From Myxococcota bacterium (lineage in GTDB: Bacteria; Myxococcota_A; SURF-8), in the NCBI GenBank assembly GCA_963674735.2, contig CAXXQS010000001.1, positions 1,024,001 to 1,088,000 on the forward strand: DNA of 64,000 nt, read 5' to 3'. Shown piece by piece: positions 1 to 64,000 of this stretch. Each line of letters starts with the position of its first letter. Positions within the stretch are counted from its first letter, which is position 1. The notes beneath the pieces were generated by a model. The model was not told the origin of the DNA and searched no databases. It saw only the letters and a list, made by a program, of their open reading frames with translations. Both the position numbers and the translations under genes were made by a program.

Positions 1-1811
1 CCGCCGACCCGATTGCCTTTGAGCGAGCGACAGTTGTCGGAGTGACAACCTAGTACCAGCACGCTCCGTGCACCGCACTCCAAGGCGAGTGAAAGGGTGG
101 TTTCATCTACGCGTCCGGCGCAGGGAACGTCGATCACCAGTGCTTCGGGGGGCAGGCTGAGACCGGCGCGGGTGGCCGCGTCGATGGCGGCAATTCCGGA
201 AGATTGGCAGGCGAAAGCGACAAGCGGAGGCGTGTCGTTGAGCGGGGCTGCCGCCAACTTGACGGTTTCGGCCAACTGCTCGTGCGTGATGCCATCGTGC
301 TCGATGGCGCGACCCGGGCAGGCTCCGGCACAAATGCCGCATTCCCAACAGGCGCTGGAAAGAATTGTGATCGAGGAAACATCGAGATAGGACTCGATGG
401 CGCCGTGGGGGCACAGGCGCAGGCAAGTCAAGCAACTCGCACATTTACCTTTGTCGACGTGTACGCGTCCCAGCGGACTGACGATTTCGCCATGGGGTAA
501 AGCGGTCAGAAGCTCAGCCGTGACGGCGTCCGCTTGAGTCGTCAGCATTTCGGGACCGAAATCATTGCGGCACATGTGAACGAAATAGACGCCGCGGCGG
601 GCCGATGCCACCGGCAGGTGGCGTACGTTGGCCGGTTGTAGGAAGCCTTCGGAATCCGTTGGCAAACGTAGAAGCTTGGCCACTGCGGGGTTGTGCAAGG
701 CCGGGATTGCCGGGCCGCTGGCGAACAGACGATCGATTTTTACCTGAATTTCCCGCTCGGGCAGGATGGCATCTTTGAGGCTTGCCAGATAGCCATCGCC
801 GTCTTTTTCGAACGATGGCGGGGTGTCGGCGTAACGCAGCAGGGTAACCCCGGCATCACGAGCGGCGTCGTAGTCGCTTTGTCCCTCAAGACCATAGGTC
901 GATACGTTGCGCAAGAGCACATAGGCTTTACCCCCCGCTTCTTGATGGTGGCGGGCGGCCTGAACCGCGGCATAACTGGCGTAGCGACCTTCAGGACCGG
1001 AATGGTCCAGCCAGATGCCCACCGCGTCTTGGCCGGGTTGTGTTTCCGCCAGGAATGTTCCAAGAGGCAAAGCTGCGGGAGCGTCTTTCGGCAGCGGACC
1101 AGTCTTGGCATCGGCGGTGATGACCACCGCCCCGGCAGTTAATCGCAGGCGTTCGCCGTTTTGCATGAAAGATGCATGGAAGTCGCCCACCGATCCCGAT
1201 AGATGACGCAAGACCGCGCCTTCGATAATTTCTATATTCTCTTGAGATTCAACGGTTTTAATGAGTGCCGGATCGGGTGGCAAAAGCTCGGCCTCCGAAA
1301 GAGGCGTTTTCATGAGCGAAACCGGGAACCCGGCGTTCACGATGGTCTCGGCGGTCTTGTAGGCGGCCATGTTGCCGCCAATTACCAGGACGCGCCGGTT
1401 GGCCGTGACATGTCCCAGGGTGATCGGTTGGGCCAGCCGTGCGCGTGTGACCGCCAGGGTCAGGAGCCGTTCGGCTTTGGCGAAGGCGGCTTCGTTGGTG
1501 TTTTGAGTAAAGGGTTCGCGTAGATTGACCTGCACCAGCGGAAGGGCGCGAGAATCGCCGTTGGTTCCCACCATGATGTAATTCTGACTGCTGGAGTAAG
1601 GCGCGCCACACAAAACGACGGCGCCGAGATTGTGTTCCAGCGCGGCGGAGGCGATTTCCTGGCGGCTTTCGTTTTCGATCTGAGAGGTCAAGTCGGCCAC
1701 GTGGCCGATGCCGTTTTGGGGTAGGTTGTCTTTTAATTTTGCGAGGGTCGCGGTATCCGGGCGACCATCGGGGAAAGGTCCGAAAAAGATGCCAATGCGT
1801 TCGACCGTCAT
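1..1811 (-). CDS. QmoB-like HdrA-ferredoxin-MvhD(FlpD) fusion protein, partial (runs off left edge)
   Basis: Read by hand; absent from the ORF track because there is no stop codon before the edge. ATG at 1811 (MTVERIGIFFG...), frame open to the edge. Contains RVLVIGGNMAA, two ferredoxin motifs (CASCLTCLRLCP, CWECGICAGACP) and an MvhD-like C-terminus (AFAC...VPCAGRVD...VLGCHSDNC). Confidence 0.85.
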   Translation of the reverse strand, partial: MTVERIGIFFGPFPDGRPDTATLAKLKDNLPQNGIGHVADLTSQIENESRQEIASAALEHNLGAVVLCGAPYSSSQNYIMVGTNGDSRALPLVQVNLREPFTQNTNEAAFAKAERLLTLAVTRARLAQPITLGHVTANRRVLVIGGNMAAYKTAETIVNAGFPVSLMKTPLSEAELLPPDPALIKTVESQENIEIIEGAVLRHLSGSVGDFHASFMQNGERLRLTAGAVVITADAKTGPLPKDAPAALPLGTFLAETQPGQDAVGIWLDHSGPEGRYASYAAVQAARHHQEAGGKAYVLLRNVSTYGLEGQSDYDAARDAGVTLLRYADTPPSFEKDGDGYLASLKDAILPEREIQVKIDRLFASGPAIPALHNPAVAKLLRLPTDSEGFLQPANVRHLPVASARRGVYFVHMCRNDFGPEMLTTQADAVTAELLTALPHGEIVSPLGRVHVDKGKCASCLTCLRLCPHGAIESYLDVSSITILSSACWECGICAGACPGRAIEHDGITHEQLAETVKLAAAPLNDTPPLVAFACQSSGIAAIDAATRAGLSLPPEALVIDVPCAGRVDETTLSLALECGARSVLVLGCHSDNCRSLKGNRVG

Positions 1812-1845
1812 GCTTTATTGTCTCCGTCTGCTATCGGAAAGCGCT

Positions 1846-2940
1846 TTAAGCGACCTTCGCATTGTTAGTGAAACCGTCCAAACTCATCGCAATCTGTTTG
1901 GCGACGGACTGGGCTTGCAGGCGGCTGCCGACAATGTCGGTTGGACCCGTGGCAGCTCCGGCCAAGAAAATGCCTTCACGATCGGTTGAGGCTCCGTTTG
2001 CCGACCGGGTAAAGAAGCCGTGCTCGTTGAGTTGGACGCCGAAAACGGCTGCCAGGGCTTCGTTGCCTGGTTGCGGGGAAATGCCGACCGCCAGTACCAT
2101 GCGGTGATAGTCGGCCGGGACGCTTTCGCCGGTTTCGGAGTCGGTGCCGTAAACCCGCACCATTCCGGGTTCTTCACCATGCAGGATTTCGGCTGGGACG
2201 CCCTGCATGAAGTTGATGTCTTTCCGGGCATTTGCGTAGAAGTCGCGAAACTCCTTCCCCATCAGCTGCAGGTCGATATAGTAGATAGTCAGATCGGCAT
2301 CGGGCCGCAGGTGTTTCAGACGGCGCGCCAGGCGGATACTGGCCTTGCAGCAGAACTGCGAGCAGTAGTTGTGTCCGATCTTATGGTCGCGAGAACCGAC
2401 ACACTGGACGAATGCGATTTTTGGGTTTTCGCAATCGGTGGGAATCACCGATTCGAGTCGGTTTTCTTTAAGCGCCTCATCGACATCGGGAATTGTCAGA
2501 ACTTCCGGATGCATTTTGTAGCCTAAAAGCGATTTTTCCGTTGCGTCGAAAGGTTCGAAACCGGTTGCCAGCACAATGGATTGGCAGGCCAGGGTCGTTT
2601 CTTCTTTCAAATCTCTTGGCGATGCGGAGGAACTGTCTGTCGGCTTGAGCTGAACGCGGAACGCGCCTTTTTGACCCTCCAATTTTCCGGCTTCGGCCCG
2701 CAAAAACAGGTGGATGCGGGAGTGTCCCGATACTTTGCGGATGGTGTCTTCAACCTGGCAGGCGGAACATTTGGCGCATTCGGTCGTGGCCATGCAGGCC
2801 CATTCCGCGGCATTGCCGCCCGGATGGTCGCGGCGATCGATCAAGGTGACCTCCGCGCCCATGTCAGCCAAAGACAAGGCGGTGGTCAGCCCCGAAATCC
2901 CGGCACCGACGACAAGGACAGTGGACGTTAGCTCCTTCAT
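1846..2940 (-). CDS. HdrA/QmoA-like FAD-dependent oxidoreductase
   Basis: VLVVGAGISG FAD motif, CxxCxxC (ECAKCSAC), HdrA signature QCVGSRD...YCSQFCC, GIFLAGAATGP. GGAG RBS before ATG 2940; the ORF track starts at 2967. Confidence 0.88.
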   Translation of the reverse strand: MKELTSTVLVVGAGISGLTTALSLADMGAEVTLIDRRDHPGGNAAEWACMATTECAKCSACQVEDTIRKVSGHSRIHLFLRAEAGKLEGQKGAFRVQLKPTDSSSASPRDLKEETTLACQSIVLATGFEPFDATEKSLLGYKMHPEVLTIPDVDEALKENRLESVIPTDCENPKIAFVQCVGSRDHKIGHNYCSQFCCKASIRLARRLKHLRPDADLTIYYIDLQLMGKEFRDFYANARKDINFMQGVPAEILHGEEPGMVRVYGTDSETGESVPADYHRMVLAVGISPQPGNEALAAVFGVQLNEHGFFTRSANGASTDREGIFLAGAATGPTDIVGSRLQAQSVAKQIAMSLDGFTNNAKVA

Positions 2941-3212
2941 GTCATTCTCCGTTCGCATTGTGGCCAAGTATCACGAGTCGAAAAAGATAAGTTGTTTCGC
3001 GAAGATGCGAAACGTGCGCACGCGAGCATAGAAAGCAGGCTGATTGGCTGTTGTTTGGCACTGGAGTGGATCGTCAAACCTCCCCCTCTCACCGTTCATC
3101 CCCCGATAATGGACGATCCTCTGCAGAAGCAGGTGCTGTGATCATGTCGCTGGTTTTTCTCGTCAATATAAGCTCGGTTCAGGAACTGAACGTTCCTTAG
3201 AATGCGTCACCC

Positions 3213-3240
3213 AGCATACCCCAACACCTAATTTTTGCAA
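3213..3240 (-). promoter_or_regulatory. Putative sigma70 promoter for the hdrA/qmo-like operon
   Basis: Minus strand TTGCAA-N16-TATGCT, about 270 nt upstream of the start codon. Confidence 0.35.
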
Positions 3241-3379
3241 GGGTTTTATCCCCGACAAAAAAGCCGAAAATAGGAAGTAAAGCTATAGGATAACTACTTG
3301 AGAGGTGAATGCCTTGCGTCCGAAATGCAAACCTGTTAAACAAAGGCGCGGTATGACAAGATAGACGGAGAGAAGATCG

Positions 3380-4987
3380 ATGCAGATTTTGAACATCCGA
3401 CGGTTTGGGCTGGTATTGATTTGCGTTCTGGTCCTGCCGGCTTTGCTAGCCTGCTCGGACTCGAATTCGCAAAATGGCAAAGATTCCGATGGTGATTTGG
3501 ATTCAAGTGAAGCGGCTTGGAACGAGGATGGAGAACTTGATACGAAATCCGAACTTGCCGAAGAGGAAATCGAGTTTGAGGAAGACGGCGATCGGGACGT
3601 AGAAGCCGAACTCGATATGGAGCTGGAAGAGGTCGAGCCTGAATTGGAGTGGGAAGATCCGGGTCTGGATTCATATTACGGATCGTTGGCGTATCAAGCC
3701 GCAGCGACCGGTTTTTTCCGTGTGGAGGAAATTGGTGGGCAATGGTGGCTGATCACTCCCGACGGTCATCCTTTCTTTTCGAACGGCATCAACGTGGTCA
3801 ACTGGTCCGGCACCTGCACGCACGATGGCGTTTGTCATTACCGTGAAACGTGTACCGAGAAATACGGCGATAGCGCGACTTGGAGCGATGCCCAGATTCC
3901 ACGGATGGAGGAATGGGGCTGGAATACGGTCGGAGCCTGGAGCTCGTACAACGAATTCGTAGGGCGCTTTCCGTATACGATTATCGTCTACAATGCCGGG
4001 GTTAACTGGGAGGTCGTCGGCGACACGGCCGGGCCGCTCGATTTCTTTACGGAAGCCTTTGCTCAGCGTGTCAGTGACGCGATCGGCAATGTGGTGCCAA
4101 ACTATGTTGATGATCCTTGGCTCATCGGGTATTACTTCGACAATGAGATGCACTGGGGCAAGGATTTTCCGCGTGAGGGCGTCTCTTACACCGCGCACTT
4201 GTTCGACGAATATTTCAAGAAAGATATAGCAGCATCACCCGGAAAAGAGCGGCTGCTTGCGTTTTTGCAAGAAAGTTACACAGATCTTGCCTCCCTGGCT
4301 GTCGACTTCGAATTCGTGGCAGCCGACTGGGCCGCATTGGGACTTCTAAGCAAGCTCAAGTCTCGCGGAACGGAAGGAGCTGAAGCCACCCGAGCGGCCT
4401 GGACGGGCGTGGTTGCGGAGCGCTACTTCGGTCTGATCGATACCGCCTTTCGCGCCATTGATTCCAATCACATGAACCTGGGGACGCGCTTCGTCAGCCA
4501 GCTTTCGCCCAAGGCGGCGTTGGAAGTATGCGGCCGCTATGCCGATGTGGTGACGATCAATTTCTACGATCTTACGGATGGGCTGGCCGATGTGTTATCG
4601 GATATGGACCCGGATTATTGTAAAGTAGACGATTACCTGCGTTGCCACCACGAAGCCAGCGGCAAGCCTATCATGATCACCGAGTGGGGGTTTCGCGCCC
4701 GTGATGCCGGGCTTCCAAACAGCTATCCGCCGATTTATCCCATCCTCGATACGCAGGTAGACCGCGCCGATGCGTATGAAAACAAAATGCGCGAAATCCT
4801 GGCGCGTCCGTGGCTGGTGGGTCAACACTGGTTTTTATATGCCGATCAACCGCCGGAGGGCCGTTTCGATGGGGAAGACAACAACTTCGGCCTGGTTACC
4901 GAGGCGGATGTTCCCTACGACGTTCTGGTGGAACGCTCGGCGATGATGCACGGCGAAATCTACAAGCGATTGCTGGGCGTGGAATAG
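3380..4987 (+). CDS. Lipoprotein with acidic linker and GH50 (beta-agarase-like) glycoside hydrolase domain
   Basis: Lipobox LLA-C, D/E-rich linker, and GH50-like motifs ATGFFRVE..GQWWLITPDG, DDPWLIGYYFDNEMHW, ITEWGF, HWFLYADQP..GRFDGEDNNFGLV. Confidence 0.75.
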   Translation: MQILNIRRFGLVLICVLVLPALLACSDSNSQNGKDSDGDLDSSEAAWNEDGELDTKSELAEEEIEFEEDGDRDVEAELDMELEEVEPELEWEDPGLDSYYGSLAYQAAATGFFRVEEIGGQWWLITPDGHPFFSNGINVVNWSGTCTHDGVCHYRETCTEKYGDSATWSDAQIPRMEEWGWNTVGAWSSYNEFVGRFPYTIIVYNAGVNWEVVGDTAGPLDFFTEAFAQRVSDAIGNVVPNYVDDPWLIGYYFDNEMHWGKDFPREGVSYTAHLFDEYFKKDIAASPGKERLLAFLQESYTDLASLAVDFEFVAADWAALGLLSKLKSRGTEGAEATRAAWTGVVAERYFGLIDTAFRAIDSNHMNLGTRFVSQLSPKAALEVCGRYADVVTINFYDLTDGLADVLSDMDPDYCKVDDYLRCHHEASGKPIMITEWGFRARDAGLPNSYPPIYPILDTQVDRADAYENKMREILARPWLVGQHWFLYADQPPEGRFDGEDNNFGLVTEADVPYDVLVERSAMMHGEIYKRLLGVE

Positions 4988-5078
4988 GGCGATCGATTCG
5001 TCATTTCGCGTCACTTGAGCTCGGCTACCCGGCGGTGTGAGCCTGGATGTTTGAGAGAGTGGATTCTCGTATTAGGGC

Positions 5079-5107
5079 TTGACACGCCGCGTCATGGTCG
5101 TTATACT
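5079..5107 (+). promoter_or_regulatory. sigma70 promoter
   Basis: TTGACA-N17-TATACT, followed by AAGGAGG RBS at 5131-5137. Confidence 0.75.
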
Positions 5108-5143
5108 CAGCGAAACTGGCCATTCAGCTTAAGGAGGCCTGTC

Positions 5144-5917
5144 ATGCCCGATGCTCGTCAGACTTTGCAAACGATTGGACGCGCCGCTGCAACGGCGGGA
5201 GTTTTTGTTGGTCGAAAAATTGCGCAAGGCTACAACAGTATCGATCCTGACGTGGTGCGTCACCTGGCGCAGGTTCCGTTGCTGAGCTATTCGTTGTTCA
5301 TCTCGCGACGCGATCCCATCGAAGCAGGTGAGCCGGATGGTCATCCGCCGTTGATCTTCGTTCATGGTTTGGGCGGCAACCGGGGCAATTTCTGGCCCAT
5401 GGCGCTCTTTATGCGCTTCTCCGGCCGCAAACGCAGCTACAAGATTCACTTCGATGGTAGCCAGAGCTTCGATGATATGGCAGCCGCACTGGCGCGTTTT
5501 GTTCGTGACGTGCAGGAGGCAACCGGCGAGTCGACCGTCGAGGTGGTGGCGCATTCCATGGGCGGGCTGATCGCGCGTCTGGCGATTGTCGATTACGATC
5601 TGGGCGATGCTGTGCGTACGCTGATTACTTTGGGGACGCCGCACAAAGGGACTTTCCCGGCGCGTTTCGCGAATACCGACCACACGCGGCTTTTACGACC
5701 GGAATCGGAGTTGATTCGCCACTTGGAGGCGCACCCACTTCCGGCGCATATCCGCACGGTGTGTTTCTGGAGCAAAAACGACCTGCTCGTGTTGCCCGCC
5801 GAATCGGGCGTGTTGGATGGGGCGGAAGCGGTCGAATTGACGCCTTTCACCCATTACAGTTATCTACTCGATCCCAAGGGCTGGTCGTCGGTCGCCCATG
5901 CTCTGCAGCAGGTATAG
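5144..5917 (+). CDS. Alpha/beta hydrolase (esterase/lipase family)
   Basis: FVHGLGG oxyanion motif, AHSMGG nucleophile, LGTPHKG, D..V and C-terminal H. ATG 5144 follows a strong RBS; the ORF track start at 5015 is likely too long. Confidence 0.85.
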   Translation: MPDARQTLQTIGRAAATAGVFVGRKIAQGYNSIDPDVVRHLAQVPLLSYSLFISRRDPIEAGEPDGHPPLIFVHGLGGNRGNFWPMALFMRFSGRKRSYKIHFDGSQSFDDMAAALARFVRDVQEATGESTVEVVAHSMGGLIARLAIVDYDLGDAVRTLITLGTPHKGTFPARFANTDHTRLLRPESELIRHLEAHPLPAHIRTVCFWSKNDLLVLPAESGVLDGAEAVELTPFTHYSYLLDPKGWSSVAHALQQV

Positions 5918-6015
5918 AGGATGCCATACCTGTTTCAGTTCCTGCCTTGACTTCCCGCATTCGGATGCTATCGTAAACACGGTGAGTCCCTTTTTTTCCA
6001 AAGGTTCATGCGGGT

Positions 6016-7413
6016 GTGACGATGGCTGATGCCAAGCGCGACCGAAAATATGCTGATGCTATTCTTTCCGCGATCTCCGACGGTGTGTTTGCCGTTGATG
6101 AAAATTTCACGATTACTCTCTTCAACCCGGCCGCTGAAACCATCACCGGCATTTCCGCTGGCCAGGCCATAGGCGAAAAATGTTTTGATGTTCTGCGTGC
6201 CGATATCTGTCAGACAAATTGCACCCTCAAGCGTACCTATCGAGATCGACGTCCCATTGTGGACGAACGGGTCGATATCCTCGATGGTGAAGGGCGAAGT
6301 GTCCCCATCAGTATCTCGACCGGGATGATTCACGACGACAATGGGCGTGTTGTGGGAGGTGTCGAAAGTTTTCGGGATCTTTCCGATGTGGAAGCGTTGC
6401 GCCGCGAAATCGATGGCCGTTATCGCCTTGATGACATCGTGGCCAGAAGTCCCGCCATGCGCAAGTTGTTTGCCATTTTACCCGATGTGGCCGTTTCCCA
6501 AAGTACGGTTTTGATTGAAGGAGCCAGTGGCACCGGCAAGGAACTGTTTGCACGCGCCATCCACAATTTGAGTCCTCGCCATGAGGGTCCCTACGTGGCG
6601 GTCAACTGCGCCGCGTTGCCCGAGAGCCTGTTGGAATCGGAATTGTTCGGTTATGTCAAAGGCGCTTTCACAGACGCACGCGCCGACAAACCGGGGCGGT
6701 TTCAGCTTGCAGAAGGCGGTACGATTCTGCTCGATGAAATTGGCGACATGCCTCCGGCCTTGCAGGCGAAATTGTTGCGTGTGTTGCAGGAGCGATGTGT
6801 TGAGCCGCTGGGGGCAGTAAAATCGCGTCCGGTGGATGTGCGCGTGATTGCCGCGACCAATCGCCGTTTGGACGACTTGGTGGCCGAGAAGCGTTTTCGT
6901 GAAGACCTGTTTTACCGTCTGAATGTGGTGCGTTTCAGTCTGCCTCCGCTCAAAGATAGACGCGAGGATATACCCCTTCTTGCTGAGCATCTGATTACCA
7001 AGCTGAATGCGTCGAAAGGCCGTCACATTGATGATGTCTCAAAGACGGTCATGGTTTACCTAATGCGGCATGACTTTCCCGGCAATGTGCGCGAATTGGA
7101 AAATATTCTCGAATACGCCTTTGTTTTGTGCCGGGGCCACGTGATCGAAGCATCGCATTTACCCGAGTACCTGCTTGAGAAGCCGGTGAACCATTTGGTA
7201 AATCTTCCCGAAGGTGGATCAATCCCGGAAGAAAAACCGTCGCATCAAGCCCCCCTTGAGCAAGCCGAAACCGACGCGATTCGGCTTGCTTTGGAGCGGA
7301 ATGCGGGGAGTCGTCGTGCCACGGCCAAGGAATTGGGCATTCATCCTAGTACGCTGTGGCGAAAGATGAAACGCTATGGGCTGGATGGACCATTTCGCAA
7401 GGATGCAAGCTGA
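6016..7413 (+). CDS. sigma54-dependent activator, PAS-AAA+-HTH (OrpR-like)
   Basis: PAS domain with C-x8-C-x3-C, Walker A GASGTGKE, GAFTDA loop, LLDEIG, FPGNVRELEN, Fis-type HTH. Confidence 0.92.
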   Translation: MTMADAKRDRKYADAILSAISDGVFAVDENFTITLFNPAAETITGISAGQAIGEKCFDVLRADICQTNCTLKRTYRDRRPIVDERVDILDGEGRSVPISISTGMIHDDNGRVVGGVESFRDLSDVEALRREIDGRYRLDDIVARSPAMRKLFAILPDVAVSQSTVLIEGASGTGKELFARAIHNLSPRHEGPYVAVNCAALPESLLESELFGYVKGAFTDARADKPGRFQLAEGGTILLDEIGDMPPALQAKLLRVLQERCVEPLGAVKSRPVDVRVIAATNRRLDDLVAEKRFREDLFYRLNVVRFSLPPLKDRREDIPLLAEHLITKLNASKGRHIDDVSKTVMVYLMRHDFPGNVRELENILEYAFVLCRGHVIEASHLPEYLLEKPVNHLVNLPEGGSIPEEKPSHQAPLEQAETDAIRLALERNAGSRRATAKELGIHPSTLWRKMKRYGLDGPFRKDAS

Positions 7414-7462
7414 AAGAATTGCAAAAATGCAACAGGGCTATTGCGAATATGCAATGATGCAA
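7395..7462. promoter_or_regulatory. Cluster of TTGCA-N4-TGCAA-like upstream activator sites
   Basis: TCGCAAGGATGCAA (7395), TTGCAAAAATGCAA (7419), TTGCGAATATGCAA (7441) and overlapping ATGCAATGATGCAA (7449), about 80-150 bp upstream of a sigma54 promoter. Confidence 0.7.
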
Positions 7463-7539
7463 CATGTGAGATATCGAGTAAAACAACGTGACTGTATGAA
7501 ATAGTCAATGAATACAGCTTAGTTTGTTTGTATCTAAGG

Positions 7540-7556
7540 TTGGCCTGGCGATTGCT
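7540..7556 (+). promoter_or_regulatory. sigma54 (-24/-12) promoter
   Basis: TTGGCCTGGCGATTGCT matches TGGCAC-N5-TTGC with exact GG/GC spacing; AT-rich tract upstream; directly downstream of an enhancer-binding protein gene. Confidence 0.8.
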
Positions 7557-7573
7557 ATACTCTTGAATCGGTT

Positions 7574-8011
7574 ATGAAAGGAGTTGTGAACGTGTTGGCT
7601 ATCGCTTTATTTGAGACCCGTGTTGCTCCGCGCTTCGATTTCGCTCCGGCGTTTCGTTTGGTGGAAGAAAAAGCGGGTCAGACCCAAGCCGTGGATGTGG
7701 CGGCGCAAGATTGGCGAGCGGATGAACGGGCGATGCGTTTGGCGGAGCGGGGCGTCGACGTCCTGATCTGTGGAGCGATCGATCGGCAATCGGCTGAACA
7801 ACTTGTGCGCCAGGGCATCCGTGTGCTGGATTGGGTCAGCGGCGAAGCTGATGACGCGCTAAGCGCCTTTCAAAGTGGTGAACTGCGCTCACACCACCGT
7901 CTGGGTCCGGGAGGCCGCTCGCGCGGATGCTGGCGCATCCAGCGGCGTTGCCGTGGAGGAGGACGACAGGGTGGGGGAGGTGGACGGGGTCGCCGAGGAG
8001 GATGTTCGTAA
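7574..8011 (+). CDS. NifB/NifX-family (FeMo-cofactor-binding-like) protein with Gly/Arg-rich tail
   Basis: RVAPRFDFAP, GVDVLICGAI, GIRV..WVSG motifs. True start may be GTG 7592. Confidence 0.8.
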   Translation: MKGVVNVLAIALFETRVAPRFDFAPAFRLVEEKAGQTQAVDVAAQDWRADERAMRLAERGVDVLICGAIDRQSAEQLVRQGIRVLDWVSGEADDALSAFQSGELRSHHRLGPGGRSRGCWRIQRRCRGGGRQGGGGGRGRRGGCS

Positions 8012-8033
8012 CCGATTTGAAAGGAGGCATGCG

Positions 8034-8378
8034 ATGCCTAGAGGTGATCGACGAGGACCGATGGGGCAAGGACCGAGAAGCGGACGTGGCTTAGGCTATT
8101 GTTCGGGGAATGATCAGCCCGGTTGGGCCGCTGATGGTGCGGGAATGGGTTTTGGACGTGGAGGAGGCCGTGGTGCCGGTCGCGGGCAGGGGGGCGGTTT
8201 TGGCCGGGGCCGCCGGAACTGGGCGAACTATAACGATGCGCCGCCTCCGCCGATGAACGCAATTCCGAATGAAACCGCCGATGTGTCGGCCGAATTGGCG
8301 GAATTACGCGAAGAGTTGCATGAATTGAAGGCGTTGATCAAAACGCAGATGACCGAAGATTCGGAACCGGATAACTGA
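8034..8378 (+). CDS. DUF5320-family protein
   Basis: MPRGDRRGPMGQGPRSGRGLGYC N-terminus, GRG-rich middle, C-terminal coiled coil; AAGGAGG RBS at 8021. Confidence 0.85.
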   Translation: MPRGDRRGPMGQGPRSGRGLGYCSGNDQPGWAADGAGMGFGRGGGRGAGRGQGGGFGRGRRNWANYNDAPPPPMNAIPNETADVSAELAELREELHELKALIKTQMTEDSEPDN

Positions 8379-8391
8379 TAGCAGAAGCATC

Positions 8392-8425
8392 GGCGTCGTC
8401 CGGTCGCGCGAAAACGGACGACGCC
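8392..8425. terminator. GC-rich stem-loop after the DUF5320 gene
   Basis: GGCGTCGTCCG ... CGGACGACGCC, 11-bp perfect stem; no U-tract. Confidence 0.4.
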
Positions 8426-8450
8426 ACCGATGCGGAGAAGGTTTGAAAAG

Positions 8451-9506
8451 ATGATGTTTCCATCGAGAATGTGGGGGCTGGCGCTTCTGGCTACAATGCT
8501 GGTTTTACTAGCGTTGCCGGGCTGTCAGGGTGAGGATGACGACGAATCCATGTCGCCTGATGACGGAGATCTGGAGTTGGTGGACGGCGACCGAGATTTG
8601 GATTTTTCCGATGCCGAGTTCGATTCGGAACCGGAAGCCGATTCCGACCTCGATGGTGATGCCGATGAGGCTCCATTATCCGATGGCGATTTGGAAGAGA
8701 GCGGTTGTATCCAAGACCCCGAACGTGATCTCGATCCGGTTGAACAGGATGAGCCGGATGGCGATGTCGATTCCGAAATCGACGCAGACCCGGATCCGCA
8801 AGAATGCGATGGTACTGATTCCGAAATGGATGATGAGTCGGATGCCGATCCGATGGAAGCCGATTCCGAGACGGAAATCGAGGAAGAAAATGATCCTTGT
8901 CCCTTTACCGATATGGTGCTGATGGGTGATGACTCGTGTATGGACCGTTATGAAGCTTCACGATCCGATGCCACGGCATCGTCCGGTGGCATTCAAACCG
9001 GGGCTGCCCAAAATGTGGCGGGGGTTATTCCATGGACTCCGGTGACATTGTCTCAGGCGAGAGGAGCCTGCCAACTGGCGGGAAAGCGGTTGTGTGGTCC
9101 GGCGGAATGGGTGTCGGCCTGCCGCGGGAAAGATCTGTTGATTTACACATATGGGAATACTTACGATGCCGCTATCTGTAATGGCATCGATACATTCTGT
9201 CATTGCGGTGCAGGTTCCGCCTGCGAAGACGAACCGGTGTGTCCGTTTCCAAATTGCCGACAGACCTGCGGTGCGGCTTTCCATGTTATGCCGACCGGCG
9301 CGTTTCCGGATTGCCATAATCTCGAGGGGGTGATGGATCTGAACGGCAATGTATGGGAAATCGTGGATCTCGATGACGGATACGAGCATTTTCGTGGGGG
9401 TGCCTACAACTGTGGTGATTCCGAGACATTGCATCGCTGTGATTATGATGCCACCTGGGGACCATCCGCCAAAGGTTTTCGCTGCTGTGCCGATCCATCC
9501 GATTAG
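8451..9506 (+). CDS. Lipoprotein with long acidic DGD stalk and FGE/SUMF1 (C-type lectin fold) domain
   Basis: Lipobox LPG-C, about 120 aa D/E-rich region, then MDRYEAS..GKRLC..EW..AC..DLNGNVWE..RGG..GFRCC. Start may be 8430. Confidence 0.8.
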   Translation: MMFPSRMWGLALLATMLVLLALPGCQGEDDDESMSPDDGDLELVDGDRDLDFSDAEFDSEPEADSDLDGDADEAPLSDGDLEESGCIQDPERDLDPVEQDEPDGDVDSEIDADPDPQECDGTDSEMDDESDADPMEADSETEIEEENDPCPFTDMVLMGDDSCMDRYEASRSDATASSGGIQTGAAQNVAGVIPWTPVTLSQARGACQLAGKRLCGPAEWVSACRGKDLLIYTYGNTYDAAICNGIDTFCHCGAGSACEDEPVCPFPNCRQTCGAAFHVMPTGAFPDCHNLEGVMDLNGNVWEIVDLDDGYEHFRGGAYNCGDSETLHRCDYDATWGPSAKGFRCCADPSD

Positions 9507-9534
9507 ACGCGAATCCGGCTTGTCGAGAGAAGGA

Positions 9535-10878
9535 TTATGTCAATTCGGGAGCAGCTGCCAGTGTGCGCCAGCGTAAAAGCAGCAGAATCATGGTTTCGGA
9601 TACGTTGGCCACGATCCACATGACCACCGCTACCGTAGCCCCGACGGCCAAAACGTCCTTCAGCAACACGCCCGACAATCCCGCTGATAGCAGGCAGATG
9701 ACCGATGATCCCAGAACATCGCCCGGACGATGATCGCGGATGGCTGCTCCGCGCAAATAAGTGCGAGTGCTGAGTGTGAGCGGAATCAGAGGTGTGAGAC
9801 AAAGTGCGGCGCTTGCGGCTGTCAAAGCTGCACCGGATAGGCCGATCAGGTCACCCATCAGCCATACACCGATCGATGTGAAAGAGACCAGAGCCAGCAG
9901 GACCGTCAGGCCTACCGTCAGCAGGGCGGCAAAGTGGGCAGTGTGACGGCGCTCTTCAAGCGTGTTGCCGCGTGCGATAACCAACTGCTGGAAGGCCAAC
10001 ACGATGGATGCCAGGAACCAGGCTACCGAACGGACAACGGAAAAAGCCGATACGGCCATTTCTCCATCTTGGGTGCGGGTGAGAACGGCGTTTGTGACGA
10101 TACCGATGCTCACTGCGAACAACCCGGAGACGAGAATCGGCGAAACGAAGCGCGTGATAGCTCTGTAAGAAGCTCCCACATCAACCGCCTCATCCCCTGG
10201 AAGTTTGTGGGCATGCCGCTTGGCTCCAATCCAAACAAACAGGGATTCCGATAAAATTCCCATGCCAAAGGCCAGGGCGCCGAGGATCGGTCCGGGAACG
10301 GGGAGTCCCCAGGCCCCTAGCAGAGTGACAACGATCATGGCTAGAAGTCGCAAAAGTGTGCCCCAGCCGACGAGCGAGGTCTTGCCGACGCCGGTAAGCA
10401 AGCCGCGACCGATAGAGCGGATGGACAGGAGAAAAGGGAGAGGTGAAAAGCAGATTAGCGTTTGTGAAGCCATCTCGGCTAGAGGTTTGTCGACTCCGAA
10501 AAAACCGACGAACACGGCGTGTCCCAAGGGTGTGATCCCAACCATCAGTTGAATGCAAGAGAGTGCGAGTCCTAAAGATACAGCGAAAACGGTGACTCGC
10601 CGGCGTGATTGCGGCCCGCGTATCAACTTGACGGCGGCTGGTTCGAGTCCGAAGCACAAACTATTCAGAAAAACCGAAAAAGCGAAAGCGATCGCAAAGG
10701 CAGCCAGGCCCGATACCGGGTCGGGACGTCGGGCAATACCGGCGTTTACGATGGGGGTGCCACCGGCCATCATGATGTGAGTCAACGCCAAGGGCAGGTA
10801 AAAAACGAATAATTCTTTCAGGGGGGCTGTGTCAAAAAAAGATGACGAGTGCTTGCGATTGCTGGAAGGGGAAATCAT
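9535..10878 (-). CDS. ANKH-like / MATE (MOP superfamily) membrane transporter
   Basis: About 12 hydrophobic segments in two repeated halves. The N-terminus FYLPLALTHIMM..PIVNAGIAR resembles ANKH as I recall it. ATG 10878 lies 11 nt after the Omp85 stop. Confidence 0.7.
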   Translation of the reverse strand: MISPSSNRKHSSSFFDTAPLKELFVFYLPLALTHIMMAGGTPIVNAGIARRPDPVSGLAAFAIAFAFSVFLNSLCFGLEPAAVKLIRGPQSRRRVTVFAVSLGLALSCIQLMVGITPLGHAVFVGFFGVDKPLAEMASQTLICFSPLPFLLSIRSIGRGLLTGVGKTSLVGWGTLLRLLAMIVVTLLGAWGLPVPGPILGALAFGMGILSESLFVWIGAKRHAHKLPGDEAVDVGASYRAITRFVSPILVSGLFAVSIGIVTNAVLTRTQDGEMAVSAFSVVRSVAWFLASIVLAFQQLVIARGNTLEERRHTAHFAALLTVGLTVLLALVSFTSIGVWLMGDLIGLSGAALTAASAALCLTPLIPLTLSTRTYLRGAAIRDHRPGDVLGSSVICLLSAGLSGVLLKDVLAVGATVAVVMWIVANVSETMILLLLRWRTLAAAPELT

Positions 10879-10889
10879 GGAACTTCTTC

Positions 10890-13800
10890 TTAAAACAAAC
10901 TGATTGAGAAATGGAAACGCCAATTGTCTTCGTGGAGCTCTTTATCGGGATTGAGATTCCAGCCGATTTCCAGGCTGATATCTCCAACGGGAGTGCGGTA
11001 ATGCAAGCCACCGCCTGCCGAGCTTTTATAGCGGTCGAGACGGAAATCGATATGGTCCGGATCGATCCACAAACTGCCAGAGTCGACGAAAGCTCCGGCA
11101 TAATAGCTTTTATAAACCGGAATGCGGAAGTCGGCCTTTAACAGCGTAAAGGCATCGCCGCCCTCCGAGGGAGTGTCGTAGGTGTAAACCGACTGACGTG
11201 CCTCATCCGATAAGTCGGCGGGATGTATGGCCTCTTCTCCAAAACCGCGCAACGAGGTGCGACCGCCCAACTTGAAACGCTTATCTACCGGAGTGTTAGC
11301 GCTTGAAATATTGTTGATAACACCAATATTGGCGCTGAGACGCAAAACGCTGGGTTGACGGGTGATCGGAATGGGAATGTAGCCCGTCAGCGAGCCTTTG
11401 CTGCGGAAAAGATCGTAGTTTTTGTCACCGAGCAGTGTTTCGAAATACTCGCCCAAACCACTGATGACAACACCCCAAGTGGGATTAAACACACTATCGC
11501 GGAAATCGAAAATAGCTTGGAGCTTGGGAGAAATTTCCCAGGTTTGACCATCTTCGGGGATGAATTCGTTAGCGCGGATCGCTTCGAATCCAGTGGTGAC
11601 CGAATCGACGTAAGCAAATTCGTTGATTTGCGCCAGAGTCAGATACGGGATGTATTCGGTATCGAAGGCCAGGATGAAGGCATTTTTATCCAGACCATAA
11701 GCGCGTTGCTGGCTGCGCAAGTGCAGCAAATCCGTTCGAATACCGATTTTCGATCCCATCATACTGGGATGGTAAAAACCGACGGTAATTTCCCGCTCCA
11801 GGGAATCGATAACACTTAAGTCATCATACAAAGAGGCGAACTGATCGTCCAGCAGTGCCGGTATGCGGTGGTTGACTTTGGCGCGCAGGTGGAATTCCAG
11901 TGCGCTGCCGAACAGGTTTCGATAGATGAATAAAGTGCCGAATCGTACGCCTTTGTCAGTGGCGATTCCGCCCGACAATTCAAAGCGGCCCGGAGGACGC
12001 TCGCTTACCGATACCACCACTTTCTTTTCCGCTTCCTCTTTCTCCGGTTTCCACGGTTTAACCGTCACCATCTGGAAAATGCCCAGACGCTGAACCCATT
12101 CACGACTGGCAGACATGTCTTTGGGAGTGAGGATGTCGCCATGTTCGAAAGTCAGTTCACGCAGCACCGTCTCGGCACGCGTGCGTTTCAACCCGCTGAC
12201 CAACATGCCGCTGACACGCACCTGGGGGCCTTCGCGAACGGCCAGCATCACATCCGCCAGCCGATGGTCTGGAGTCAGGGTGTAGCTGAGATCCGCTTCT
12301 GCGTAAATCCTTCCTTCGCCAGCGTAAGCGTCACGGATGCGGCGCTGGGCTGCGTCGAAGGCGAGATCGTTGAGCGGTTGCCCAGCTCTGAAACCGAGAA
12401 GCTTGGCCAGACGCCGTTCATCAAGTGTGGATACTCCAAAAATGTTGATTGCACGGATGAAGGTTTGAACTCCTTCATTGACCGTGTAGTGGACTCGCAG
12501 GCGTTGGCCGGTTTCATTGACTTTCAACGCCGGTCGGCTGATTCGGGTGGAGAGGAAACCGTTTTCTCTGTAAAATTGGGTTAGTGCGCGTATCCCATCT
12601 TCGTAAACCGTTGGAATGAAAACTTCGTCGCTGTCCAGACGCTCGGGTCGGGCAAAAGTGGGTTTTTCCCACGCCGGATATCGATTGGCTCGTTCTTCGA
12701 TCCGGTAGATGCTGCGGCGCATAGCCTCGAACGCGGGAGGTTTCAGGCTGTCTTCGTCTTCTTCCACCAGGCGGTCACGCACGAAAGCGAAAAGCTCATC
12801 CTTCAGTTGCTTGCTTTTGAAATGCCAGGTTTCATGGAAAGTCACATCGGTCAGTTTGGTTCGTGTGCCTTCGTGGATTAGGAAGAATACCCGTTTAAGC
12901 CGTTTTCCTTCTAAATCAGTTTGAGGTCGAACTTTGACGTGCAGATAGCCTTCGCGTCGGTAAAAATCGGTCAGGGTTTTCTGGATCCGTTCAAGTGTGG
13001 CGTAATTGTAGGTGAAAACTTCGGGAATCTCGTTCGCAATAGCCGCCTTCAACTCGTTGGGACTATAGTGCTCATTGCCATGGAAAGCTACACGCACACG
13101 CCGCCCCGCTTTAATCGACAGACGTAATTGGCCTTTCGTAAGCAACCTCGATGTCTGCCAGTCAGACTCATCAGCATCCAGGATCGCAATGGTGGTCTCG
13201 GCAAAACCCTCGGCGACGTACTCGCTTCTCAATTGTTTGACGGCTTTCGTGAACGTATCGAGGTCAATACGATCGCCTTTGCGCAACGGAAGCTTGCGTG
13301 CGAGCCAGCGTTTCGGGAAATAGGGATCCCCAAGGAAGCGAATCGAATTGATTGTCACCGGTTCGCCTTCGGTAATCAGATAGCGGATAGTCGTATGGTA
13401 GGGGCTGTGTTGAGGTCGTGATTCGGCCTGTATGGCGGCATCGATGAAACCGTGACGTCGATACAAAACGTTCAACCGTTCGATTTCCTTTTTGAGATCA
13501 TCCGGGAAGACCGTATCGTCTTTGCGGAGCCGCAGAGCACGCGTGAGAATATCGTCGGATAGGGAGTCATTCCCGATGAATTTCAGATCGGAAATGCGGG
13601 TTGTGGGAATGAGCTCAAAACGCAGATCGATGATATTCTCATGCATTTCACCGAAAGCACGCACCTGCGCGAAAAGATCCCGCTCGTAAAGTGTTTGGAT
13701 GGCGTCGCGCAGCATCTCTTCGCTGAATGGCTGACCGGTTTTGACGGAAAGGGTGTCTTTAAATTCCAGGATCTGCTCGTGAAAGGTGGGGTTGATCGAA

Positions 13801-13976
13801 GATCCTGGGGTGTCGAGCGTAACCGAACCCACCGTCAATTCTTGGTTTTGCCCCATGAGAGGTGAGCCGCCCAAGACATACCCGAGTAGGCAGAGAACGC
13901 ACACAAGCCATGCACTTCGCCGCCATACGGGAGTGCCGGTTGACCGGATTGTGTGCCTGAGCGCCGTCACCTTCAT
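10890..13976 (-). CDS. Omp85-family (BamA/TamA-like) outer membrane protein with multiple POTRA domains
   Basis: Signal peptide, repeated POTRA motifs (Y...G(F/Y), I.EG), LGGRTSLRGF loop, TPVGDI, terminal Phe. Confidence 0.9.
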   Translation of the reverse strand: MKVTALRHTIRSTGTPVWRRSAWLVCVLCLLGYVLGGSPLMGQNQELTVGSVTLDTPGSSINPTFHEQILEFKDTLSVKTGQPFSEEMLRDAIQTLYERDLFAQVRAFGEMHENIIDLRFELIPTTRISDLKFIGNDSLSDDILTRALRLRKDDTVFPDDLKKEIERLNVLYRRHGFIDAAIQAESRPQHSPYHTTIRYLITEGEPVTINSIRFLGDPYFPKRWLARKLPLRKGDRIDLDTFTKAVKQLRSEYVAEGFAETTIAILDADESDWQTSRLLTKGQLRLSIKAGRRVRVAFHGNEHYSPNELKAAIANEIPEVFTYNYATLERIQKTLTDFYRREGYLHVKVRPQTDLEGKRLKRVFFLIHEGTRTKLTDVTFHETWHFKSKQLKDELFAFVRDRLVEEDEDSLKPPAFEAMRRSIYRIEERANRYPAWEKPTFARPERLDSDEVFIPTVYEDGIRALTQFYRENGFLSTRISRPALKVNETGQRLRVHYTVNEGVQTFIRAINIFGVSTLDERRLAKLLGFRAGQPLNDLAFDAAQRRIRDAYAGEGRIYAEADLSYTLTPDHRLADVMLAVREGPQVRVSGMLVSGLKRTRAETVLRELTFEHGDILTPKDMSASREWVQRLGIFQMVTVKPWKPEKEEAEKKVVVSVSERPPGRFELSGGIATDKGVRFGTLFIYRNLFGSALEFHLRAKVNHRIPALLDDQFASLYDDLSVIDSLEREITVGFYHPSMMGSKIGIRTDLLHLRSQQRAYGLDKNAFILAFDTEYIPYLTLAQINEFAYVDSVTTGFEAIRANEFIPEDGQTWEISPKLQAIFDFRDSVFNPTWGVVISGLGEYFETLLGDKNYDLFRSKGSLTGYIPIPITRQPSVLRLSANIGVINNISSANTPVDKRFKLGGRTSLRGFGEEAIHPADLSDEARQSVYTYDTPSEGGDAFTLLKADFRIPVYKSYYAGAFVDSGSLWIDPDHIDFRLDRYKSSAGGGLHYRTPVGDISLEIGWNLNPDKELHEDNWRFHFSISLF

Positions 13977-13996
13977 GTCCCTGAATGAGTTACAAG

Positions 13997-16900
13997 TTAG
14001 AAATCGAGGTGGAATTTCAGATCGGCGCCGAAATTGCCGTAAGGCTCTAGCGAATCGTTATCCCACGCACCGGATAACGTAAAGTATTTTAGTCGGTATT
14101 TCAATTCAAACTGCTGATCGCCTCGTTGTTGTTGGATGCCCAGAGTGGTTGTGTAGGTTAAGTAGACTTTATCCGTAATTTCTTTGCCGATTACCAATTT
14201 GGAGACCAATGAACCTCCGTTGGACGGGTTGGAATTATCATATTCACTGGTAAGACGGAATTCATCAAGTTTGAACTGAGTGCGGATTTGGTCGTCTACG
14301 CCGTAAATGTCGGAGAGGGCATTCAAGCCTGCAGCGGCGGTTGCATCGTTTTGGCTTTTGCTGGTTGGTTGACCCACGAGTAAAAGAGAGACGATGTCGG
14401 CTTGCGGCAATCCGGCATCGGAACTGAGCTTGACTTCAGGGTTGTCCATATCGCCACTAAGATGCAAGGTGATCAGAACATCTCGTTCCTGGTTCGTGTC
14501 GATATATTTCACATGCGTTTCAGCGACGATGTCATAGCGGGGGACAATTGCGTTCGTATCGGTGAATTCCACCACGAAACGAATTACATCGAATTCGTTA
14601 TGCTCGAAATAAATGGTTCCCCGATCAGTGGAAAGGGTATTTAGCAGGCCCGGCTGCTGGTTGGTGCCGGTCAGAACAAGGTCGGAGGTGAGAAACAAGC
14701 TGGCCAGGTTGTTGCGCACCTGAATGGTGCGGTCCCCTTTCAGATCGATGTTGAAGGTCAGGTGGGGATCAGGCTTCTCGGTGTGCCAAGCCTTGCGAGG
14801 TTTGAGAGCTTGAACCACGCGATCGAGAATGAGTTGTTTTTGCCAGCGGATGGACTTGGTGTAAGTCAGATCGTCAACGTTCAATCGGCCGCTCACGTTT
14901 AGCGGCCAAGGCTCGCCGGTTATGTGCAAAGGACCGGAAAGGATCGGGAGCAATCCGTCGTCCAGACGATATCCGATGCGGTCCACATTCATTCTGATAT
15001 CCGTTTTCCCCATCCCTTCGTTGACCCAATCAATTTCCGTGTGGCCATTCAAAACTGCTTGTCCACCTCCGTAATTGAACGATACATCCCTGAGTTCGAG
15101 TTGGTCGGCACTGAAAAGGACCGTTCCTCTACAGCCGCGCAGCGGTTCATCGAGCATGGATAGTTTGAATCGGGATTGCTGAAAAGCGGCCTCGCCTAAG
15201 ATGGATAAATCATTGAGTTTTCCGCTTAGTGAGAGGTTGAGTTGGACTTGTCCCTGGGCATCCTGAACCGCATCGGAAATGCGTGTAAGAAGAGACCAGT
15301 GGGCAGTTCCTTTAAGCAAAGCTTCGACACGGCCATTCACATCCATATTACCGCGTACTTGCAGTTTGGTCTGAGGTCCTTCCACCATCACCGGTTCCAG
15401 TTTGAAAAGCTGCTTTTCCAGCTCGATGGTCAGTGGGGACGTGATGGTGACCGGAATTTTTCCCAATTCCGCATCCAGTGTCGTGATGCGGGCCAAGCCG
15501 GTTCCGTCAGCCAGTTTATACATCGGACCCTTGAAATCGATTTTTCCGCTAAAGATCGATTTCTCAAGTGGAGCCTCGAATTGTTTGCGTAGGTAGAAGG
15601 AAGGATCGAATTCGTCTAGGCGGAGGGAGAGGTCCAGGCGGTCGGTGGCGTCAAACTGGAACAGGGCTGAATAGTCGGCTTGATGATTGAACAATTGGCC
15701 ATTGATATCCAGGTAACGCTTGCTAAGCTCGAAGTGTAGCTCTGAAGCCTCATAGGTTTTTCCGTCCAGGTTCATCGGATCCAAGAGCACTTGAGCTTGC
15801 AAGATAGGATCATCGAAGGTTCCAAGCAGCTTTCCACTTGCTTCCGCCGGACTGTCCGAATCGCCGAAGTAATCACGCAGGAAGTCGATGTCGCGCACCT
15901 GCCAGCCACTTGAATGGATGCGCATGTCAAGATCCCGATAATCGTGAATGAAACCATTTAAAAATAGCTGTGCATTGCCGTTTTTCAACTCGACCTGCCG
16001 GAATTCCAAATCTTTGTTTTCGAGCCGCATTTCGATTTTGGCGGAATTGAACGTTTGCTGCGGGGTGCTAAATTCCGGTAAGACGATTCGTGCTTCGCCG
16101 CGAAAATCGCCGAATTGTCCGGATAACACGCCAGTCCCGACCATGCGACCATCCAGAATGGGAGAAAGAGAGCGGTCGTAATGGATGATTTGCAGGAAAT
16201 CATCCACATAAAAGCCGTCGCTTCCGCCCCGCACATCGACGAATGTCGGTTTTTGCCGGAAATCGAACGCCACATCGGCATGGAAAATCGTGCGGTTATA
16301 AGTGGCTGTGGCATCGTTGAAGGCCAAATCATGACCTTGGAAAGCCACTTTGCTGGTTACATGGCCAAAGCGATGCCCTTCGATTTCCACCTCGTGCATA
16401 TCCAGCCAACCGTCCAAATGCGGGTTGCCGGAAGCTCCGTGCATTTCGCAGTATAAGGATCCTCGCCCGCTGAAGTCCGTATGCAAAAGCTGACCGACAT
16501 CGGCGATGGAGAACTGATCGGAGGCGAATTTGTAATCGAATTGGTTGTCGAAACCGAAATGGACATACACCGTGTTGAAGTAGGTTTCTCCAAACCAGAC
16601 CTCTCCGTTGGTGATGTCGAAAGCGTTGCGATCGGCTTTCAATCCCAGTTTTAGACGTCCTTTCGGGACCACTAAAATGATGTCTTCCTCAGTTCGTTCA
16701 TGGAAGCCGACGGAGGACACAACGTGGTCGGTTACGGTCAAATCGGCTTTGCCGCTCAAGTTAAGCGGGTTGAGGACGCCGGCCATTTCGATGGTGCCGG
16801 TTTGGTTCTGTGTGACTTTGGAATGCAGGGGCGATACGTTATCCAGGATGTGCCCAAGTTCCACATGATCGAGTTTCAGACTGATAGCGGTCGACAGGGC

Positions 16901-18037
16901 GTCATCGAAGGCGATGCGCCCATTTTCCACGGTAATGGTACCTTGGGCATAACGGAATTCGCTGCCTTTTAGCTGCACTTCTTGTCGATCCGCAACAAAA
17001 CGGATATCGGCGTCCTCCAAAGGTCGGTCCTCGATCCACCCGTCACGCAATTCCAGCGTTCCGTTTACGCGCGGGTTACTCAACGAACCGCTAAAACTGG
17101 CCGATAGTTTCGTTTGGCCACGGAGTTTCGGCAAATCGGGGAGGGTGGTGGAAAGGCGTTCGAGGGGCAGGGCGAGGTCGATATGAAAGCGAGCCTGGCG
17201 GTTGTCGGAGTGCTGATAATCGCCTTCGAACTGCAGATCCACTTCCGGCAAAAACAGGCGGAGTTTCTGGACGGTGAGAGCTTGATCGGCGTATTGTGCA
17301 CGGGCGTGGATGAGGTTGATGGGAGCCACGATATCCTGGAAACGGATGGCGCCACTACCGGTCTCCATTCGAAGAGCGTAACCTCCATCCTGATAATCCG
17401 CTCGGAGGTTGATTCCGTTTAGTTCGCTTGGAGCCTCGTTCCCGGCCTGTAAGACCACCTCACCCTTTGAGACGATCAATTTGTTTATAATTAGAGTGAA
17501 GGGTAGGTCGAACCGATCGTAGTCGGGGTCGTTTTCCCCGGGAGAACCTAATGGCCGCTTGGCGAATAGATCCCAGTTCAGACGCGGTTTTTGAACCTCG
17601 ATTGACTCGATGGTCAAGCGGTTTCGAAGAAGTTGAAAGGGCTGGAAGACGATACGGATGGAATCTGCTTCGATATAGCCGCGTTGCGGGAAGTCGAGGC
17701 TGAGATTTTCCACAACCACGGCAGCGTCCCAAAAGTCCAAAGCAAGATCGGCGTGAACGATGGGGCCACCACCCTGTATGTAGATCAGGCGATTGACCAA
17801 TCCGATCAGGATGTCGGAACCGGAACGGGTGGTTAGAATGCCGAAAAGCAGTCCGATCCCCAGCAGCAGCATAACGAAGAAAAACAGCACGCGCCGTCGC
17901 ATACGCCGCATGCGCTCTCGTGCGGGGCGTCGGGGTGTAGGTGATGGCGTTTTCGATGGCCGTTTTGGCATATCGTGTGTCCGGCTCATTTGCGTGAACA
18001 GGGTCGCTGAGAGGGGAGCGTTGTCTTGATGTGACAC
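13997..18037 (-). CDS. tamB: TamB/AsmA-like translocation and assembly module protein
   Basis: Basic N-terminus plus a single TM, long beta-rich body, DUF490-like C-terminus (LSSDAGLPQADIVSLL, GKEITDKVYLTY, ..KFHLDF); directly upstream of Omp85. Start may be 17971. Confidence 0.82.
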   Translation of the reverse strand: MSHQDNAPLSATLFTQMSRTHDMPKRPSKTPSPTPRRPARERMRRMRRRVLFFFVMLLLGIGLLFGILTTRSGSDILIGLVNRLIYIQGGGPIVHADLALDFWDAAVVVENLSLDFPQRGYIEADSIRIVFQPFQLLRNRLTIESIEVQKPRLNWDLFAKRPLGSPGENDPDYDRFDLPFTLIINKLIVSKGEVVLQAGNEAPSELNGINLRADYQDGGYALRMETGSGAIRFQDIVAPINLIHARAQYADQALTVQKLRLFLPEVDLQFEGDYQHSDNRQARFHIDLALPLERLSTTLPDLPKLRGQTKLSASFSGSLSNPRVNGTLELRDGWIEDRPLEDADIRFVADRQEVQLKGSEFRYAQGTITVENGRIAFDDALSTAISLKLDHVELGHILDNVSPLHSKVTQNQTGTIEMAGVLNPLNLSGKADLTVTDHVVSSVGFHERTEEDIILVVPKGRLKLGLKADRNAFDITNGEVWFGETYFNTVYVHFGFDNQFDYKFASDQFSIADVGQLLHTDFSGRGSLYCEMHGASGNPHLDGWLDMHEVEIEGHRFGHVTSKVAFQGHDLAFNDATATYNRTIFHADVAFDFRQKPTFVDVRGGSDGFYVDDFLQIIHYDRSLSPILDGRMVGTGVLSGQFGDFRGEARIVLPEFSTPQQTFNSAKIEMRLENKDLEFRQVELKNGNAQLFLNGFIHDYRDLDMRIHSSGWQVRDIDFLRDYFGDSDSPAEASGKLLGTFDDPILQAQVLLDPMNLDGKTYEASELHFELSKRYLDINGQLFNHQADYSALFQFDATDRLDLSLRLDEFDPSFYLRKQFEAPLEKSIFSGKIDFKGPMYKLADGTGLARITTLDAELGKIPVTITSPLTIELEKQLFKLEPVMVEGPQTKLQVRGNMDVNGRVEALLKGTAHWSLLTRISDAVQDAQGQVQLNLSLSGKLNDLSILGEAAFQQSRFKLSMLDEPLRGCRGTVLFSADQLELRDVSFNYGGGQAVLNGHTEIDWVNEGMGKTDIRMNVDRIGYRLDDGLLPILSGPLHITGEPWPLNVSGRLNVDDLTYTKSIRWQKQLILDRVVQALKPRKAWHTEKPDPHLTFNIDLKGDRTIQVRNNLASLFLTSDLVLTGTNQQPGLLNTLSTDRGTIYFEHNEFDVIRFVVEFTDTNAIVPRYDIVAETHVKYIDTNQERDVLITLHLSGDMDNPEVKLSSDAGLPQADIVSLLLVGQPTSKSQNDATAAAGLNALSDIYGVDDQIRTQFKLDEFRLTSEYDNSNPSNGGSLVSKLVIGKEITDKVYLTYTTTLGIQQQRGDQQFELKYRLKYFTLSGAWDNDSLEPYGNFGADLKFHLDF

Positions 18038-18104
18038 ACAAACCCCTGGCGACAGAAGCTGAAATACTTGGTTATTTTAGCATATTTTCACGAATTGAGG
18101 TCCA

Positions 18105-19406
18105 CTAATCAGAAGCATAGTGAACGATGGGGTTGTGATCGAATACGAAATGCTGGTCTTGGCTGAAGTGCACTCCCGAAATCGGGCCGTTTTCGATGGT
18201 GAAATCTTCGTAAAAAGGAACCATCCAGAACATCACGTTTTCAGCTCCGTTATCCTGGCATTCGTCCCAATCCACCGCGCCATCACCGTTGCCGTCATAC
18301 GCGCTACTGCATTCGGGTGTGTCATTGAGCGGATCGAACATGTCGCCCGAGAACTCGGAAGGATGAAAGAGCCCCAGCCAGTGGCCCAATTCGTGAGCCA
18401 TGGTCAATCCCATGATGCGTGGGTAGTATTCATAGCCCGTCATTGCCACCGCGACTCCTGAAAACGGGGTTCCTTGTTTGCCCGCCGGACCGGGTATATG
18501 ACCCGCCATGCCGAGCACGCCGTAAAAATCGCCGCCGAAGGAGTTGATCAGGAACAAGTTTGGATTGTTGTTTTCCGAGGCTACTGAAATTTCGAGTAAG
18601 TCCCGGTACTCGGCGTAAGAATCGATCACGCCGTATTTCTGTACGGAGTTGGCCGAGGCGTCGCGGTAGTTGATCGTGCCGATCTTGATGTTTGCGGTTT
18701 TATAGAGTTTTTTGAAAACGGTTATGCATTCCTGAAAGACTTTGTGATTGTTGGCTGAATTGGCATTGACTCCTTGAACGCCGACGAACCAGATGTTGAC
18801 GTCGATGGACAACCCGGTCGCGTCATCATCGCGTTTGGGTTTCGTGATCAGGTTGAAGCTGAGATTGTTTCCGGCATTGTAGCTGGCGATTTCGACGACC
18901 CACTCGCCGGGAGAGAAAGGCATCTTTGGAGAATTGTTAAGGAAAATGGATAGCGAGGAATCGGAATACCAGTGAAAGATCTGATCATTGAACAAAACGC
19001 CGTCTTGGCCGTCTTGATCGATGCTATAGACCACTTGGCCGTTGGGATCGATCAGGCGAAAGGGATAGATGTAGTTATCGGAATTTCCTTCGATCCAGGC
19101 AATGACTCCGTGGTCGTCTTCCCCGACTTCGAAGACCGCGGCATCGTCGATTTCCATATCCTCGAAATCGTCTAGGTAGGGTTGATTGGGTTCGGATGGG
19201 GCCTGCTGCGGTGGATCGGGAATCGTCGGTTCGGGATTCCCACTGTCGCCATCGCTGTCATCCGGGTTGGAGGATGCGTCGCTGCTATCGATTGGGATGC
19301 AATCTCCGGCATACTCACGTGTTCCGGCCGGACAACTGCCACTGGCACAGGCTGAAAGAATCCAGATGGTGGCGAGCAGTGTAACGAGAACGACCCATTT
19401 TAGCAT
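18105..19406 (-). CDS. Lipoprotein zinc metalloprotease (M43/pappalysin-like metzincin)
   Basis: Lipobox LSA-C; HELGHWLGLFH zinc motif; DPLNDTP; NVM Met-turn; FSQDQ. Confidence 0.8.
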   Translation of the reverse strand: MLKWVVLVTLLATIWILSACASGSCPAGTREYAGDCIPIDSSDASSNPDDSDGDSGNPEPTIPDPPQQAPSEPNQPYLDDFEDMEIDDAAVFEVGEDDHGVIAWIEGNSDNYIYPFRLIDPNGQVVYSIDQDGQDGVLFNDQIFHWYSDSSLSIFLNNSPKMPFSPGEWVVEIASYNAGNNLSFNLITKPKRDDDATGLSIDVNIWFVGVQGVNANSANNHKVFQECITVFKKLYKTANIKIGTINYRDASANSVQKYGVIDSYAEYRDLLEISVASENNNPNLFLINSFGGDFYGVLGMAGHIPGPAGKQGTPFSGVAVAMTGYEYYPRIMGLTMAHELGHWLGLFHPSEFSGDMFDPLNDTPECSSAYDGNGDGAVDWDECQDNGAENVMFWMVPFYEDFTIENGPISGVHFSQDQHFVFDHNPIVHYASD

Positions 19407-19583
19407 GGCATTATCCTGGTTGAGAAGTCTAAGCTTCAGAGCAAAGTTTGACGCTTCATGCTATCATCGACATGTTAAAGCATCAATAAGAATTGCCGTT
19501 GGTTGATTGGGCAAGAAACGTCCTTCCGAATCGAGAGAGGGATGCTTGCCGAGCCGCTCTACATTGACAGTCGGGACATCCAA

Positions 19584-22514
19584 TCAATATCCCCCAAGTT
19601 GCCCCTGTCCATCGTATGCCAGGGAGCGCAGATATTCCTGCACCATGGATGCGGCATCATCGTTTTGGTAAATCGCATAATGCCCATCATCGGGATACTG
19701 ACAAAGCCCGGAGGTTGCATATCCATCATCCGGTCCCTGGACCGTTTGAGTGGCCGGACGACTCTCAACGGCAATCCCGCGTAACTCCAGCCCAATCACA
19801 CTTTCCGGCACCGGGGGAACCAGCGGCTCGATCAGCGGTGTCCACCCGGCGGTAGCCATGGCATAGGTGGAGTTTTTCGGGGTTTGGTCGTCATTGAAGC
19901 CGGTGGTGACCATGATATTGCGTGCGACGTCGTCGTAAGGGCGCTCTGTCCACAAAGGCGCATAATTGATGGGATCGGTGACTTCGACAATGGATTGAAT
20001 GATCATGAACAGGGGATGCAACTTGTAGGCTTGGGCGGTAGGCAAGACGCCGACCAGATCCAACATAGCCAGGAAATTAGGGTTGGTCCGTTCCATGATC
20101 GTGATCTGAGTCCGGCCGCCCGATCCCGACAAGACATAGCCGTTGATGGTTTCTTTGATCCCGGCCAGAATAGCGCCGACCAGTCCTCCCTGGCTATGAC
20201 CATGGAAGAGAAGATTCGAGGTGTCGATCGGAATCTCGGCTGGACCGGCGTAATCCGCGGTATTCGGCCATGAACTGCAAGTGGCTTGCGACAGATTCAG
20301 CTTCCCGTATTTGATGAAGCTGACCAGGGCAACATTATCCATCACGCCCTGTCGCAGCACCGATCGAGCAGAGAGCGGATTGAGGAAATTGAACGAATAA
20401 TTTTCCAAGTCGTCGCAGGAATACACCTCGGTCGCGCGCTCTCCGTGGAGCGGTTGGTCGATCCCGATCGTCGCTAGTTTGGCTCCCAGCAAGCGGGTGG
20501 AGGTGTCATTGGGATCCGATCCGATATAGCCTTCGTGGGTTCCACAGGTGCCGTGGGAAACTATCACCAATGGCCACCCGTCTTCCGGCGGCGTCGCATC
20601 GGATGGCACACAGAAGGCGAACGCCAGTGATTCCACTTGCTGCACGACCGGATGACCATCGACATCAAACTGAAAGTCGCCCCCCGATATCTCGTAGGGC
20701 TGGGTTCCTGTTTGGAAATTTGGCGAGCTGTAATGTCCGCTAAAGCAGACATAGCCATCGTGAGCGCTTCGGAACGCACAATCCTGCAATGTGCCGGGGA
20801 CGGATCCGACAGGATAAACCTGCCGGAGGTACAGGCTCATATCCCGCGTTTCGGAAAGCGGATCCAACGTGGTGAAAACGGTAGCGGCCCGTACTTTGTC
20901 CGGATCGAGTGTGGCGCTGTTGGATGCCAACCATTCCGCCAACGGCAGATAGGCCCGGCTCAGCTTCGGGTTGTCGATCCATTCGCCGCGATACAGGTCG
21001 GTCATCAGCTGCGTGCGTCCAATCGAGACGGCATCCGTACCGGTGACACCGTCAGTGAGAATCACGGCATAGGTCGTTGCGGGACGGAGCGGGAAGCCAT
21101 CATACGGGGAAACAGCCAGCAGATTCCCATGGGTTTCAAGATTGTTCGGATTCGCCGTCCAATGCCATTCCAGCGGTAAAAGCTGGCCGACGTGAGGGGA
21201 ATCCGGATCGATGTCAAGCAACAGAATCGAAGAAGAAAAGGTCTTTGTTTCTGCTGCCGTCTGCGGTAACGAGTTCAAATCCAAAACATCGGGGAACGTG
21301 AAATAGACCCCCGTGTTGTTGCCGAATCCATCCAGCAAGCTTTCGAAAACACTCACGTATTGGCTGGCAACATAATAGCCTTCCGGATGCTGAGGATCGT
21401 AAGGTGGCAGCGGGAAGCCATCCAGATTGACCAAACCATCGCTACCGATGTAGTAGTCATTGGGATACGGGGCGGAATAAAAGTCAGTTAAATCGATAAA
21501 ATCGAAAAAGGGTGTCATTCCGGAAGCAGGATCCAAGTCGAACAGAGCGACCGGCCACTCGATTTCCTCTTCTTCCTCCGTCTCGTCCTCCAATCCTTCC
21601 ACATCCTGATCTTCATCCACATCTCCATCAACCAAAGCTTCACAGGCGACGGAAAGGGTGTAGTTATATGTGCTGGTGGTGGGAGTATCGACTACGAGGG
21701 TGTACCAATCCTCCACGCCTTTCGACAAAAAGGTTACCGCCTCGTCAGCGGTACCACCATTTGCGGAGTGGTCGAGACAGTTTCCCGTATCGCAGGTGTC
21801 GAGAATAAACAAATCCAGCTCACCCGTCAGGTTGGTGAGGGTTACCGTCACTTCGTTATCTGCAGGAACCGACAGTTTGTAGACGACAGCCTTTCCCGGC
21901 TCATTTAACTCGGCATCACAGGCATAGGAGTCCCATTCGGTGTTGAGCCCGATCACCGTTGTGTGATTGAAGGTTATTCCACAAACGATATCATAGGCGT
22001 TCTGACAAGCGGCCAGTGCATCCGGGTCGATATCGCCATCGCTAATCTCATCCTCGAAGGTTTCGACTTCGGTCTCTGTTTCGACTTCGACTTCAACTTC
22101 AACTTCAGCTTCGGCTTCACCTTCGACTTCGTCCTCGTTCTCCAGGTCACGATCGGAGTCATTATCGACATCACCATCCAGATCCGAATCCTCAATGAAA
22201 TCTTCATCTAAGTCGCCATCGTTGTCGGCATCCTCTTCTCTGTCTGCATCACCGTCGGATGCGGTATCGATTTCTTCATCGAAATCGGTCTCAACTTCTA
22301 TCTCGCCATCACCGTCGATATCATTTTCCGGATCGCCATCGGGCATATCGCCGTCTGGGTCGTCACCATCAGGCTCGTCACCGTCGGATTCGTCCCCATC
22401 TGGTGAATCGCCATCGGGACCGTCACTATCGGTCGTTCCTGAAGAAGAACAGGCCATCAGCATTACAACAACGAATCCCAGAAGCAACCCATGGCACAAC
22501 CCGGTAAGTTTCAT
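19584..22514 (-). CDS. Large lipoprotein: DGD repeat stalk, PPC-like domain, Ig-like region, alpha/beta hydrolase
   Basis: Lipobox LMA-C; xxDGD repeats; PYPND..DGF; PLRPATTYAV; SHGTCG, IDQPLHG, GHSQGG nucleophile, DPINY, C-terminal GH. Confidence 0.8.
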   Translation of the reverse strand: MKLTGLCHGLLLGFVVVMLMACSSSGTTDSDGPDGDSPDGDESDGDEPDGDDPDGDMPDGDPENDIDGDGEIEVETDFDEEIDTASDGDADREEDADNDGDLDEDFIEDSDLDGDVDNDSDRDLENEDEVEGEAEAEVEVEVEVETETEVETFEDEISDGDIDPDALAACQNAYDIVCGITFNHTTVIGLNTEWDSYACDAELNEPGKAVVYKLSVPADNEVTVTLTNLTGELDLFILDTCDTGNCLDHSANGGTADEAVTFLSKGVEDWYTLVVDTPTTSTYNYTLSVACEALVDGDVDEDQDVEGLEDETEEEEEIEWPVALFDLDPASGMTPFFDFIDLTDFYSAPYPNDYYIGSDGLVNLDGFPLPPYDPQHPEGYYVASQYVSVFESLLDGFGNNTGVYFTFPDVLDLNSLPQTAAETKTFSSSILLLDIDPDSPHVGQLLPLEWHWTANPNNLETHGNLLAVSPYDGFPLRPATTYAVILTDGVTGTDAVSIGRTQLMTDLYRGEWIDNPKLSRAYLPLAEWLASNSATLDPDKVRAATVFTTLDPLSETRDMSLYLRQVYPVGSVPGTLQDCAFRSAHDGYVCFSGHYSSPNFQTGTQPYEISGGDFQFDVDGHPVVQQVESLAFAFCVPSDATPPEDGWPLVIVSHGTCGTHEGYIGSDPNDTSTRLLGAKLATIGIDQPLHGERATEVYSCDDLENYSFNFLNPLSARSVLRQGVMDNVALVSFIKYGKLNLSQATCSSWPNTADYAGPAEIPIDTSNLLFHGHSQGGLVGAILAGIKETINGYVLSGSGGRTQITIMERTNPNFLAMLDLVGVLPTAQAYKLHPLFMIIQSIVEVTDPINYAPLWTERPYDDVARNIMVTTGFNDDQTPKNSTYAMATAGWTPLIEPLVPPVPESVIGLELRGIAVESRPATQTVQGPDDGYATSGLCQYPDDGHYAIYQNDDAASMVQEYLRSLAYDGQGQLGGY
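22305..22430 (-). repeat. Pentapeptide (x-x-D-G-D) coding repeat
   Basis: DGPDGDSPDGDESDGDEPDGDDPDGDMPDGD; 15-nt period with synonymous variation. Confidence 0.85.
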
Positions 22515-22779
22515 CGACTCATCTCCATCTATTTCCGCTTTTTCACGCAAGCTTTTCTGGCTTCGAACAGTCTCACAGCTAAAACATTCATTGTTTCTTG
22601 CATTTTACATCCCCATGCCGGAAACGCAATGCAAAATGGTTGCGCAAAAGACCTCAAGGCCATCACGTGGAAAAATGGAATTTTGCGGGAAGAATTTTAA
22701 CGGCAATTTCGTCTTGACTACTGAATCGATGTGCTTTCAAAGGCATCGAAAACTGTCACTAACCAGGAGGAAGATCAAC

Positions 22780-23076
22780 GTGCCCGCTTTCACCGTTACG
22801 ACCCCCGAAGAAACGACTCTGGAGCTAAACGGCGAACTCATCGCTGAAACCGAAGCCATTCATCAAGTGGAGGCCCGGGCACCGCTCAACACCGAGACGG
22901 TGCAGATCTATCGACTTGACGATGGACGTTTCCTGCTATACCAGTGGTTTCATTTCGAAGACATGGACCCGCACGGTCACGAATTGATTTATGCCGACTC
23001 CCCCCAGCAGCTCGTTGAAGCGGTCAAGTTTCCTACCGAGGCTGCACGCGAAATGCTCGTTGCAGTGGGAACTTAG
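22780..23076 (+). CDS. Small hypothetical protein (98 aa)
   Basis: AGGAGG RBS at 22765-22770, GTG start, normal composition; fills the gap between two minus-strand genes. Confidence 0.7.
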   Translation: MPAFTVTTPEETTLELNGELIAETEAIHQVEARAPLNTETVQIYRLDDGRFLLYQWFHFEDMDPHGHELIYADSPQQLVEAVKFPTEAAREMLVAVGT

Positions 23077-23101
23077 GCTCCTTTCGCCGAAGCCCGTGCT
23101 T

Positions 23102-24616
23102 TCATTCGCTTTCGTCGCAAACAATCGAAAATTCGTATTCCAACGGCCATTCCGGTCTCTCTGCGGAAAGCAACGATACAACAAGCTGGTATTGGGTTGA
23201 GGCGATAGCCTCGAAAGCGTAGGTTTCCGCATTTCCCACGGTGCTTGTGTTGAGGATATGTGAGTCGTCACACTCGTGGTGCTCAACAATAAACCGAACT
23301 CTCTCGGGAGTTGTGAAGCTAAGTATGATTTGGCTATCGCGAGCGACTTGTAAGGAATAAGCATCGAGTAATCCCACTTTGCTTGAGTCGATTTCCTCGA
23401 TGCGACCTCGCGCCTGCCAGCCACATTGCAATGCCGGTAGTTCCTCGCAACTCAATGCCGATGAGTCCGTATCGTTATCATCCATGTCGCCGTCACTTGG
23501 GGAAAGGTCGCCGTCGGTTTCTCCCTTACATTGTTCGGTGTCCGTCCCTTCACACACACCCACCTGGTCGATATCCAAGCCTAAGCCGGGACAGCAGGTC
23601 GAATCGGCCGGAGTCCGACAATCCAGAAGCTTGTCCCGATAGCAAAGCGGCCATGTGACGTCCAGGATATATGTATCCGGGCAAGCCTCCGCCAACCATT
23701 GGGTACAAAGATCTGCGCTATCATGACAGGTGTCGTCGCAAGGGATTTCGTCGTAACCGGCTCGCTCGGGACTACCCGCCAACTCCGTATTGTCGTCCGT
23801 CAGTTCGGTCACGTTCGCTCGGCCATCGGTATCCCGATCGCGGACAACTCGAAAGGCCTCGATCAAGGACGCGTTCAATTCCGGTAGAATCTCGGCATTA
23901 TGCGTATCATCGACTTTCAGCACGTCATCGGTTAGGGCCAATTGGCTCCAACGATTATCGGACAACAGCATCCCAAGATCCAAAACCGCCGCCCAGTGCC
24001 GTTCTTCACCGGGCTGCCATTGCAGCGTTTCGCGGGGTGGGACACTCGGCAGCATCCCACCCAGTGCGGTTTCGACTTCAATGGGTATGCGACCTGACAA
24101 CTCGCCCTTCAACGTCATCACGGCTGCGTTCGCAGGTAATCGCCAGTCCAGGGCACAGAAGGGGCGGTCGCCAGGTGCTTGAATTTCCATGACAAACGGA
24201 ACTTCACTCATCAAATTGATCGACGCAATTCCGCGATCAGCCCGCAACAACTCTCCATGCAGCATGTCGCAGGATTCCGCGTCCGCCAGAAACAGTTCTT
24301 CAAGCTGCAAGTGAACATCGTTCCAAATTACCAGACGGTCATCGGCTTGACGGCTATCGACCACCGAAAAGCCGACCACGGTCCGTGCTGGATTGCCATC
24401 GACCGACCCGCCGCCGCAGGGGATGAACTGGTAATCAATCCCGTCTTCCTTGTCGCCATCCGGCGATACGTAGGAGACGTGGGACTCATCATCGCAAGCG
24501 ACCGCCAGGATTCCCATGATCGCGAGTAGGGAGATAATCATCCAATGGGGTGAGCAACCGGTCTTTTTGTTCTTTTTCATCGCTTGAACGGCGTTTCGTT
24601 GGATATTCATGGTCAT
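23102..24616 (-). CDS. Hypothetical Cys-rich lipoprotein with C-terminal PPC-like domain
   Basis: Lipobox AVA-C, DGD motifs, Cys cluster; ATGA overlap with the upstream TIGR02147 gene. Confidence 0.75.
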   Translation of the reverse strand: MTMNIQRNAVQAMKKNKKTGCSPHWMIISLLAIMGILAVACDDESHVSYVSPDGDKEDGIDYQFIPCGGGSVDGNPARTVVGFSVVDSRQADDRLVIWNDVHLQLEELFLADAESCDMLHGELLRADRGIASINLMSEVPFVMEIQAPGDRPFCALDWRLPANAAVMTLKGELSGRIPIEVETALGGMLPSVPPRETLQWQPGEERHWAAVLDLGMLLSDNRWSQLALTDDVLKVDDTHNAEILPELNASLIEAFRVVRDRDTDGRANVTELTDDNTELAGSPERAGYDEIPCDDTCHDSADLCTQWLAEACPDTYILDVTWPLCYRDKLLDCRTPADSTCCPGLGLDIDQVGVCEGTDTEQCKGETDGDLSPSDGDMDDNDTDSSALSCEELPALQCGWQARGRIEEIDSSKVGLLDAYSLQVARDSQIILSFTTPERVRFIVEHHECDDSHILNTSTVGNAETYAFEAIASTQYQLVVSLLSAERPEWPLEYEFSIVCDESE

Positions 24617-25509
24617 CCCCTTTTATGATGATCTTTCGGTTTTGGTATCGAATTGGCTGGTTCGGGTCGTACCAGTTGGAAAAGCTGCACATTCAAGCGC
24701 GCGACTACATCCACGGGTTCATCTTCCTGAATGATTTCCTGTGCTTTTGCTAGCATTTCCAAGGCCAAAGAATGAAGTCTTTCCAATTGATCGAGCGACA
24801 CGGAGGCCGTGATCCCGGTTACCAGACGCTGGTCTTGAGTTTGATTGTCCAGCGATTGTCCGGCCAGACCGATCATATGCCGATGAAAATTGCGCACCGC
24901 AAGCCTGGAAAGTGCGTCAGGGTCGCGGCGATTGTTGACCGAACCGATCAAGGCTTCGACCTGCTGCAAGCGACCATTTTCGTCACGCTGTAAAAAGCCG
25001 AGCTGTTCCAACTTGGCCAGGCCGTCCTTGACCTGTTTGGCGGACAAGCGCGGAACCAGGCGACGGCCGATCCAGGCGGCATCCTCACGGAAATCCGACA
25101 AGTTGACGACCTCTCGCAAGGCCGGGAGATACCATTCGGCGTAGTAATCGTGCGGAATCTGGCTTTTATCTTGATGTATCTGCCGCCGCCGCAAGCGCGT
25201 AATTTTTCGGGCGAGCAGCGAGCGTTCTTCATCCGTTTTCGCCTGGGCAAACTCGGCCAGCAATAAAAGATAGCTCGACGCGTCGCCGACCAACCCGAGT
25301 GCTTTGGCAAAGCGGGCTGCGGCCCGTCGACTCAAGGGGACACGTCCGGCTGCAACTTGCCAGTAATGATTCGACTTGGGTGAATATCCCGCCTTTTTTT
25401 GCAAGTAGCGATACGAAACCTTTGGATTCTGTTCGCGCAAATCCGCGTAGGCATCCGTAAGAAAGCGACAGGCATCCGAATAGTCGAAGATATTAATCCT
25501 GGTTATCAT
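24613..25509 (-). CDS. TIGR02147-family (DUF4423) protein, putative HTH regulator
   Basis: NIFDYSD..FL, SYRYL..KAG, YYAEWY..ALRE, WIGRRLVP, AVRNFHRHMI, LNVQLF. The true start is ATG 25509; the 607-aa ORF extension is antisense to cyclophilin. Confidence 0.88.
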   Translation of the reverse strand: MITRINIFDYSDACRFLTDAYADLREQNPKVSYRYLQKKAGYSPKSNHYWQVAAGRVPLSRRAAARFAKALGLVGDASSYLLLLAEFAQAKTDEERSLLARKITRLRRRQIHQDKSQIPHDYYAEWYLPALREVVNLSDFREDAAWIGRRLVPRLSAKQVKDGLAKLEQLGFLQRDENGRLQQVEALIGSVNNRRDPDALSRLAVRNFHRHMIGLAGQSLDNQTQDQRLVTGITASVSLDQLERLHSLALEMLAKAQEIIQEDEPVDVVARLNVQLFQLVRPEPANSIPKPKDHHKRG

Positions 25510-25519
25510 CGCAAAATCC

Positions 25520-25617
25520 ACACACAGTATGATTGATAGATTAATCTTACCATTACTAGAGATTCTTTCAATATTATTATCGAAATGCTCTATAATAGTG
25601 TGTGTAATTAACACACA
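25520..25617. promoter_or_regulatory. AT-rich divergent promoter region with operator-like palindrome
   Basis: TGTGTGT-AATTA-ACACACA (25599-25617), a third ACACACA at 25520, minus-strand TTGAAA-N16-TAAGAT (25571-25544), and plus-strand TATAAT at 25591. Confidence 0.55.
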
Positions 25618-25869
25618 GAAGTAAAGTTGCAAGATCCCTCGACGCCTCGATCTATTTCGAAAGCATCTTGGAATGAAAATAAAGCCAAACATCCCCGAGC
25701 CTGCCACCTCATCATCACCGAACCGCGCCAGCATCCCAAAAAGTGGCGTTTCAGCCTGCATTCGCTTTTTTTTCGCTTGCGAATTCGCTCCGGCTTGGGT
25801 AAGCATACGGCAGGCGCGCCGGTCACAGGGCGGGCGCACGGGATGAACCTCTAAGCGAATGGGAACGAC

Positions 25870-26376
25870 ATGAAAGCCATATTCGAAACCACCATGGGCA
25901 CCATCGAAGTGGAGCTCTTTGCCGACAAAGCCCCGAAAACCGTCGAGAATTTCGTTCAGCTTGCCAAGGGCGAGAAGGAATGGACCGACCCGAAGACCGG
26001 CGAGAAAACCTCGCGGCCGCTGTACGACGGCACCATTTTTCACCGCGTGATTCCGCGCTTCATGATCCAGGGCGGCGACCCGAAGGGCAACGGAACGGGC
26101 GGTCCGGGCTATCGTTTCGAAGACGAATTTCACCCGGACCTCAGCTTCGATCGTCCCGGCTATCTGGCCATGGCCAACGCCGGACCCAACACCAACGGCA
26201 GCCAGTTCTTCATCACCCAGGTGCCGACTCCGCACCTGACCGGCCGCCACACGATCTTCGGCAAAGTGACCGCCGGGGCCGGTCTGATCAAACAGATCGC
26301 CGAAACCCCCACCGGTCAAAACGACCTTCCGCTTAAGAAGGTGGTTCTGGAAAAGCTGACCATCGTGGAAGACTGA
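25870..26376 (+). CDS. ppiA: Cyclophilin-type peptidyl-prolyl cis-trans isomerase
   Basis: APKTVENF, FHRVIPRFMIQGGDP, MANAGPNTNGSQFFIT, HTIFG; strong codon bias. Confidence 0.96.
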   Translation: MKAIFETTMGTIEVELFADKAPKTVENFVQLAKGEKEWTDPKTGEKTSRPLYDGTIFHRVIPRFMIQGGDPKGNGTGGPGYRFEDEFHPDLSFDRPGYLAMANAGPNTNGSQFFITQVPTPHLTGRHTIFGKVTAGAGLIKQIAETPTGQNDLPLKKVVLEKLTIVED

Positions 26377-26394
26377 TTTTTCTGCTCGACAACG

Positions 26395-26428
26395 TGAAAC
26401 GCCCGACCGCTTGGCCGGGCGTTTTTCA
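26395..26428. terminator. Intrinsic terminator (likely bidirectional)
   Basis: AAACGCCCG..CGGGCGTTTTT between convergent genes. Confidence 0.8.
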
Positions 26429-26475
26429 TTTCTCACATCGCCGAATCGGTTACGTAGCCAGTCCGCCCTTCCTTT

Positions 26476-27552
26476 TCACTCCGCGCATTCCGGTTTGGCG
26501 TTGGCGGTAGCGGAACCGTCGCAGACGACCACGTGCTCGTTGACCAAGTCGGGGTAGAGATCGAGGAGCTGGCAGGTGTAGTAGTCGGGATCGTAGCCGT
26601 GCGTTTTGCAGGTGGAGTAGGCCTCGCGGCCTTCCGTGCCTTCGCGCCAGGAGATGCCGCAATACTGCCCTTTGCAGAAGGGATCGCCCGGGCAGTCTTC
26701 GAGGTTCAAGCAGCCGACGTTGGCGTCTTTCACGCAGTAGCCGATGAGGTAGTTCATTTCATCGTAGGCCATGGCCGAGGCCGCCCCGCGATGGCGCGCC
26801 GCGCAGGTGTAGCCGTCGGGGCAGGGATCCACCGGCGTGCAGATGCGGCAGTCCAGATCGGCGCAGATCGGCTCGTTCACGCCCACCGGAAATGCGTAAG
26901 CACCGCCATAGGGCCACAGTTCGTTCATGTTACCCGCTGGGAAGTATTGGGAGGGATCGAAATCGGTTGTTTCAGGCGTATTGAATGCGCGGTGTGGTCT
27001 TGATATCTCATTATTGGTAGTGAAACTGCTGATCGTTGCGCTACTGAAATAGCAGCCATCGCAATAATCGCTCAGGGCGCATTTATCGTTTGTGTCGTTC
27101 ACACAGAGCATACGGCTGCCATTGAGTGGGCAGTCACCCGACCAGCCCAAACTGCCGTCTTCAAATATCTTGGGTACACAACCTTGATGTTTGTACATGT
27201 ATCCTTCAACACACCAATCAATATCCGGTCCGACACAACTTCGATCCAGGCATTCCTGCAGATCGTCAAGATAAACGGCACAGTCTGTTGAATCGACACA
27301 CGGTCCGCTCAATCGCTCTTTGTAGTATGTTTTCACGCCCCAGAAGCAGATCGTACATAGATCCATGATGGACTCATCAAGCGGGGGAACATAGTCGTAA
27401 TCACATAATTCGACATCGTCTTCCATCACGTCTACATCTCCATCATCATCAGCCGTGTCCTGCGATTCGGAATTGCAGGCGACAAATAACCCAACAAGAA
27501 ACCCGATTAGAAGCAACGAGATGGCCTTGTTGTTTATGTGAAGCATGGACAT
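26476..27552 (-). CDS. Cys-rich hypothetical lipoprotein
   Basis: Lipobox FVA-C, DDDGDVD, more than 25 Cys; GGAG RBS upstream. Confidence 0.8.
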   Translation of the reverse strand: MSMLHINNKAISLLLIGFLVGLFVACNSESQDTADDDGDVDVMEDDVELCDYDYVPPLDESIMDLCTICFWGVKTYYKERLSGPCVDSTDCAVYLDDLQECLDRSCVGPDIDWCVEGYMYKHQGCVPKIFEDGSLGWSGDCPLNGSRMLCVNDTNDKCALSDYCDGCYFSSATISSFTTNNEISRPHRAFNTPETTDFDPSQYFPAGNMNELWPYGGAYAFPVGVNEPICADLDCRICTPVDPCPDGYTCAARHRGAASAMAYDEMNYLIGYCVKDANVGCLNLEDCPGDPFCKGQYCGISWREGTEGREAYSTCKTHGYDPDYYTCQLLDLYPDLVNEHVVVCDGSATANAKPECAE

Positions 27553-27637
27553 GCGCTTTCTCCAATCTGATTAAGGTATCGGACACCAGCCGGTATCGCA
27601 CCAGCCGGGATAGCCTGTTGCCGAGACCCCTTCTTCC

Positions 27638-27665
27638 AGTATGCAGACGCCACTCGCCCTGTCAA
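27638..27665 (-). promoter_or_regulatory. Putative sigma70 promoter
   Basis: TTGACA-N16-CATACT on the minus strand, upstream of the Cys-rich lipoprotein. Confidence 0.5.
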
Positions 27666-27848
27666 CCCAATATTGAGTCAATTGTTACGGCAACAGGGTG
27701 TTACGGCTTGAATGTGGGTGAAGGATCGCCGAAGAGCGGGGGGCGGGTGCCTGAAGCAACTTACGAATCTCCCTCGCGAGGACGATTCTCGCATGTTAGG
27801 CGACTGTGATCGGCTTTACAAAATTGATGTGCAGGCGGGCGAAGTTGG

Positions 27849-28943
27849 TCAGGCTTTCTTCCCATCCCCCGACGAATAGCGGAAGGGGTGCGATTTGACC
27901 CGCGCGCAATCAAACACGAAGTCCTTTCCGAAGGCTTGGGACGGCGTGTAAGCCCCCGGCCTTACTTGCTCGTCCAGCACGGCCAGTACGGCCCGGATAG
28001 CGCTGTCGGCTGTGAAACTGTAACCCTCGGGTGTGGTCAACGCACCCTGCACCCAATCGCCGTTTGCGTTGCGCACCTCGCCCCAGACGTCCGTATAGCC
28101 GCTGATGCGCAAGGCTTCATCCGGTCCCTTCACCAGCCAACCCGCCAGCGTCTGGGCCAAACTCCGCAGGGGAGCCAGCTTCAACAACGGCTGAAGCCTG
28201 GCCCCACGCTTGAGGCTTTTTACCGCCGCCAACGGCATGGACATATACGTGGTGATGGTGGGAATGCCGGTGGAATGGTAAGCCGAACTGACGTCCCCCC
28301 AAGGGATGGACACCACATGCGGTTTCGCGCGAGGGAAGGGGACACTCCGCGATTTCCAGGCCGCCGGAACCGGTACGATGCGTCCATCGATACGCGCCGC
28401 CCCGCCCTTCGCCTTGCCCATCCCCTCGATCATGGTCTTGGTGGTACCGGGGCTCATTTTGCCGACCCCGCCGAAAGCCAGGTCGAGTTCGGTGGCATCG
28501 GGCAACTGCTCGGCCAGCATGGCGGCCAGGCAATCCGTGGGCACCACATCGAAACCGACCCCCGGGATGGCCGTGATTCCCGCCGTCTGCGCCTGCCGGT
28601 GACGCCCCAAGACGTCCTCCAGCACCTCGATTTCACCGGTGATATCCAGGTAATGCGTAGCCCCGCGCAAACAGGCGTCGAACATCGGGCGGCTGGTGCG
28701 CGAAAAGGGTCCGGCCATGTGAACGACCGCATCGACCTCCGCCAGTGCGTGGTCGAGTTGCCGAGGATCGTTCAAGTCCACCTGTCGCCAAGGCAAGTCC
28801 AAAGCCTCGGCCACCGCCCGCACGCGAGATTCGGAGCGCCCCGCCAACACGGGCTTGAGTCCGCGTTCGGCGGCCAGTTGCGCCGTGAGACGGCCGGTGT
28901 AGCCGTTGGCTCCGTATATCATCCACTGTTTGTCATTCGACAT
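27849..28943 (-). CDS. Saccharopine dehydrogenase-like / trans-acting enoyl reductase family oxidoreductase
   Basis: IYGANGYTG, LAGR, AGPF, HYLDITGE, GFDVVPTDCL, TPSQAFG; GGAG RBS before ATG 28943. Confidence 0.9.
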   Translation of the reverse strand: MSNDKQWMIYGANGYTGRLTAQLAAERGLKPVLAGRSESRVRAVAEALDLPWRQVDLNDPRQLDHALAEVDAVVHMAGPFSRTSRPMFDACLRGATHYLDITGEIEVLEDVLGRHRQAQTAGITAIPGVGFDVVPTDCLAAMLAEQLPDATELDLAFGGVGKMSPGTTKTMIEGMGKAKGGAARIDGRIVPVPAAWKSRSVPFPRAKPHVVSIPWGDVSSAYHSTGIPTITTYMSMPLAAVKSLKRGARLQPLLKLAPLRSLAQTLAGWLVKGPDEALRISGYTDVWGEVRNANGDWVQGALTTPEGYSFTADSAIRAVLAVLDEQVRPGAYTPSQAFGKDFVFDCARVKSHPFRYSSGDGKKA

Positions 28944-29107
28944 GGCAACTCCTGGGTCAATCACGTTTTCTCGTTTCGTAAACAAGAGAGACGCCGCGGC
29001 GCCTTTCATTCCGCGAAATTCGCGGTTCTCCCGGTCCTCGGCCGTGTCATTCTTGGCATCTGTTTGTCATTTTGCCCTAACGGTCATGATCGTGTGGGAA
29101 AAATCCA

Positions 29108-29136
29108 TTGCCCTTGTTGGCTATTATACCTATAAT
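29108..29136 (+). promoter_or_regulatory. Putative sigma70 promoter
   Basis: TTGCCC-N17-TATAAT upstream of the 5'-nucleotidase gene. Confidence 0.55.
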
Positions 29137-29189
29137 GCCGCCAAACATGACGGGTATCAAATTGTTCGTGAATAATTACACGGAGATGA

Positions 29190-30776
29190 ATGCTGAGAAC
29201 GCTGCGTATTTTCCTCGCATCCATGCAGAGTAAATATCTTGCCAAGTGGTTACTGGCTGTCATGGTCGTCATCCTCTCGACGCATTTTCTTGCGTGCGAG
29301 AGTGAAACTCCGAAAACTCTTACGGTAGAATCCAAGCAGCTTACCTTCTTATTTTTCAACGATTTTCATGGGCACCTGAAGCCGTTCACGCGGGCCTATG
29401 GCGATGAGTATCTGTCGGGAGGCTTTGCGCATTTGGCGGCCATGACAGAAGAAATCCGAACGAAAAATATCGAACGTAATGTGGCGACTTATTTGTTTTC
29501 GGGCGGGGACAATTTGCAGGGAACCCCTCTTTCGACAGCATTCATGGGACAAGCCGAGTTCGAAGCTTTCAATGCCGCCGGGGTCGATGCTTCGGTTGTC
29601 GGCAATCATGATCTTGACTACGGTCTTGAAAACTTGCTGTATTTGCGGGATCTAGCGGATTTCCCCCTGCTATCGGCTAATATTTACGAGCTGAATACCT
29701 CGAAACGACTTTTTCAGCCTTACAAAATATTCAATGATCCTAGTGGATTACGTGTGGGAGTGGTTGGTCTGACGACGCCGGAAACGGTGATGACGACCCA
29801 TCCTTTAAATGTCCAGTCGATACGTTTCACTCGACCCGACCTTGCCATGCAATCCCTGCTTCTCAGTCTGCTCAAAAAAACGGATGTCCTCGTCGTTCTC
29901 AGTCATTTGGGCTTGCGGGACGATCTTGAGCTGGCGCGTCAATACCCTGAAATCAATGTGATTATTGGGGGGCATAGCCATTCGATGACAACGGAACCGA
30001 TGCGCGTCGGTGATGTCTTGATTTGCCAAGCCGGTGATCGTGGTTTGATGCTCGGTCGGCTTGATTTGGAAGTTTTGGATAATCGTGTGTATATGACTGA
30101 TTTCACGATGCTTCCCGTCATGCCCAGCCGGAGCAAACACGAGGGTGTCGCAGCCGTGATCGACTCGTTTGATAGCAAGCTCAGTACGGAGATTAGCCGA
30201 GTTGTTGGACGATCGGATAGCCTGCTAAACGCCGAGCGTGCGTCAATCCGCCTGCGCGAAACCAATCTGGGCGATTTGACCAGCGACTTGATGCGTCTAC
30301 AAACGGATAGCGATGTGGCGGTGATCAACGGTGGCGCCATAAGATCGAGCATTCTTGAAGGGGACATTACGCTTGAAAGCGTGATGCGTGCCTATCCCAT
30401 GAACAATGAAATCGTGACCATGAATGTAACCGGTGAGCAATTGCTGCTAGCTTTGCGTAGATCGATAAAAGGGATGCTTTCGCGCGGACCCAGTCATCCG
30501 TTCGGAGGCTTTTTGCAGGTTTCCGGGGTTCGTTTGGTTGTTGAAAGCGGACAGCTTATGCGTGTCTTTATTGGTGGGAAATCGTTGCAACTCTATAAAG
30601 ATTATCGTTTGGCAACGATTGATTTTCTGGCTGCCGGCGGTGATGGATATCGTGAATTAAAGGAGGGTCGCGATCACTACAATACTGGAATCAACCTGCG
30701 AGATATGTTTGTTAATTATTTAAAACAGAAAAACCATCTGAGAGTCGAGACGGATGGTCGGATGATATTCAGATAG
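29190..30776 (+). CDS. Bifunctional metallophosphatase / 5'-nucleotidase lipoprotein
   Basis: NDFHG, GGD, GNHD, LSH.G, GGHSH, NGGAIR, FLAAGGDGY; lipobox FLA-C. Confidence 0.93.
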   Translation: MLRTLRIFLASMQSKYLAKWLLAVMVVILSTHFLACESETPKTLTVESKQLTFLFFNDFHGHLKPFTRAYGDEYLSGGFAHLAAMTEEIRTKNIERNVATYLFSGGDNLQGTPLSTAFMGQAEFEAFNAAGVDASVVGNHDLDYGLENLLYLRDLADFPLLSANIYELNTSKRLFQPYKIFNDPSGLRVGVVGLTTPETVMTTHPLNVQSIRFTRPDLAMQSLLLSLLKKTDVLVVLSHLGLRDDLELARQYPEINVIIGGHSHSMTTEPMRVGDVLICQAGDRGLMLGRLDLEVLDNRVYMTDFTMLPVMPSRSKHEGVAAVIDSFDSKLSTEISRVVGRSDSLLNAERASIRLRETNLGDLTSDLMRLQTDSDVAVINGGAIRSSILEGDITLESVMRAYPMNNEIVTMNVTGEQLLLALRRSIKGMLSRGPSHPFGGFLQVSGVRLVVESGQLMRVFIGGKSLQLYKDYRLATIDFLAAGGDGYRELKEGRDHYNTGINLRDMFVNYLKQKNHLRVETDGRMIFR

Positions 30777-30860
30777 CAAAATCCTTGAAAATTAAAGGGG
30801 AATTGACTTTGCTTGCCAGATCCGGTAGAAAAAGGCAGTTATAATTGCTTGGGGAAAGTT

Positions 30861-31949
30861 ATGGATTCAAGCCTAGGCAGAGGCAACTTCTTTATTACTT
30901 GGGCTTGGCGTATGGCCATGATGGTGTTGATCCTGACACCGTTGGCTGTCCTGGCAGCTAAGCCAGCACAATCGAGTGAAGTGTTGAAAATTGGGAGCGT
31001 CGCTCCCGATAATACCCCGTGGGCAAAACTACTTCGAGAGTTTAACCGCCGTTTCCAAGCCTCGGGCGAGATGCCGATCCGTTTTGAATATGGATTTGGC
31101 GGTTCGATGGGGGGGGAACACCAACTTCTCAAACGCTGCCGAGAAGGAAAAATTGCCATTGCCGGTGTCAGTTCGACGATCGTTGCCAATCTTCTTCCCG
31201 AACTGAATTTACTGGAATTGCCCTATCTGTTTGATTCAAATGATGAAATCGATCTGATAATCGAAGAAGTGATCGATCCGGCGGTTCGTCCCAAGCTTCA
31301 TGAACTAGGGTTGGAAATCTTGTTGTGGACAGATAATGGCTACAAAAACATTGCAACGGTTAAGAAACCTATTCGGTCTCTTCAGGATATGGAAGGGCTC
31401 AAATTGCGTTCGCAGGAGAGTCCGCTGTACAAAGCGTTGTTTCGTTCATTGGGAGCGAGCTGTGTCTGTTTGAATATTCGTGAAGTTGCCGAAGCTCTTC
31501 AAGCTGGAGTCGTGGATGGCTTTGATAATACGCCCTTATTCACGTTTTCGTCGGGGCTGTATCATTACGTAAAGCATTACACGCAAACTCGCCACTCCTA
31601 TCAGCCCGTCTTAATGCTGGCCTCCCGGAAAGTACTGGAAGCGATGGATGAAAATGTCAGGCAGGCTTTTATCGCAGAAGCTCGAAATCTAAAGGAGTTT
31701 GGACGTCGAGAAATTCGTTTGGGTCAAATCGAGGCGCTGGATAAACTGAAAAAGAGTGGAATTCAAATTCATCGACTTGAATTAGCAAATCGTGCAAGTA
31801 TTATCGAAGCCTCTCGTAAGGTTTATGATAGTGTTGAGACGTTAGTTGGACCCGACGGCATGATCTTGCTTGCCCGCGTTCGAAAAACCTTGGCGGAAAG
31901 ACGGAAATCGCAGTTTTCGCAGGAGAAAGATAAACGTGCAACATATTGA
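30861..31949 (+). CDS. dctP: TRAP transporter substrate-binding protein DctP
   Basis: LKIGSVAPDNTPW, GG.MGGE, LELPYLF, PIRSLQDMEGLKLR, ALQAGVVDG. Start position uncertain. Confidence 0.88.
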   Translation: MDSSLGRGNFFITWAWRMAMMVLILTPLAVLAAKPAQSSEVLKIGSVAPDNTPWAKLLREFNRRFQASGEMPIRFEYGFGGSMGGEHQLLKRCREGKIAIAGVSSTIVANLLPELNLLELPYLFDSNDEIDLIIEEVIDPAVRPKLHELGLEILLWTDNGYKNIATVKKPIRSLQDMEGLKLRSQESPLYKALFRSLGASCVCLNIREVAEALQAGVVDGFDNTPLFTFSSGLYHYVKHYTQTRHSYQPVLMLASRKVLEAMDENVRQAFIAEARNLKEFGRREIRLGQIEALDKLKKSGIQIHRLELANRASIIEASRKVYDSVETLVGPDGMILLARVRKTLAERRKSQFSQEKDKRATY

Positions 31950-32775
31950 ATCAACACTTGAAGGTGCAGATGGGACGAGTCTATTCATGCTTCGGCATGA
32001 ACTTGATGAGCCTAAAGCTGCGGTGGTGATCCTACATGGATACTGTGAACACTGTTTGCGTTACGGTCATGTGGTTGATCACTTCGAGAAGCAAGGTTTG
32101 AATAGTTACTTGATCGATCATCGGGGGCATGGCCGATCAGAGGGACCACGGGCGGCTGTCCTTCGATGGGAGGAATACCTCGACGATGTCGAGATCTTTC
32201 TTGCGGAAGTGAGAAAACATTACACGGAAGGGCCGCTTTTTCTGCTTGGACACAGCATGGGTGGGTTGATTGCCACCAGCTATGTGCTTAATCGCAAACC
32301 GAAGCTGGATGGTGTTATTCTTTCGTCGCCATATCTTGGCCTGAAGGCCGATGTGCCGCAATGGAAGGCGGTGGCAGGAAAAGTGATGTCGCGTCTGTGG
32401 CCGTCGATTTCGCTCAAATCGGATTTGGATCCTCATCTCTTATCTCACGACCAAGCGGTGGTGCAGGATTATATCTCCGATCCCAATGTGCCAAAGTTGG
32501 CCAATGCGCGTTGGTTTACAGAATCGAACAAATGGCAGGAGTATGTTCAGGAGAAGGCGTCAGGATGGGGTTTGCCAGCGCTTGTCATGCATGGTGGGGA
32601 CGACCGCATTGCCGATCCGTCTGCAACGCGCCGTTTTCACGAACAAATTCCGGACAGCTTGGCGAAACTGATCATTTTCGAAGGCATGTATCACGAAATC
32701 TACAACGAAGTGGATCGCATTCAGGTTTTAAACGCAACGACGGACTGGATTGCCGGGCGGCTGCAGGAGGGGTGA
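31936..32775 (+). CDS. Lysophospholipase / monoacylglycerol lipase (Hydrolase_4)
   Basis: HGYCEH..RY, DHRGHGRS, GHSMGG, HGGDD, YHEIYNE; AGGAG RBS then GTG 31936. Confidence 0.9.
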   Translation: MQHIESTLEGADGTSLFMLRHELDEPKAAVVILHGYCEHCLRYGHVVDHFEKQGLNSYLIDHRGHGRSEGPRAAVLRWEEYLDDVEIFLAEVRKHYTEGPLFLLGHSMGGLIATSYVLNRKPKLDGVILSSPYLGLKADVPQWKAVAGKVMSRLWPSISLKSDLDPHLLSHDQAVVQDYISDPNVPKLANARWFTESNKWQEYVQEKASGWGLPALVMHGGDDRIADPSATRRFHEQIPDSLAKLIIFEGMYHEIYNEVDRIQVLNATTDWIAGRLQEG

Positions 32776-32778
32776 ATC

Positions 32779-33600
32779 TTGGCTGATCAAGACCGTGCAG
32801 TAGCGAGCCTGACAACCCGGTCCAAATTTGTGGTCCCCAATATGATCACCGCCACAAGCCTGGTGATGGGGCTCATTTCGATCTTTTACTCGTACAATGC
32901 AAACTATGTGGTTGCATCCTGGGTGATTCTTTACAGTGTGATTCTCGACAAGCTCGACGGCTCGACGGCGCGCGCCTTGAATGCGTCTACTCTCTTCGGG
33001 ACGGAATTCGATTCCTTCTCCGACTTCATTGCTTTCGGTTGTGCTCCGGCTTTTCTGGTCTTTGCCATTTGCACAAGCGATCCGATGGTAAAAGTGGCTT
33101 TCGAAAAATCCGAACACCCCTTATTCCTCTACATTTCCGTCATCTTTTTCATCTTGGCTTCGGCATTGAGATTGGCACGTTTTAACATCAAAGCTGAATC
33201 GGATTCTCCGTTCATGATCGGAGTCGCGACCACGGTTTGCGGAGCCTATATCGCTTCCTATATCCTTACGGCTTACAAGTACCTGGATTTCGAATTAAGC
33301 CTGAAATTACTTCAGAATCTCCCCTACGTGCTTATGATTCTAGGGGCGCTTGAAATTTCGAATGTGCCTGTACGGAAATTCGGGAGGCGTCCTAAGAAAT
33401 GGCTGAGGATGGTGGATTATTCTGTTTTCATGCTCGGTTTGGTTTGTATTCTCACCCGATCTTTCCCCGAAGTTTTGCTCTTTTCCGGTACCATCTTCAT
33501 TTTTCTTGCGTTAGAACAGTACCTCTTCCATCGAGAAGAAATATTCGCCCAAATACCCGCCCAGACGAGTCCGGATGACAAAGAGGAAACCGAGCCGTGA
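32779..33600 (+). CDS. pssA: CDP-alcohol phosphatidyltransferase (phosphatidylserine synthase-like)
   Basis: PNMIT, DKLDGSTAR..S..G.EFDSFSDFIAFG.AP, LRLARFN. Confidence 0.85.
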   Translation: MADQDRAVASLTTRSKFVVPNMITATSLVMGLISIFYSYNANYVVASWVILYSVILDKLDGSTARALNASTLFGTEFDSFSDFIAFGCAPAFLVFAICTSDPMVKVAFEKSEHPLFLYISVIFFILASALRLARFNIKAESDSPFMIGVATTVCGAYIASYILTAYKYLDFELSLKLLQNLPYVLMILGALEISNVPVRKFGRRPKKWLRMVDYSVFMLGLVCILTRSFPEVLLFSGTIFIFLALEQYLFHREEIFAQIPAQTSPDDKEETEP

Positions 33601-34778
33601 GTGCAGCGGTTTTAAGCGGCTTTGATCTTTTAGTCGCGGAAAAATTTAAGCGGTTAAAAGGACGGCGTGTTGCGATCTTGGCACATCAACCCAGTGTGGA
33701 CGGTCATTACCGCCATCTCGTTGATGTGATAGCCGATCAGTCGGACATTGAAATCGTGCGTCTATTCGCTCCTGAGCATGGTTTCTACGGTGACGCTCAG
33801 GATCAGGTTGCCCTATCGAAAAACAGCCGTTTGCGGGATGTGGACGTCGTCAATCTGTATGGAGAGAGCTTCGACTCGCTTTGGCCGCCGGACCAGGCCT
33901 TCGATCAAGTCGATCTGCTGCTGGTAGATATCCAGGATGTGGGAAGCCGCTATTATACCTACTTCGCCACGCTGGCTTTTTGCTTGGAACGAGCGGCTAA
34001 AAAGGGCATTGCGGTCTGTGTTCTCGATCGCCCAAATCCCTTAGGCGGGGAGGTGCTGGAAGGTGGATATCTCGAAGCCGCCATGAAGTCTTTTGTCGGC
34101 TGGTTTCGGATCCCTGTTCGTCACGGGATGACGGTTGGTGAACTGGCTCGGTGGGTCAATGAGCAAGAAGGATACCACGCCGATTTGGATGTTGTCGAGA
34201 TGGTTGGCTGGCGACGCTCGATGGCATGGGAATATTGCGGGTTGCCTTGGGTGATGCCGTCGCCCAATATGCCGACGCCCGATACGGCTCGTGTGTATCC
34301 CGGGGCTTGTTTGCTGGAAGGCACCAACATCTCCGAAGGCCGTGGAACCACACGACCTTTCGAGTTATTCGGTTCACCTTGGCTTGATACCCGAGAATTG
34401 ACCAAGCGCTTGGCTGCCGACAAACTTCCGGGTGTCCGGTTCCGTGAAACGGCCTTTCTGCCCCAATTTCATAAGTATGCCGGGACGGTTTGCCGGGCTC
34501 TTCAACTGCACGTCACCGATTCGTCTCTTTTCCGCTCCTGGCTCACGTATATCCGGATCCTCACTCATGTCGCCGCCATACACGAACAATTCGATTGGTA
34601 TCGTGGAACATATGAATTTGTAACCGACCGGTTAGCGATTGATCTGCTTCTAGGCGATTCCCGTTTGCGTCGTGCAATTGAAGACCAGGAGTCCGTCGAC
34701 TTCTTCCGAGATTGGGAACAGAATGCTTGCAAGGATTTCAGCCTTTCTCGCCACTTCGCCATTCGATACGCCGAATAG
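33597..34778 (+). CDS. namZ: DUF1343 / exo-beta-N-acetylmuramidase NamZ family
   Basis: LFAPEHGF, DIQDVGSRYYTY, LDRPNP, RHGMTVGE, PSPNMP, SEGRGTTRPFE. Confidence 0.9.
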   Translation: MSAAVLSGFDLLVAEKFKRLKGRRVAILAHQPSVDGHYRHLVDVIADQSDIEIVRLFAPEHGFYGDAQDQVALSKNSRLRDVDVVNLYGESFDSLWPPDQAFDQVDLLLVDIQDVGSRYYTYFATLAFCLERAAKKGIAVCVLDRPNPLGGEVLEGGYLEAAMKSFVGWFRIPVRHGMTVGELARWVNEQEGYHADLDVVEMVGWRRSMAWEYCGLPWVMPSPNMPTPDTARVYPGACLLEGTNISEGRGTTRPFELFGSPWLDTRELTKRLAADKLPGVRFRETAFLPQFHKYAGTVCRALQLHVTDSSLFRSWLTYIRILTHVAAIHEQFDWYRGTYEFVTDRLAIDLLLGDSRLRRAIEDQESVDFFRDWEQNACKDFSLSRHFAIRYAE

Positions 34779-34782
34779 GGGA

Positions 34783-36060
34783 ATGTCGAAGGACTTGGAG
34801 AGCATCGGTCCCTATCGTTTGATCAGGCGCTTGGGGAGCGGTGGTATGGCCGATGTGTATCTGGCCGAGAAGGCCGAGGCGCGCGGCGTTTTTAGAAAAG
34901 TGGCTTTAAAGCGTATCCATCCCCATCTTGCCCGTGATCCGAAATTTGTCGATCTGTTTATCCGGGAAGCATCCATTGCCCTTGATTTGAAACACCCAAA
35001 CTGTGTAACCGTACTAGGGTTCGAAGAGATCGAGGGCGGATTGTTGTTGGCTCTCGACTATATCGACGGTGTGACGCTGGAAGAAGTGAAAAAGGGTTGG
35101 ACCCCTGGTGCGGCATCTCAGGTACTATTAGGGGTTCTGGATGGTCTTGCTGCGGCGCATAGGCATTCCAAAGGGGCCATTGTCCACCGAGATGTGAGTC
35201 CGACCAATATTTTGATCGACCGTGACGGGCATGTGAAATTGATGGATTTCGGTGTCGCCCGCGCGATGGATGATCTGTCGGTAACGGAGCCGCGAGGTGT
35301 CCGTCGCTATGCCGCTCCTGAAGCCTCGCTCGGACAAGCGGTTGGGCCTCCGGCAGACCTCTATAGTCTTGCACGAACCTGTTTGGATGTCTGGGGTGTC
35401 GATGCGCCTCTACCGTTTACAGATGAAGCGGAAAGAGTGGAGTGGCTGGAATGTCGGAAGGTAGATTGGAAGGCGGTTTTAAAACCAATTTCGACTTGGC
35501 TATACGAGAATCCTGAAGCACGTCCCGGCGATGCGCAAGCGGCATTGAATGAATGTGAAAACGATCTCTCCGTGGACTTGGTTGCCGGACGACGTGAACT
35601 ACAGACGATAATCGAGCAAAATTCGGGGGGCGAATGCTCCGATGCTGTTCCGGGGCCGCGACGGACGCGAGTTTTAGAACCTGTGACTTCGAAATCAATG
35701 GAGAAGAAGCTTGACGAACACCGCAGATGGAGCGGAGTATGGGTGGCCGTCTCGATTCTTGTTATTTTGGGTGCCTTGATTGCAACGACCATGAGCGTTC
35801 TGAATCAGTCTACTTCTCATCCAGCTAACGTTAAAAGCGCTTATCCCCTTGTTCTGGATGCTCTTTTGAGGATCGACTCAAAACCGGATGCGAGCGTTCG
35901 TCTCGATGGAACACCGGTTGGAGAAACGCCGATAGTTATCAAAGCCAGTCCGGGACGTCATGATGTTGAGCTTGTTAGTGGGGAAGGGCAGGGAATTTAT
36001 CGGAAAACGGTTTACCTTCAGCCTGGACCCAACGCCGAAATATATGAATCTTTCAAATAG
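34783..36060 (+). CDS. Ser/Thr protein kinase with TM helix and C-terminal PEGA domain
   Basis: LGSGGMADVY, VALK, HRDVSPTN, DFG, APE; TM; IDSKPDASVRLDG..GETP. ATG 34783. Confidence 0.9.
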   Translation: MSKDLESIGPYRLIRRLGSGGMADVYLAEKAEARGVFRKVALKRIHPHLARDPKFVDLFIREASIALDLKHPNCVTVLGFEEIEGGLLLALDYIDGVTLEEVKKGWTPGAASQVLLGVLDGLAAAHRHSKGAIVHRDVSPTNILIDRDGHVKLMDFGVARAMDDLSVTEPRGVRRYAAPEASLGQAVGPPADLYSLARTCLDVWGVDAPLPFTDEAERVEWLECRKVDWKAVLKPISTWLYENPEARPGDAQAALNECENDLSVDLVAGRRELQTIIEQNSGGECSDAVPGPRRTRVLEPVTSKSMEKKLDEHRRWSGVWVAVSILVILGALIATTMSVLNQSTSHPANVKSAYPLVLDALLRIDSKPDASVRLDGTPVGETPIVIKASPGRHDVELVSGEGQGIYRKTVYLQPGPNAEIYESFK

Positions 36061-36097
36061 CCTGGACGAATCGATTCACCGTTAATGCGTTTGGTAC

Positions 36098-36739
36098 TCA
36101 CAAACGACTGCGCACACAAGCTCGGACGGGGGAAGCGTCGAGCCCGATGAGCGGAAGGGGCAGGCAGACTAGATCGTAGTATCCGGTTGTTACCTCTGAT
36201 AAATTTAAACCTTCTACAATGGCTGTTTCCGCTTTCATGAATGTCAGATGGACGGGATGTCCCGGAGAGCGGAAAGGTTCGATGGATGGTCCATCAATTC
36301 CAACGAGTTTAATACCGTAATCAACTAGGAGGCGTGCCGCGGACTCATCCAGTGCAGTGAAATCCGTGCGAAAAGGTACTGAAGCATCGGTTGGTTCGTG
36401 GGAATTTCTTGTCTTGATCAGAAGGCGGATCAGGCCGCTTTCAAGTCCGGCCGATTTAAGCAAAGGCGCTGTTAAAATCGCAATATCTGGAAACTCGACG
36501 ACTTGAGCGGGACCAATCAGTGTTTCGAGTGGAAAGGTATCTACGCTTTTTCCGTGGTCCAACATATGCCAGGGAGCGTCGAGATGGCTGCCCATATGTA
36601 AATCGAGCGATACCCCGGAGGTGTTGGTTGTTTCACCCTTGCTAATGCGAGATCCGGGGTGTACCTGAAACGGTTCACTACCCGGCCAGAGAGCGAGTTT
36701 CGATGAAAGCGGGTAGGTAATGTCGATCCAGGAACTCAC
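36098..36739 (-). CDS. Cyclase family protein (kynurenine formamidase-like)
   Basis: H.GSHLDAPWH, VGIDGPS, H, IVEGL, LPL..LDASPVR. Confidence 0.9.
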   Translation of the reverse strand: MSSWIDITYPLSSKLALWPGSEPFQVHPGSRISKGETTNTSGVSLDLHMGSHLDAPWHMLDHGKSVDTFPLETLIGPAQVVEFPDIAILTAPLLKSAGLESGLIRLLIKTRNSHEPTDASVPFRTDFTALDESAARLLVDYGIKLVGIDGPSIEPFRSPGHPVHLTFMKAETAIVEGLNLSEVTTGYYDLVCLPLPLIGLDASPVRACVRSRL

Positions 36740-39042
36740 GAGGCCGCACTTTCATCGTTCGTTTTGGGATTTTCTTTGTAAACCTGCAAAACCACGGTGA
36801 ATTCTGTTCCTTTTCCGAGTTGAGAATCGACAAGAATCTCGCCGTCATAGCGTTTGACAATTCCATAGCAGATAGAAAGTCCCAAGCCGGTTCCAACTCC
36901 AGGTGCTTTGGTGGTGACAAAGGGATCGAAAAGTTTGTCGCGTAGATTTTCCGGTATGCCTGGTCCGTCGTCACGGATTTTAACGGCTACTTTGCCGTCG
37001 AGCATGGTGGTTTCGATCCAGAGATTTCCTCCGCCTTTATTTGTTTCTTCAATCGCCTGGATTGCGTTGTTGATAATATTGATAAACAATTCTTCCAACT
37101 GAAGAAGCTCGATCTTGACCTTCGGCAAAGAGCGATCAAAGCTTAAATGTAACTTGATGCCTCCAAGATGGAATTTCTTTTCCCAGAATGGAAGCATTTC
37201 ATCAAGTATCAGATTGACGTCAGCCACTTCTTCATTGGCGTCCTGTTTTCGGGCAAAGCTAAGAAGACGGTGAGTGATGCCACGTGTCCGCTTGACGTGC
37301 TTGATTATTTTCGGCAGTCCCTCATGCAGTTCTTTAATGGTTTCGGCATCGGTTGCTTGAGGGTCCGCTTCAAGGAGTTCAAGAAGGTAACCGGTGATTT
37401 CCGAGATGACGGCCAGGGGGTTGTTGATCTCGTGTGCCACGCCGGATGCCAGCCGCCCCAAGGCGGCAAGCCGTTCCGATTGCATGACTTGACCGAGCAG
37501 CAATTTACGGCGAGAGATATCCTTCCCCATGCCTACGGTGCCGACTATATTGCCTTCCGAATCCTTGAGTTGTGAAAGGGTCAGGCTGACGGGTAGAGTG
37601 CTGCCATCTTTTCGTAATAGCTGGACTTCACAATCACGAACGGAGCCTTCTGTCCGCACTCGACGTACCAAACGTTCGCGTTCGAGTGGGTTCTGATACA
37701 TATCGCTGGCAGGCCGATGCACGACCTCTTCAAAACTGTAGCCCAACGATTCTTCCGCGCCCGGGTTGAAGGAAACGAGGCGGTCGTCCATATCGCTTGT
37801 GATGATGATAACCGGCGAGTTATTGACGATATTCTGGAGATAATCCCGCGTGCGTTTGAGTTCTTGCTCGGCGGCTTTGAGGTCGGTTACGTCCCTGGAA
37901 AGTCCGCAGACCGCTCGGATATGTCCGTCTGCATCCATAACCGGATATTTCGTCGTTGAGAGGAATACCCGGCGATTGTTGAGGATTACTTCTTCTTCGA
38001 AAGCAATCGGTTGACCTGTTTTTAGAACTTTGCGATCGCTCTCACGAAAAGATTCGGCGGCCTCGCGGTTGACGATTTCAAAAGGAGTGTGGCCGAGAAT
38101 TTCTTGTTTGGTGCGGTTAAACAATCGGCACATGGCCGGATTGACTTCGATATAGTTTCCTTGTTGATTTTTGATATAAGCCGCGATGGGTGCCATTTCC
38201 ATAAACTGCTGAAGCTGGATTTCCGTCTCTTTCAGTTTCTCTTCGGCACGGATGCGATCAGTTATGTCACGCGTCGATTCGATCATGCCCTGTATGGTGC
38301 CGTCGCGGTCGCGCAATGGCGCGGCGACGATCGCGGCGTAACGGGTGTGCCCATTTTTATCGAAGTGTTTGCGGACCAAAGAAACCATTTCACCACTTTG
38401 GATAACACGGTGGAAAGGGCAGTTTTCAACGGCAACCTGGCAATCGCCGCGTATAGCCTGCTCAACGTCATAGCAGTGTTGACCCCTGATCGACTCGATG
38501 TCATGGTGATTGTTCTTGAGAAAGATGGAATTGGCGTCGAGTATGATCATGTCGGTATCGACCACGACGATTTCATCGGGAATCGAATCGAAAATCTGGC
38601 TGAACCATTCGCGTTCGACTTCTACACGTTCGCGCATTTCCGTGCGCTGCTGAATGATGGCTTGCTGGGCCGTATAGAGTTCCCAAAACAAACTTGCCCC
38701 GAAATGATCGATGAGGCGCATGCCTTGGGGACGCTCTTTTTCAAGTTGATCACGGACTTCTTTCTTCCCCGTCAATTCGATAATCAAATCAAGGTCGGGA
38801 AGCTTTAGTAGCTCGTTGTAGTCGTTTGTTACGAGTTCAACGCCGATTTCCTTCGCGTACAGGATTCCAGGCGCGTTGGGATGGATATCAGCTACGCCCC
38901 GGATGTTGAGTCGCCAGGGACCGACCCGGTCGTTTTGCATCATTTGGAGAAACGATTTGCATCCCTGACCGCCTCCGACAATTGCTGCGGAAAGCTGGCG
39001 TGGTTTGGAAGCTGAAGTGACGAGCGGATTTGTATCAGCCAT
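36736..39042 (-). CDS. Sensor histidine kinase: Rossmann-like N-terminus, 3x PAS, HisKA, HATPase
   Basis: IVGGGQG..VADI..DLIIELTG; three PAS/PAC; AHEINNPL; NAIQA, DDGPG, FVTTK, GTGLGL. Confidence 0.92.
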   Translation of the reverse strand: MADTNPLVTSASKPRQLSAAIVGGGQGCKSFLQMMQNDRVGPWRLNIRGVADIHPNAPGILYAKEIGVELVTNDYNELLKLPDLDLIIELTGKKEVRDQLEKERPQGMRLIDHFGASLFWELYTAQQAIIQQRTEMRERVEVEREWFSQIFDSIPDEIVVVDTDMIILDANSIFLKNNHHDIESIRGQHCYDVEQAIRGDCQVAVENCPFHRVIQSGEMVSLVRKHFDKNGHTRYAAIVAAPLRDRDGTIQGMIESTRDITDRIRAEEKLKETEIQLQQFMEMAPIAAYIKNQQGNYIEVNPAMCRLFNRTKQEILGHTPFEIVNREAAESFRESDRKVLKTGQPIAFEEEVILNNRRVFLSTTKYPVMDADGHIRAVCGLSRDVTDLKAAEQELKRTRDYLQNIVNNSPVIIITSDMDDRLVSFNPGAEESLGYSFEEVVHRPASDMYQNPLERERLVRRVRTEGSVRDCEVQLLRKDGSTLPVSLTLSQLKDSEGNIVGTVGMGKDISRRKLLLGQVMQSERLAALGRLASGVAHEINNPLAVISEITGYLLELLEADPQATDAETIKELHEGLPKIIKHVKRTRGITHRLLSFARKQDANEEVADVNLILDEMLPFWEKKFHLGGIKLHLSFDRSLPKVKIELLQLEELFINIINNAIQAIEETNKGGGNLWIETTMLDGKVAVKIRDDGPGIPENLRDKLFDPFVTTKAPGVGTGLGLSICYGIVKRYDGEILVDSQLGKGTEFTVVLQVYKENPKTNDESAAS

Positions 39043-39150
39043 AATAATCGCCTCTGATATAAGGATCGTTCGACACGCGTTTCAACGCACCGGTACAGAC
39101 GGGATTGTACAGGAAAATGGCAAGGTTGCAGCGAAATAATTCAAACGAGT

Positions 39151-39612
39151 TTAGTCGTTTGATGGTTTCGAGGCCCACCAGAAATATCCGCTGACAACGA
39201 ATAACCCGATTTCGAGGATCATGGCTCCAAGATAGGCCAACGAACGCACATCGATGAAAAAATAGGCCAGGAAACTGAAGGCCATGATGCCATGAACGAG
39301 AATGACCGGTTGCATCCAGTCGAGCTTTATGGGATTGCGCCACACCCGCCAGGAACAAAAGGTAAGGGTAACGAATAGGCCGATCACCGGTACCATCCAG
39401 AAATCGTTTGAACCGGTGTTGATAGCCTGCATGCTGAACAATTTGTCGCCGATCCAGTCGATGGATGAAATGACCTGGTTGCCAAGGAAGATCATAAGCG
39501 GAATCATCACCAAGTGGTAAAGGGTCATCCACCGTGCGACTTTTTGAAGGTTGAACTGTTCGGGTGTCAGGTTGGACGTTGTAACCTCTTGCTTCGGTTC
39601 AAACGGATCCAT
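39151..39612 (-). CDS. Hypothetical 4-TM membrane protein
   Basis: Four hydrophobic segments; GGGG RBS-like element; directly follows alaS. Confidence 0.7.
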   Translation of the reverse strand: MDPFEPKQEVTTSNLTPEQFNLQKVARWMTLYHLVMIPLMIFLGNQVISSIDWIGDKLFSMQAINTGSNDFWMVPVIGLFVTLTFCSWRVWRNPIKLDWMQPVILVHGIMAFSFLAYFFIDVRSLAYLGAMILEIGLFVVSGYFWWASKPSND

Positions 39613-39639
39613 GAGTTCCCCCTTTTCAGTGGTCGCGCC

Positions 39640-42357
39640 CTAAAGCGCGCTGATGATTTCTTTCAATTTGTCGAAAGCCGAGGCGATACGACTTGGATCT
39701 CCTCCCCCGGCTTGAGCCATATCGGGACGCCCACCGCCTTTGGCTCCTGCCTCCGCCGCAGCTTTTCCGATGGTTTTACCAGCCGGAACTTTCTTTCGTA
39801 GATCTTCACTGACAGCCAGCAGGAAATTCACTTTGTCATTTATAGGCGCAGCCAAGAATACCACACCGGAACCGAGTTTGTCGAGCACCTGCGAGCCGTA
39901 GTCACGGAAGACTTTCGGGTCGACATCCTCGACTATCGTGCATAAGATCTTAATTTCGTTAATTATTTCAACTTTCTCAAGCAGCGAAGCCGATTGAAGA
40001 CGGGCTTTTTCAAGTTGTAATTGCTCGATACGTTTCTTGTCGGCTTTTTGTTGGTTAAACAAGCCGGACAGGGCTTTTTCGAGCTGTGCCGGTGCGGTGG
40101 AGAGCATGCTTGCGAGGCTTTGTAGAACCTGCGTATCGTTTATCGATTGCTCGATTGCAGATTGGCCGGTTACGGCTTCGATCCGACGAATTCCTGATGC
40201 AATCGATGTTTCCGAAATGACTTTGAAAAATCCAATATCACCGCTTCGTCTGACGTGGGTGCCGCCGCATAGCTCCATTGAATCGGATGAAAGAGTGACA
40301 ACCCGCACGGTGTCGCCATATTTTTCGCCGAAAATGGCGGTAGCTCCGGATTCCTGGGCTTCATCCAATGACTTTACTACGGTTTCCGCTGCGTCGTTGT
40401 TGCGGACTTTGGCGTTGACGAGGCGCTCAACCTCGGCGATTTCATCCGGAGTCAAGGCCTGGAAGTGGGTGAAATCGAAGCGCAAGCGGTCGGGGCCGAC
40501 CCATGAACCGGACTGCTTGACATGAGTGCCTAGAACTTGGCGAAGTGCAAACTGCAGCAGATGAGTAGCGCTGTGGTTGCGGCGGACCGCATTGCGGCGC
40601 TCGGAATCGACATATAACCCGACTTCATCACCTACTTTGAGCGATCCTTTCAGAATTCGGCCTTTGTGGACGAAAAGCCCGTCGATTGGCTTTCGTGTGT
40701 CAAGCACAAGAAGAACCGTATTCGCCTGCAGCTCTGTTTCGATACCATGCGCCAGATTTTCGATTATGTTAGACAAATTTCCATCCGGAGCCGGTCCGAC
40801 AAGCAAAAGACCGCGGTCGCCGACCTGACCGCCCGATTCTCCGTAAAAGGGGGTGCGATCGGTGATGACTTCAACGTCCATTCCTTCAGGTGCTTCGTCA
40901 AGAGCTTGTCCACCGGAAAGGATGGCTTTGATGACGCCGGTTGCTTGATCTTCGTCGTATCCGACAAATTCGACATCTTTTCCCAGGGTTGTGTGAGCAT
41001 CGCCATAGAGCTTGACGCCGTCTTCTCCCGCTGCTCCTTTCCAGGATGCGCGACCTCGTTCACGTTGTTTTTTCATCTCGGCATCGAAACCCGGCATGTC
41101 TACAAGTTTACCGTGCTCTGCGGCGATAAGCTGGGTCAGGTCGAGTGGAAAACCATAGGTGTCGTATAGTTTGAAAGCCAAATCACCCGGAAGCGATTCG
41201 CTTTCGCCCGTTTTGAGACGACCCAACTCCATCTCCAGAATATCCAAACCGGTATTGAGCGTGCGGCGGAAACTCTTCTCCTCTTCGCGAGCAACGTTGA
41301 GGATGAAATCCCGGTTGCGTGTCAGTTCGGTATAAACATCGCCCATTTCCGAAATAACAACTTCGCAGATGTCCGGCATGAAAAGGTTGTCGAGACCCAA
41401 ACGCTTGCCGTGGCGGATGGCGCGTCGCATGATGCGGCGCAGGACGTAACCGCGATGTTCGTTGGATGGCAACATGCCGTCGCCGATCAGAAACGCGGTG
41501 GCGCGGGCATGGTCGGCAATCACACGCAGGCTGGTATCATCCTCATCGTTAGCACCGTAAGTTTTGCCGGAGAGGCGGCAGGTGGTTTGAATGATGGGCT
41601 GAAATAGATCGGTGTCGTAATTGGAGAACACGCCTTGTTTGATGGCTGTGATGCGTTCGAGACCGGCGCCGGTATCGACGGAAGGCGAGGGTAGGGGTAG
41701 CAGGGTGCCGTCGGACTGACGGTCGAACTGCATAAACACCAGGTTCCATATTTCCAGAAAACGATCCGAATCGCCGTATATATCTTCGTCTTTCCATATG
41801 TCGCCAGGACCGCTTCCCTGATCGACATGGAGTTCTGAGCAAGGACCACAGGGACCTGTTTCCCCCATGGACCAGAAATTGTCTTTCGCACCCATACGGA
41901 CGATGTGATCTTCTGCGATGTCGGTTTCTCGTCGCCAAATATCGAAGGCATCGTCATCTTCTTCGAAAACGGTCGCATAAAGAACGTTTTTGTCGAGTTT
42001 GTAAATATCCGATGCGAGTTCCCAGCATAGCCGGATGGCTTCTTGCTTGAAGTAGTCGCCAAAGCTGAAATTACCCAGCATCTCGAAAAATGTGTGGTGA
42101 CGAGCCGTGCGACCGACGTTTTCCAAGTCGTTGTGCTTACCCGAGACGCGCATGCACTTTTGGGCTGTGGTGGCGCAGGGAGTCGGACGTGCGATCTGTC
42201 CGGTAAAGATGTCCTTGAATTGGTTCATTCCCGCGTTGGTGAACAGCAGGGTCGGATCATCGAGCGGGATCAATGACGACGAACGCATATGCTTATGGTT
42301 TTTCGATTCGAAATAGCGGATAAACGTTTCGCGAACGTCTTTTGAACGGGTACTCAT
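39640..42357 (-). CDS. alaS: Alanine--tRNA ligase
   Basis: DPTLLFTNAGMNQFK, HHTFFEMLGNFSFGDYFK, NHSATHLL, ELCGGTH, GGGRPDMAQAG. Confidence 0.99.
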   Translation of the reverse strand: MSTRSKDVRETFIRYFESKNHKHMRSSSLIPLDDPTLLFTNAGMNQFKDIFTGQIARPTPCATTAQKCMRVSGKHNDLENVGRTARHHTFFEMLGNFSFGDYFKQEAIRLCWELASDIYKLDKNVLYATVFEEDDDAFDIWRRETDIAEDHIVRMGAKDNFWSMGETGPCGPCSELHVDQGSGPGDIWKDEDIYGDSDRFLEIWNLVFMQFDRQSDGTLLPLPSPSVDTGAGLERITAIKQGVFSNYDTDLFQPIIQTTCRLSGKTYGANDEDDTSLRVIADHARATAFLIGDGMLPSNEHRGYVLRRIMRRAIRHGKRLGLDNLFMPDICEVVISEMGDVYTELTRNRDFILNVAREEEKSFRRTLNTGLDILEMELGRLKTGESESLPGDLAFKLYDTYGFPLDLTQLIAAEHGKLVDMPGFDAEMKKQRERGRASWKGAAGEDGVKLYGDAHTTLGKDVEFVGYDEDQATGVIKAILSGGQALDEAPEGMDVEVITDRTPFYGESGGQVGDRGLLLVGPAPDGNLSNIIENLAHGIETELQANTVLLVLDTRKPIDGLFVHKGRILKGSLKVGDEVGLYVDSERRNAVRRNHSATHLLQFALRQVLGTHVKQSGSWVGPDRLRFDFTHFQALTPDEIAEVERLVNAKVRNNDAAETVVKSLDEAQESGATAIFGEKYGDTVRVVTLSSDSMELCGGTHVRRSGDIGFFKVISETSIASGIRRIEAVTGQSAIEQSINDTQVLQSLASMLSTAPAQLEKALSGLFNQQKADKKRIEQLQLEKARLQSASLLEKVEIINEIKILCTIVEDVDPKVFRDYGSQVLDKLGSGVVFLAAPINDKVNFLLAVSEDLRKKVPAGKTIGKAAAEAGAKGGGRPDMAQAGGGDPSRIASAFDKLKEIISAL

Positions 42358-42358
42358 A

Positions 42359-42856
42359 TCAGGTGTCCTCTTCGAAATTGTGCTCCATCAACGCGTCGAG
42401 TATAGATCGTATCGAGTCGATGGAAAAACCGCGACCAGCCAGATGGCGGCCGACTTTATCTCGCTTTCGTCTGGGGTCTTCATCGTGTATCTGTTTCCAG
42501 CGACGCAAAGCCACTTCCCAAGCAACTTCACGTTCGTTGACCGTTTCGCGGTATTCTTCGATGACTTCCTCGGCCAATTCCCGATCTACCCCGGCTTTCA
42601 ACAACCGGCTGCGTGCATCGTGAAACCCGCGACGACGAATCACCACCCGGTCTTTTACCAGTAGGCGGGCGAATCGCCGGTCGTCAAGGTAGTGTAAGTC
42701 GGTGAGTTTTGTCAAGGTTACGCTGATTTCGGCGGTATCATATTTGCGCTGACGCAGCTTTCGGGTCAGTTCGGCGGTGGAGTGGTCGCGGTGGGCTAGA
42801 ATATCCACTGCGCATTCGAAGGCTGAGCGGTCAGTTTTGCGTTTCGATCCACTCAC
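42359..42856 (-). CDS. recX: Regulatory protein RecX
   Basis: LAHRDHS..EL..KL, YLDDRRFA, L..RGF; lies between recA/pilT and alaS. Confidence 0.92.
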   Translation of the reverse strand: MSGSKRKTDRSAFECAVDILAHRDHSTAELTRKLRQRKYDTAEISVTLTKLTDLHYLDDRRFARLLVKDRVVIRRRGFHDARSRLLKAGVDRELAEEVIEEYRETVNEREVAWEVALRRWKQIHDEDPRRKRDKVGRHLAGRGFSIDSIRSILDALMEHNFEEDT

Positions 42857-44019
42857 TTGCCGAACCGTTCAACCTCGAGGATATCGTCGTCGGTTGAATC
42901 CGCGCTTGTATCGGATTTGTCGAAATGCTCCCAGCGGCCGTCGCTGGACGATTGAATCCCTTTGTATCGCAAGGCGAAATCATCGGGATTGGAGGCCTGG
43001 GTCAGCGCCTGGTCGTAGGTGATCAACCCGGAATGAACCAGGGACATCAGAGATTGGTCGAACGTTTGCATCCCATAGCTGGTGTAACCGGCTGCTATCG
43101 CCTCGGAAATTTCTTTCACACGGCTCTCGTCTTCGATGAGCTGGCGAACATGTTTCGTGTTGATCATTACTTCCACGGCCGGAGCACGTCCTTTGCCGTC
43201 GGCGGTCGGGACTAACCGTTGTGAGATGACGGCCTTGAGCACTGTCGCGAGTTGCAGGCGGACCGAGTGCTGATGATGCGGGGGAAAGAGCGAGATTATT
43301 CGGTTAATCGTTTCGGTTGTGTCCATGGTGTGCAACGTCGACATCACCAGGTGGCCTGTTTCGGCCGCCGCCATGGCGGTTTCGAATGTTTCCAGGTCGC
43401 GGAGCTCGCCGAGTAAAATGACATCGGGATCTTGGCGAAGAGCGGATTTCAGCGCCTTTCCGAACGTAAAGGTATCCATGTTGACTTCGCGTTGATTGAT
43501 CATCGAACGGCGGTCACGGATGAGGAACTCGATCGGATCTTCGATGGTGATGATATGGCAGGTACGCACCCGATTGATGTGATCAATCATCGCCGCCAAT
43601 GTGGACGACTTTCCGGCGGAAGTGGTGCCGGTTACGAGAATCAATCCACGCTGAAACTCGGCTATCTTCTTCAAAACAGGCGGCAATCGCAGTTCGTCGA
43701 AGGTGGGAACGTGCATGGGAATCACCCGGATCGCCGCTCCTACGGAACCCCGTTGATGAAAGGCGTTGATGCGAAAACGGCCGACCCCACCGATGCCGTA
43801 TGCGAAATCGATTTCAAGCTCGTTCTGCAGCAATTCCTGTTGGCGCTTGGACATGATGTCATACAGCATGTCACGAATCGCTTCGGGGGTAAGACGGTCG
43901 GCGTTGCGCAAGGAAACCAGCGACCCGGCAATTCGAAACATGGGAGGTAATCCCACTTTCAGGTGAATATCACTGGCACCGCCTTTGAAACCAACGGTCA
44001 AGATTTCGGTGAGATCCAT
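42853..44019 (-). CDS. pilT: PilT/PilU-family type IV pilus retraction ATPase
   Basis: ASDIHL, Walker A GTTSAGKS, TIEDPIE, LRQDPDVILLGE, TGHLV.STLH, GMQTFDQ; GGAGG RBS before ATG 44019. Confidence 0.92.
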   Translation of the reverse strand: MDLTEILTVGFKGGASDIHLKVGLPPMFRIAGSLVSLRNADRLTPEAIRDMLYDIMSKRQQELLQNELEIDFAYGIGGVGRFRINAFHQRGSVGAAIRVIPMHVPTFDELRLPPVLKKIAEFQRGLILVTGTTSAGKSSTLAAMIDHINRVRTCHIITIEDPIEFLIRDRRSMINQREVNMDTFTFGKALKSALRQDPDVILLGELRDLETFETAMAAAETGHLVMSTLHTMDTTETINRIISLFPPHHQHSVRLQLATVLKAVISQRLVPTADGKGRAPAVEVMINTKHVRQLIEDESRVKEISEAIAAGYTSYGMQTFDQSLMSLVHSGLITYDQALTQASNPDDFALRYKGIQSSSDGRWEHFDKSDTSADSTDDDILEVERFGK

Positions 44020-44092
44020 TTGTTCCTCCCGACTTTCCCCCTCATATCCGCTTATCGTCAATCGCGATCTTTATCAATCGATGGAGATAAGC

Positions 44093-45154
44093 CTACTTTT
44101 TCTTCCCGGCTTTGCTCTCCGCTTCCACCGGTTCTTCCTCAACTGCTTCGGGTTGGCCGAATCCGAATTTGGCTTTGACTTCATCTTCAATGCTGAGAAG
44201 GATGTCCGGGTTTTCTTTTAGGAAATTCTTCACATTCTCGCGCCCCTGGCCGATGCGGTCGGTTTTGTAGCTAAACCAGGAACCCGACTTGTCCACGATG
44301 CCTTGATCGACCGCCATGTCGAGGGTCGCACCTTCGCGAGAAATGCCATATCCATACATGATATCGCATTCGATGGATTTGAAAGGTGGAGCCAGTTTGT
44401 TTTTGACAACTTTGATACGTGTGCGCGAACCCAGGATTTCGTCACCTTGTTTGATGGCGCCGATACGTCGGATGTCGATACGAACCGAACTGTAGAATTT
44501 CAGGGCGTTGCCACCGGTTGTGGTTTCGGGGTTGCCGAACATCACGCCGATTTTCATACGGATTTGGTTGATGAAAATAACGGTTGTCATCGATTTGGCG
44601 ATCAGACCGGTTAATTTGCGCATGGCCTGAGACATCAGACGGGCCTGCAAGCCGACATGAGAGTCGCCCATTTCGCCATCGATCTCAGCGCGCGGTACCA
44701 AAGCGGCGACGGAATCCACCACCAAAACATCGATGGCGTTGGAGCGAACCAGAGTTTCCATGATTTCGAGGGCTTGCTCGCCGTAATCAGGTTGCGAGAT
44801 GAGGAGCTCGTCCGTATTCACACCCAGGTTTTTCGCGTAATTGACATCGAGTGCATGCTCGGCATCGATATAGGCGGCAACACCGCCTGCTTTTTGTGCA
44901 TTGGCCACGCAATGCAGCGCCAGGGTTGTTTTTCCCGAAGCTTCCGGACCGTAAATCTCCGTTACCCGACCGCGTGGAAGGCCACCGGCTCCCAGCGCGA
45001 TATCAAGCGGAAGGGCTCCTGTGGGAATCGTGGCAACGGCGGCAGGATTTACACCTTTATCGCCCAGGCGCATAATCGCACCCTTGCCGAACTGTTTTTC
45101 GATGGAGCCGATTGCCAGCTCAATGGATTTGAGTTTATTGGGATCTACAGCCAT
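44093..45154 (-). CDS. recA: Recombinase A
   Basis: [40 protein letters not shown]. Confidence 0.99.
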
Positions 45155-45164
45155 GGAGTCCTCC

Positions 45165-45650
45165 TCACGATTGTGCGTGTTTCAATAGCATATTTATAGC
45201 TGAATAAGCCGCTTTATTTCTGATGGATGAACGATCGCCGTCAAAGTGATAGTGTGCCTGATGAGTTCCGGATGGTCCGGCAAGGGCAATAAAGACCGTC
45301 CCCACCGGTTTGGATTCGGAACCGCCATCGGGTCCGGCTATGCCGGTAATGGCCAGCGCCCAGGTTGCCCCACTTGCGCTACGCTCGCCTTCCGCCATTG
45401 CTCGTGCGCAGGCTTCGCTGACCGCGCCGTGTTCGTCGAGGAGTGTTTCGGGTACGCCAAGTCGCCGGACTTTCGAACTATTGGCGTAAGTGACGATTCC
45501 TTCGATGAGTATGGCCGAGGCTCCGGGAATGTCGGTGATTTGTTTGGCGAGCAGTCCTCCCGTGCAAGATTCGGCCAACGAGAGGGTTTCGCCTCGTTTT
45601 GTTAAGGAATTAACCAGTAATTGTAATGAGTTAGCAGCCTGTTCAGTCAT
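45165..45650 (-). CDS. cinA: CinA C-terminal domain protein (NMN deamidase PncC-like)
   Basis: [31 protein letters not shown]. Start may be 45662. Confidence 0.9.
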
Positions 45651-45871
45651 GCTCTTTGCCAAATTGCAGTCGAACGTTTCGTGATATTTTCGCAGAAATT
45701 CAGTACGTAGGGCAACGCGAAAATACCGGCAAATCGTCTATAGAAACGCCTGATAGAACCCTCACATTGAAACCATGTCCCCTGCGGCTTGTCAAGCTAT
45801 TAAATATCGTTTCAAAGAGAGGTGTGACGTATTCTGGCACACGCTGCTCAGGATTTCCAAGGCTGAAAAAA

Positions 45872-46813
45872 CTAGCGATTTCGAGATTTCTTTGGTTTTC
45901 TCGATGGTTTGGATGAGCGTGATCGATTGTGGGAGGGTGTCGCATTGGGATCCGGCCAAAGAAGCGGGTGGCGGGGTAGCCAATAGAAAACCATGAAAGC
46001 AGCTCCCGCAACGAGAAAGATCCCGATGAATTGGGATGTACTCAATAACCCAACCGTTCCCCGGCCACCGTCGTCGCGAACAAACTCGATCAGAAAGCGG
46101 AAGAAGGAATAGAGCCCGACAAAAGCCCAGAAGGCTAAGCCATCGCGCCATAGATGTCGAGTCTTTGTTGTCGGCTGTCCTGTGAACACACGATGGAGGC
46201 GAATCTGGGTTAGAAGCCACCATGTGAAGCCGGCCAGAACGAAACCGGCAGCCGATTCGAATAGTTGAGTGGGTAAGACAGGAGTCGAGAAGCCGTCCGG
46301 CAATAAAGCCCAGTGGCGGTGACTGTGCTGCTGGGCAACAAGACTTGGGGGCGGAAAACTCAACCCCAAAAAACTGTCGGTGCGAACGCCGTAACAACAA
46401 CCGCGAAGGAAGCAACCCAAGCGCGTGAGTCCCAATCCGAGTGCGAGTGCGGGGGTGGCGGCATCGAGGTGGGGACGTATCGGCAATTTGCGGTAGATGA
46501 ATATCGCCAACCCGGTTCCAACTCCAAAAATGAAGCCGCCATAAGCCACCATGCCGCCTTCGCGAACATTTACGATTCGAGCGAAGGTCCAGTCGAGGTG
46601 AGGGTTTGAAATGACGTGGAAAAGTCGTGCTCCGACAAGAGAAAGAAAGGCCGCTAGGATGATCGGTAAAACATAATTTTCCGGGTTGAGCCCGTGCCGT
46701 TTGGCCGTGAATGGAATGAAATACCACCCGACGATAAAGGCCAAGCCCAACATGACACCATAGCCGTATACCGGCAAATCAATCCAGGGAATGGTGAACA
46801 GAACGGGTTTCAT
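45872..46813 (-). CDS. lgt: Prolipoprotein diacylglyceryl transferase
   Basis: YG..L, GARLFHV, GG...YGG, RLGCFL.GCCYG variant signature, PTQLFE, RF.IEF.R, SQ. Confidence 0.9.
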   Translation of the reverse strand: MKPVLFTIPWIDLPVYGYGVMLGLAFIVGWYFIPFTAKRHGLNPENYVLPIILAAFLSLVGARLFHVISNPHLDWTFARIVNVREGGMVAYGGFIFGVGTGLAIFIYRKLPIRPHLDAATPALALGLGLTRLGCFLRGCCYGVRTDSFLGLSFPPPSLVAQQHSHRHWALLPDGFSTPVLPTQLFESAAGFVLAGFTWWLLTQIRLHRVFTGQPTTKTRHLWRDGLAFWAFVGLYSFFRFLIEFVRDDGGRGTVGLLSTSQFIGIFLVAGAAFMVFYWLPRHPLLWPDPNATPSHNRSRSSKPSRKPKKSRNR

Positions 46814-46910
46814 CGCTCCTCAACAAGAATAAAGTCAACGATTCAACAAATCCGCGAGACTGTGTCACCGATGGCGGGTAAAGTCAAGCCTTGCAAGGTA
46901 ATGAAAACAT

Positions 46911-46938
46911 TTGACAAAGCTGTTTGGCATTATATAAT
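46911..46938 (+). promoter_or_regulatory. sigma70 promoter
   Basis: TTGACA-N16-TATAAT upstream of the FHA protein gene. Confidence 0.7.
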
Positions 46939-47042
46939 GCTGCTGCTTAAGGCAAAAACTCACTTAAGGCAAAGAAAATATAAGGGGTTTTTCTCGAACG
47001 TGAACAGCACGCAACGAGTGTTTTCGAGCAGAGAGGGAACTG

Positions 47043-49451
47043 ATGACCGACGACAAAGGGCGGAAAGATCAGGGCGGCTTTTTCGATAACGAGAAAGAGG
47101 ATGGGTATCTATCCGAAAAAACAGTTGTCGATACGGATGTTTTGAAGAAGCTTCACGATCGGCTTAAGGTCGATGACGAGGTGATTCAGGATCTTTCCGA
47201 TGGCGCGGAGTTGCTTGACGAAGTGGTGTTAACCACCCCACCCACGCCACCGGTCCCACCTCAACCCAGTGTGCCGGAAGCACCCCCGCTTCCCCCGACT
47301 CCACCGGTTTCCACCCAGGATGAGACGACCAAGCAGAAGGTGGAAAAAGTTCATGAATTATTCGAGCAACCCGAAGATGAATCCGTTGATCTAAGCGAGA
47401 TTGCAGAGGAAAAAACGGTTATTCTGGCGGATGAAGATGTTTCCGGGGCTCCCAAGGTCTCCGGAGCCAAGCTCGTGGTGGAAGACGGACCCGACAAAGG
47501 GAAAGAATACACGATCGAGTTTAATGAAATCTTTATCGGGCGTGGAGTCGAAAACGATTTCGCCGTTGCCGACCGGGCTATTTCGCGTAAGCATTTCCGC
47601 ATTCGCCGGCGGTTCGACGAATACATCATCGTCGATCTCAAAAGTGGCAATGGAACACGGGTCAATTCCGAAAAAGTCGAGGAAGTTTTACTCAACCACG
47701 GAGATGTTATCGTAGTGGGGCGGAGCTCGATTCGCTTTATCGATCTGGAAAAAGAGGCTCAAGGTATACCCGCTGTTGCGCCTGTTGCAGAACCGGCTCC
47801 GCCGATCGAACCTACTCGCGTGAAAGCTACGCCGGTGGAACGTCCGGTTGAACCTGTGCCTGAACCCAAGCCTAAGCCGGAGCCGAAGGTCGAGGCCAAA
47901 CCGGAGCCGAAAGTCGAAGCCAAACCTGAGCCGAAGCCCGAGATTAAACCGGAAGCAGTCGCCCCGACTCGCGCAAAGGATCGGTTGGAACCCCTCTCGG
48001 CACAGCGTTCGGGAACGATGCTTCCGGGCGAAACCGACAAGGCCACGTCGTTTGGTCTCTTGTTTGTCGGAATCATCGTGGTTGTCTGTGTTGTGGCAGG
48101 CTTGATTCTGATCACACAGTACTATGACGAAGAGGCCAAGCAAGCTCCGACTCCCGTTACACAGCAACCTCCTACCGTTTTGCAAAAAGAAGCCAAGATC
48201 AAAAAGCTGATCGATCAGGCTGAAGTCCTGGTGCAGAATCGTTTCTTCACCAAGGGCGTCGACAAATTCAATGAAGTTTTAGCAATTGACAAGGGGAATA
48301 CCCGAGCCGAGATGGGCAAGGTAAAAGCTCAGCGTGAAATTGCGAATAACCAAGCCCTAGACGAGGGCAAGCAGCTGTTTAACGAGCAGAAATTCAAAGA
48401 GGCTGCCATTCGACTGCAAGTCATTGGTGACAGCAGCGTTTTCCATCCCAAAGCGCAGGCGATGCTGAAAAAGATCGAAGACGCCAAGTATGATGCCGAA
48501 GTCGAAAAGGGGAAGGGGCTTCTCGAAAAGAAAAAATACGATTCTGCTATCGCTGTTTTCGACGGTGTGTTGGCTCAAAGCGCCACGCACGAAGGTGCCC
48601 GGAAATACAAGCAGATTGCCCTTGACGAAAAACAAATGACCGCTAAGCAACGGGAAGAGCAGGCTCGCCTCGATGCGGAAAGACGGGGCCAGGCCGAAGC
48701 GCAGCGCCGCCAGCGTGCTGAAGATGAGCGTCGCCAGAAAGCGGAGAACGAACGTCGCAAAAAGGCCGAAGAGCAAAAACGAATCAAAGCTGAACAGGAT
48801 CGACGCGAACGTGAACAACGTGAAGCGGAAGCTCAAAAACGCCGCGAAGAAGAACAACGTAAACGCTTGGTTCAGGGAAACTCGGACCTGGACAAGGGAA
48901 TCGGCCTCTACAAGAACGGCAAACTGGATCAAGCCGTGGTTGAGTTGTATACCATCGCGAATGGGCGTGGTAACACGAAAGTTATAAACAAAGCCAAATC
49001 TCTCGTGGCCTCGATGAAACGCTTCAACGAGAGTTACGACGCCGGCAAGAAGGCTCACGCGGCCAAAAACCCGGCTGCCGCAATTCCCAAACTTAAAAAT
49101 GCGATGCGTGAGGATATGAAAATCGCTTCCGGGTCGGCTTATGTCAGCGAATTGCGTCAGAAATTGGCCGATATGTACTATCTGATCGGGAACAGTGCCA
49201 AGCAAAGCCAGTCCTGGGAAAAAGCCTATACGGCTTACAATCGATCGCTTCAGTTCTACCCGCAACACGGTCCGGCCAAGCAGGGAATCGAAAGTCTTTC
49301 GAACCAAGCCAGAAAGCTGTATTACGAAGGCTTTGCGATTAAGGATGTCGAGCCGGAGCAGACCGAGCAGAAGTGGAAAACCGTGAAAAAAATTGTTCCC
49401 TCTTCGAACGAGTGGTATAAGAAGGCGGACGCTGGCCTGCAGGATTTATAA
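47043..49451 (+). CDS. FHA-domain membrane protein with Pro-rich linkers, TM, TPR-like repeats and coiled coil
   Basis: FHA motifs IGR..ISRKH..S.NGT.VN; PEPK repeats; single TM; TPR-like helices; E/R/Q/K coiled coil. Confidence 0.85.
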   Translation: MTDDKGRKDQGGFFDNEKEDGYLSEKTVVDTDVLKKLHDRLKVDDEVIQDLSDGAELLDEVVLTTPPTPPVPPQPSVPEAPPLPPTPPVSTQDETTKQKVEKVHELFEQPEDESVDLSEIAEEKTVILADEDVSGAPKVSGAKLVVEDGPDKGKEYTIEFNEIFIGRGVENDFAVADRAISRKHFRIRRRFDEYIIVDLKSGNGTRVNSEKVEEVLLNHGDVIVVGRSSIRFIDLEKEAQGIPAVAPVAEPAPPIEPTRVKATPVERPVEPVPEPKPKPEPKVEAKPEPKVEAKPEPKPEIKPEAVAPTRAKDRLEPLSAQRSGTMLPGETDKATSFGLLFVGIIVVVCVVAGLILITQYYDEEAKQAPTPVTQQPPTVLQKEAKIKKLIDQAEVLVQNRFFTKGVDKFNEVLAIDKGNTRAEMGKVKAQREIANNQALDEGKQLFNEQKFKEAAIRLQVIGDSSVFHPKAQAMLKKIEDAKYDAEVEKGKGLLEKKKYDSAIAVFDGVLAQSATHEGARKYKQIALDEKQMTAKQREEQARLDAERRGQAEAQRRQRAEDERRQKAENERRKKAEEQKRIKAEQDRREREQREAEAQKRREEEQRKRLVQGNSDLDKGIGLYKNGKLDQAVVELYTIANGRGNTKVINKAKSLVASMKRFNESYDAGKKAHAAKNPAAAIPKLKNAMREDMKIASGSAYVSELRQKLADMYYLIGNSAKQSQSWEKAYTAYNRSLQFYPQHGPAKQGIESLSNQARKLYYEGFAIKDVEPEQTEQKWKTVKKIVPSSNEWYKKADAGLQDL

Positions 49452-49538
49452 GTCTGAAGGCTTATCGCCTCCTGATATGGCGGGATCGGTTGCACCTGCG
49501 GATAGAACGCCGAATGCCCCGAGAAACCAGTCATAACC

Positions 49539-49568
49539 TACCGGGTCCAAAAGACCCGGTATTTTTTT
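49539..49568 (+). terminator. Intrinsic terminator immediately before tnaA
   Basis: TACCGGGTC-CAAAA-GACCCGGTA-TTTTTTT, ending about 6 nt before the AAGGAG RBS. Confidence 0.8.
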
Positions 49569-49584
49569 GCGCAAGGAGTTCCTC

Positions 49585-50961
49585 ATGAAGACGATCATTG
49601 AACCTTTCCGAATCAAGATGGTGGAGCCGCTCAACTTCACATCCGAGACTGAGCGCAAGCAAATCCTGAAAGAAGCCCATAATAATGTTTTTTTGATTAA
49701 GTCCGAGCATGTGCTGATTGATTTGCTGACCGATAGCGGTACGTCGGCCATGTCAACGGAACAATGGGCGGGTATGATGCGAGGAGATGAATCCTACGCC
49801 GGAAGTCCCAGCTTTTTCCGATTCGAGGAAGCTGTAAAAAGCATCTTTGGCTTTAAGCACGTGATTCCCACTCACCAAGGACGCGCTGCCGAACGCATTC
49901 TCTTTACAACCGTAGGGGGGGAAGGCAAAAGCATCCTGAACAACACGCATTTCGATACGACACGCGCCAACATTGAATTTACCAAAGCCGAGGCGATCGA
50001 TCTGGTTATCGAGGAAGGCAAACACCCGGAAGTCGTACATCCTTTCAAGGGGAATATGGATCTCGACAAGCTGGAAAAGGCCATTCAAGAGATCGGTGCC
50101 GAGAATATTCCGATCGGGATGACTACCGTTACCAATAATTCCGGTGGCGGCCAACCGGTTTCGATGGAAAACATTCGTTTGACGGCTGAAATACTGCATA
50201 AGCACGGCATTCCTTTCTTCATCGACGCTTGCCGCTTCGCGGAGAACGCCTATTTCATTAAAATGCGTGAGGAGGGGTATGCGGATAAGGAAATCCGCGA
50301 TATCGCACAGGAGATGTTCTCCTATGCCGATGGCTGTACCATGAGCGCCAAAAAGGATGCCATGGTCAATATCGGCGGATTCCTGGCGATGAACGATGAC
50401 GAGCTAGCCGAGAAATGTAAAAATCTTCTCATCCTGACCGAAGGATTTCCCACCTACGGCGGCCTTGCCGGGCGCGACCTTGAAGCGATGGCGGTAGGCC
50501 TCAATGAAGTTCTCGAAGAGCGCTATTTGCAGTACCGCATTGCAAGCGTTGCGTATTTTGCACGGAAATTGCGGGATGGCGGAGTCAAGATTGTCGAACC
50601 TCCGGGTGGTCACGCTATTTTTCTCGATGCACGCAGCTTTCTACCGCATGTCCCACTCGATCAATTCCCAGCCTGGGCGCTGACGAACGCGCTTTATGAA
50701 CAGGCCGGTATTCGGGGGGTGGAAATCGGGTCTGTTATGTTTGGACGCAAGGACAAAGAAACCGGTAAAGAGATCCCCGCGCCGATGGACCTCGTTCGGT
50801 TGACCATTCCGCGTCGCGTTTATACACAGAGCCACGTGGATTATCTCGCCGAAGCCATCCTTGAGATCTACGGCACACGCGAACAGATAAAAGGGGTTCG
50901 GATTGTGAAGGAACCGCCTTTCTTGCGACATTTCAGCGCGCATTTCGAGCCCGTCGAATAA
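49585..50961 (+). CDS. tnaA: Tryptophanase (beta-eliminating lyase)
   Basis: EPFRIKMVE, DLLTDSGT, HQGRAAE, MSAKKD (PLP Lys), EGFPTYGGL. VEIG and LRHF distinguish it from tyrosine phenol-lyase (ERG, LRFF). Confidence 0.93.
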   Translation: MKTIIEPFRIKMVEPLNFTSETERKQILKEAHNNVFLIKSEHVLIDLLTDSGTSAMSTEQWAGMMRGDESYAGSPSFFRFEEAVKSIFGFKHVIPTHQGRAAERILFTTVGGEGKSILNNTHFDTTRANIEFTKAEAIDLVIEEGKHPEVVHPFKGNMDLDKLEKAIQEIGAENIPIGMTTVTNNSGGGQPVSMENIRLTAEILHKHGIPFFIDACRFAENAYFIKMREEGYADKEIRDIAQEMFSYADGCTMSAKKDAMVNIGGFLAMNDDELAEKCKNLLILTEGFPTYGGLAGRDLEAMAVGLNEVLEERYLQYRIASVAYFARKLRDGGVKIVEPPGGHAIFLDARSFLPHVPLDQFPAWALTNALYEQAGIRGVEIGSVMFGRKDKETGKEIPAPMDLVRLTIPRRVYTQSHVDYLAEAILEIYGTREQIKGVRIVKEPPFLRHFSAHFEPVE

Positions 50962-51020
50962 GCGAAACAGAAGGCAGCAAAAGGCCGAGAAGGGCAATTC
51001 TGCTATGATTATATGACTAA

Positions 51021-51050
51021 GCCAAGGCGACCTCAAGGGGTCGCCTTGGC
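51021..51050. terminator. Stem-loop between convergent genes
   Basis: GCCAAGGCGACC..GGTCGCCTTGGC, 12-bp perfect stem. Confidence 0.75.
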
Positions 51051-51065
51051 GGTTTCTGGATGTGT

Positions 51066-54000
51066 TTAGAGCCCGTTGCTTGCATTGATCACCACCGCAT
51101 CGCAAATGGGATCGGTCGCTGAAGGATCGTAGTAAACCCGTACATAGTAGGTGGCCGATTCATCCGTGCAGAAACGGTAAGGCCAGTTCGATTCATAGCT
51201 TGGGGCGAAAGTCGGCATCCATTCTTCGGGACGACATGGGCATTCGCCCGAAGTTCCCGGCCCCACAGTCGGGTCGCTGAAGTTGTAATAATCGTTGAAT
51301 TCAACCGTGTCGCTGCAGGCCAGCTGACTTCCCTGGCATCCACCTCGGTAAATATCGAAGCGGAACAGATTTCCCGGGTTATCGGATAACCAGACGTGAA
51401 GCGAGAAATTGTCGCAGGAAACATCCAGGGTATCGTTGGCGTAGAACATCAGCCAGGCTTCGTCGGCGGTGTTCAATAACTGAATCGATTCCGAAAGCAC
51501 CATACCTGGCAGTTCGTCGGAAAGATTGGAGCCTCCGGGCAACAGATCGGCTTCATTGCATGTTGGTGAATCGGGAAGCGCGGTTGCTTCGCATTCGCAA
51601 CCATCGGATGAATCCTCGTTCAAATCGAAATAGCCATCCAGGCAAGCTCCAACCTGACATTCGCCGTCGACGCAGGTTCCCTGTGCGTTGCTGTATTCGC
51701 AGGATTGGTTGCAAGCTCCGCAGTGAACGCTCCAATTGTAATTTCCTTGGGCATCCTTGAAATCCTCGTCTGTCTGACCATCGCAATCGTCATCGAGGTA
51801 ATTGCACACCTCATCCGTTCCCTGATAGGCGGTACCGCTGAAGTCGGTGCTGCAAATCGTGGCCAATCTGGCTGGATCGTTTGGATCACATTCGGTACGG
51901 CCCGGACCGCATAAGCCTTCCCCGATGCAGCCGACACCTAGGTCGAAACCTTCGTCGGTTATCCCATCGCAGTTGTTATCGAGGCCATCGCACACTTCGT
52001 CTTCGGCATTTTGCCACGCGGTGCATTCGATTCCCTGATAATCTTCACGGCAGACCCATTCACCGGTTCCGCACAAGCCAGGACTGCAAGGCTGGTTCTT
52101 TTCGGGCCACAACTCATCGGTCTGGCCGTCGCAGTCGTTATCCTTTTCGTCGCACAATTCCTGCTTGCCGCCAACTTCAGGATCGTCGTAATCCGATCCG
52201 CCCGGATTGGTCGAGCAAATGGCGGAGTATAAACCGAAGCACTCCCATTGCCCGATTCCGCATTCACCATCGCCGACGCAGAACTCTGTAAGCGAGTACC
52301 CTTCGTCGGTTTGATAGTCGCAATCGTTATCGAGACCATCGCAGCGTTCGGGGCGTCCTGCGTAGGCCGAACCGCCATAGAGCGTCGAACAGCGCGTGGT
52401 GCTGAGAGTGGCACACTCAAGAACGCCATTCGGGCATTCTCCCACGCCATTGCAACTAGATCCAATGCTGAAGTCTTCGTCCGTTTGGCCGTTGCAATTG
52501 TCGTCTTTGTTGTTACAAGTCTCGGTGACCGGGTTATATTGGCTCCCGGTGCCGCGGTCATCTTCGTAGGCAATAGTCGAGCAGCGGGTGCGTTCTTCCG
52601 TGTCGTCGCATTCCCAAACGCCGGTTCCGCATTCTCCCACACCTTGGCAGAAGGTGTTGAGCAGGCCTCCACAATTCAGTCCGTTGCAGTATGGCCATTC
52701 TTCATTGGGGTCACTCGGATCGAGACTGCGGTAATCTTCGTCGATCAGACCATCACAGTCGTTGTCCACTCCGTCGCATTTTTCCGGGCTACCGGTATAG
52801 GCCGAACCGCCAAACTCAGTGGAACAGATAACATCGTAGAGACTCCCGCATTCATAAACTCCGGCGTTGCATCCCTGCGAGGGTTGGCACGCGGATCCGA
52901 CACCGAATGTTTCGTCGGTGAGCCCGTTGCAGTCGTTATCCACTCCATCGCACAACTCGGGAACGGCTTGTGAGTTGCTGCCGCCCGGCATCGACGAGCA
53001 GATCGTGTTGTGTGCTCCGAAGCATTCGATAACGCCTTGTCCGCAGCCACCGATGCCCGTACAAACGGCACCGACGTTGAAGTTTTCATCGAAGGAACCA
53101 TCGCAATCGTTGTCTTTTGCGTCGCAGATTTCGGGACTGGTATCGGGGCTCGACCCGTTTGCATCGGATGAACAGCGTGTTGTGATGGGGGTGTCGCATT
53201 CGATGAACCCGGCCCCACATTCTCCCAAACCATCGCAAGACTGTCCGATGTTGTAAATTTCATCGGTTCGGCCGTCGCAGTTGTTGTCGAGATCGTCGCA
53301 AAGTTCGGGTTCTGCTTCCGATTGAGAACCATTGGGACTTGTAGAGCAGATCGAGGTGAAAACATTCAGGCATTCCAGGACTCCGGGACCACATTCACCC
53401 TGAGGCTGGCAAGATTGACCGATGTTGTAGTTTTCATCGGTCTGGCCGTCGCAATCGTTATCGATGCCATCGCAAAGTTCCATCGTAGACATATTGGCCG
53501 ATCCACCAGGCATGGTGGAACAACGAGTGCTTCCCTGGTCGTCGCATTCAAGCACGCCGCTTTCACACTGACCGACCCCGGGACAAGCCGTGCCGAGTGG
53601 GAAGTCTTCGTCGGTTTGTCCGTCGCAGTCATTATCCATACCGTCGCAAATTTCGCTACCGGAAGGATTGTATTGAGATCCTCCGAAACTGGTGGAACAA
53701 ATAAGGCTACCGGCATCGGCGCATTCGTAAATGCCGTAGTGGTCGCTGCAGCCTCCCGTGCCGACGCAGGGATTGCCGAGATCCGGCCAATCTTCATCGG
53801 TTTGCCCATCGCAATCGTTGTCCAAACTATCGCAGATTTCGGGCGATTGGGCCGTTTGAGAACCGTCGGGGTCGCTGGAACAGATGGCGAGATTTTGATT
53901 GCTCGGATGGCATTCAATGACTCCGGTTCCACACTCACCCACACCGTTACATTCAAGTCCTACGCCGAAATCTTCGTCGGATTGTCCATCGCAATCATTG

Positions 54001-57000
54001 TCGAGTCCGTCGCACAATTCGGTGGATCCGCCGTAAAAGCCGCCATTGATGTCTGTCGAACACACCGCCTGATTTTCATCGAGACATTCAAGAGCGCCCA
54101 AACCGCATTCGCCCACTCCTTCGCAGGGTTGACCGACCCCGAAGTCTTCATCGGTGGCCCCGTCACAGTCGTCGTCGATATGGTTGCATTTTTCGGGAGA
54201 GCCGGAATACTGCGAACCGCTTGGATCCGTCGAACAGCGAACATCGTGTTCACCGTCGCATTCCAAAATACCATAGCCGCATTTTCCGGTTCCAAGGCAA
54301 GAAATCGGCTGCCATGTTTGAGAGTTGAGTAGGAACGTTTCGTCGATTTTGCCGTCACAATCGTTGTCTCGACCGTCGCAGATTTCATTCACACCTTCGT
54401 ACTCACTGCCTGCAATGTCGGTCGAACAGCGGAAAGCGGTTTCGTTTTTGCACTCGTAGACGCCGATTCCGCATTCCCCGATGCCTTCACAACTCTGACC
54501 GACAAGATAGTCTTCGTCGGTTTGGCCGTCGCAATCGTTATCGAGATGGTCGCAGAGCTCGAAGGATCCCGCGTAGTCGCTGCCTTCGATATCCGTGGAA
54601 CAACGGGTTTGGTTGGTTCCGGGGACGCATTCGATATTCCCGGCGCCGCACAATCCGATACCCTCGCAGATCGTATCGAGATTGTATCCCTCATCGGTTT
54701 CACCGTCGCAGTTGTTGTCCAAGCCGTCGCACAATTCAGTGGCCCCTTGGTGCTGGCTTCCTCCAAAGTCGGTGGAACAGCGGCTGGAACCGGATTCGTC
54801 GCATTCGTAAACGCCTTGTCCGCAGGCGCTGCTGGTGTTGCAGACTTGGCCGATATTGAAGCCTTCATCGGTTTCGGTGTCGCAGTCGTTGTCTAATCCA
54901 TCGCAAATTTCCAACTGCGATCCGTCACCCGACCCCTCGGGACCGCTGGAGCAGCGGGAGGTGCCGTCAGGCGCGCATTCGATGATGCCGGACCCGCATT
55001 CTCCGGGAGACGAGCAGGCTTCTCCTACTTGCATGCCTTCATCGGTTTGCCCGTTGCAATTGTCATCGAGATTATTGCACAACTCCTCATGGGGAATATA
55101 TTGAGATCCGCCGGGATTGGTGGAGCAAAGACTGTTGACGGTATTGATGCATTCGTAAACCCCGGCTCCGCACTCGCCGATTCCGTCGCAAGACTGGCCG
55201 ACCAGGAAGTCTTCGTCGGTTTGACCGTCGCAATCATTATCAATGCCATCACAGAGTTCGGATTCGGGCGTGTATTGGCTTCCTCCCAAGGAGGTCGAAC
55301 AAATCCGCGTATCGGCATTCAGACATTCCCAGACACCCGATCCGCATTGACCTTGACCTTGGCAGCTTTCACCAATCTCGAAATCTTCATCGATCAAGGT
55401 GTCGCAGTCGTTGTCATTACCGTCGCACAATTCGATCTGGCTGTTGTCGTGCGTTCCTCCGGGGTTGGATGAACATTGAATACCGCTTTGCGCGGATGTG
55501 CATTCTGTGATGCCGGCGCCGCAGGATCCAATACCGGTGCAAGGATCGCCGAGGTCGAATGTTTCATCCGTCAGTCCGTCGCAATCGTTGTCCTTGCCGT
55601 CGCAAAGCTCAGACATTCCCAAGTAGGCGCTACCACCGGGAGCCGTAGAGCAGATGGCGAGGGCTGGGGTGTCGCATTCGACGATACCCATTCCGCATTC
55701 GCCGGGACCATCGCAAGCCTCCCCAAGCGGGATCGACGTCGTACCTTCGTCGAGGAAGAAATCTTCGTCGGTCAGGTAGTCGCAGTCGTCATCCTGTCCA
55801 TTGCAGCTTTCGGGAGAACCGGTCCAATTGCTGCCGCCGAATTGGGTCGAACACCGGACGGAGCTGGGAGTGTCGCATTCCAGAACGCCGCCGCCGCAGG
55901 GGCCGGGGGCCGTACACGGTTCACCGATCGGGAAGGATTCATCGGTTTCGCCGTCACAGTCGTTGTCTTTTTGGTCACAACGTTCCGTGATACCATCGAA
56001 AGCCGACCCGCCGGGGTTGGTCGAACAGATCGAGCGGGTGGGGTCGTTCGCGTCGCATTCGATGATGCCCAAACGGCATTCGCCGATGCCGTCGCAGGTG
56101 TCTCCCAGTTGGAACCCTTCATCGGTCCGGCCATCACAGTTATTATCGAGATTGTCGCATAATTCGGTGCTTCCGCCATAGTGACTGCCGCCCAAATCGA
56201 CGTCGCAGCGGATAGATGTGTCATTGGCACATTCGGTCACACCTTGGCCGCATTCGCCTTCACCCTCGCAAACCTGGCCGATCGCGAAATCCTCATCCGT
56301 TTGCGAGTCGCAATCGTCGTCGACGCCGTTGCAAAACTCCGTTCGTCCCCCGAATTCGGAGCCGCCACTGTCCGTACTGCAAACGATTCCGTCTTCATCG
56401 AGGTTGCATTCGTAGACACCGATACCGCAAGCGCCGACACCGTCGCAGGCTTGGCTTAACGTGGGCCAGTCTTCATCCGTTTGTGTATCGCAATCATCGT
56501 CGAGCCCGTTGCAGCGTTCGCCGGTCGGGTTGAACTGCGATCCGCCGGGGTCGGTGGAGCAGATGGGGGTTGTAGCATCTAGACATTCCATCAGTCCCTG
56601 ACCACAGCCTCCGCTGCCCGTACAAAGAATGCGTTCACCATAAACATCGAAAATGCCGAAACCTTCGTCGATCAATCCGTCGCAGTCGTCGTCACTCAGG
56701 TTACAGCTCTCGCTAACTCCCTCGTACTGAGACCCTCCCCATTCAGACGAACACCGCACGCCTCCGATCCCGTTGCACTCATTCACACCTTGCCCGCATT
56801 CTCCCAAACCGTCACAGCTTTGGCCGAGGTCGAAGTCCTCATCGGTCAGACCATCGCAGTCGTCATCCTGGCTGTTGCAGGATTCCGGAAGGTCTTCGCT
56901 TTGGCTGCCGTCGATGTCGGTGCTGCAAATCGTGGTCAACGCGTTCTGAGGGTCGCACTCCTTCACTCCGGGACCGCATTCGCCGACTCCGTTGCAGCTT

Positions 57001-60000
57001 GTTCCGAGTTGGTATCCTTCGTCGGTAACGCCATCGCAATCGTTGTCGAGACCATCGCAGAGCTCGTCGACACCTGCATACTCGCTTCCGCCGATATCGA
57101 CCGAGCAACGTCTGGCGGTGAGAGTGGCGCATTCATATACGCCTGAGTCGCATTCCCCCTGACCGGTGCAAGAGTTTCCGATGTCGAAATCTTCATCGGT
57201 TTCAGAATCGCAATCATCGTCGAGCCCATTGCAGACTTCCTGATTGGTTCCATATTGAGAACCGCCCGGGTCTTTGGAACAGCGTGTTTGTGATGGATCA
57301 TCGGTATTGCACTCGACAAACCCGATGCCGCATGCTCCCCCGGCATCGCAGGTGTCGCCGAGATTCGGGAAATCTTCATCCGTTTCGCCGTCGCAATCGT
57401 TGTCGAGTTGGTCGCAAAGTTCGGCTTGTCCACCGAAGTCAGGATTCGCGATGCAATTCTCGGGATCTTGTGCCGGATCGCAGCTTACGCAATCTCCGGG
57501 GTTGTAATAGGGATCACAGGTCGATAAGACGTATGGCAGGTCGACCGAGCAGACGCGTTCATCCGGTCCGTTGCAGAGCCACGAACCGAATGCGAGCAAA
57601 CAGACCCCGGTGCCGTTGCAGCCGTATCCGATCTGGTAGTCTTCATCGACTTGAGTATCGCAGTCGTCGTCAAGGCCGTTGCAGAGTTCCACCTGCTCAT
57701 CGTAAGCGGAACCTCCGGGATTCGTGGAGCAAATGTAAGATGAGTCGTCTTCGGGGTTGCACTCATAGACACCGGTCGGGCAGGCTCCGATTCCCAAACA
57801 AGTCGAGCCGACCGGGAATGTTTCATCCGTGTAACCGTCGCAATCGTCATCGAGCAGATTGCAGCGCTCGGTAATGGACTGATCTTCAGATTGGAACGGT
57901 TCGGTAGAGCAGGCGCGCGTCGATTCGGTTTTGCATTCCCAAGTGCCGATTCCGCACTGGCCCACCCCGTCGCAAAGCTCGCCGATACCGAAATCTTCAT
58001 CGATGCGACCATCGCAGTCGTTGTCCAGGCTATCGCAAGCTTCAGGCTCCCCGGCATATTCGGAACCACCGGATGATGTGGAGCAGACGGCTTCCTGATT
58101 GCCTCCGCATTCCCACTCTCCGGGGTCGTCGGCGCATTCTCCGATTCCGCTACAGCTTTCTCCAAGGTCGAAATCTTCATCGGTTTCGGTGTCGCAGTCG
58201 TCGTCGATGCCGTTGCAAAGCTCGGAAGAACCGTCGTACTCCGTTCCGCCCACGTCCGTGGAACAGCGAACGCTGCCGGAAACATTGCACTCGTAAACGC
58301 CTTCGCCGCAAGCACCGATACCGTTGCACAGTTGGCCGAGGGCGTAGTCCTCATCGGCGACGCCATCGCAATCGTCGTCGAGCCCGTTACAGCTTTCCGT
58401 GCCGCTATCGTCAGCGGACCCGCCGGGGTCGGTCGAGCAGCGGTTGCTGATCAACGATGCGCATTCGAATTGGCCAATTCCACATTCGCCCGTTCCGTCA
58501 CAGGTGTCGCCGATAAAGAAATCCTCATCGGTTTGTCCGTCGCAGTCGTTGTCGAGATCATCGCAGGATTCAGGGATATCTTCTCGATGAGAGCCCTCGG
58601 GATCGGTGGAGCAGATCGTGGAAAGCGGGTCGCCGGGGCGGCACTCAATCATGCCCTGGCCGCACTCGCCTTCGCCGTCACAGATTGCGCCGACAAAGAA
58701 ATCTTCATCGGTTTGCGCGTCACAATCGTCATCGATATCGTTACAGGTTTCATTTACGCCTTCATAGTCGTCATGACCCACAAGCGAGCTTGAGCAGGTA
58801 ACCTCCAAGGCGTTTAAGCAAACCCAAACACCCAGACCGCAGGGGCCTTCGCCGTCGCAAAGTCCTCCGATATTGTAATCCTCATCGGTCTGGCCGTCGC
58901 AATCATTATCGAGAGAATCACATTGTTCGTCGGACCCGGAATAGGCCGAACCGTTGAAGTTGGTGCTGCAGAGCCGGACGCTGCTGTCGTCGAGATCGCA
59001 TTCCCAAACTCCGTTGGGACATTCTCCGACGCCGCTGCAGCTTTGGCCGATATCGAAATCTTCGTCTTTTTGACCATCGCAGTCGTTGTCTTTGCCATCG
59101 CAAAGCTCGGGCTTGCCGCCGACCAGCGGGTTGTCGTATTGGGAACCCCCGATGTCCGTGGAGCAGCGCGCATGGGTTGTGTCGGCGCACTCGATCAGAC
59201 CCGATCCGCATTGGCCGATACCATCGCAGCTTTGGCCGACCAGGAAATCTTCATCCGTCAAACCATCGCAATCGTTATCTAAACCATCGCAAAGCTCGGT
59301 CACGTTCGTATACTCGCTGCCGCCGGGGTTGCTGGAACAGCGTGTGTTATCGGGACCTGCGCATTCAAGCACGCCATTTGCACATTCACCGATGCCGAGA
59401 CAGGCTGCCCCCACCCCGAAATCTTCATCGATCAAGCCGTCGCAATCATCGTCCTGTTCATTGCAGATTTCGGTTTCACTCCCATCGGACGATCCTCCGA
59501 TGTCGGTGGAACAGATCCAGCTTGAAGGGTCGGTGGGGTGGCATTCGCGGACGCCTTCACCGCAAATTCCGACTCCGTTGCAGGGCAGTCCCAGGCTGAA
59601 ATTCTCATCGGTCGACCCATCGCAGTCGTTGTCTTTATTGTCGCACAATTCCGAAACGGGTACATAGGCCGAACCGCCGGGATTGGTCGAACAGATGGCG
59701 CGGCTGAAACTGAAACATTCCAACTGGCCCTGCGGACATTCTCCGACGCCTTCGCAGGCGGACCCGATGTTGTAATCTTCATCCGTTTGGGAGTCGCAAT
59801 CGTTATCGATGTCGTCGCACCACTCCAGCTTGGCCTGATTCTCGCTGCCGCCGGGTTCGGTCGAACAAATAATGGAGTTCGCGTCTGCCGGATCGCATTC
59901 GAGTGCACCGGAACCGCAATAGCCTTCACCTTCACAAGAATCGCCCAACGGAAAATCCTCGTCGGTCTGGCTGTCACAGTCATCATCGAAGCCGTTGCAG

Positions 60001-63000
60001 AGTTCGGAAACGGATTGATCCTGACTGCCATCGACGTCGGTGCTGCATATCGCCCGGTTCGTGTCGGTCGGATGACATTCGGTGATGCCGGAACCGCAGA
60101 CTCCGATGCCGTTGCATGGTAAGCCGATGTTGAAGTCTTCATCCGAAAAACCGTCGCAGTCGTTATCAAGACCATCGCATACATCGGTGCTGGACTGATC
60201 GTCCCGGCCACCCATATCCGTGCTGCATATCGTGGCGGACGAATCGTCGGGAGCGCACTGAAGCTGCCCTTGGCCGCATTCACCGATACCATCGCAGCTT
60301 GTCCCAATACTGAAGCCTTCATCGGTTTGATCGTCGCAATCGTTATCGACCTCGTCGCAGATCTCCGTCGTCGATTGATCGGCTGATCCGCCGGGGAGAG
60401 TCGAACAACGTGTGGCATGCAGACCGTTACACTCCAGGATACCGTCTCCGCAGGCTCCGATTCCGCTGCAGGAAGCCCCGATATTGAAGCCTTCATCGGT
60501 AGCACCATCACAGTTGTCGTCTACTCCGTTGCAGACTTCTTCGGAGTTGTTGTACTGGGATCCGCCCGGTGCTTTGGAGCAAATGGTTTGGGTGGCATCG
60601 CTCTGCATACACTCGATGACACCGACATTGCAGTCGCCGACGCCATAGGTACACAGATCGCCGAGTGTGGGAAAGTCTTCATCGGTCTGGCCGTCGCAAT
60701 CGTCGTCGAAAGCATTGCAAAGCTCATCGGCGTGTTGATGCTGGCTACCGCCGATATCGGTCGAGCAGAGCGTGCGTGTTGGGTTGGATGCGTCGCATTC
60801 GGTAAGCCCTTCGCCGCAAACGCCAATGCCTTCGCAGATAACACCGACTGAGAATCCTTCATCGGTTTGGCCGTTGCAATCGTTGTCTTTGTCGTCGCAT
60901 ATCTCCGTTACATCCTGTGGATTCGAGCCTAGTGCGTCGGTGGAACAGACGGTCTGGTTAGCGTTTGTCGGATGGCACTCGACCAAACCTTCCCCGCATT
61001 CGCCTTCGCCGTTACAGGCCGAACCCAGGCTGAAATCTTCATCGGTTTGTCCGTCGCAGTCGTTGTCGTGGTTATCGCAGATCTCTGCCGAGCCGTCGTA
61101 GGAACTGCCGCCGGGACCGGTTGAGCATTGTACGATATTTTGCGCATCGCATTCCACAACACCCGCGCGACATTCGCCGGGAGGTTGGCAGGCCTCTCCC
61201 ACGCCTAAACCGCCATCGGTCAAGCCGTCGCAGTCGTCGTCCAGATTGTTGCAGAGTTCTTCCTTGGATTGATCGTCGGAGCCTCCCGGTTCGCTGCTGC
61301 AAATTGTTCGATTGTCGTTATCCGGGTCGCATTCGACAACTCCGATACCGCATTCTCCCGTACCGTCGCAGAGAACACCCAAAGAGAAGGCCTCGTCGAC
61401 TTGATTGTTGCAGTTGTTGTCTTTGCCGTCGCATACTTCTGGTGCGGATTCGTCGCTCGTTCCTCCGGGTTCCGTGGAACAGATTACGCCGATCGGGTTG
61501 TTGGGATCGCATTGTGTGACTCCGGCTCCACACTCACCCGCGCCATCGCAGGCTTCATCAAGATTGAATCCTTCATCGGTGGAGTCGTCGCAGTCGTTGT
61601 CTTTGCCGTCACAGATTTCGGCACTGCCGTCGTAAGCGCTACCACCGAAAGCGGTGGAGCAACGAGTGAGGTAGAGTCCATCGCATTCGATGACACCTTC
61701 ACCGCACTCGCCGGGAGGTTGGCAGGGGTTGCCGAGTTCGAGCTCTTCATCGGTTTGTCCGTCGCAATCGTCATCGAGATTGTTGCATAGTTCCCCGTTC
61801 GGAATGTGGGACGATCCTCCAATATCCGTTGAGCATAAGGTGAGATTTTCATCTTGCGGGTCGCATTCGATCACGCCTTCGCCGCATTCGCCCACACCAT
61901 CGCAGAGCGTGTCGACATCGAAGCCCTCATCCGTCTGTGTATCGCAGTCATCATCGAGGCCGTTGCAGTATTCGGTGCCGCCGGAGTATTCCGAGCCATC
62001 GATATCGGTGGAACACACGGATTCGTTCGCGTTCTTGCATTCGATAAGACCCAGGCCGCATTGACCGATGCCGTCGCAGCTTTGGCCGATATCGAAACCC
62101 TCGTCGGTTTGCCCATCGCAGTCGTTATCCTTGGCATCGCAGATTTCATCGACGCCTTCATAAACCGAGCCCATGCGATCAGTCGAACAAACGGTGAATT
62201 GCGGATTTTCAGGGTGGCACTCGATGTGTCCCTGCCCGCATTCGCCCAGACCTTCGCAGGCCGTCCCGAGATCGAACTGTTCATCGGTTTGGCCGTCGCA
62301 GTTATTGTCTTCGGTATCGCATACTTCCACTCCGCCGTTGGAATAGCAGCAGTAATACTCACAATCGGACGGATCATCGTCGATATCGTGCCAGCATTCT
62401 TCGCAGTTACGTCCCGAACCGGCCAGGTAGACCGTCGTGACGGGATTATCCAGATCGGATGAGTGAATGTTTACGCGGCAGGTGTAAGTGGTGACCGCCA
62501 ACGGCAAAAACGAAACGCCGAAGGTGAAGGATTCGTGTCCTTCGGTACCCGGAGTGATGTCGAAGGGGAGCGATGCTGAAGCGCCGGAGATGGAGAATTC
62601 GCTGCCGGTGCCATTATCGATCTCGATGTCCAGCCGTTCGATGGTCAGAGGGCCGAAACCGCTGTTCGTAATCACAAATTCGCGTGGCCCGAATGTTTGG
62701 TAAACTTGCAAACGTCCGAAGTCCCAAGGGGAATTCTCTGCCGTTGCCGGAGTGACGGCAATCAAGGGATTGATGGCGTAGCCGGACAGACCGATGCGGG
62801 TCTCGGGACGTTCGGGATCGTTGCTTTCGAGTAGCAGGGTGGCGGCATCGGCACCGGGCGGAAGCTTGGGTTGATAGGTCAGAGTGAAGAGCGTCTCGGC
62901 TTCCGGTTGAATCGGATCGGCCGGATTGGGGCTGATTCTGAAATCAAGTTGACCGCTGGGAAGCAAACTGATGGGATTGAGGAGAAGCTCCACTTCCCCT

Positions 63001-64000
63001 AGGTTCTGTGCCACAAAGGCAAGATCGACTTGCTCTCCGATGCGAACCTGCTCGAAATACAAGCTGTCGGCAAGCGGAGCACCTTCCGGATCGGTTAATG
63101 ACAGAGTTGGGGCGACGCCCTGGCCATCCATCAGGACATCCAGAGACGGAGTGTCGGGATCGTCGGCATTGATCGTCAGTTTTCCGCTATAGGCGGCACG
63201 TTCCAAAGGCGTAAAGGTGAGCGTGAGGTCAAGTGTGTCATCGACGGCGATCGTTGCCGGCAGTTGCTCGCCGGGGGCCAGTGCGACCGAAAAAGCCGCG
63301 TCCCCGCTGAGACTGAAACTGGTTATGTCGAGCGCCGTTTCGCCGACGTTCGCGATGGAAACCGTTTCTTCCGCCGTTGTATAAACCCCTGTTTGGCCGA
63401 AACTGACAGACTGACGGCTCAATTCCCATGAAGGCGTGATCCCTTCGCCGCTGAGCGCCACATCCAATGTGCTGGAGGGGTAAAAACGACCGGTCAAGCG
63501 CAGGGTTGTATTGTGAGTGCTCAGGCTCGTCGGGACGTAGGAAACATGGATTGTTTGGCTCTGGCTTGCGCCGAAAGGTTGGTCGAGAGCGGCGGATGCA
63601 TCGAAAGAGAAGGGGGTGCTTCCTTCAACGATTTCAGCACTTTCGATGATGGCTTCGCCTCCGCCCGAATTGGTGAGAACGAGCGCTAACTGTGTGAGCG
63701 AACCAAGCGGGCGGCGTCCGAAATCCATGCTTTCGGGGGTTAACTCGATACTGGGTGCGACTCCGCGACCACTAAGATCAACCGCGCCCGTTGCGCGCGT
63801 ATCGGATTCGGCATTGGTGGTGAACAGCATACGATCGGAAATATTTCCGACACTGTCGGGCTTGAAAACAACCGGAATGTCGATACTGTCACCCGGCGCC
63901 AGCATCTGTGTCTGGTCGGCCACGAAGGTATCGTCGTAATAAAACTGGGGCGAACTGCTCTCGAAGGTGAAGGGGCCAAGCTCCAAGACGGCATTCGAGT
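51066..64000 (-). CDS. Giant surface protein (>4300 aa, 5' end beyond window): Ig-like choice-of-anchor-D-type domains, MopE-related/putative metal-binding Cys-Asp repeats, C-terminal PPC-like domain
   Basis: Frame open to the right edge; at least 5 Ig-like domains (DFG..N.G..L.I..F.P..SND P..L.G.G); about 59 units of E.C(D/N)xxD(N/D)xCDGxxDE. Confidence 0.92.
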   Translation of the reverse strand, partial: SNAVLELGPFTFESSSPQFYYDDTFVADQTQMLAPGDSIDIPVVFKPDSVGNISDRMLFTTNAESDTRATGAVDLSGRGVAPSIELTPESMDFGRRPLGSLTQLALVLTNSGGGEAIIESAEIVEGSTPFSFDASAALDQPFGASQSQTIHVSYVPTSLSTHNTTLRLTGRFYPSSTLDVALSGEGITPSWELSRQSVSFGQTGVYTTAEETVSIANVGETALDITSFSLSGDAAFSVALAPGEQLPATIAVDDTLDLTLTFTPLERAAYSGKLTINADDPDTPSLDVLMDGQGVAPTLSLTDPEGAPLADSLYFEQVRIGEQVDLAFVAQNLGEVELLLNPISLLPSGQLDFRISPNPADPIQPEAETLFTLTYQPKLPPGADAATLLLESNDPERPETRIGLSGYAINPLIAVTPATAENSPWDFGRLQVYQTFGPREFVITNSGFGPLTIERLDIEIDNGTGSEFSISGASASLPFDITPGTEGHESFTFGVSFLPLAVTTYTCRVNIHSSDLDNPVTTVYLAGSGRNCEECWHDIDDDPSDCEYYCCYSNGGVEVCDTEDNNCDGQTDEQFDLGTACEGLGECGQGHIECHPENPQFTVCSTDRMGSVYEGVDEICDAKDNDCDGQTDEGFDIGQSCDGIGQCGLGLIECKNANESVCSTDIDGSEYSGGTEYCNGLDDDCDTQTDEGFDVDTLCDGVGECGEGVIECDPQDENLTLCSTDIGGSSHIPNGELCNNLDDDCDGQTDEELELGNPCQPPGECGEGVIECDGLYLTRCSTAFGGSAYDGSAEICDGKDNDCDDSTDEGFNLDEACDGAGECGAGVTQCDPNNPIGVICSTEPGGTSDESAPEVCDGKDNNCNNQVDEAFSLGVLCDGTGECGIGVVECDPDNDNRTICSSEPGGSDDQSKEELCNNLDDDCDGLTDGGLGVGEACQPPGECRAGVVECDAQNIVQCSTGPGGSSYDGSAEICDNHDNDCDGQTDEDFSLGSACNGEGECGEGLVECHPTNANQTVCSTDALGSNPQDVTEICDDKDNDCNGQTDEGFSVGVICEGIGVCGEGLTECDASNPTRTLCSTDIGGSQHQHADELCNAFDDDCDGQTDEDFPTLGDLCTYGVGDCNVGVIECMQSDATQTICSKAPGGSQYNNSEEVCNGVDDNCDGATDEGFNIGASCSGIGACGDGILECNGLHATRCSTLPGGSADQSTTEICDEVDNDCDDQTDEGFSIGTSCDGIGECGQGQLQCAPDDSSATICSTDMGGRDDQSSTDVCDGLDNDCDGFSDEDFNIGLPCNGIGVCGSGITECHPTDTNRAICSTDVDGSQDQSVSELCNGFDDDCDSQTDEDFPLGDSCEGEGYCGSGALECDPADANSIICSTEPGGSENQAKLEWCDDIDNDCDSQTDEDYNIGSACEGVGECPQGQLECFSFSRAICSTNPGGSAYVPVSELCDNKDNDCDGSTDENFSLGLPCNGVGICGEGVRECHPTDPSSWICSTDIGGSSDGSETEICNEQDDDCDGLIDEDFGVGAACLGIGECANGVLECAGPDNTRCSSNPGGSEYTNVTELCDGLDNDCDGLTDEDFLVGQSCDGIGQCGSGLIECADTTHARCSTDIGGSQYDNPLVGGKPELCDGKDNDCDGQKDEDFDIGQSCSGVGECPNGVWECDLDDSSVRLCSTNFNGSAYSGSDEQCDSLDNDCDGQTDEDYNIGGLCDGEGPCGLGVWVCLNALEVTCSSSLVGHDDYEGVNETCNDIDDDCDAQTDEDFFVGAICDGEGECGQGMIECRPGDPLSTICSTDPEGSHREDIPESCDDLDNDCDGQTDEDFFIGDTCDGTGECGIGQFECASLISNRCSTDPGGSADDSGTESCNGLDDDCDGVADEDYALGQLCNGIGACGEGVYECNVSGSVRCSTDVGGTEYDGSSELCNGIDDDCDTETDEDFDLGESCSGIGECADDPGEWECGGNQEAVCSTSSGGSEYAGEPEACDSLDNDCDGRIDEDFGIGELCDGVGQCGIGTWECKTESTRACSTEPFQSEDQSITERCNLLDDDCDGYTDETFPVGSTCLGIGACPTGVYECNPEDDSSYICSTNPGGSAYDEQVELCNGLDDDCDTQVDEDYQIGYGCNGTGVCLLAFGSWLCNGPDERVCSVDLPYVLSTCDPYYNPGDCVSCDPAQDPENCIANPDFGGQAELCDQLDNDCDGETDEDFPNLGDTCDAGGACGIGFVECNTDDPSQTRCSKDPGGSQYGTNQEVCNGLDDDCDSETDEDFDIGNSCTGQGECDSGVYECATLTARRCSVDIGGSEYAGVDELCDGLDNDCDGVTDEGYQLGTSCNGVGECGPGVKECDPQNALTTICSTDIDGSQSEDLPESCNSQDDDCDGLTDEDFDLGQSCDGLGECGQGVNECNGIGGVRCSSEWGGSQYEGVSESCNLSDDDCDGLIDEGFGIFDVYGERILCTGSGGCGQGLMECLDATTPICSTDPGGSQFNPTGERCNGLDDDCDTQTDEDWPTLSQACDGVGACGIGVYECNLDEDGIVCSTDSGGSEFGGRTEFCNGVDDDCDSQTDEDFAIGQVCEGEGECGQGVTECANDTSIRCDVDLGGSHYGGSTELCDNLDNNCDGRTDEGFQLGDTCDGIGECRLGIIECDANDPTRSICSTNPGGSAFDGITERCDQKDNDCDGETDESFPIGEPCTAPGPCGGGVLECDTPSSVRCSTQFGGSNWTGSPESCNGQDDDCDYLTDEDFFLDEGTTSIPLGEACDGPGECGMGIVECDTPALAICSTAPGGSAYLGMSELCDGKDNDCDGLTDETFDLGDPCTGIGSCGAGITECTSAQSGIQCSSNPGGTHDNSQIELCDGNDNDCDTLIDEDFEIGESCQGQGQCGSGVWECLNADTRICSTSLGGSQYTPESELCDGIDNDCDGQTDEDFLVGQSCDGIGECGAGVYECINTVNSLCSTNPGGSQYIPHEELCNNLDDNCNGQTDEGMQVGEACSSPGECGSGIIECAPDGTSRCSSGPEGSGDGSQLEICDGLDNDCDTETDEGFNIGQVCNTSSACGQGVYECDESGSSRCSTDFGGSQHQGATELCDGLDNNCDGETDEGYNLDTICEGIGLCGAGNIECVPGTNQTRCSTDIEGSDYAGSFELCDHLDNDCDGQTDEDYLVGQSCEGIGECGIGVYECKNETAFRCSTDIAGSEYEGVNEICDGRDNDCDGKIDETFLLNSQTWQPISCLGTGKCGYGILECDGEHDVRCSTDPSGSQYSGSPEKCNHIDDDCDGATDEDFGVGQPCEGVGECGLGALECLDENQAVCSTDINGGFYGGSTELCDGLDNDCDGQSDEDFGVGLECNGVGECGTGVIECHPSNQNLAICSSDPDGSQTAQSPEICDSLDNDCDGQTDEDWPDLGNPCVGTGGCSDHYGIYECADAGSLICSTSFGGSQYNPSGSEICDGMDNDCDGQTDEDFPLGTACPGVGQCESGVLECDDQGSTRCSTMPGGSANMSTMELCDGIDNDCDGQTDENYNIGQSCQPQGECGPGVLECLNVFTSICSTSPNGSQSEAEPELCDDLDNNCDGRTDEIYNIGQSCDGLGECGAGFIECDTPITTRCSSDANGSSPDTSPEICDAKDNDCDGSFDENFNVGAVCTGIGGCGQGVIECFGAHNTICSSMPGGSNSQAVPELCDGVDNDCNGLTDETFGVGSACQPSQGCNAGVYECGSLYDVICSTEFGGSAYTGSPEKCDGVDNDCDGLIDEDYRSLDPSDPNEEWPYCNGLNCGGLLNTFCQGVGECGTGVWECDDTEERTRCSTIAYEDDRGTGSQYNPVTETCNNKDDNCNGQTDEDFSIGSSCNGVGECPNGVLECATLSTTRCSTLYGGSAYAGRPERCDGLDNDCDYQTDEGYSLTEFCVGDGECGIGQWECFGLYSAICSTNPGGSDYDDPEVGGKQELCDEKDNDCDGQTDELWPEKNQPCSPGLCGTGEWVCREDYQGIECTAWQNAEDEVCDGLDNNCDGITDEGFDLGVGCIGEGLCGPGRTECDPNDPARLATICSTDFSGTAYQGTDEVCNYLDDDCDGQTDEDFKDAQGNYNWSVHCGACNQSCEYSNAQGTCVDGECQVGACLDGYFDLNEDSSDGCECEATALPDSPTCNEADLLPGGSNLSDELPGMVLSESIQLLNTADEAWLMFYANDTLDVSCDNFSLHVWLSDNPGNLFRFDIYRGGCQGSQLACSDTVEFNDYYNFSDPTVGPGTSGECPCRPEEWMPTFAPSYESNWPYRFCTDESATYYVRVYYDPSATDPICDAVVINASNGL
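51765..62321 (-). repeat. ~59 tandem ~60-aa six-cysteine coding repeats
   Basis: Hand count of CxxxDxxC..DE cores in the translation; diverged at the DNA level. Confidence 0.9.

Follow-up and report, generated by a model that had tools for sequence, protein, structure and literature searches.

In an uncultured relative of the myxobacteria, six unrelated lipid-anchored enzymes have acidic, flexible stalks bearing the tripeptide DGD, the first copy usually lying about twelve residues from the anchor. This pattern near the lipid anchor is confirmed in the window, the whole 64-kb stretch of DNA analyzed here. The explanation we favor, tentatively and with somewhat less than even confidence, is that (P)-D-G-D-x-(D/E) is the signature word of the acidic disordered stalks carrying hydrolytic lipoproteins in this lineage, and that its register arises from a handling constraint together with a hinge.

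DGD in the lipoproteins of the window

A lipobox regular expression run over the window gave 12 matches. Five were discarded because they were 110-132 aa ORFs nested in or antisense to larger genes; the seven lipoprotein ORFs retained all fall within 3.3-30.8 kb. Positions are numbered from the lipidated Cys as +1, and DGD counts used a 35-ORF gene set.

In five of these seven proteins, the first DGD lies at +12 to +14. The GH50-like (beta-agarase-related) lipoprotein (3380..4987, + strand; E=7e-40 against PDB beta-agarase 4bq2) has the lipobox LLAC, its Cys codon at 3452, and DGD at 3488-3496 (+13) and 3584-3592 (+45) in an acidic tether reaching about +70. The FGE-sulfatase-domain lipoprotein (8430..9506, + strand; Pfam PF03781, E=6e-8; Cys codon 8523) has an acidic stalk of about 125 residues with DGD at 8562-8570 (+14) and again at +21, +44, +54, and +79. 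In the alpha/beta-hydrolase lipoprotein (19584..22514, - strand; Cys codon 22451), which weakly matches the TIGR03502 VolA/Pla-1 phospholipase family and, also weakly, PPC and S9, the first DGD (22415-22407, +13) is followed by a PDGDx unit every five residues, for 12 DGDs in total including those of internal linkers at +138 and +275. The orphan lipoprotein (23102..24616, - strand; Cys codon 24496) has a single N-terminal copy at 24460-24452 (+13) and linker copies at 23515-23507 (+328) and 23494-23486 (+335); among the ~8,000 top word-sharing candidates that were scored, drawn from a database of 5.8 billion, the only homologue was the protein itself. Its start overlaps by 4 nt the stop of the upstream TIGR02147 (DUF4423) family gene (24613..25500, - strand; NCBIfam TIGR02147, E=5e-55; Pfam DUF4423). 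The Cys-rich lipoprotein (26476..27552, - strand; Cys codon 27477), with no match in Pfam, NCBIfam, or PDB, has its sole DGD at 27444-27436 (+12).

The sixth carrier, a metzincin-like protease lipoprotein (18105..19406, - strand; weak ulilysin and M43 matches; Cys codon 19349), has a small Cys motif from +1 to +17, including AGD at +14, and a DGD at 19253-19245 (+33). The original prediction noted this AGD, but it is coincidental: it is part of the Cys motif, which recurs in the four closest full-length homologues (YAGDC, YAGRC, YQGDC, YNGEC, FNGQC). The seventh protein, a 5'-nucleotidase (29190..30776, + strand; Pfam Metallophos and 5_nucleotid_C; Cys codon 29295), has no acidic tether and, as predicted, no DGD, and therefore serves as the in-window contrast. 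The window also encodes Lgt, prolipoprotein diacylglyceryl transferase (45872..46813, - strand; Pfam PF01790, E=4e-46), which catalyzes the first step of this organism's lipoprotein pathway; no Lol components were found within the 64-kb window.

Every predicted DGD coordinate and offset proved correct, and the clustering at +12 to +14 exceeds chance: composition-preserving shuffles of residues +2 to +N (N = 25, 30, 40, 50) yielded five such first DGDs in 0/20,000 cases (maximum, three), and a post-hoc-corrected statistic allowing any tripeptide in any 3-wide position window reached five in 0/3,000. The gene set holds 27 DGDs, 25 of them in the six lipoproteins; 24 of these 25 lie in mature chains, the other in an upstream extension of the hydrolase's longest-ORF call. 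Since the 24 sites use eleven different codon combinations, DGD is a genuine protein-level word. The cargo domains are indeed unrelated: all-against-all BLASTP matched low-complexity stalk only (best, FGE versus hydrolase, E=0.004, inside the stalks), and the N-terminal coding DNA is non-homologous, with 20/21 lipoprotein pairs within the shuffle score range.

A stalk word registered to the lipidated cysteine

The comparison set comprised 37 related lipoproteins, or 44 when pooled with the window's seven, from three protein families and two loci that were all reached via homologues of DGD proteins and are phylogenetically non-independent. DGD occurs within the first 60 residues in 4/4 lipoproteins of locus L001 and 1/3 of L002, where an NlpD-like LysM+M23 lipoprotein lacks it, versus 3/89 predicted lipoproteins in the remaining 78 loci; the predicted lineage specificity thus stands, for a narrow Myxococcota-affiliated lineage. 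Orthologues at 41-62% identity keep DGD with unconserved flanking residues, and copies per orthologue range from 1 to 25, with stalk length likewise variable.

Within 47 acidic tethers, DGD is the top enriched tripeptide (90 observed versus 17.2 expected, z=18), and PDG is enriched as well (28 versus 3.8). Column permutation that kept per-position composition gave 12.6 DGDs versus 115 observed, so composition does not account for the DGD word. A giant MopE-repeat protein of the same window is also D- and G-rich, with 0 DGD versus 9.8 expected. Combined D+E is 0.45-0.50 in the three long stalks (GH50-like, FGE, hydrolase) and 0.29 in the protease stalk. A charge-hydropathy plot places the tethers, unlike the N-terminus of the 5'-nucleotidase, on the disordered side, which suggests, from composition, that the stalks are intrinsically disordered. 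As predicted, DGD recurs in stalks and inter-domain linkers, including the deep copies in the hydrolase and orphan lipoproteins; in long hydrolase homologues, such linkers lie about 33 to 53 residues ahead of the catalytic anchor. DGD is therefore not a purely N-terminal tag.

The original prediction of a positionally fixed DGD at about +13 stands in its registration to the Cys but not in its fixed position. Of the 37 relatives, 23 have the first DGD at +8 to +17 but just 8 have it at +12 to +14; the tight clustering is a feature of the window, and the relatives float across +8 to +17. The pooled count (28/44 at +8 to +17) exceeds shuffle, rotation, and column-permutation nulls (0/5,000 each), and only 1/44 lineage tethers has a first DGD before +8, versus 13.4 expected under per-tether rotation. 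The median first position is 12, against a median gap between copies of 6 (Mann-Whitney p=5e-9). In the GH50-like family, when P0012 is left out, stalks span 53-104 residues and first DGDs lie at +8 to +17; across all 13 proteins, P0012 among them, the position of the first DGD hardly tracks stalk length (Spearman rho 0.08). In the hydrolase family, N-terminal regions of 65-427 residues have first DGDs at +4 to +15 (rho 0.17). The first DGD is thus registered to the Cys rather than to the cargo domain, independently of stalk length.

Tethers with a lone DGD still place it at +8 to +17 (P0002, P0003, P0006, P0009, P0010, L002_+8772, and the orphan and Cys-rich proteins). In P0009 and P0010 it sits at +13 and in the L002 protein at +14, with the rest of the stalk Glu/Ala-rich. 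Because these lone copies are kept there along stalks of 50-100 residues, the first copy appears to be under positional selection. Under a pure exclusion constraint, a lone DGD would be free to sit anywhere on the stalk. In proteins with a small Cys module next to the anchor, the DGD stalk begins beyond that module, at +33 in the protease and +35 in an L001 protein.

Explanations for the stalk word and its register

The common architecture runs from the lipidated Cys through a plain spacer, about 7 to 11 residues long, that lacks DGD and is rich in Ser, Thr, Asn, and Gly, often a Pro, and the first DGD (+8 to +17, mode +11 to +13), to DGD about every six residues or a Glu-rich stretch, and then the catalytic domain. 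The composition follows this layout: S/T/N amount to 0.35 of residues +2 to +7, Pro is most frequent at +8 to +10, the maxima of D (0.33) and G (0.21) lie at +11 to +13, and E climbs after +17. PDGD would be expected to bind cations and to form turns. We suggest that the lipoprotein-processing and Lol machinery must keep the spacer extended. Reported structures of E. coli LolCDE show the chain passing from the acyl pocket to the LolE cleft, which is contacted by residues +12 to +16 (13-15 in Lpp, 14-16 in Pal, 12-14 in LolB) independently of sequence (PMC12846838); tight-turning, strongly anionic DGD units would thus begin where the chain exits the machinery. The stalk beyond may act as a hydrated spacer that binds cations by charge density rather than canonical loops and holds enzymes off the membrane. 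The Cys register would then stem from the handling constraint and a hinge at the stalk start, with no cargo-specific address label. The lone copies kept at +8 to +17 count against this reading, and the E. coli cleft contact to which it appeals shows no sequence preference.

Alternatively, although we consider it unlikely, the first DGD could be a Cys-registered sorting or export signal, read by the lineage's Lol cleft or a dedicated outer-membrane exporter, that directs hydrolytic lipoproteins to the surface of the cell, to vesicles, or to the matrix. Registration regardless of stalk length is consistent with this, as are the lone copies kept where stalks turned Glu/Ala-rich (P0009, P0010, L002) and the split between agarase-like, esterase-like, and metalloprotease-like carriers and the 5'-nucleotidase and NlpD-like non-carriers. 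DGD at +12-14, +13-15, and +14-16 matches the triplets reported to touch LolE in LolB, Lpp, and Pal (PMC12846838), the +7 Ala described as sending M. xanthus FibA to the matrix is a same-phylum precedent beyond +2 (PMC3222651), and Bacteroidota have an acidic export signal (PMC6222051). However, the position drifts across 10 residues, 7/19 GH50-like orthologues and 2/4 of the closest full-length protease homologues lack DGD, two proteins have it only at +33 and +35, copies also sit in linkers hundreds of residues past the anchor, and no candidate receptor was found. That DGD marks a post-translational event, such as enzyme-releasing cleavage or Asp modification, is very improbable: a membrane-bound enzyme might act on a short conserved motif held at a set distance from the membrane, but the window has no linked protease or modifying enzyme, and many repeats per stalk and in linkers fit a single processing site poorly.

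The idea that DGD units form specific Ca2+ sites, which would stiffen the stalk or, at a defined distance from the anchor, link it to the head groups of anionic lipids or LPS, seems improbable despite the very high Asp density of the long stalks, D/E at +4 of the motif in 79/147 sites, a few full DxDxDG sites (FGE +44; hydrolase +78 and +92), and the reported binding of Ca2+ by Asp-rich disordered motifs at about 100 uM (PMC8391695). [DN]x[DN]xDG fits only 3/24 window and 9/147 lineage sites, which undercuts the original prediction of a Ca2+-binding tag; three stalks searched against Pfam repeat families (TSP_3, Excalibur, and others) gave no match at E up to 10, and the D/G-rich MopE-repeat protein lacks DGD. 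A canonical calcium loop was rejected for most sites, Asp at -2 and -4 being mostly missing. We also assign a low probability to DGD being a neutral by-product, low-complexity filler that only needs to be acidic and that replication slippage has multiplied in rapidly evolving stalks. The wide variation in stalk length and copy number, the DGD-less orthologues, a weak 15-nt repeat in the hydrolase stalk DNA (22360-22400), and a perfect (ETDGD)n run in P0123 are compatible with slippage. Nevertheless, DNA repeats are weak and codon usage diverse, DGD outlasts its flanks among orthologues, all three nulls were rejected, and slippage leaves unexplained both the DGD-free zone before +8 and the register of lone copies.

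Comparison with known systems

The Bacteroidota lipoprotein export signal (LES; CS(D/E)2, K-(D/E)2, or Q-A-(D/E)2) resembles DGD in being an acidic motif downstream of the lipidated Cys, found on hydrolytic lipoproteins and missing from periplasm-facing ones, and is reported to be experimentally required for surface exposure (PMC6222051). It lies at +2 to +5, without Gly or repeats, whereas DGD, a candidate signal, lies at +8 to +17 in Myxococcota-affiliated genomes, needs its Gly, and recurs along the stalk; DGD is not the LES. Sorting residues of M. xanthus (+2 Lys to the inner membrane, +7 Ala to the matrix) place a determinant beyond +2 to +4 in the same phylum (PMC3222651), but 0/7 window lipoproteins have Ala at +7 or Lys at +2, and residue type and position differ. 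E. coli outer-membrane lipoproteins are described as having a similar flexible tether from anchor to domain, and their disordered linkers help outer-membrane targeting (bioRxiv 10.1101/2021.01.05.425367); the three LolE-contacting residues at +12 to +16 fall in the register of the DGD mode (PMC12846838). These linkers and cleft contacts are sequence-independent, whereas this lineage enriches a specific word.

DxDxDG loops (EF-hand, Excalibur, and thrombospondin type 3 repeats) are also short Asp-Gly-rich motifs of extracellular proteins, but DGD stalks have no Cys or Glu ligands at fixed spacing. SD repeats function as a stalk, and the staphylococcal Sdr/Clf Ser-Asp stalks are, like DGD stalks, acidic, low-complexity, and project a functional domain from the envelope; they differ in being C-terminal, LPXTG-anchored, Gram-positive, and built on a dipeptide repeat. 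The hydrolase stalk aligned weakly with NCBIfam SD regions (27.6 versus a family cut-off of 2,500 bits).

Lipoprotein genes of the window and their DGD tripeptides

Seven full-length lipoprotein genes, all between 3.3 and 30.8 kb of the window, remained from 12 matches to our own lipobox regular expression (used in place of SignalP or LipoP), the other five having been dropped because they lay within ORFs of 110-132 aa inside or antisense to larger genes. All seven ORFs encode a K/R-containing hydrophobic leader followed by a regex-detected lipobox (LLAC, LPGC, LSAC, LMAC, AVAC, FVAC and FLAC), as expected of Sec/SPII substrates. Their products are a GH50-like glycoside hydrolase (3380-4987; related to the PDB beta-agarase 4bq2, E=7e-40), an FGE-sulfatase-domain protein (8430-9506; Pfam E=6e-8), a metzincin-like protease (18105-19406; weak ulilysin and M43 matches), a 976-aa alpha/beta hydrolase (19584-22514; weak VolA/Pla-1 phospholipase match), an orphan lipoprotein (23102-24616) encoded directly downstream of a TIGR02147 gene (E=5e-55), a Cys-rich protein with no family match (26476-27552) and a 5'-nucleotidase (29190-30776). 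BLASTP among them gave matches limited to low-complexity stalks, in keeping with the original prediction that the cargo domains are unrelated. The orphan lipoprotein was scored against the ~8,000 top candidates by shared words in a database of 5.8 billion and matched only itself. Within the 64-kb window, the Lgt/LspA/Lnt modification pathway is represented by the Lgt gene (45872-46813) alone.

With the lipobox Cys numbered +1, the first Asp-Gly-Asp (DGD) begins at +13 in the GH50-like protein, +14 in the FGE protein, +13 in the hydrolase, +13 in the orphan and +12 in the Cys-rich protein, exactly the positions and coordinates of the original prediction; its description of the protease (AGD at +14, DGD at +33) and of the 5'-nucleotidase (no DGD) was equally accurate. 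This register withstood composition-preserving shuffling: with residues +2 to +N permuted (N = 25 to 50), five first DGDs at +12 to +14 occurred in none of 20,000 shuffles (maximum three). Even under a post-hoc-corrected statistic, which accepted any tripeptide in any 3-wide window, five were reached in none of 3,000. The 24 mature-chain DGD sites are encoded by eleven codon combinations, and the signal therefore lies at the protein level.

Within our 35-ORF gene set, 25 of the 27 DGD tripeptides fall in six lipoprotein genes, and none was found in the window's other secreted proteins (DctP, BamA-like and TamB). A giant ORF (>4,306 aa; 51066-63998, minus strand), which extends past the window end, combines 27 stretches of a MopE-like putative metal-binding motif (PF11617) with Ig-like domains; it contains no DGD against 9.8 expected, despite 12.9% Asp and 13.7% Gly.

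Position of the first DGD among relatives

The first DGD also peaks near the lipid anchor beyond the window. In a lineage set of 44 sequences (37 from outside the window), chosen by identity to window proteins rather than by DGD content but phylogenetically non-independent and all reached via homologues of DGD proteins, 28 have their first DGD starting at +8 to +17, one earlier and three later, and 12 have none. The count of 28 was never reached in 5,000 trials of each of three nulls: shuffling (3.0 expected, maximum 11), rotation of each tether (9.7 expected, maximum 19) and permutation within columns, which kept position-specific composition (5.1 expected, maximum 13). A positional peak beyond the shuffled expectation (28 versus 3.0), on which the original prediction depended, is thus present. 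Its narrower proposal of a position fixed at about +13 did not hold, since only eight of the 37 non-window relatives have their first DGD at +12 to +14, against 23 at +8 to +17.

The distance appears to be set from the Cys. The first DGD has a median position of 12, versus a median spacing of 6 for the copies that follow (p=5e-9). In the GH50-like family the distance is kept over stalks of 53 to 104 residues (one homologue, P0012, excluded), and first-DGD position is uncorrelated with stalk length (Spearman rho 0.08, n=13, P0012 included); in the hydrolase family it is kept over stalks of 65 to 427 residues (rho 0.17).

DGD is also a preferred word of these tethers. Among 318 non-redundant lipoproteins, the 47 with acidic tethers have DGD as by far their most enriched tripeptide (90 observed versus 17.2 expected, z=18), followed by PDG (28 versus 3.8). 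Pro stands at -1 in 51 of 147 DGD sites and D/E at +4 relative to the site in 79 of 147, and the tether profile runs from an S/T/N spacer through Pro to DGD, with a later rise in Glu. DGD recurs in inter-domain linkers, as originally noted; it is therefore a linker word and not an N-terminal tag only.

Individual families differ in how widely they share the motif. Among 19 GH50-like homologues with at least 46% identity and a lipobox (from the best 120 of 168 matches), the first DGD lies at +8 to +17 in 11 and at +77 in one, and is absent in seven. More distant homologues in the same 120 (labelled, where labels were given, Planctomycetes, Actinobacteria or archaea) mostly have no acidic stalk, and only two of the 30 with a lipobox carry DGD within the first 40 residues. 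For the hydrolase, 10 homologues with at least 41% identity and a lipobox (from the best 120 of 473 matches) place it at +8 to +15 in nine and at +4 in one. One of these 10 is a 713-aa hydrolase paralogue outside the window on the same 2,694,912-nt contig, with a DGD tether beginning at +15. One further hydrolase homologue, from a Myxococcales MAG, was left out because its N-terminus is cut; it contains a perfect (ETDGD)n run.

The protease AGD at +14 falls within a small Cys motif common to the four closest full-length homologues among the best 150 of 2,293 matches. The motif, C-x-x-G-x-C-P-x-G-T-x-x-Y-x-G-x-C, stands straight after the lipobox (19299-19349, minus strand). DGD follows it in two of the four (+35 and +24; the regex missed their lipoboxes, which were identified by inspection), and the other two lack it. 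A first DGD at +8 to +17 occurs in only two of the 89 lipobox-bearing family members among these 150; the DGD motif is therefore no general Myxococcota feature.

Scanning genome contigs with the BamA-like protein found no relative, and an alignment of GH50-like homologues retained 80 loci (1.21 Mb in total), the closest labelled Myxococcota or Deltaproteobacteria MAGs. Two of the loci contain four lipoproteins with first DGDs at +9, +11, +11 and +35 (L001), and three lipoproteins of which one has DGD, at +14 (L002); in the remaining 78 loci, DGD occurs within the first 60 residues of three of 89 predicted lipoproteins. An unrelated L001 lipoprotein has a CPxGCPxGT module, resembling the protease Cys motif, ahead of its DGD stalk (11756 onward, plus strand).

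Known signals and possible roles of the tether

The selection of lipoproteins for surface display has, to our knowledge, been worked out in depth for only a few lineages, for example with the Bacteroidota export signal, Slam and Bam-RcsF. No published DGD in lipoprotein tethers was found in the literature searched, with most subscription journals outside its scope. The Bacteroidota signal occupies +2 to +5 after the Cys (PMC6222051), and D/E do occur there in some of our tethers, inconsistently; it is ruled out by the location of the shared DGD, which the window's proteins carry at +12 to +14 and their relatives at +8 to +17. That signal also comes from Bacteroidota, where it is needed for surface exposure, whereas the closest genomes are labelled Myxococcota or Deltaproteobacteria MAGs. 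The Myxococcus xanthus matrix signal, Ala at +7 of the mature protein (PMC3222651), fails because the window's seven lipoproteins have Q, D, P, T, V, D and K at that position.

A calcium-binding tag, also raised in the original prediction, is not borne out as a canonical loop at most sites: the DxDxDG pattern of EF-hand-like, Excalibur and TSP type 3 loops (scored as [DN]x[DN]xDG, with Asp/Asn at 1, 3 and 5 and Gly at 6) fits three of 24 window sites and nine of 147 lineage sites. Three stalk segments had no Pfam match at E up to 10, which rules out TSP type 3 or Excalibur membership, and three homologues showed no TSP type 3, Excalibur or other such repeat family in Pfam. MSCRAMM SD-repeat adhesins are likewise excluded, with scores of 27.6, 26.5, 19.2 and 16.6 bits against NCBIfam cut-offs of 2,500, 1,700, 1,150 and 999. 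Spread of a shared leader module is rejected, as the window's lipoprotein genes are not homologous in leader and tether DNA. Replication slippage alone is ruled out, as DNA-level tandem repeats are weak; a 6-nt tandem repeat at 22080-22131 (minus strand) lies distal to the PDGD units of the hydrolase stalk and specifies a (Glu-Val)n run.

Strongly acidic in composition, the tethers plot on the disordered side in a charge-hydropathy analysis. By this measure they have the more than 22 unstructured residues between Cys and globular domain of a disordered N-terminal linker, although the segments used for the orphan and Cys-rich proteins are only ~20 residues long. Most GH50-like homologue alignments cover only ~82% of the query, and locus matches and the first invariant column begin near residue 95. 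PDG favours tight turns.

In Escherichia coli LolCDE structures, the substrate chain spans from the acyl pocket to the LolE cleft, which is touched by residues 13-15 of Lpp, 14-16 of Pal or 12-14 of LolB (PMC12846838). The DGD triplets share this register, a comparison made with these E. coli structures alone. On the reading we favour, the first 7 to 11 tether residues would be kept plain because the lipoprotein machinery handles them, and a turn-forming, anionic stalk would start where the chain emerges. This mechanism leaves lone DGD copies held at +8 to +17 unexplained, so there is room for a true recognition role. The first DGD could then be a Cys-registered address element, read as the chain crosses the cleft of the Lol transporter or by an exporter acting downstream, that sends hydrolytic lipoproteins to vesicles or the surface of the cell; we consider this candidate role rather unlikely.

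Were it true, DGD would join the Bacteroidota signal as a second acidic motif for lipoprotein export, with an independent origin outside that phylum, and would make sequence-specific a contact that in E. coli does not depend on sequence. If DGD is only a hinge at the stalk start, it still shows that lineage-specific selection can act on the tether just beyond the stretch handled by Lol, and the tripeptide would serve as a simple marker for recognizing the secreted hydrolases of these uncultured organisms. A short motif whose spacing from the lipid anchor is preserved in unrelated enzymes provides a concrete handle on surface-lipoprotein choice in Myxococcota-like bacteria, and its match to the E. 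coli LolE grip site provides another.

Neighbouring genes

The TIGR02147/DUF4423 gene and the orphan lipoprotein gene share 4 nt, where the stop of the former overlaps the start of the latter (23102-25500 together, minus strand). A short ORF directly upstream of the FGE lipoprotein gene (7875-8378, plus strand), with a Gly/Arg-rich tail (GRGGGRGAGRGQGGGFGRGRR), may be spurious. An Omp85 protein with six POTRA stretches adjoins a 1,346-aa TamB-family protein (10890-18037, minus strand), an outer-membrane biogenesis pair amid the DGD lipoprotein genes. At the window's start (3-2967, minus strand), genes for a pyridine-nucleotide-disulphide oxidoreductase and an FlpD/MvhD-ferredoxin protein suggest that this Myxococcota-affiliated organism has an anaerobic metabolism with electron bifurcation.
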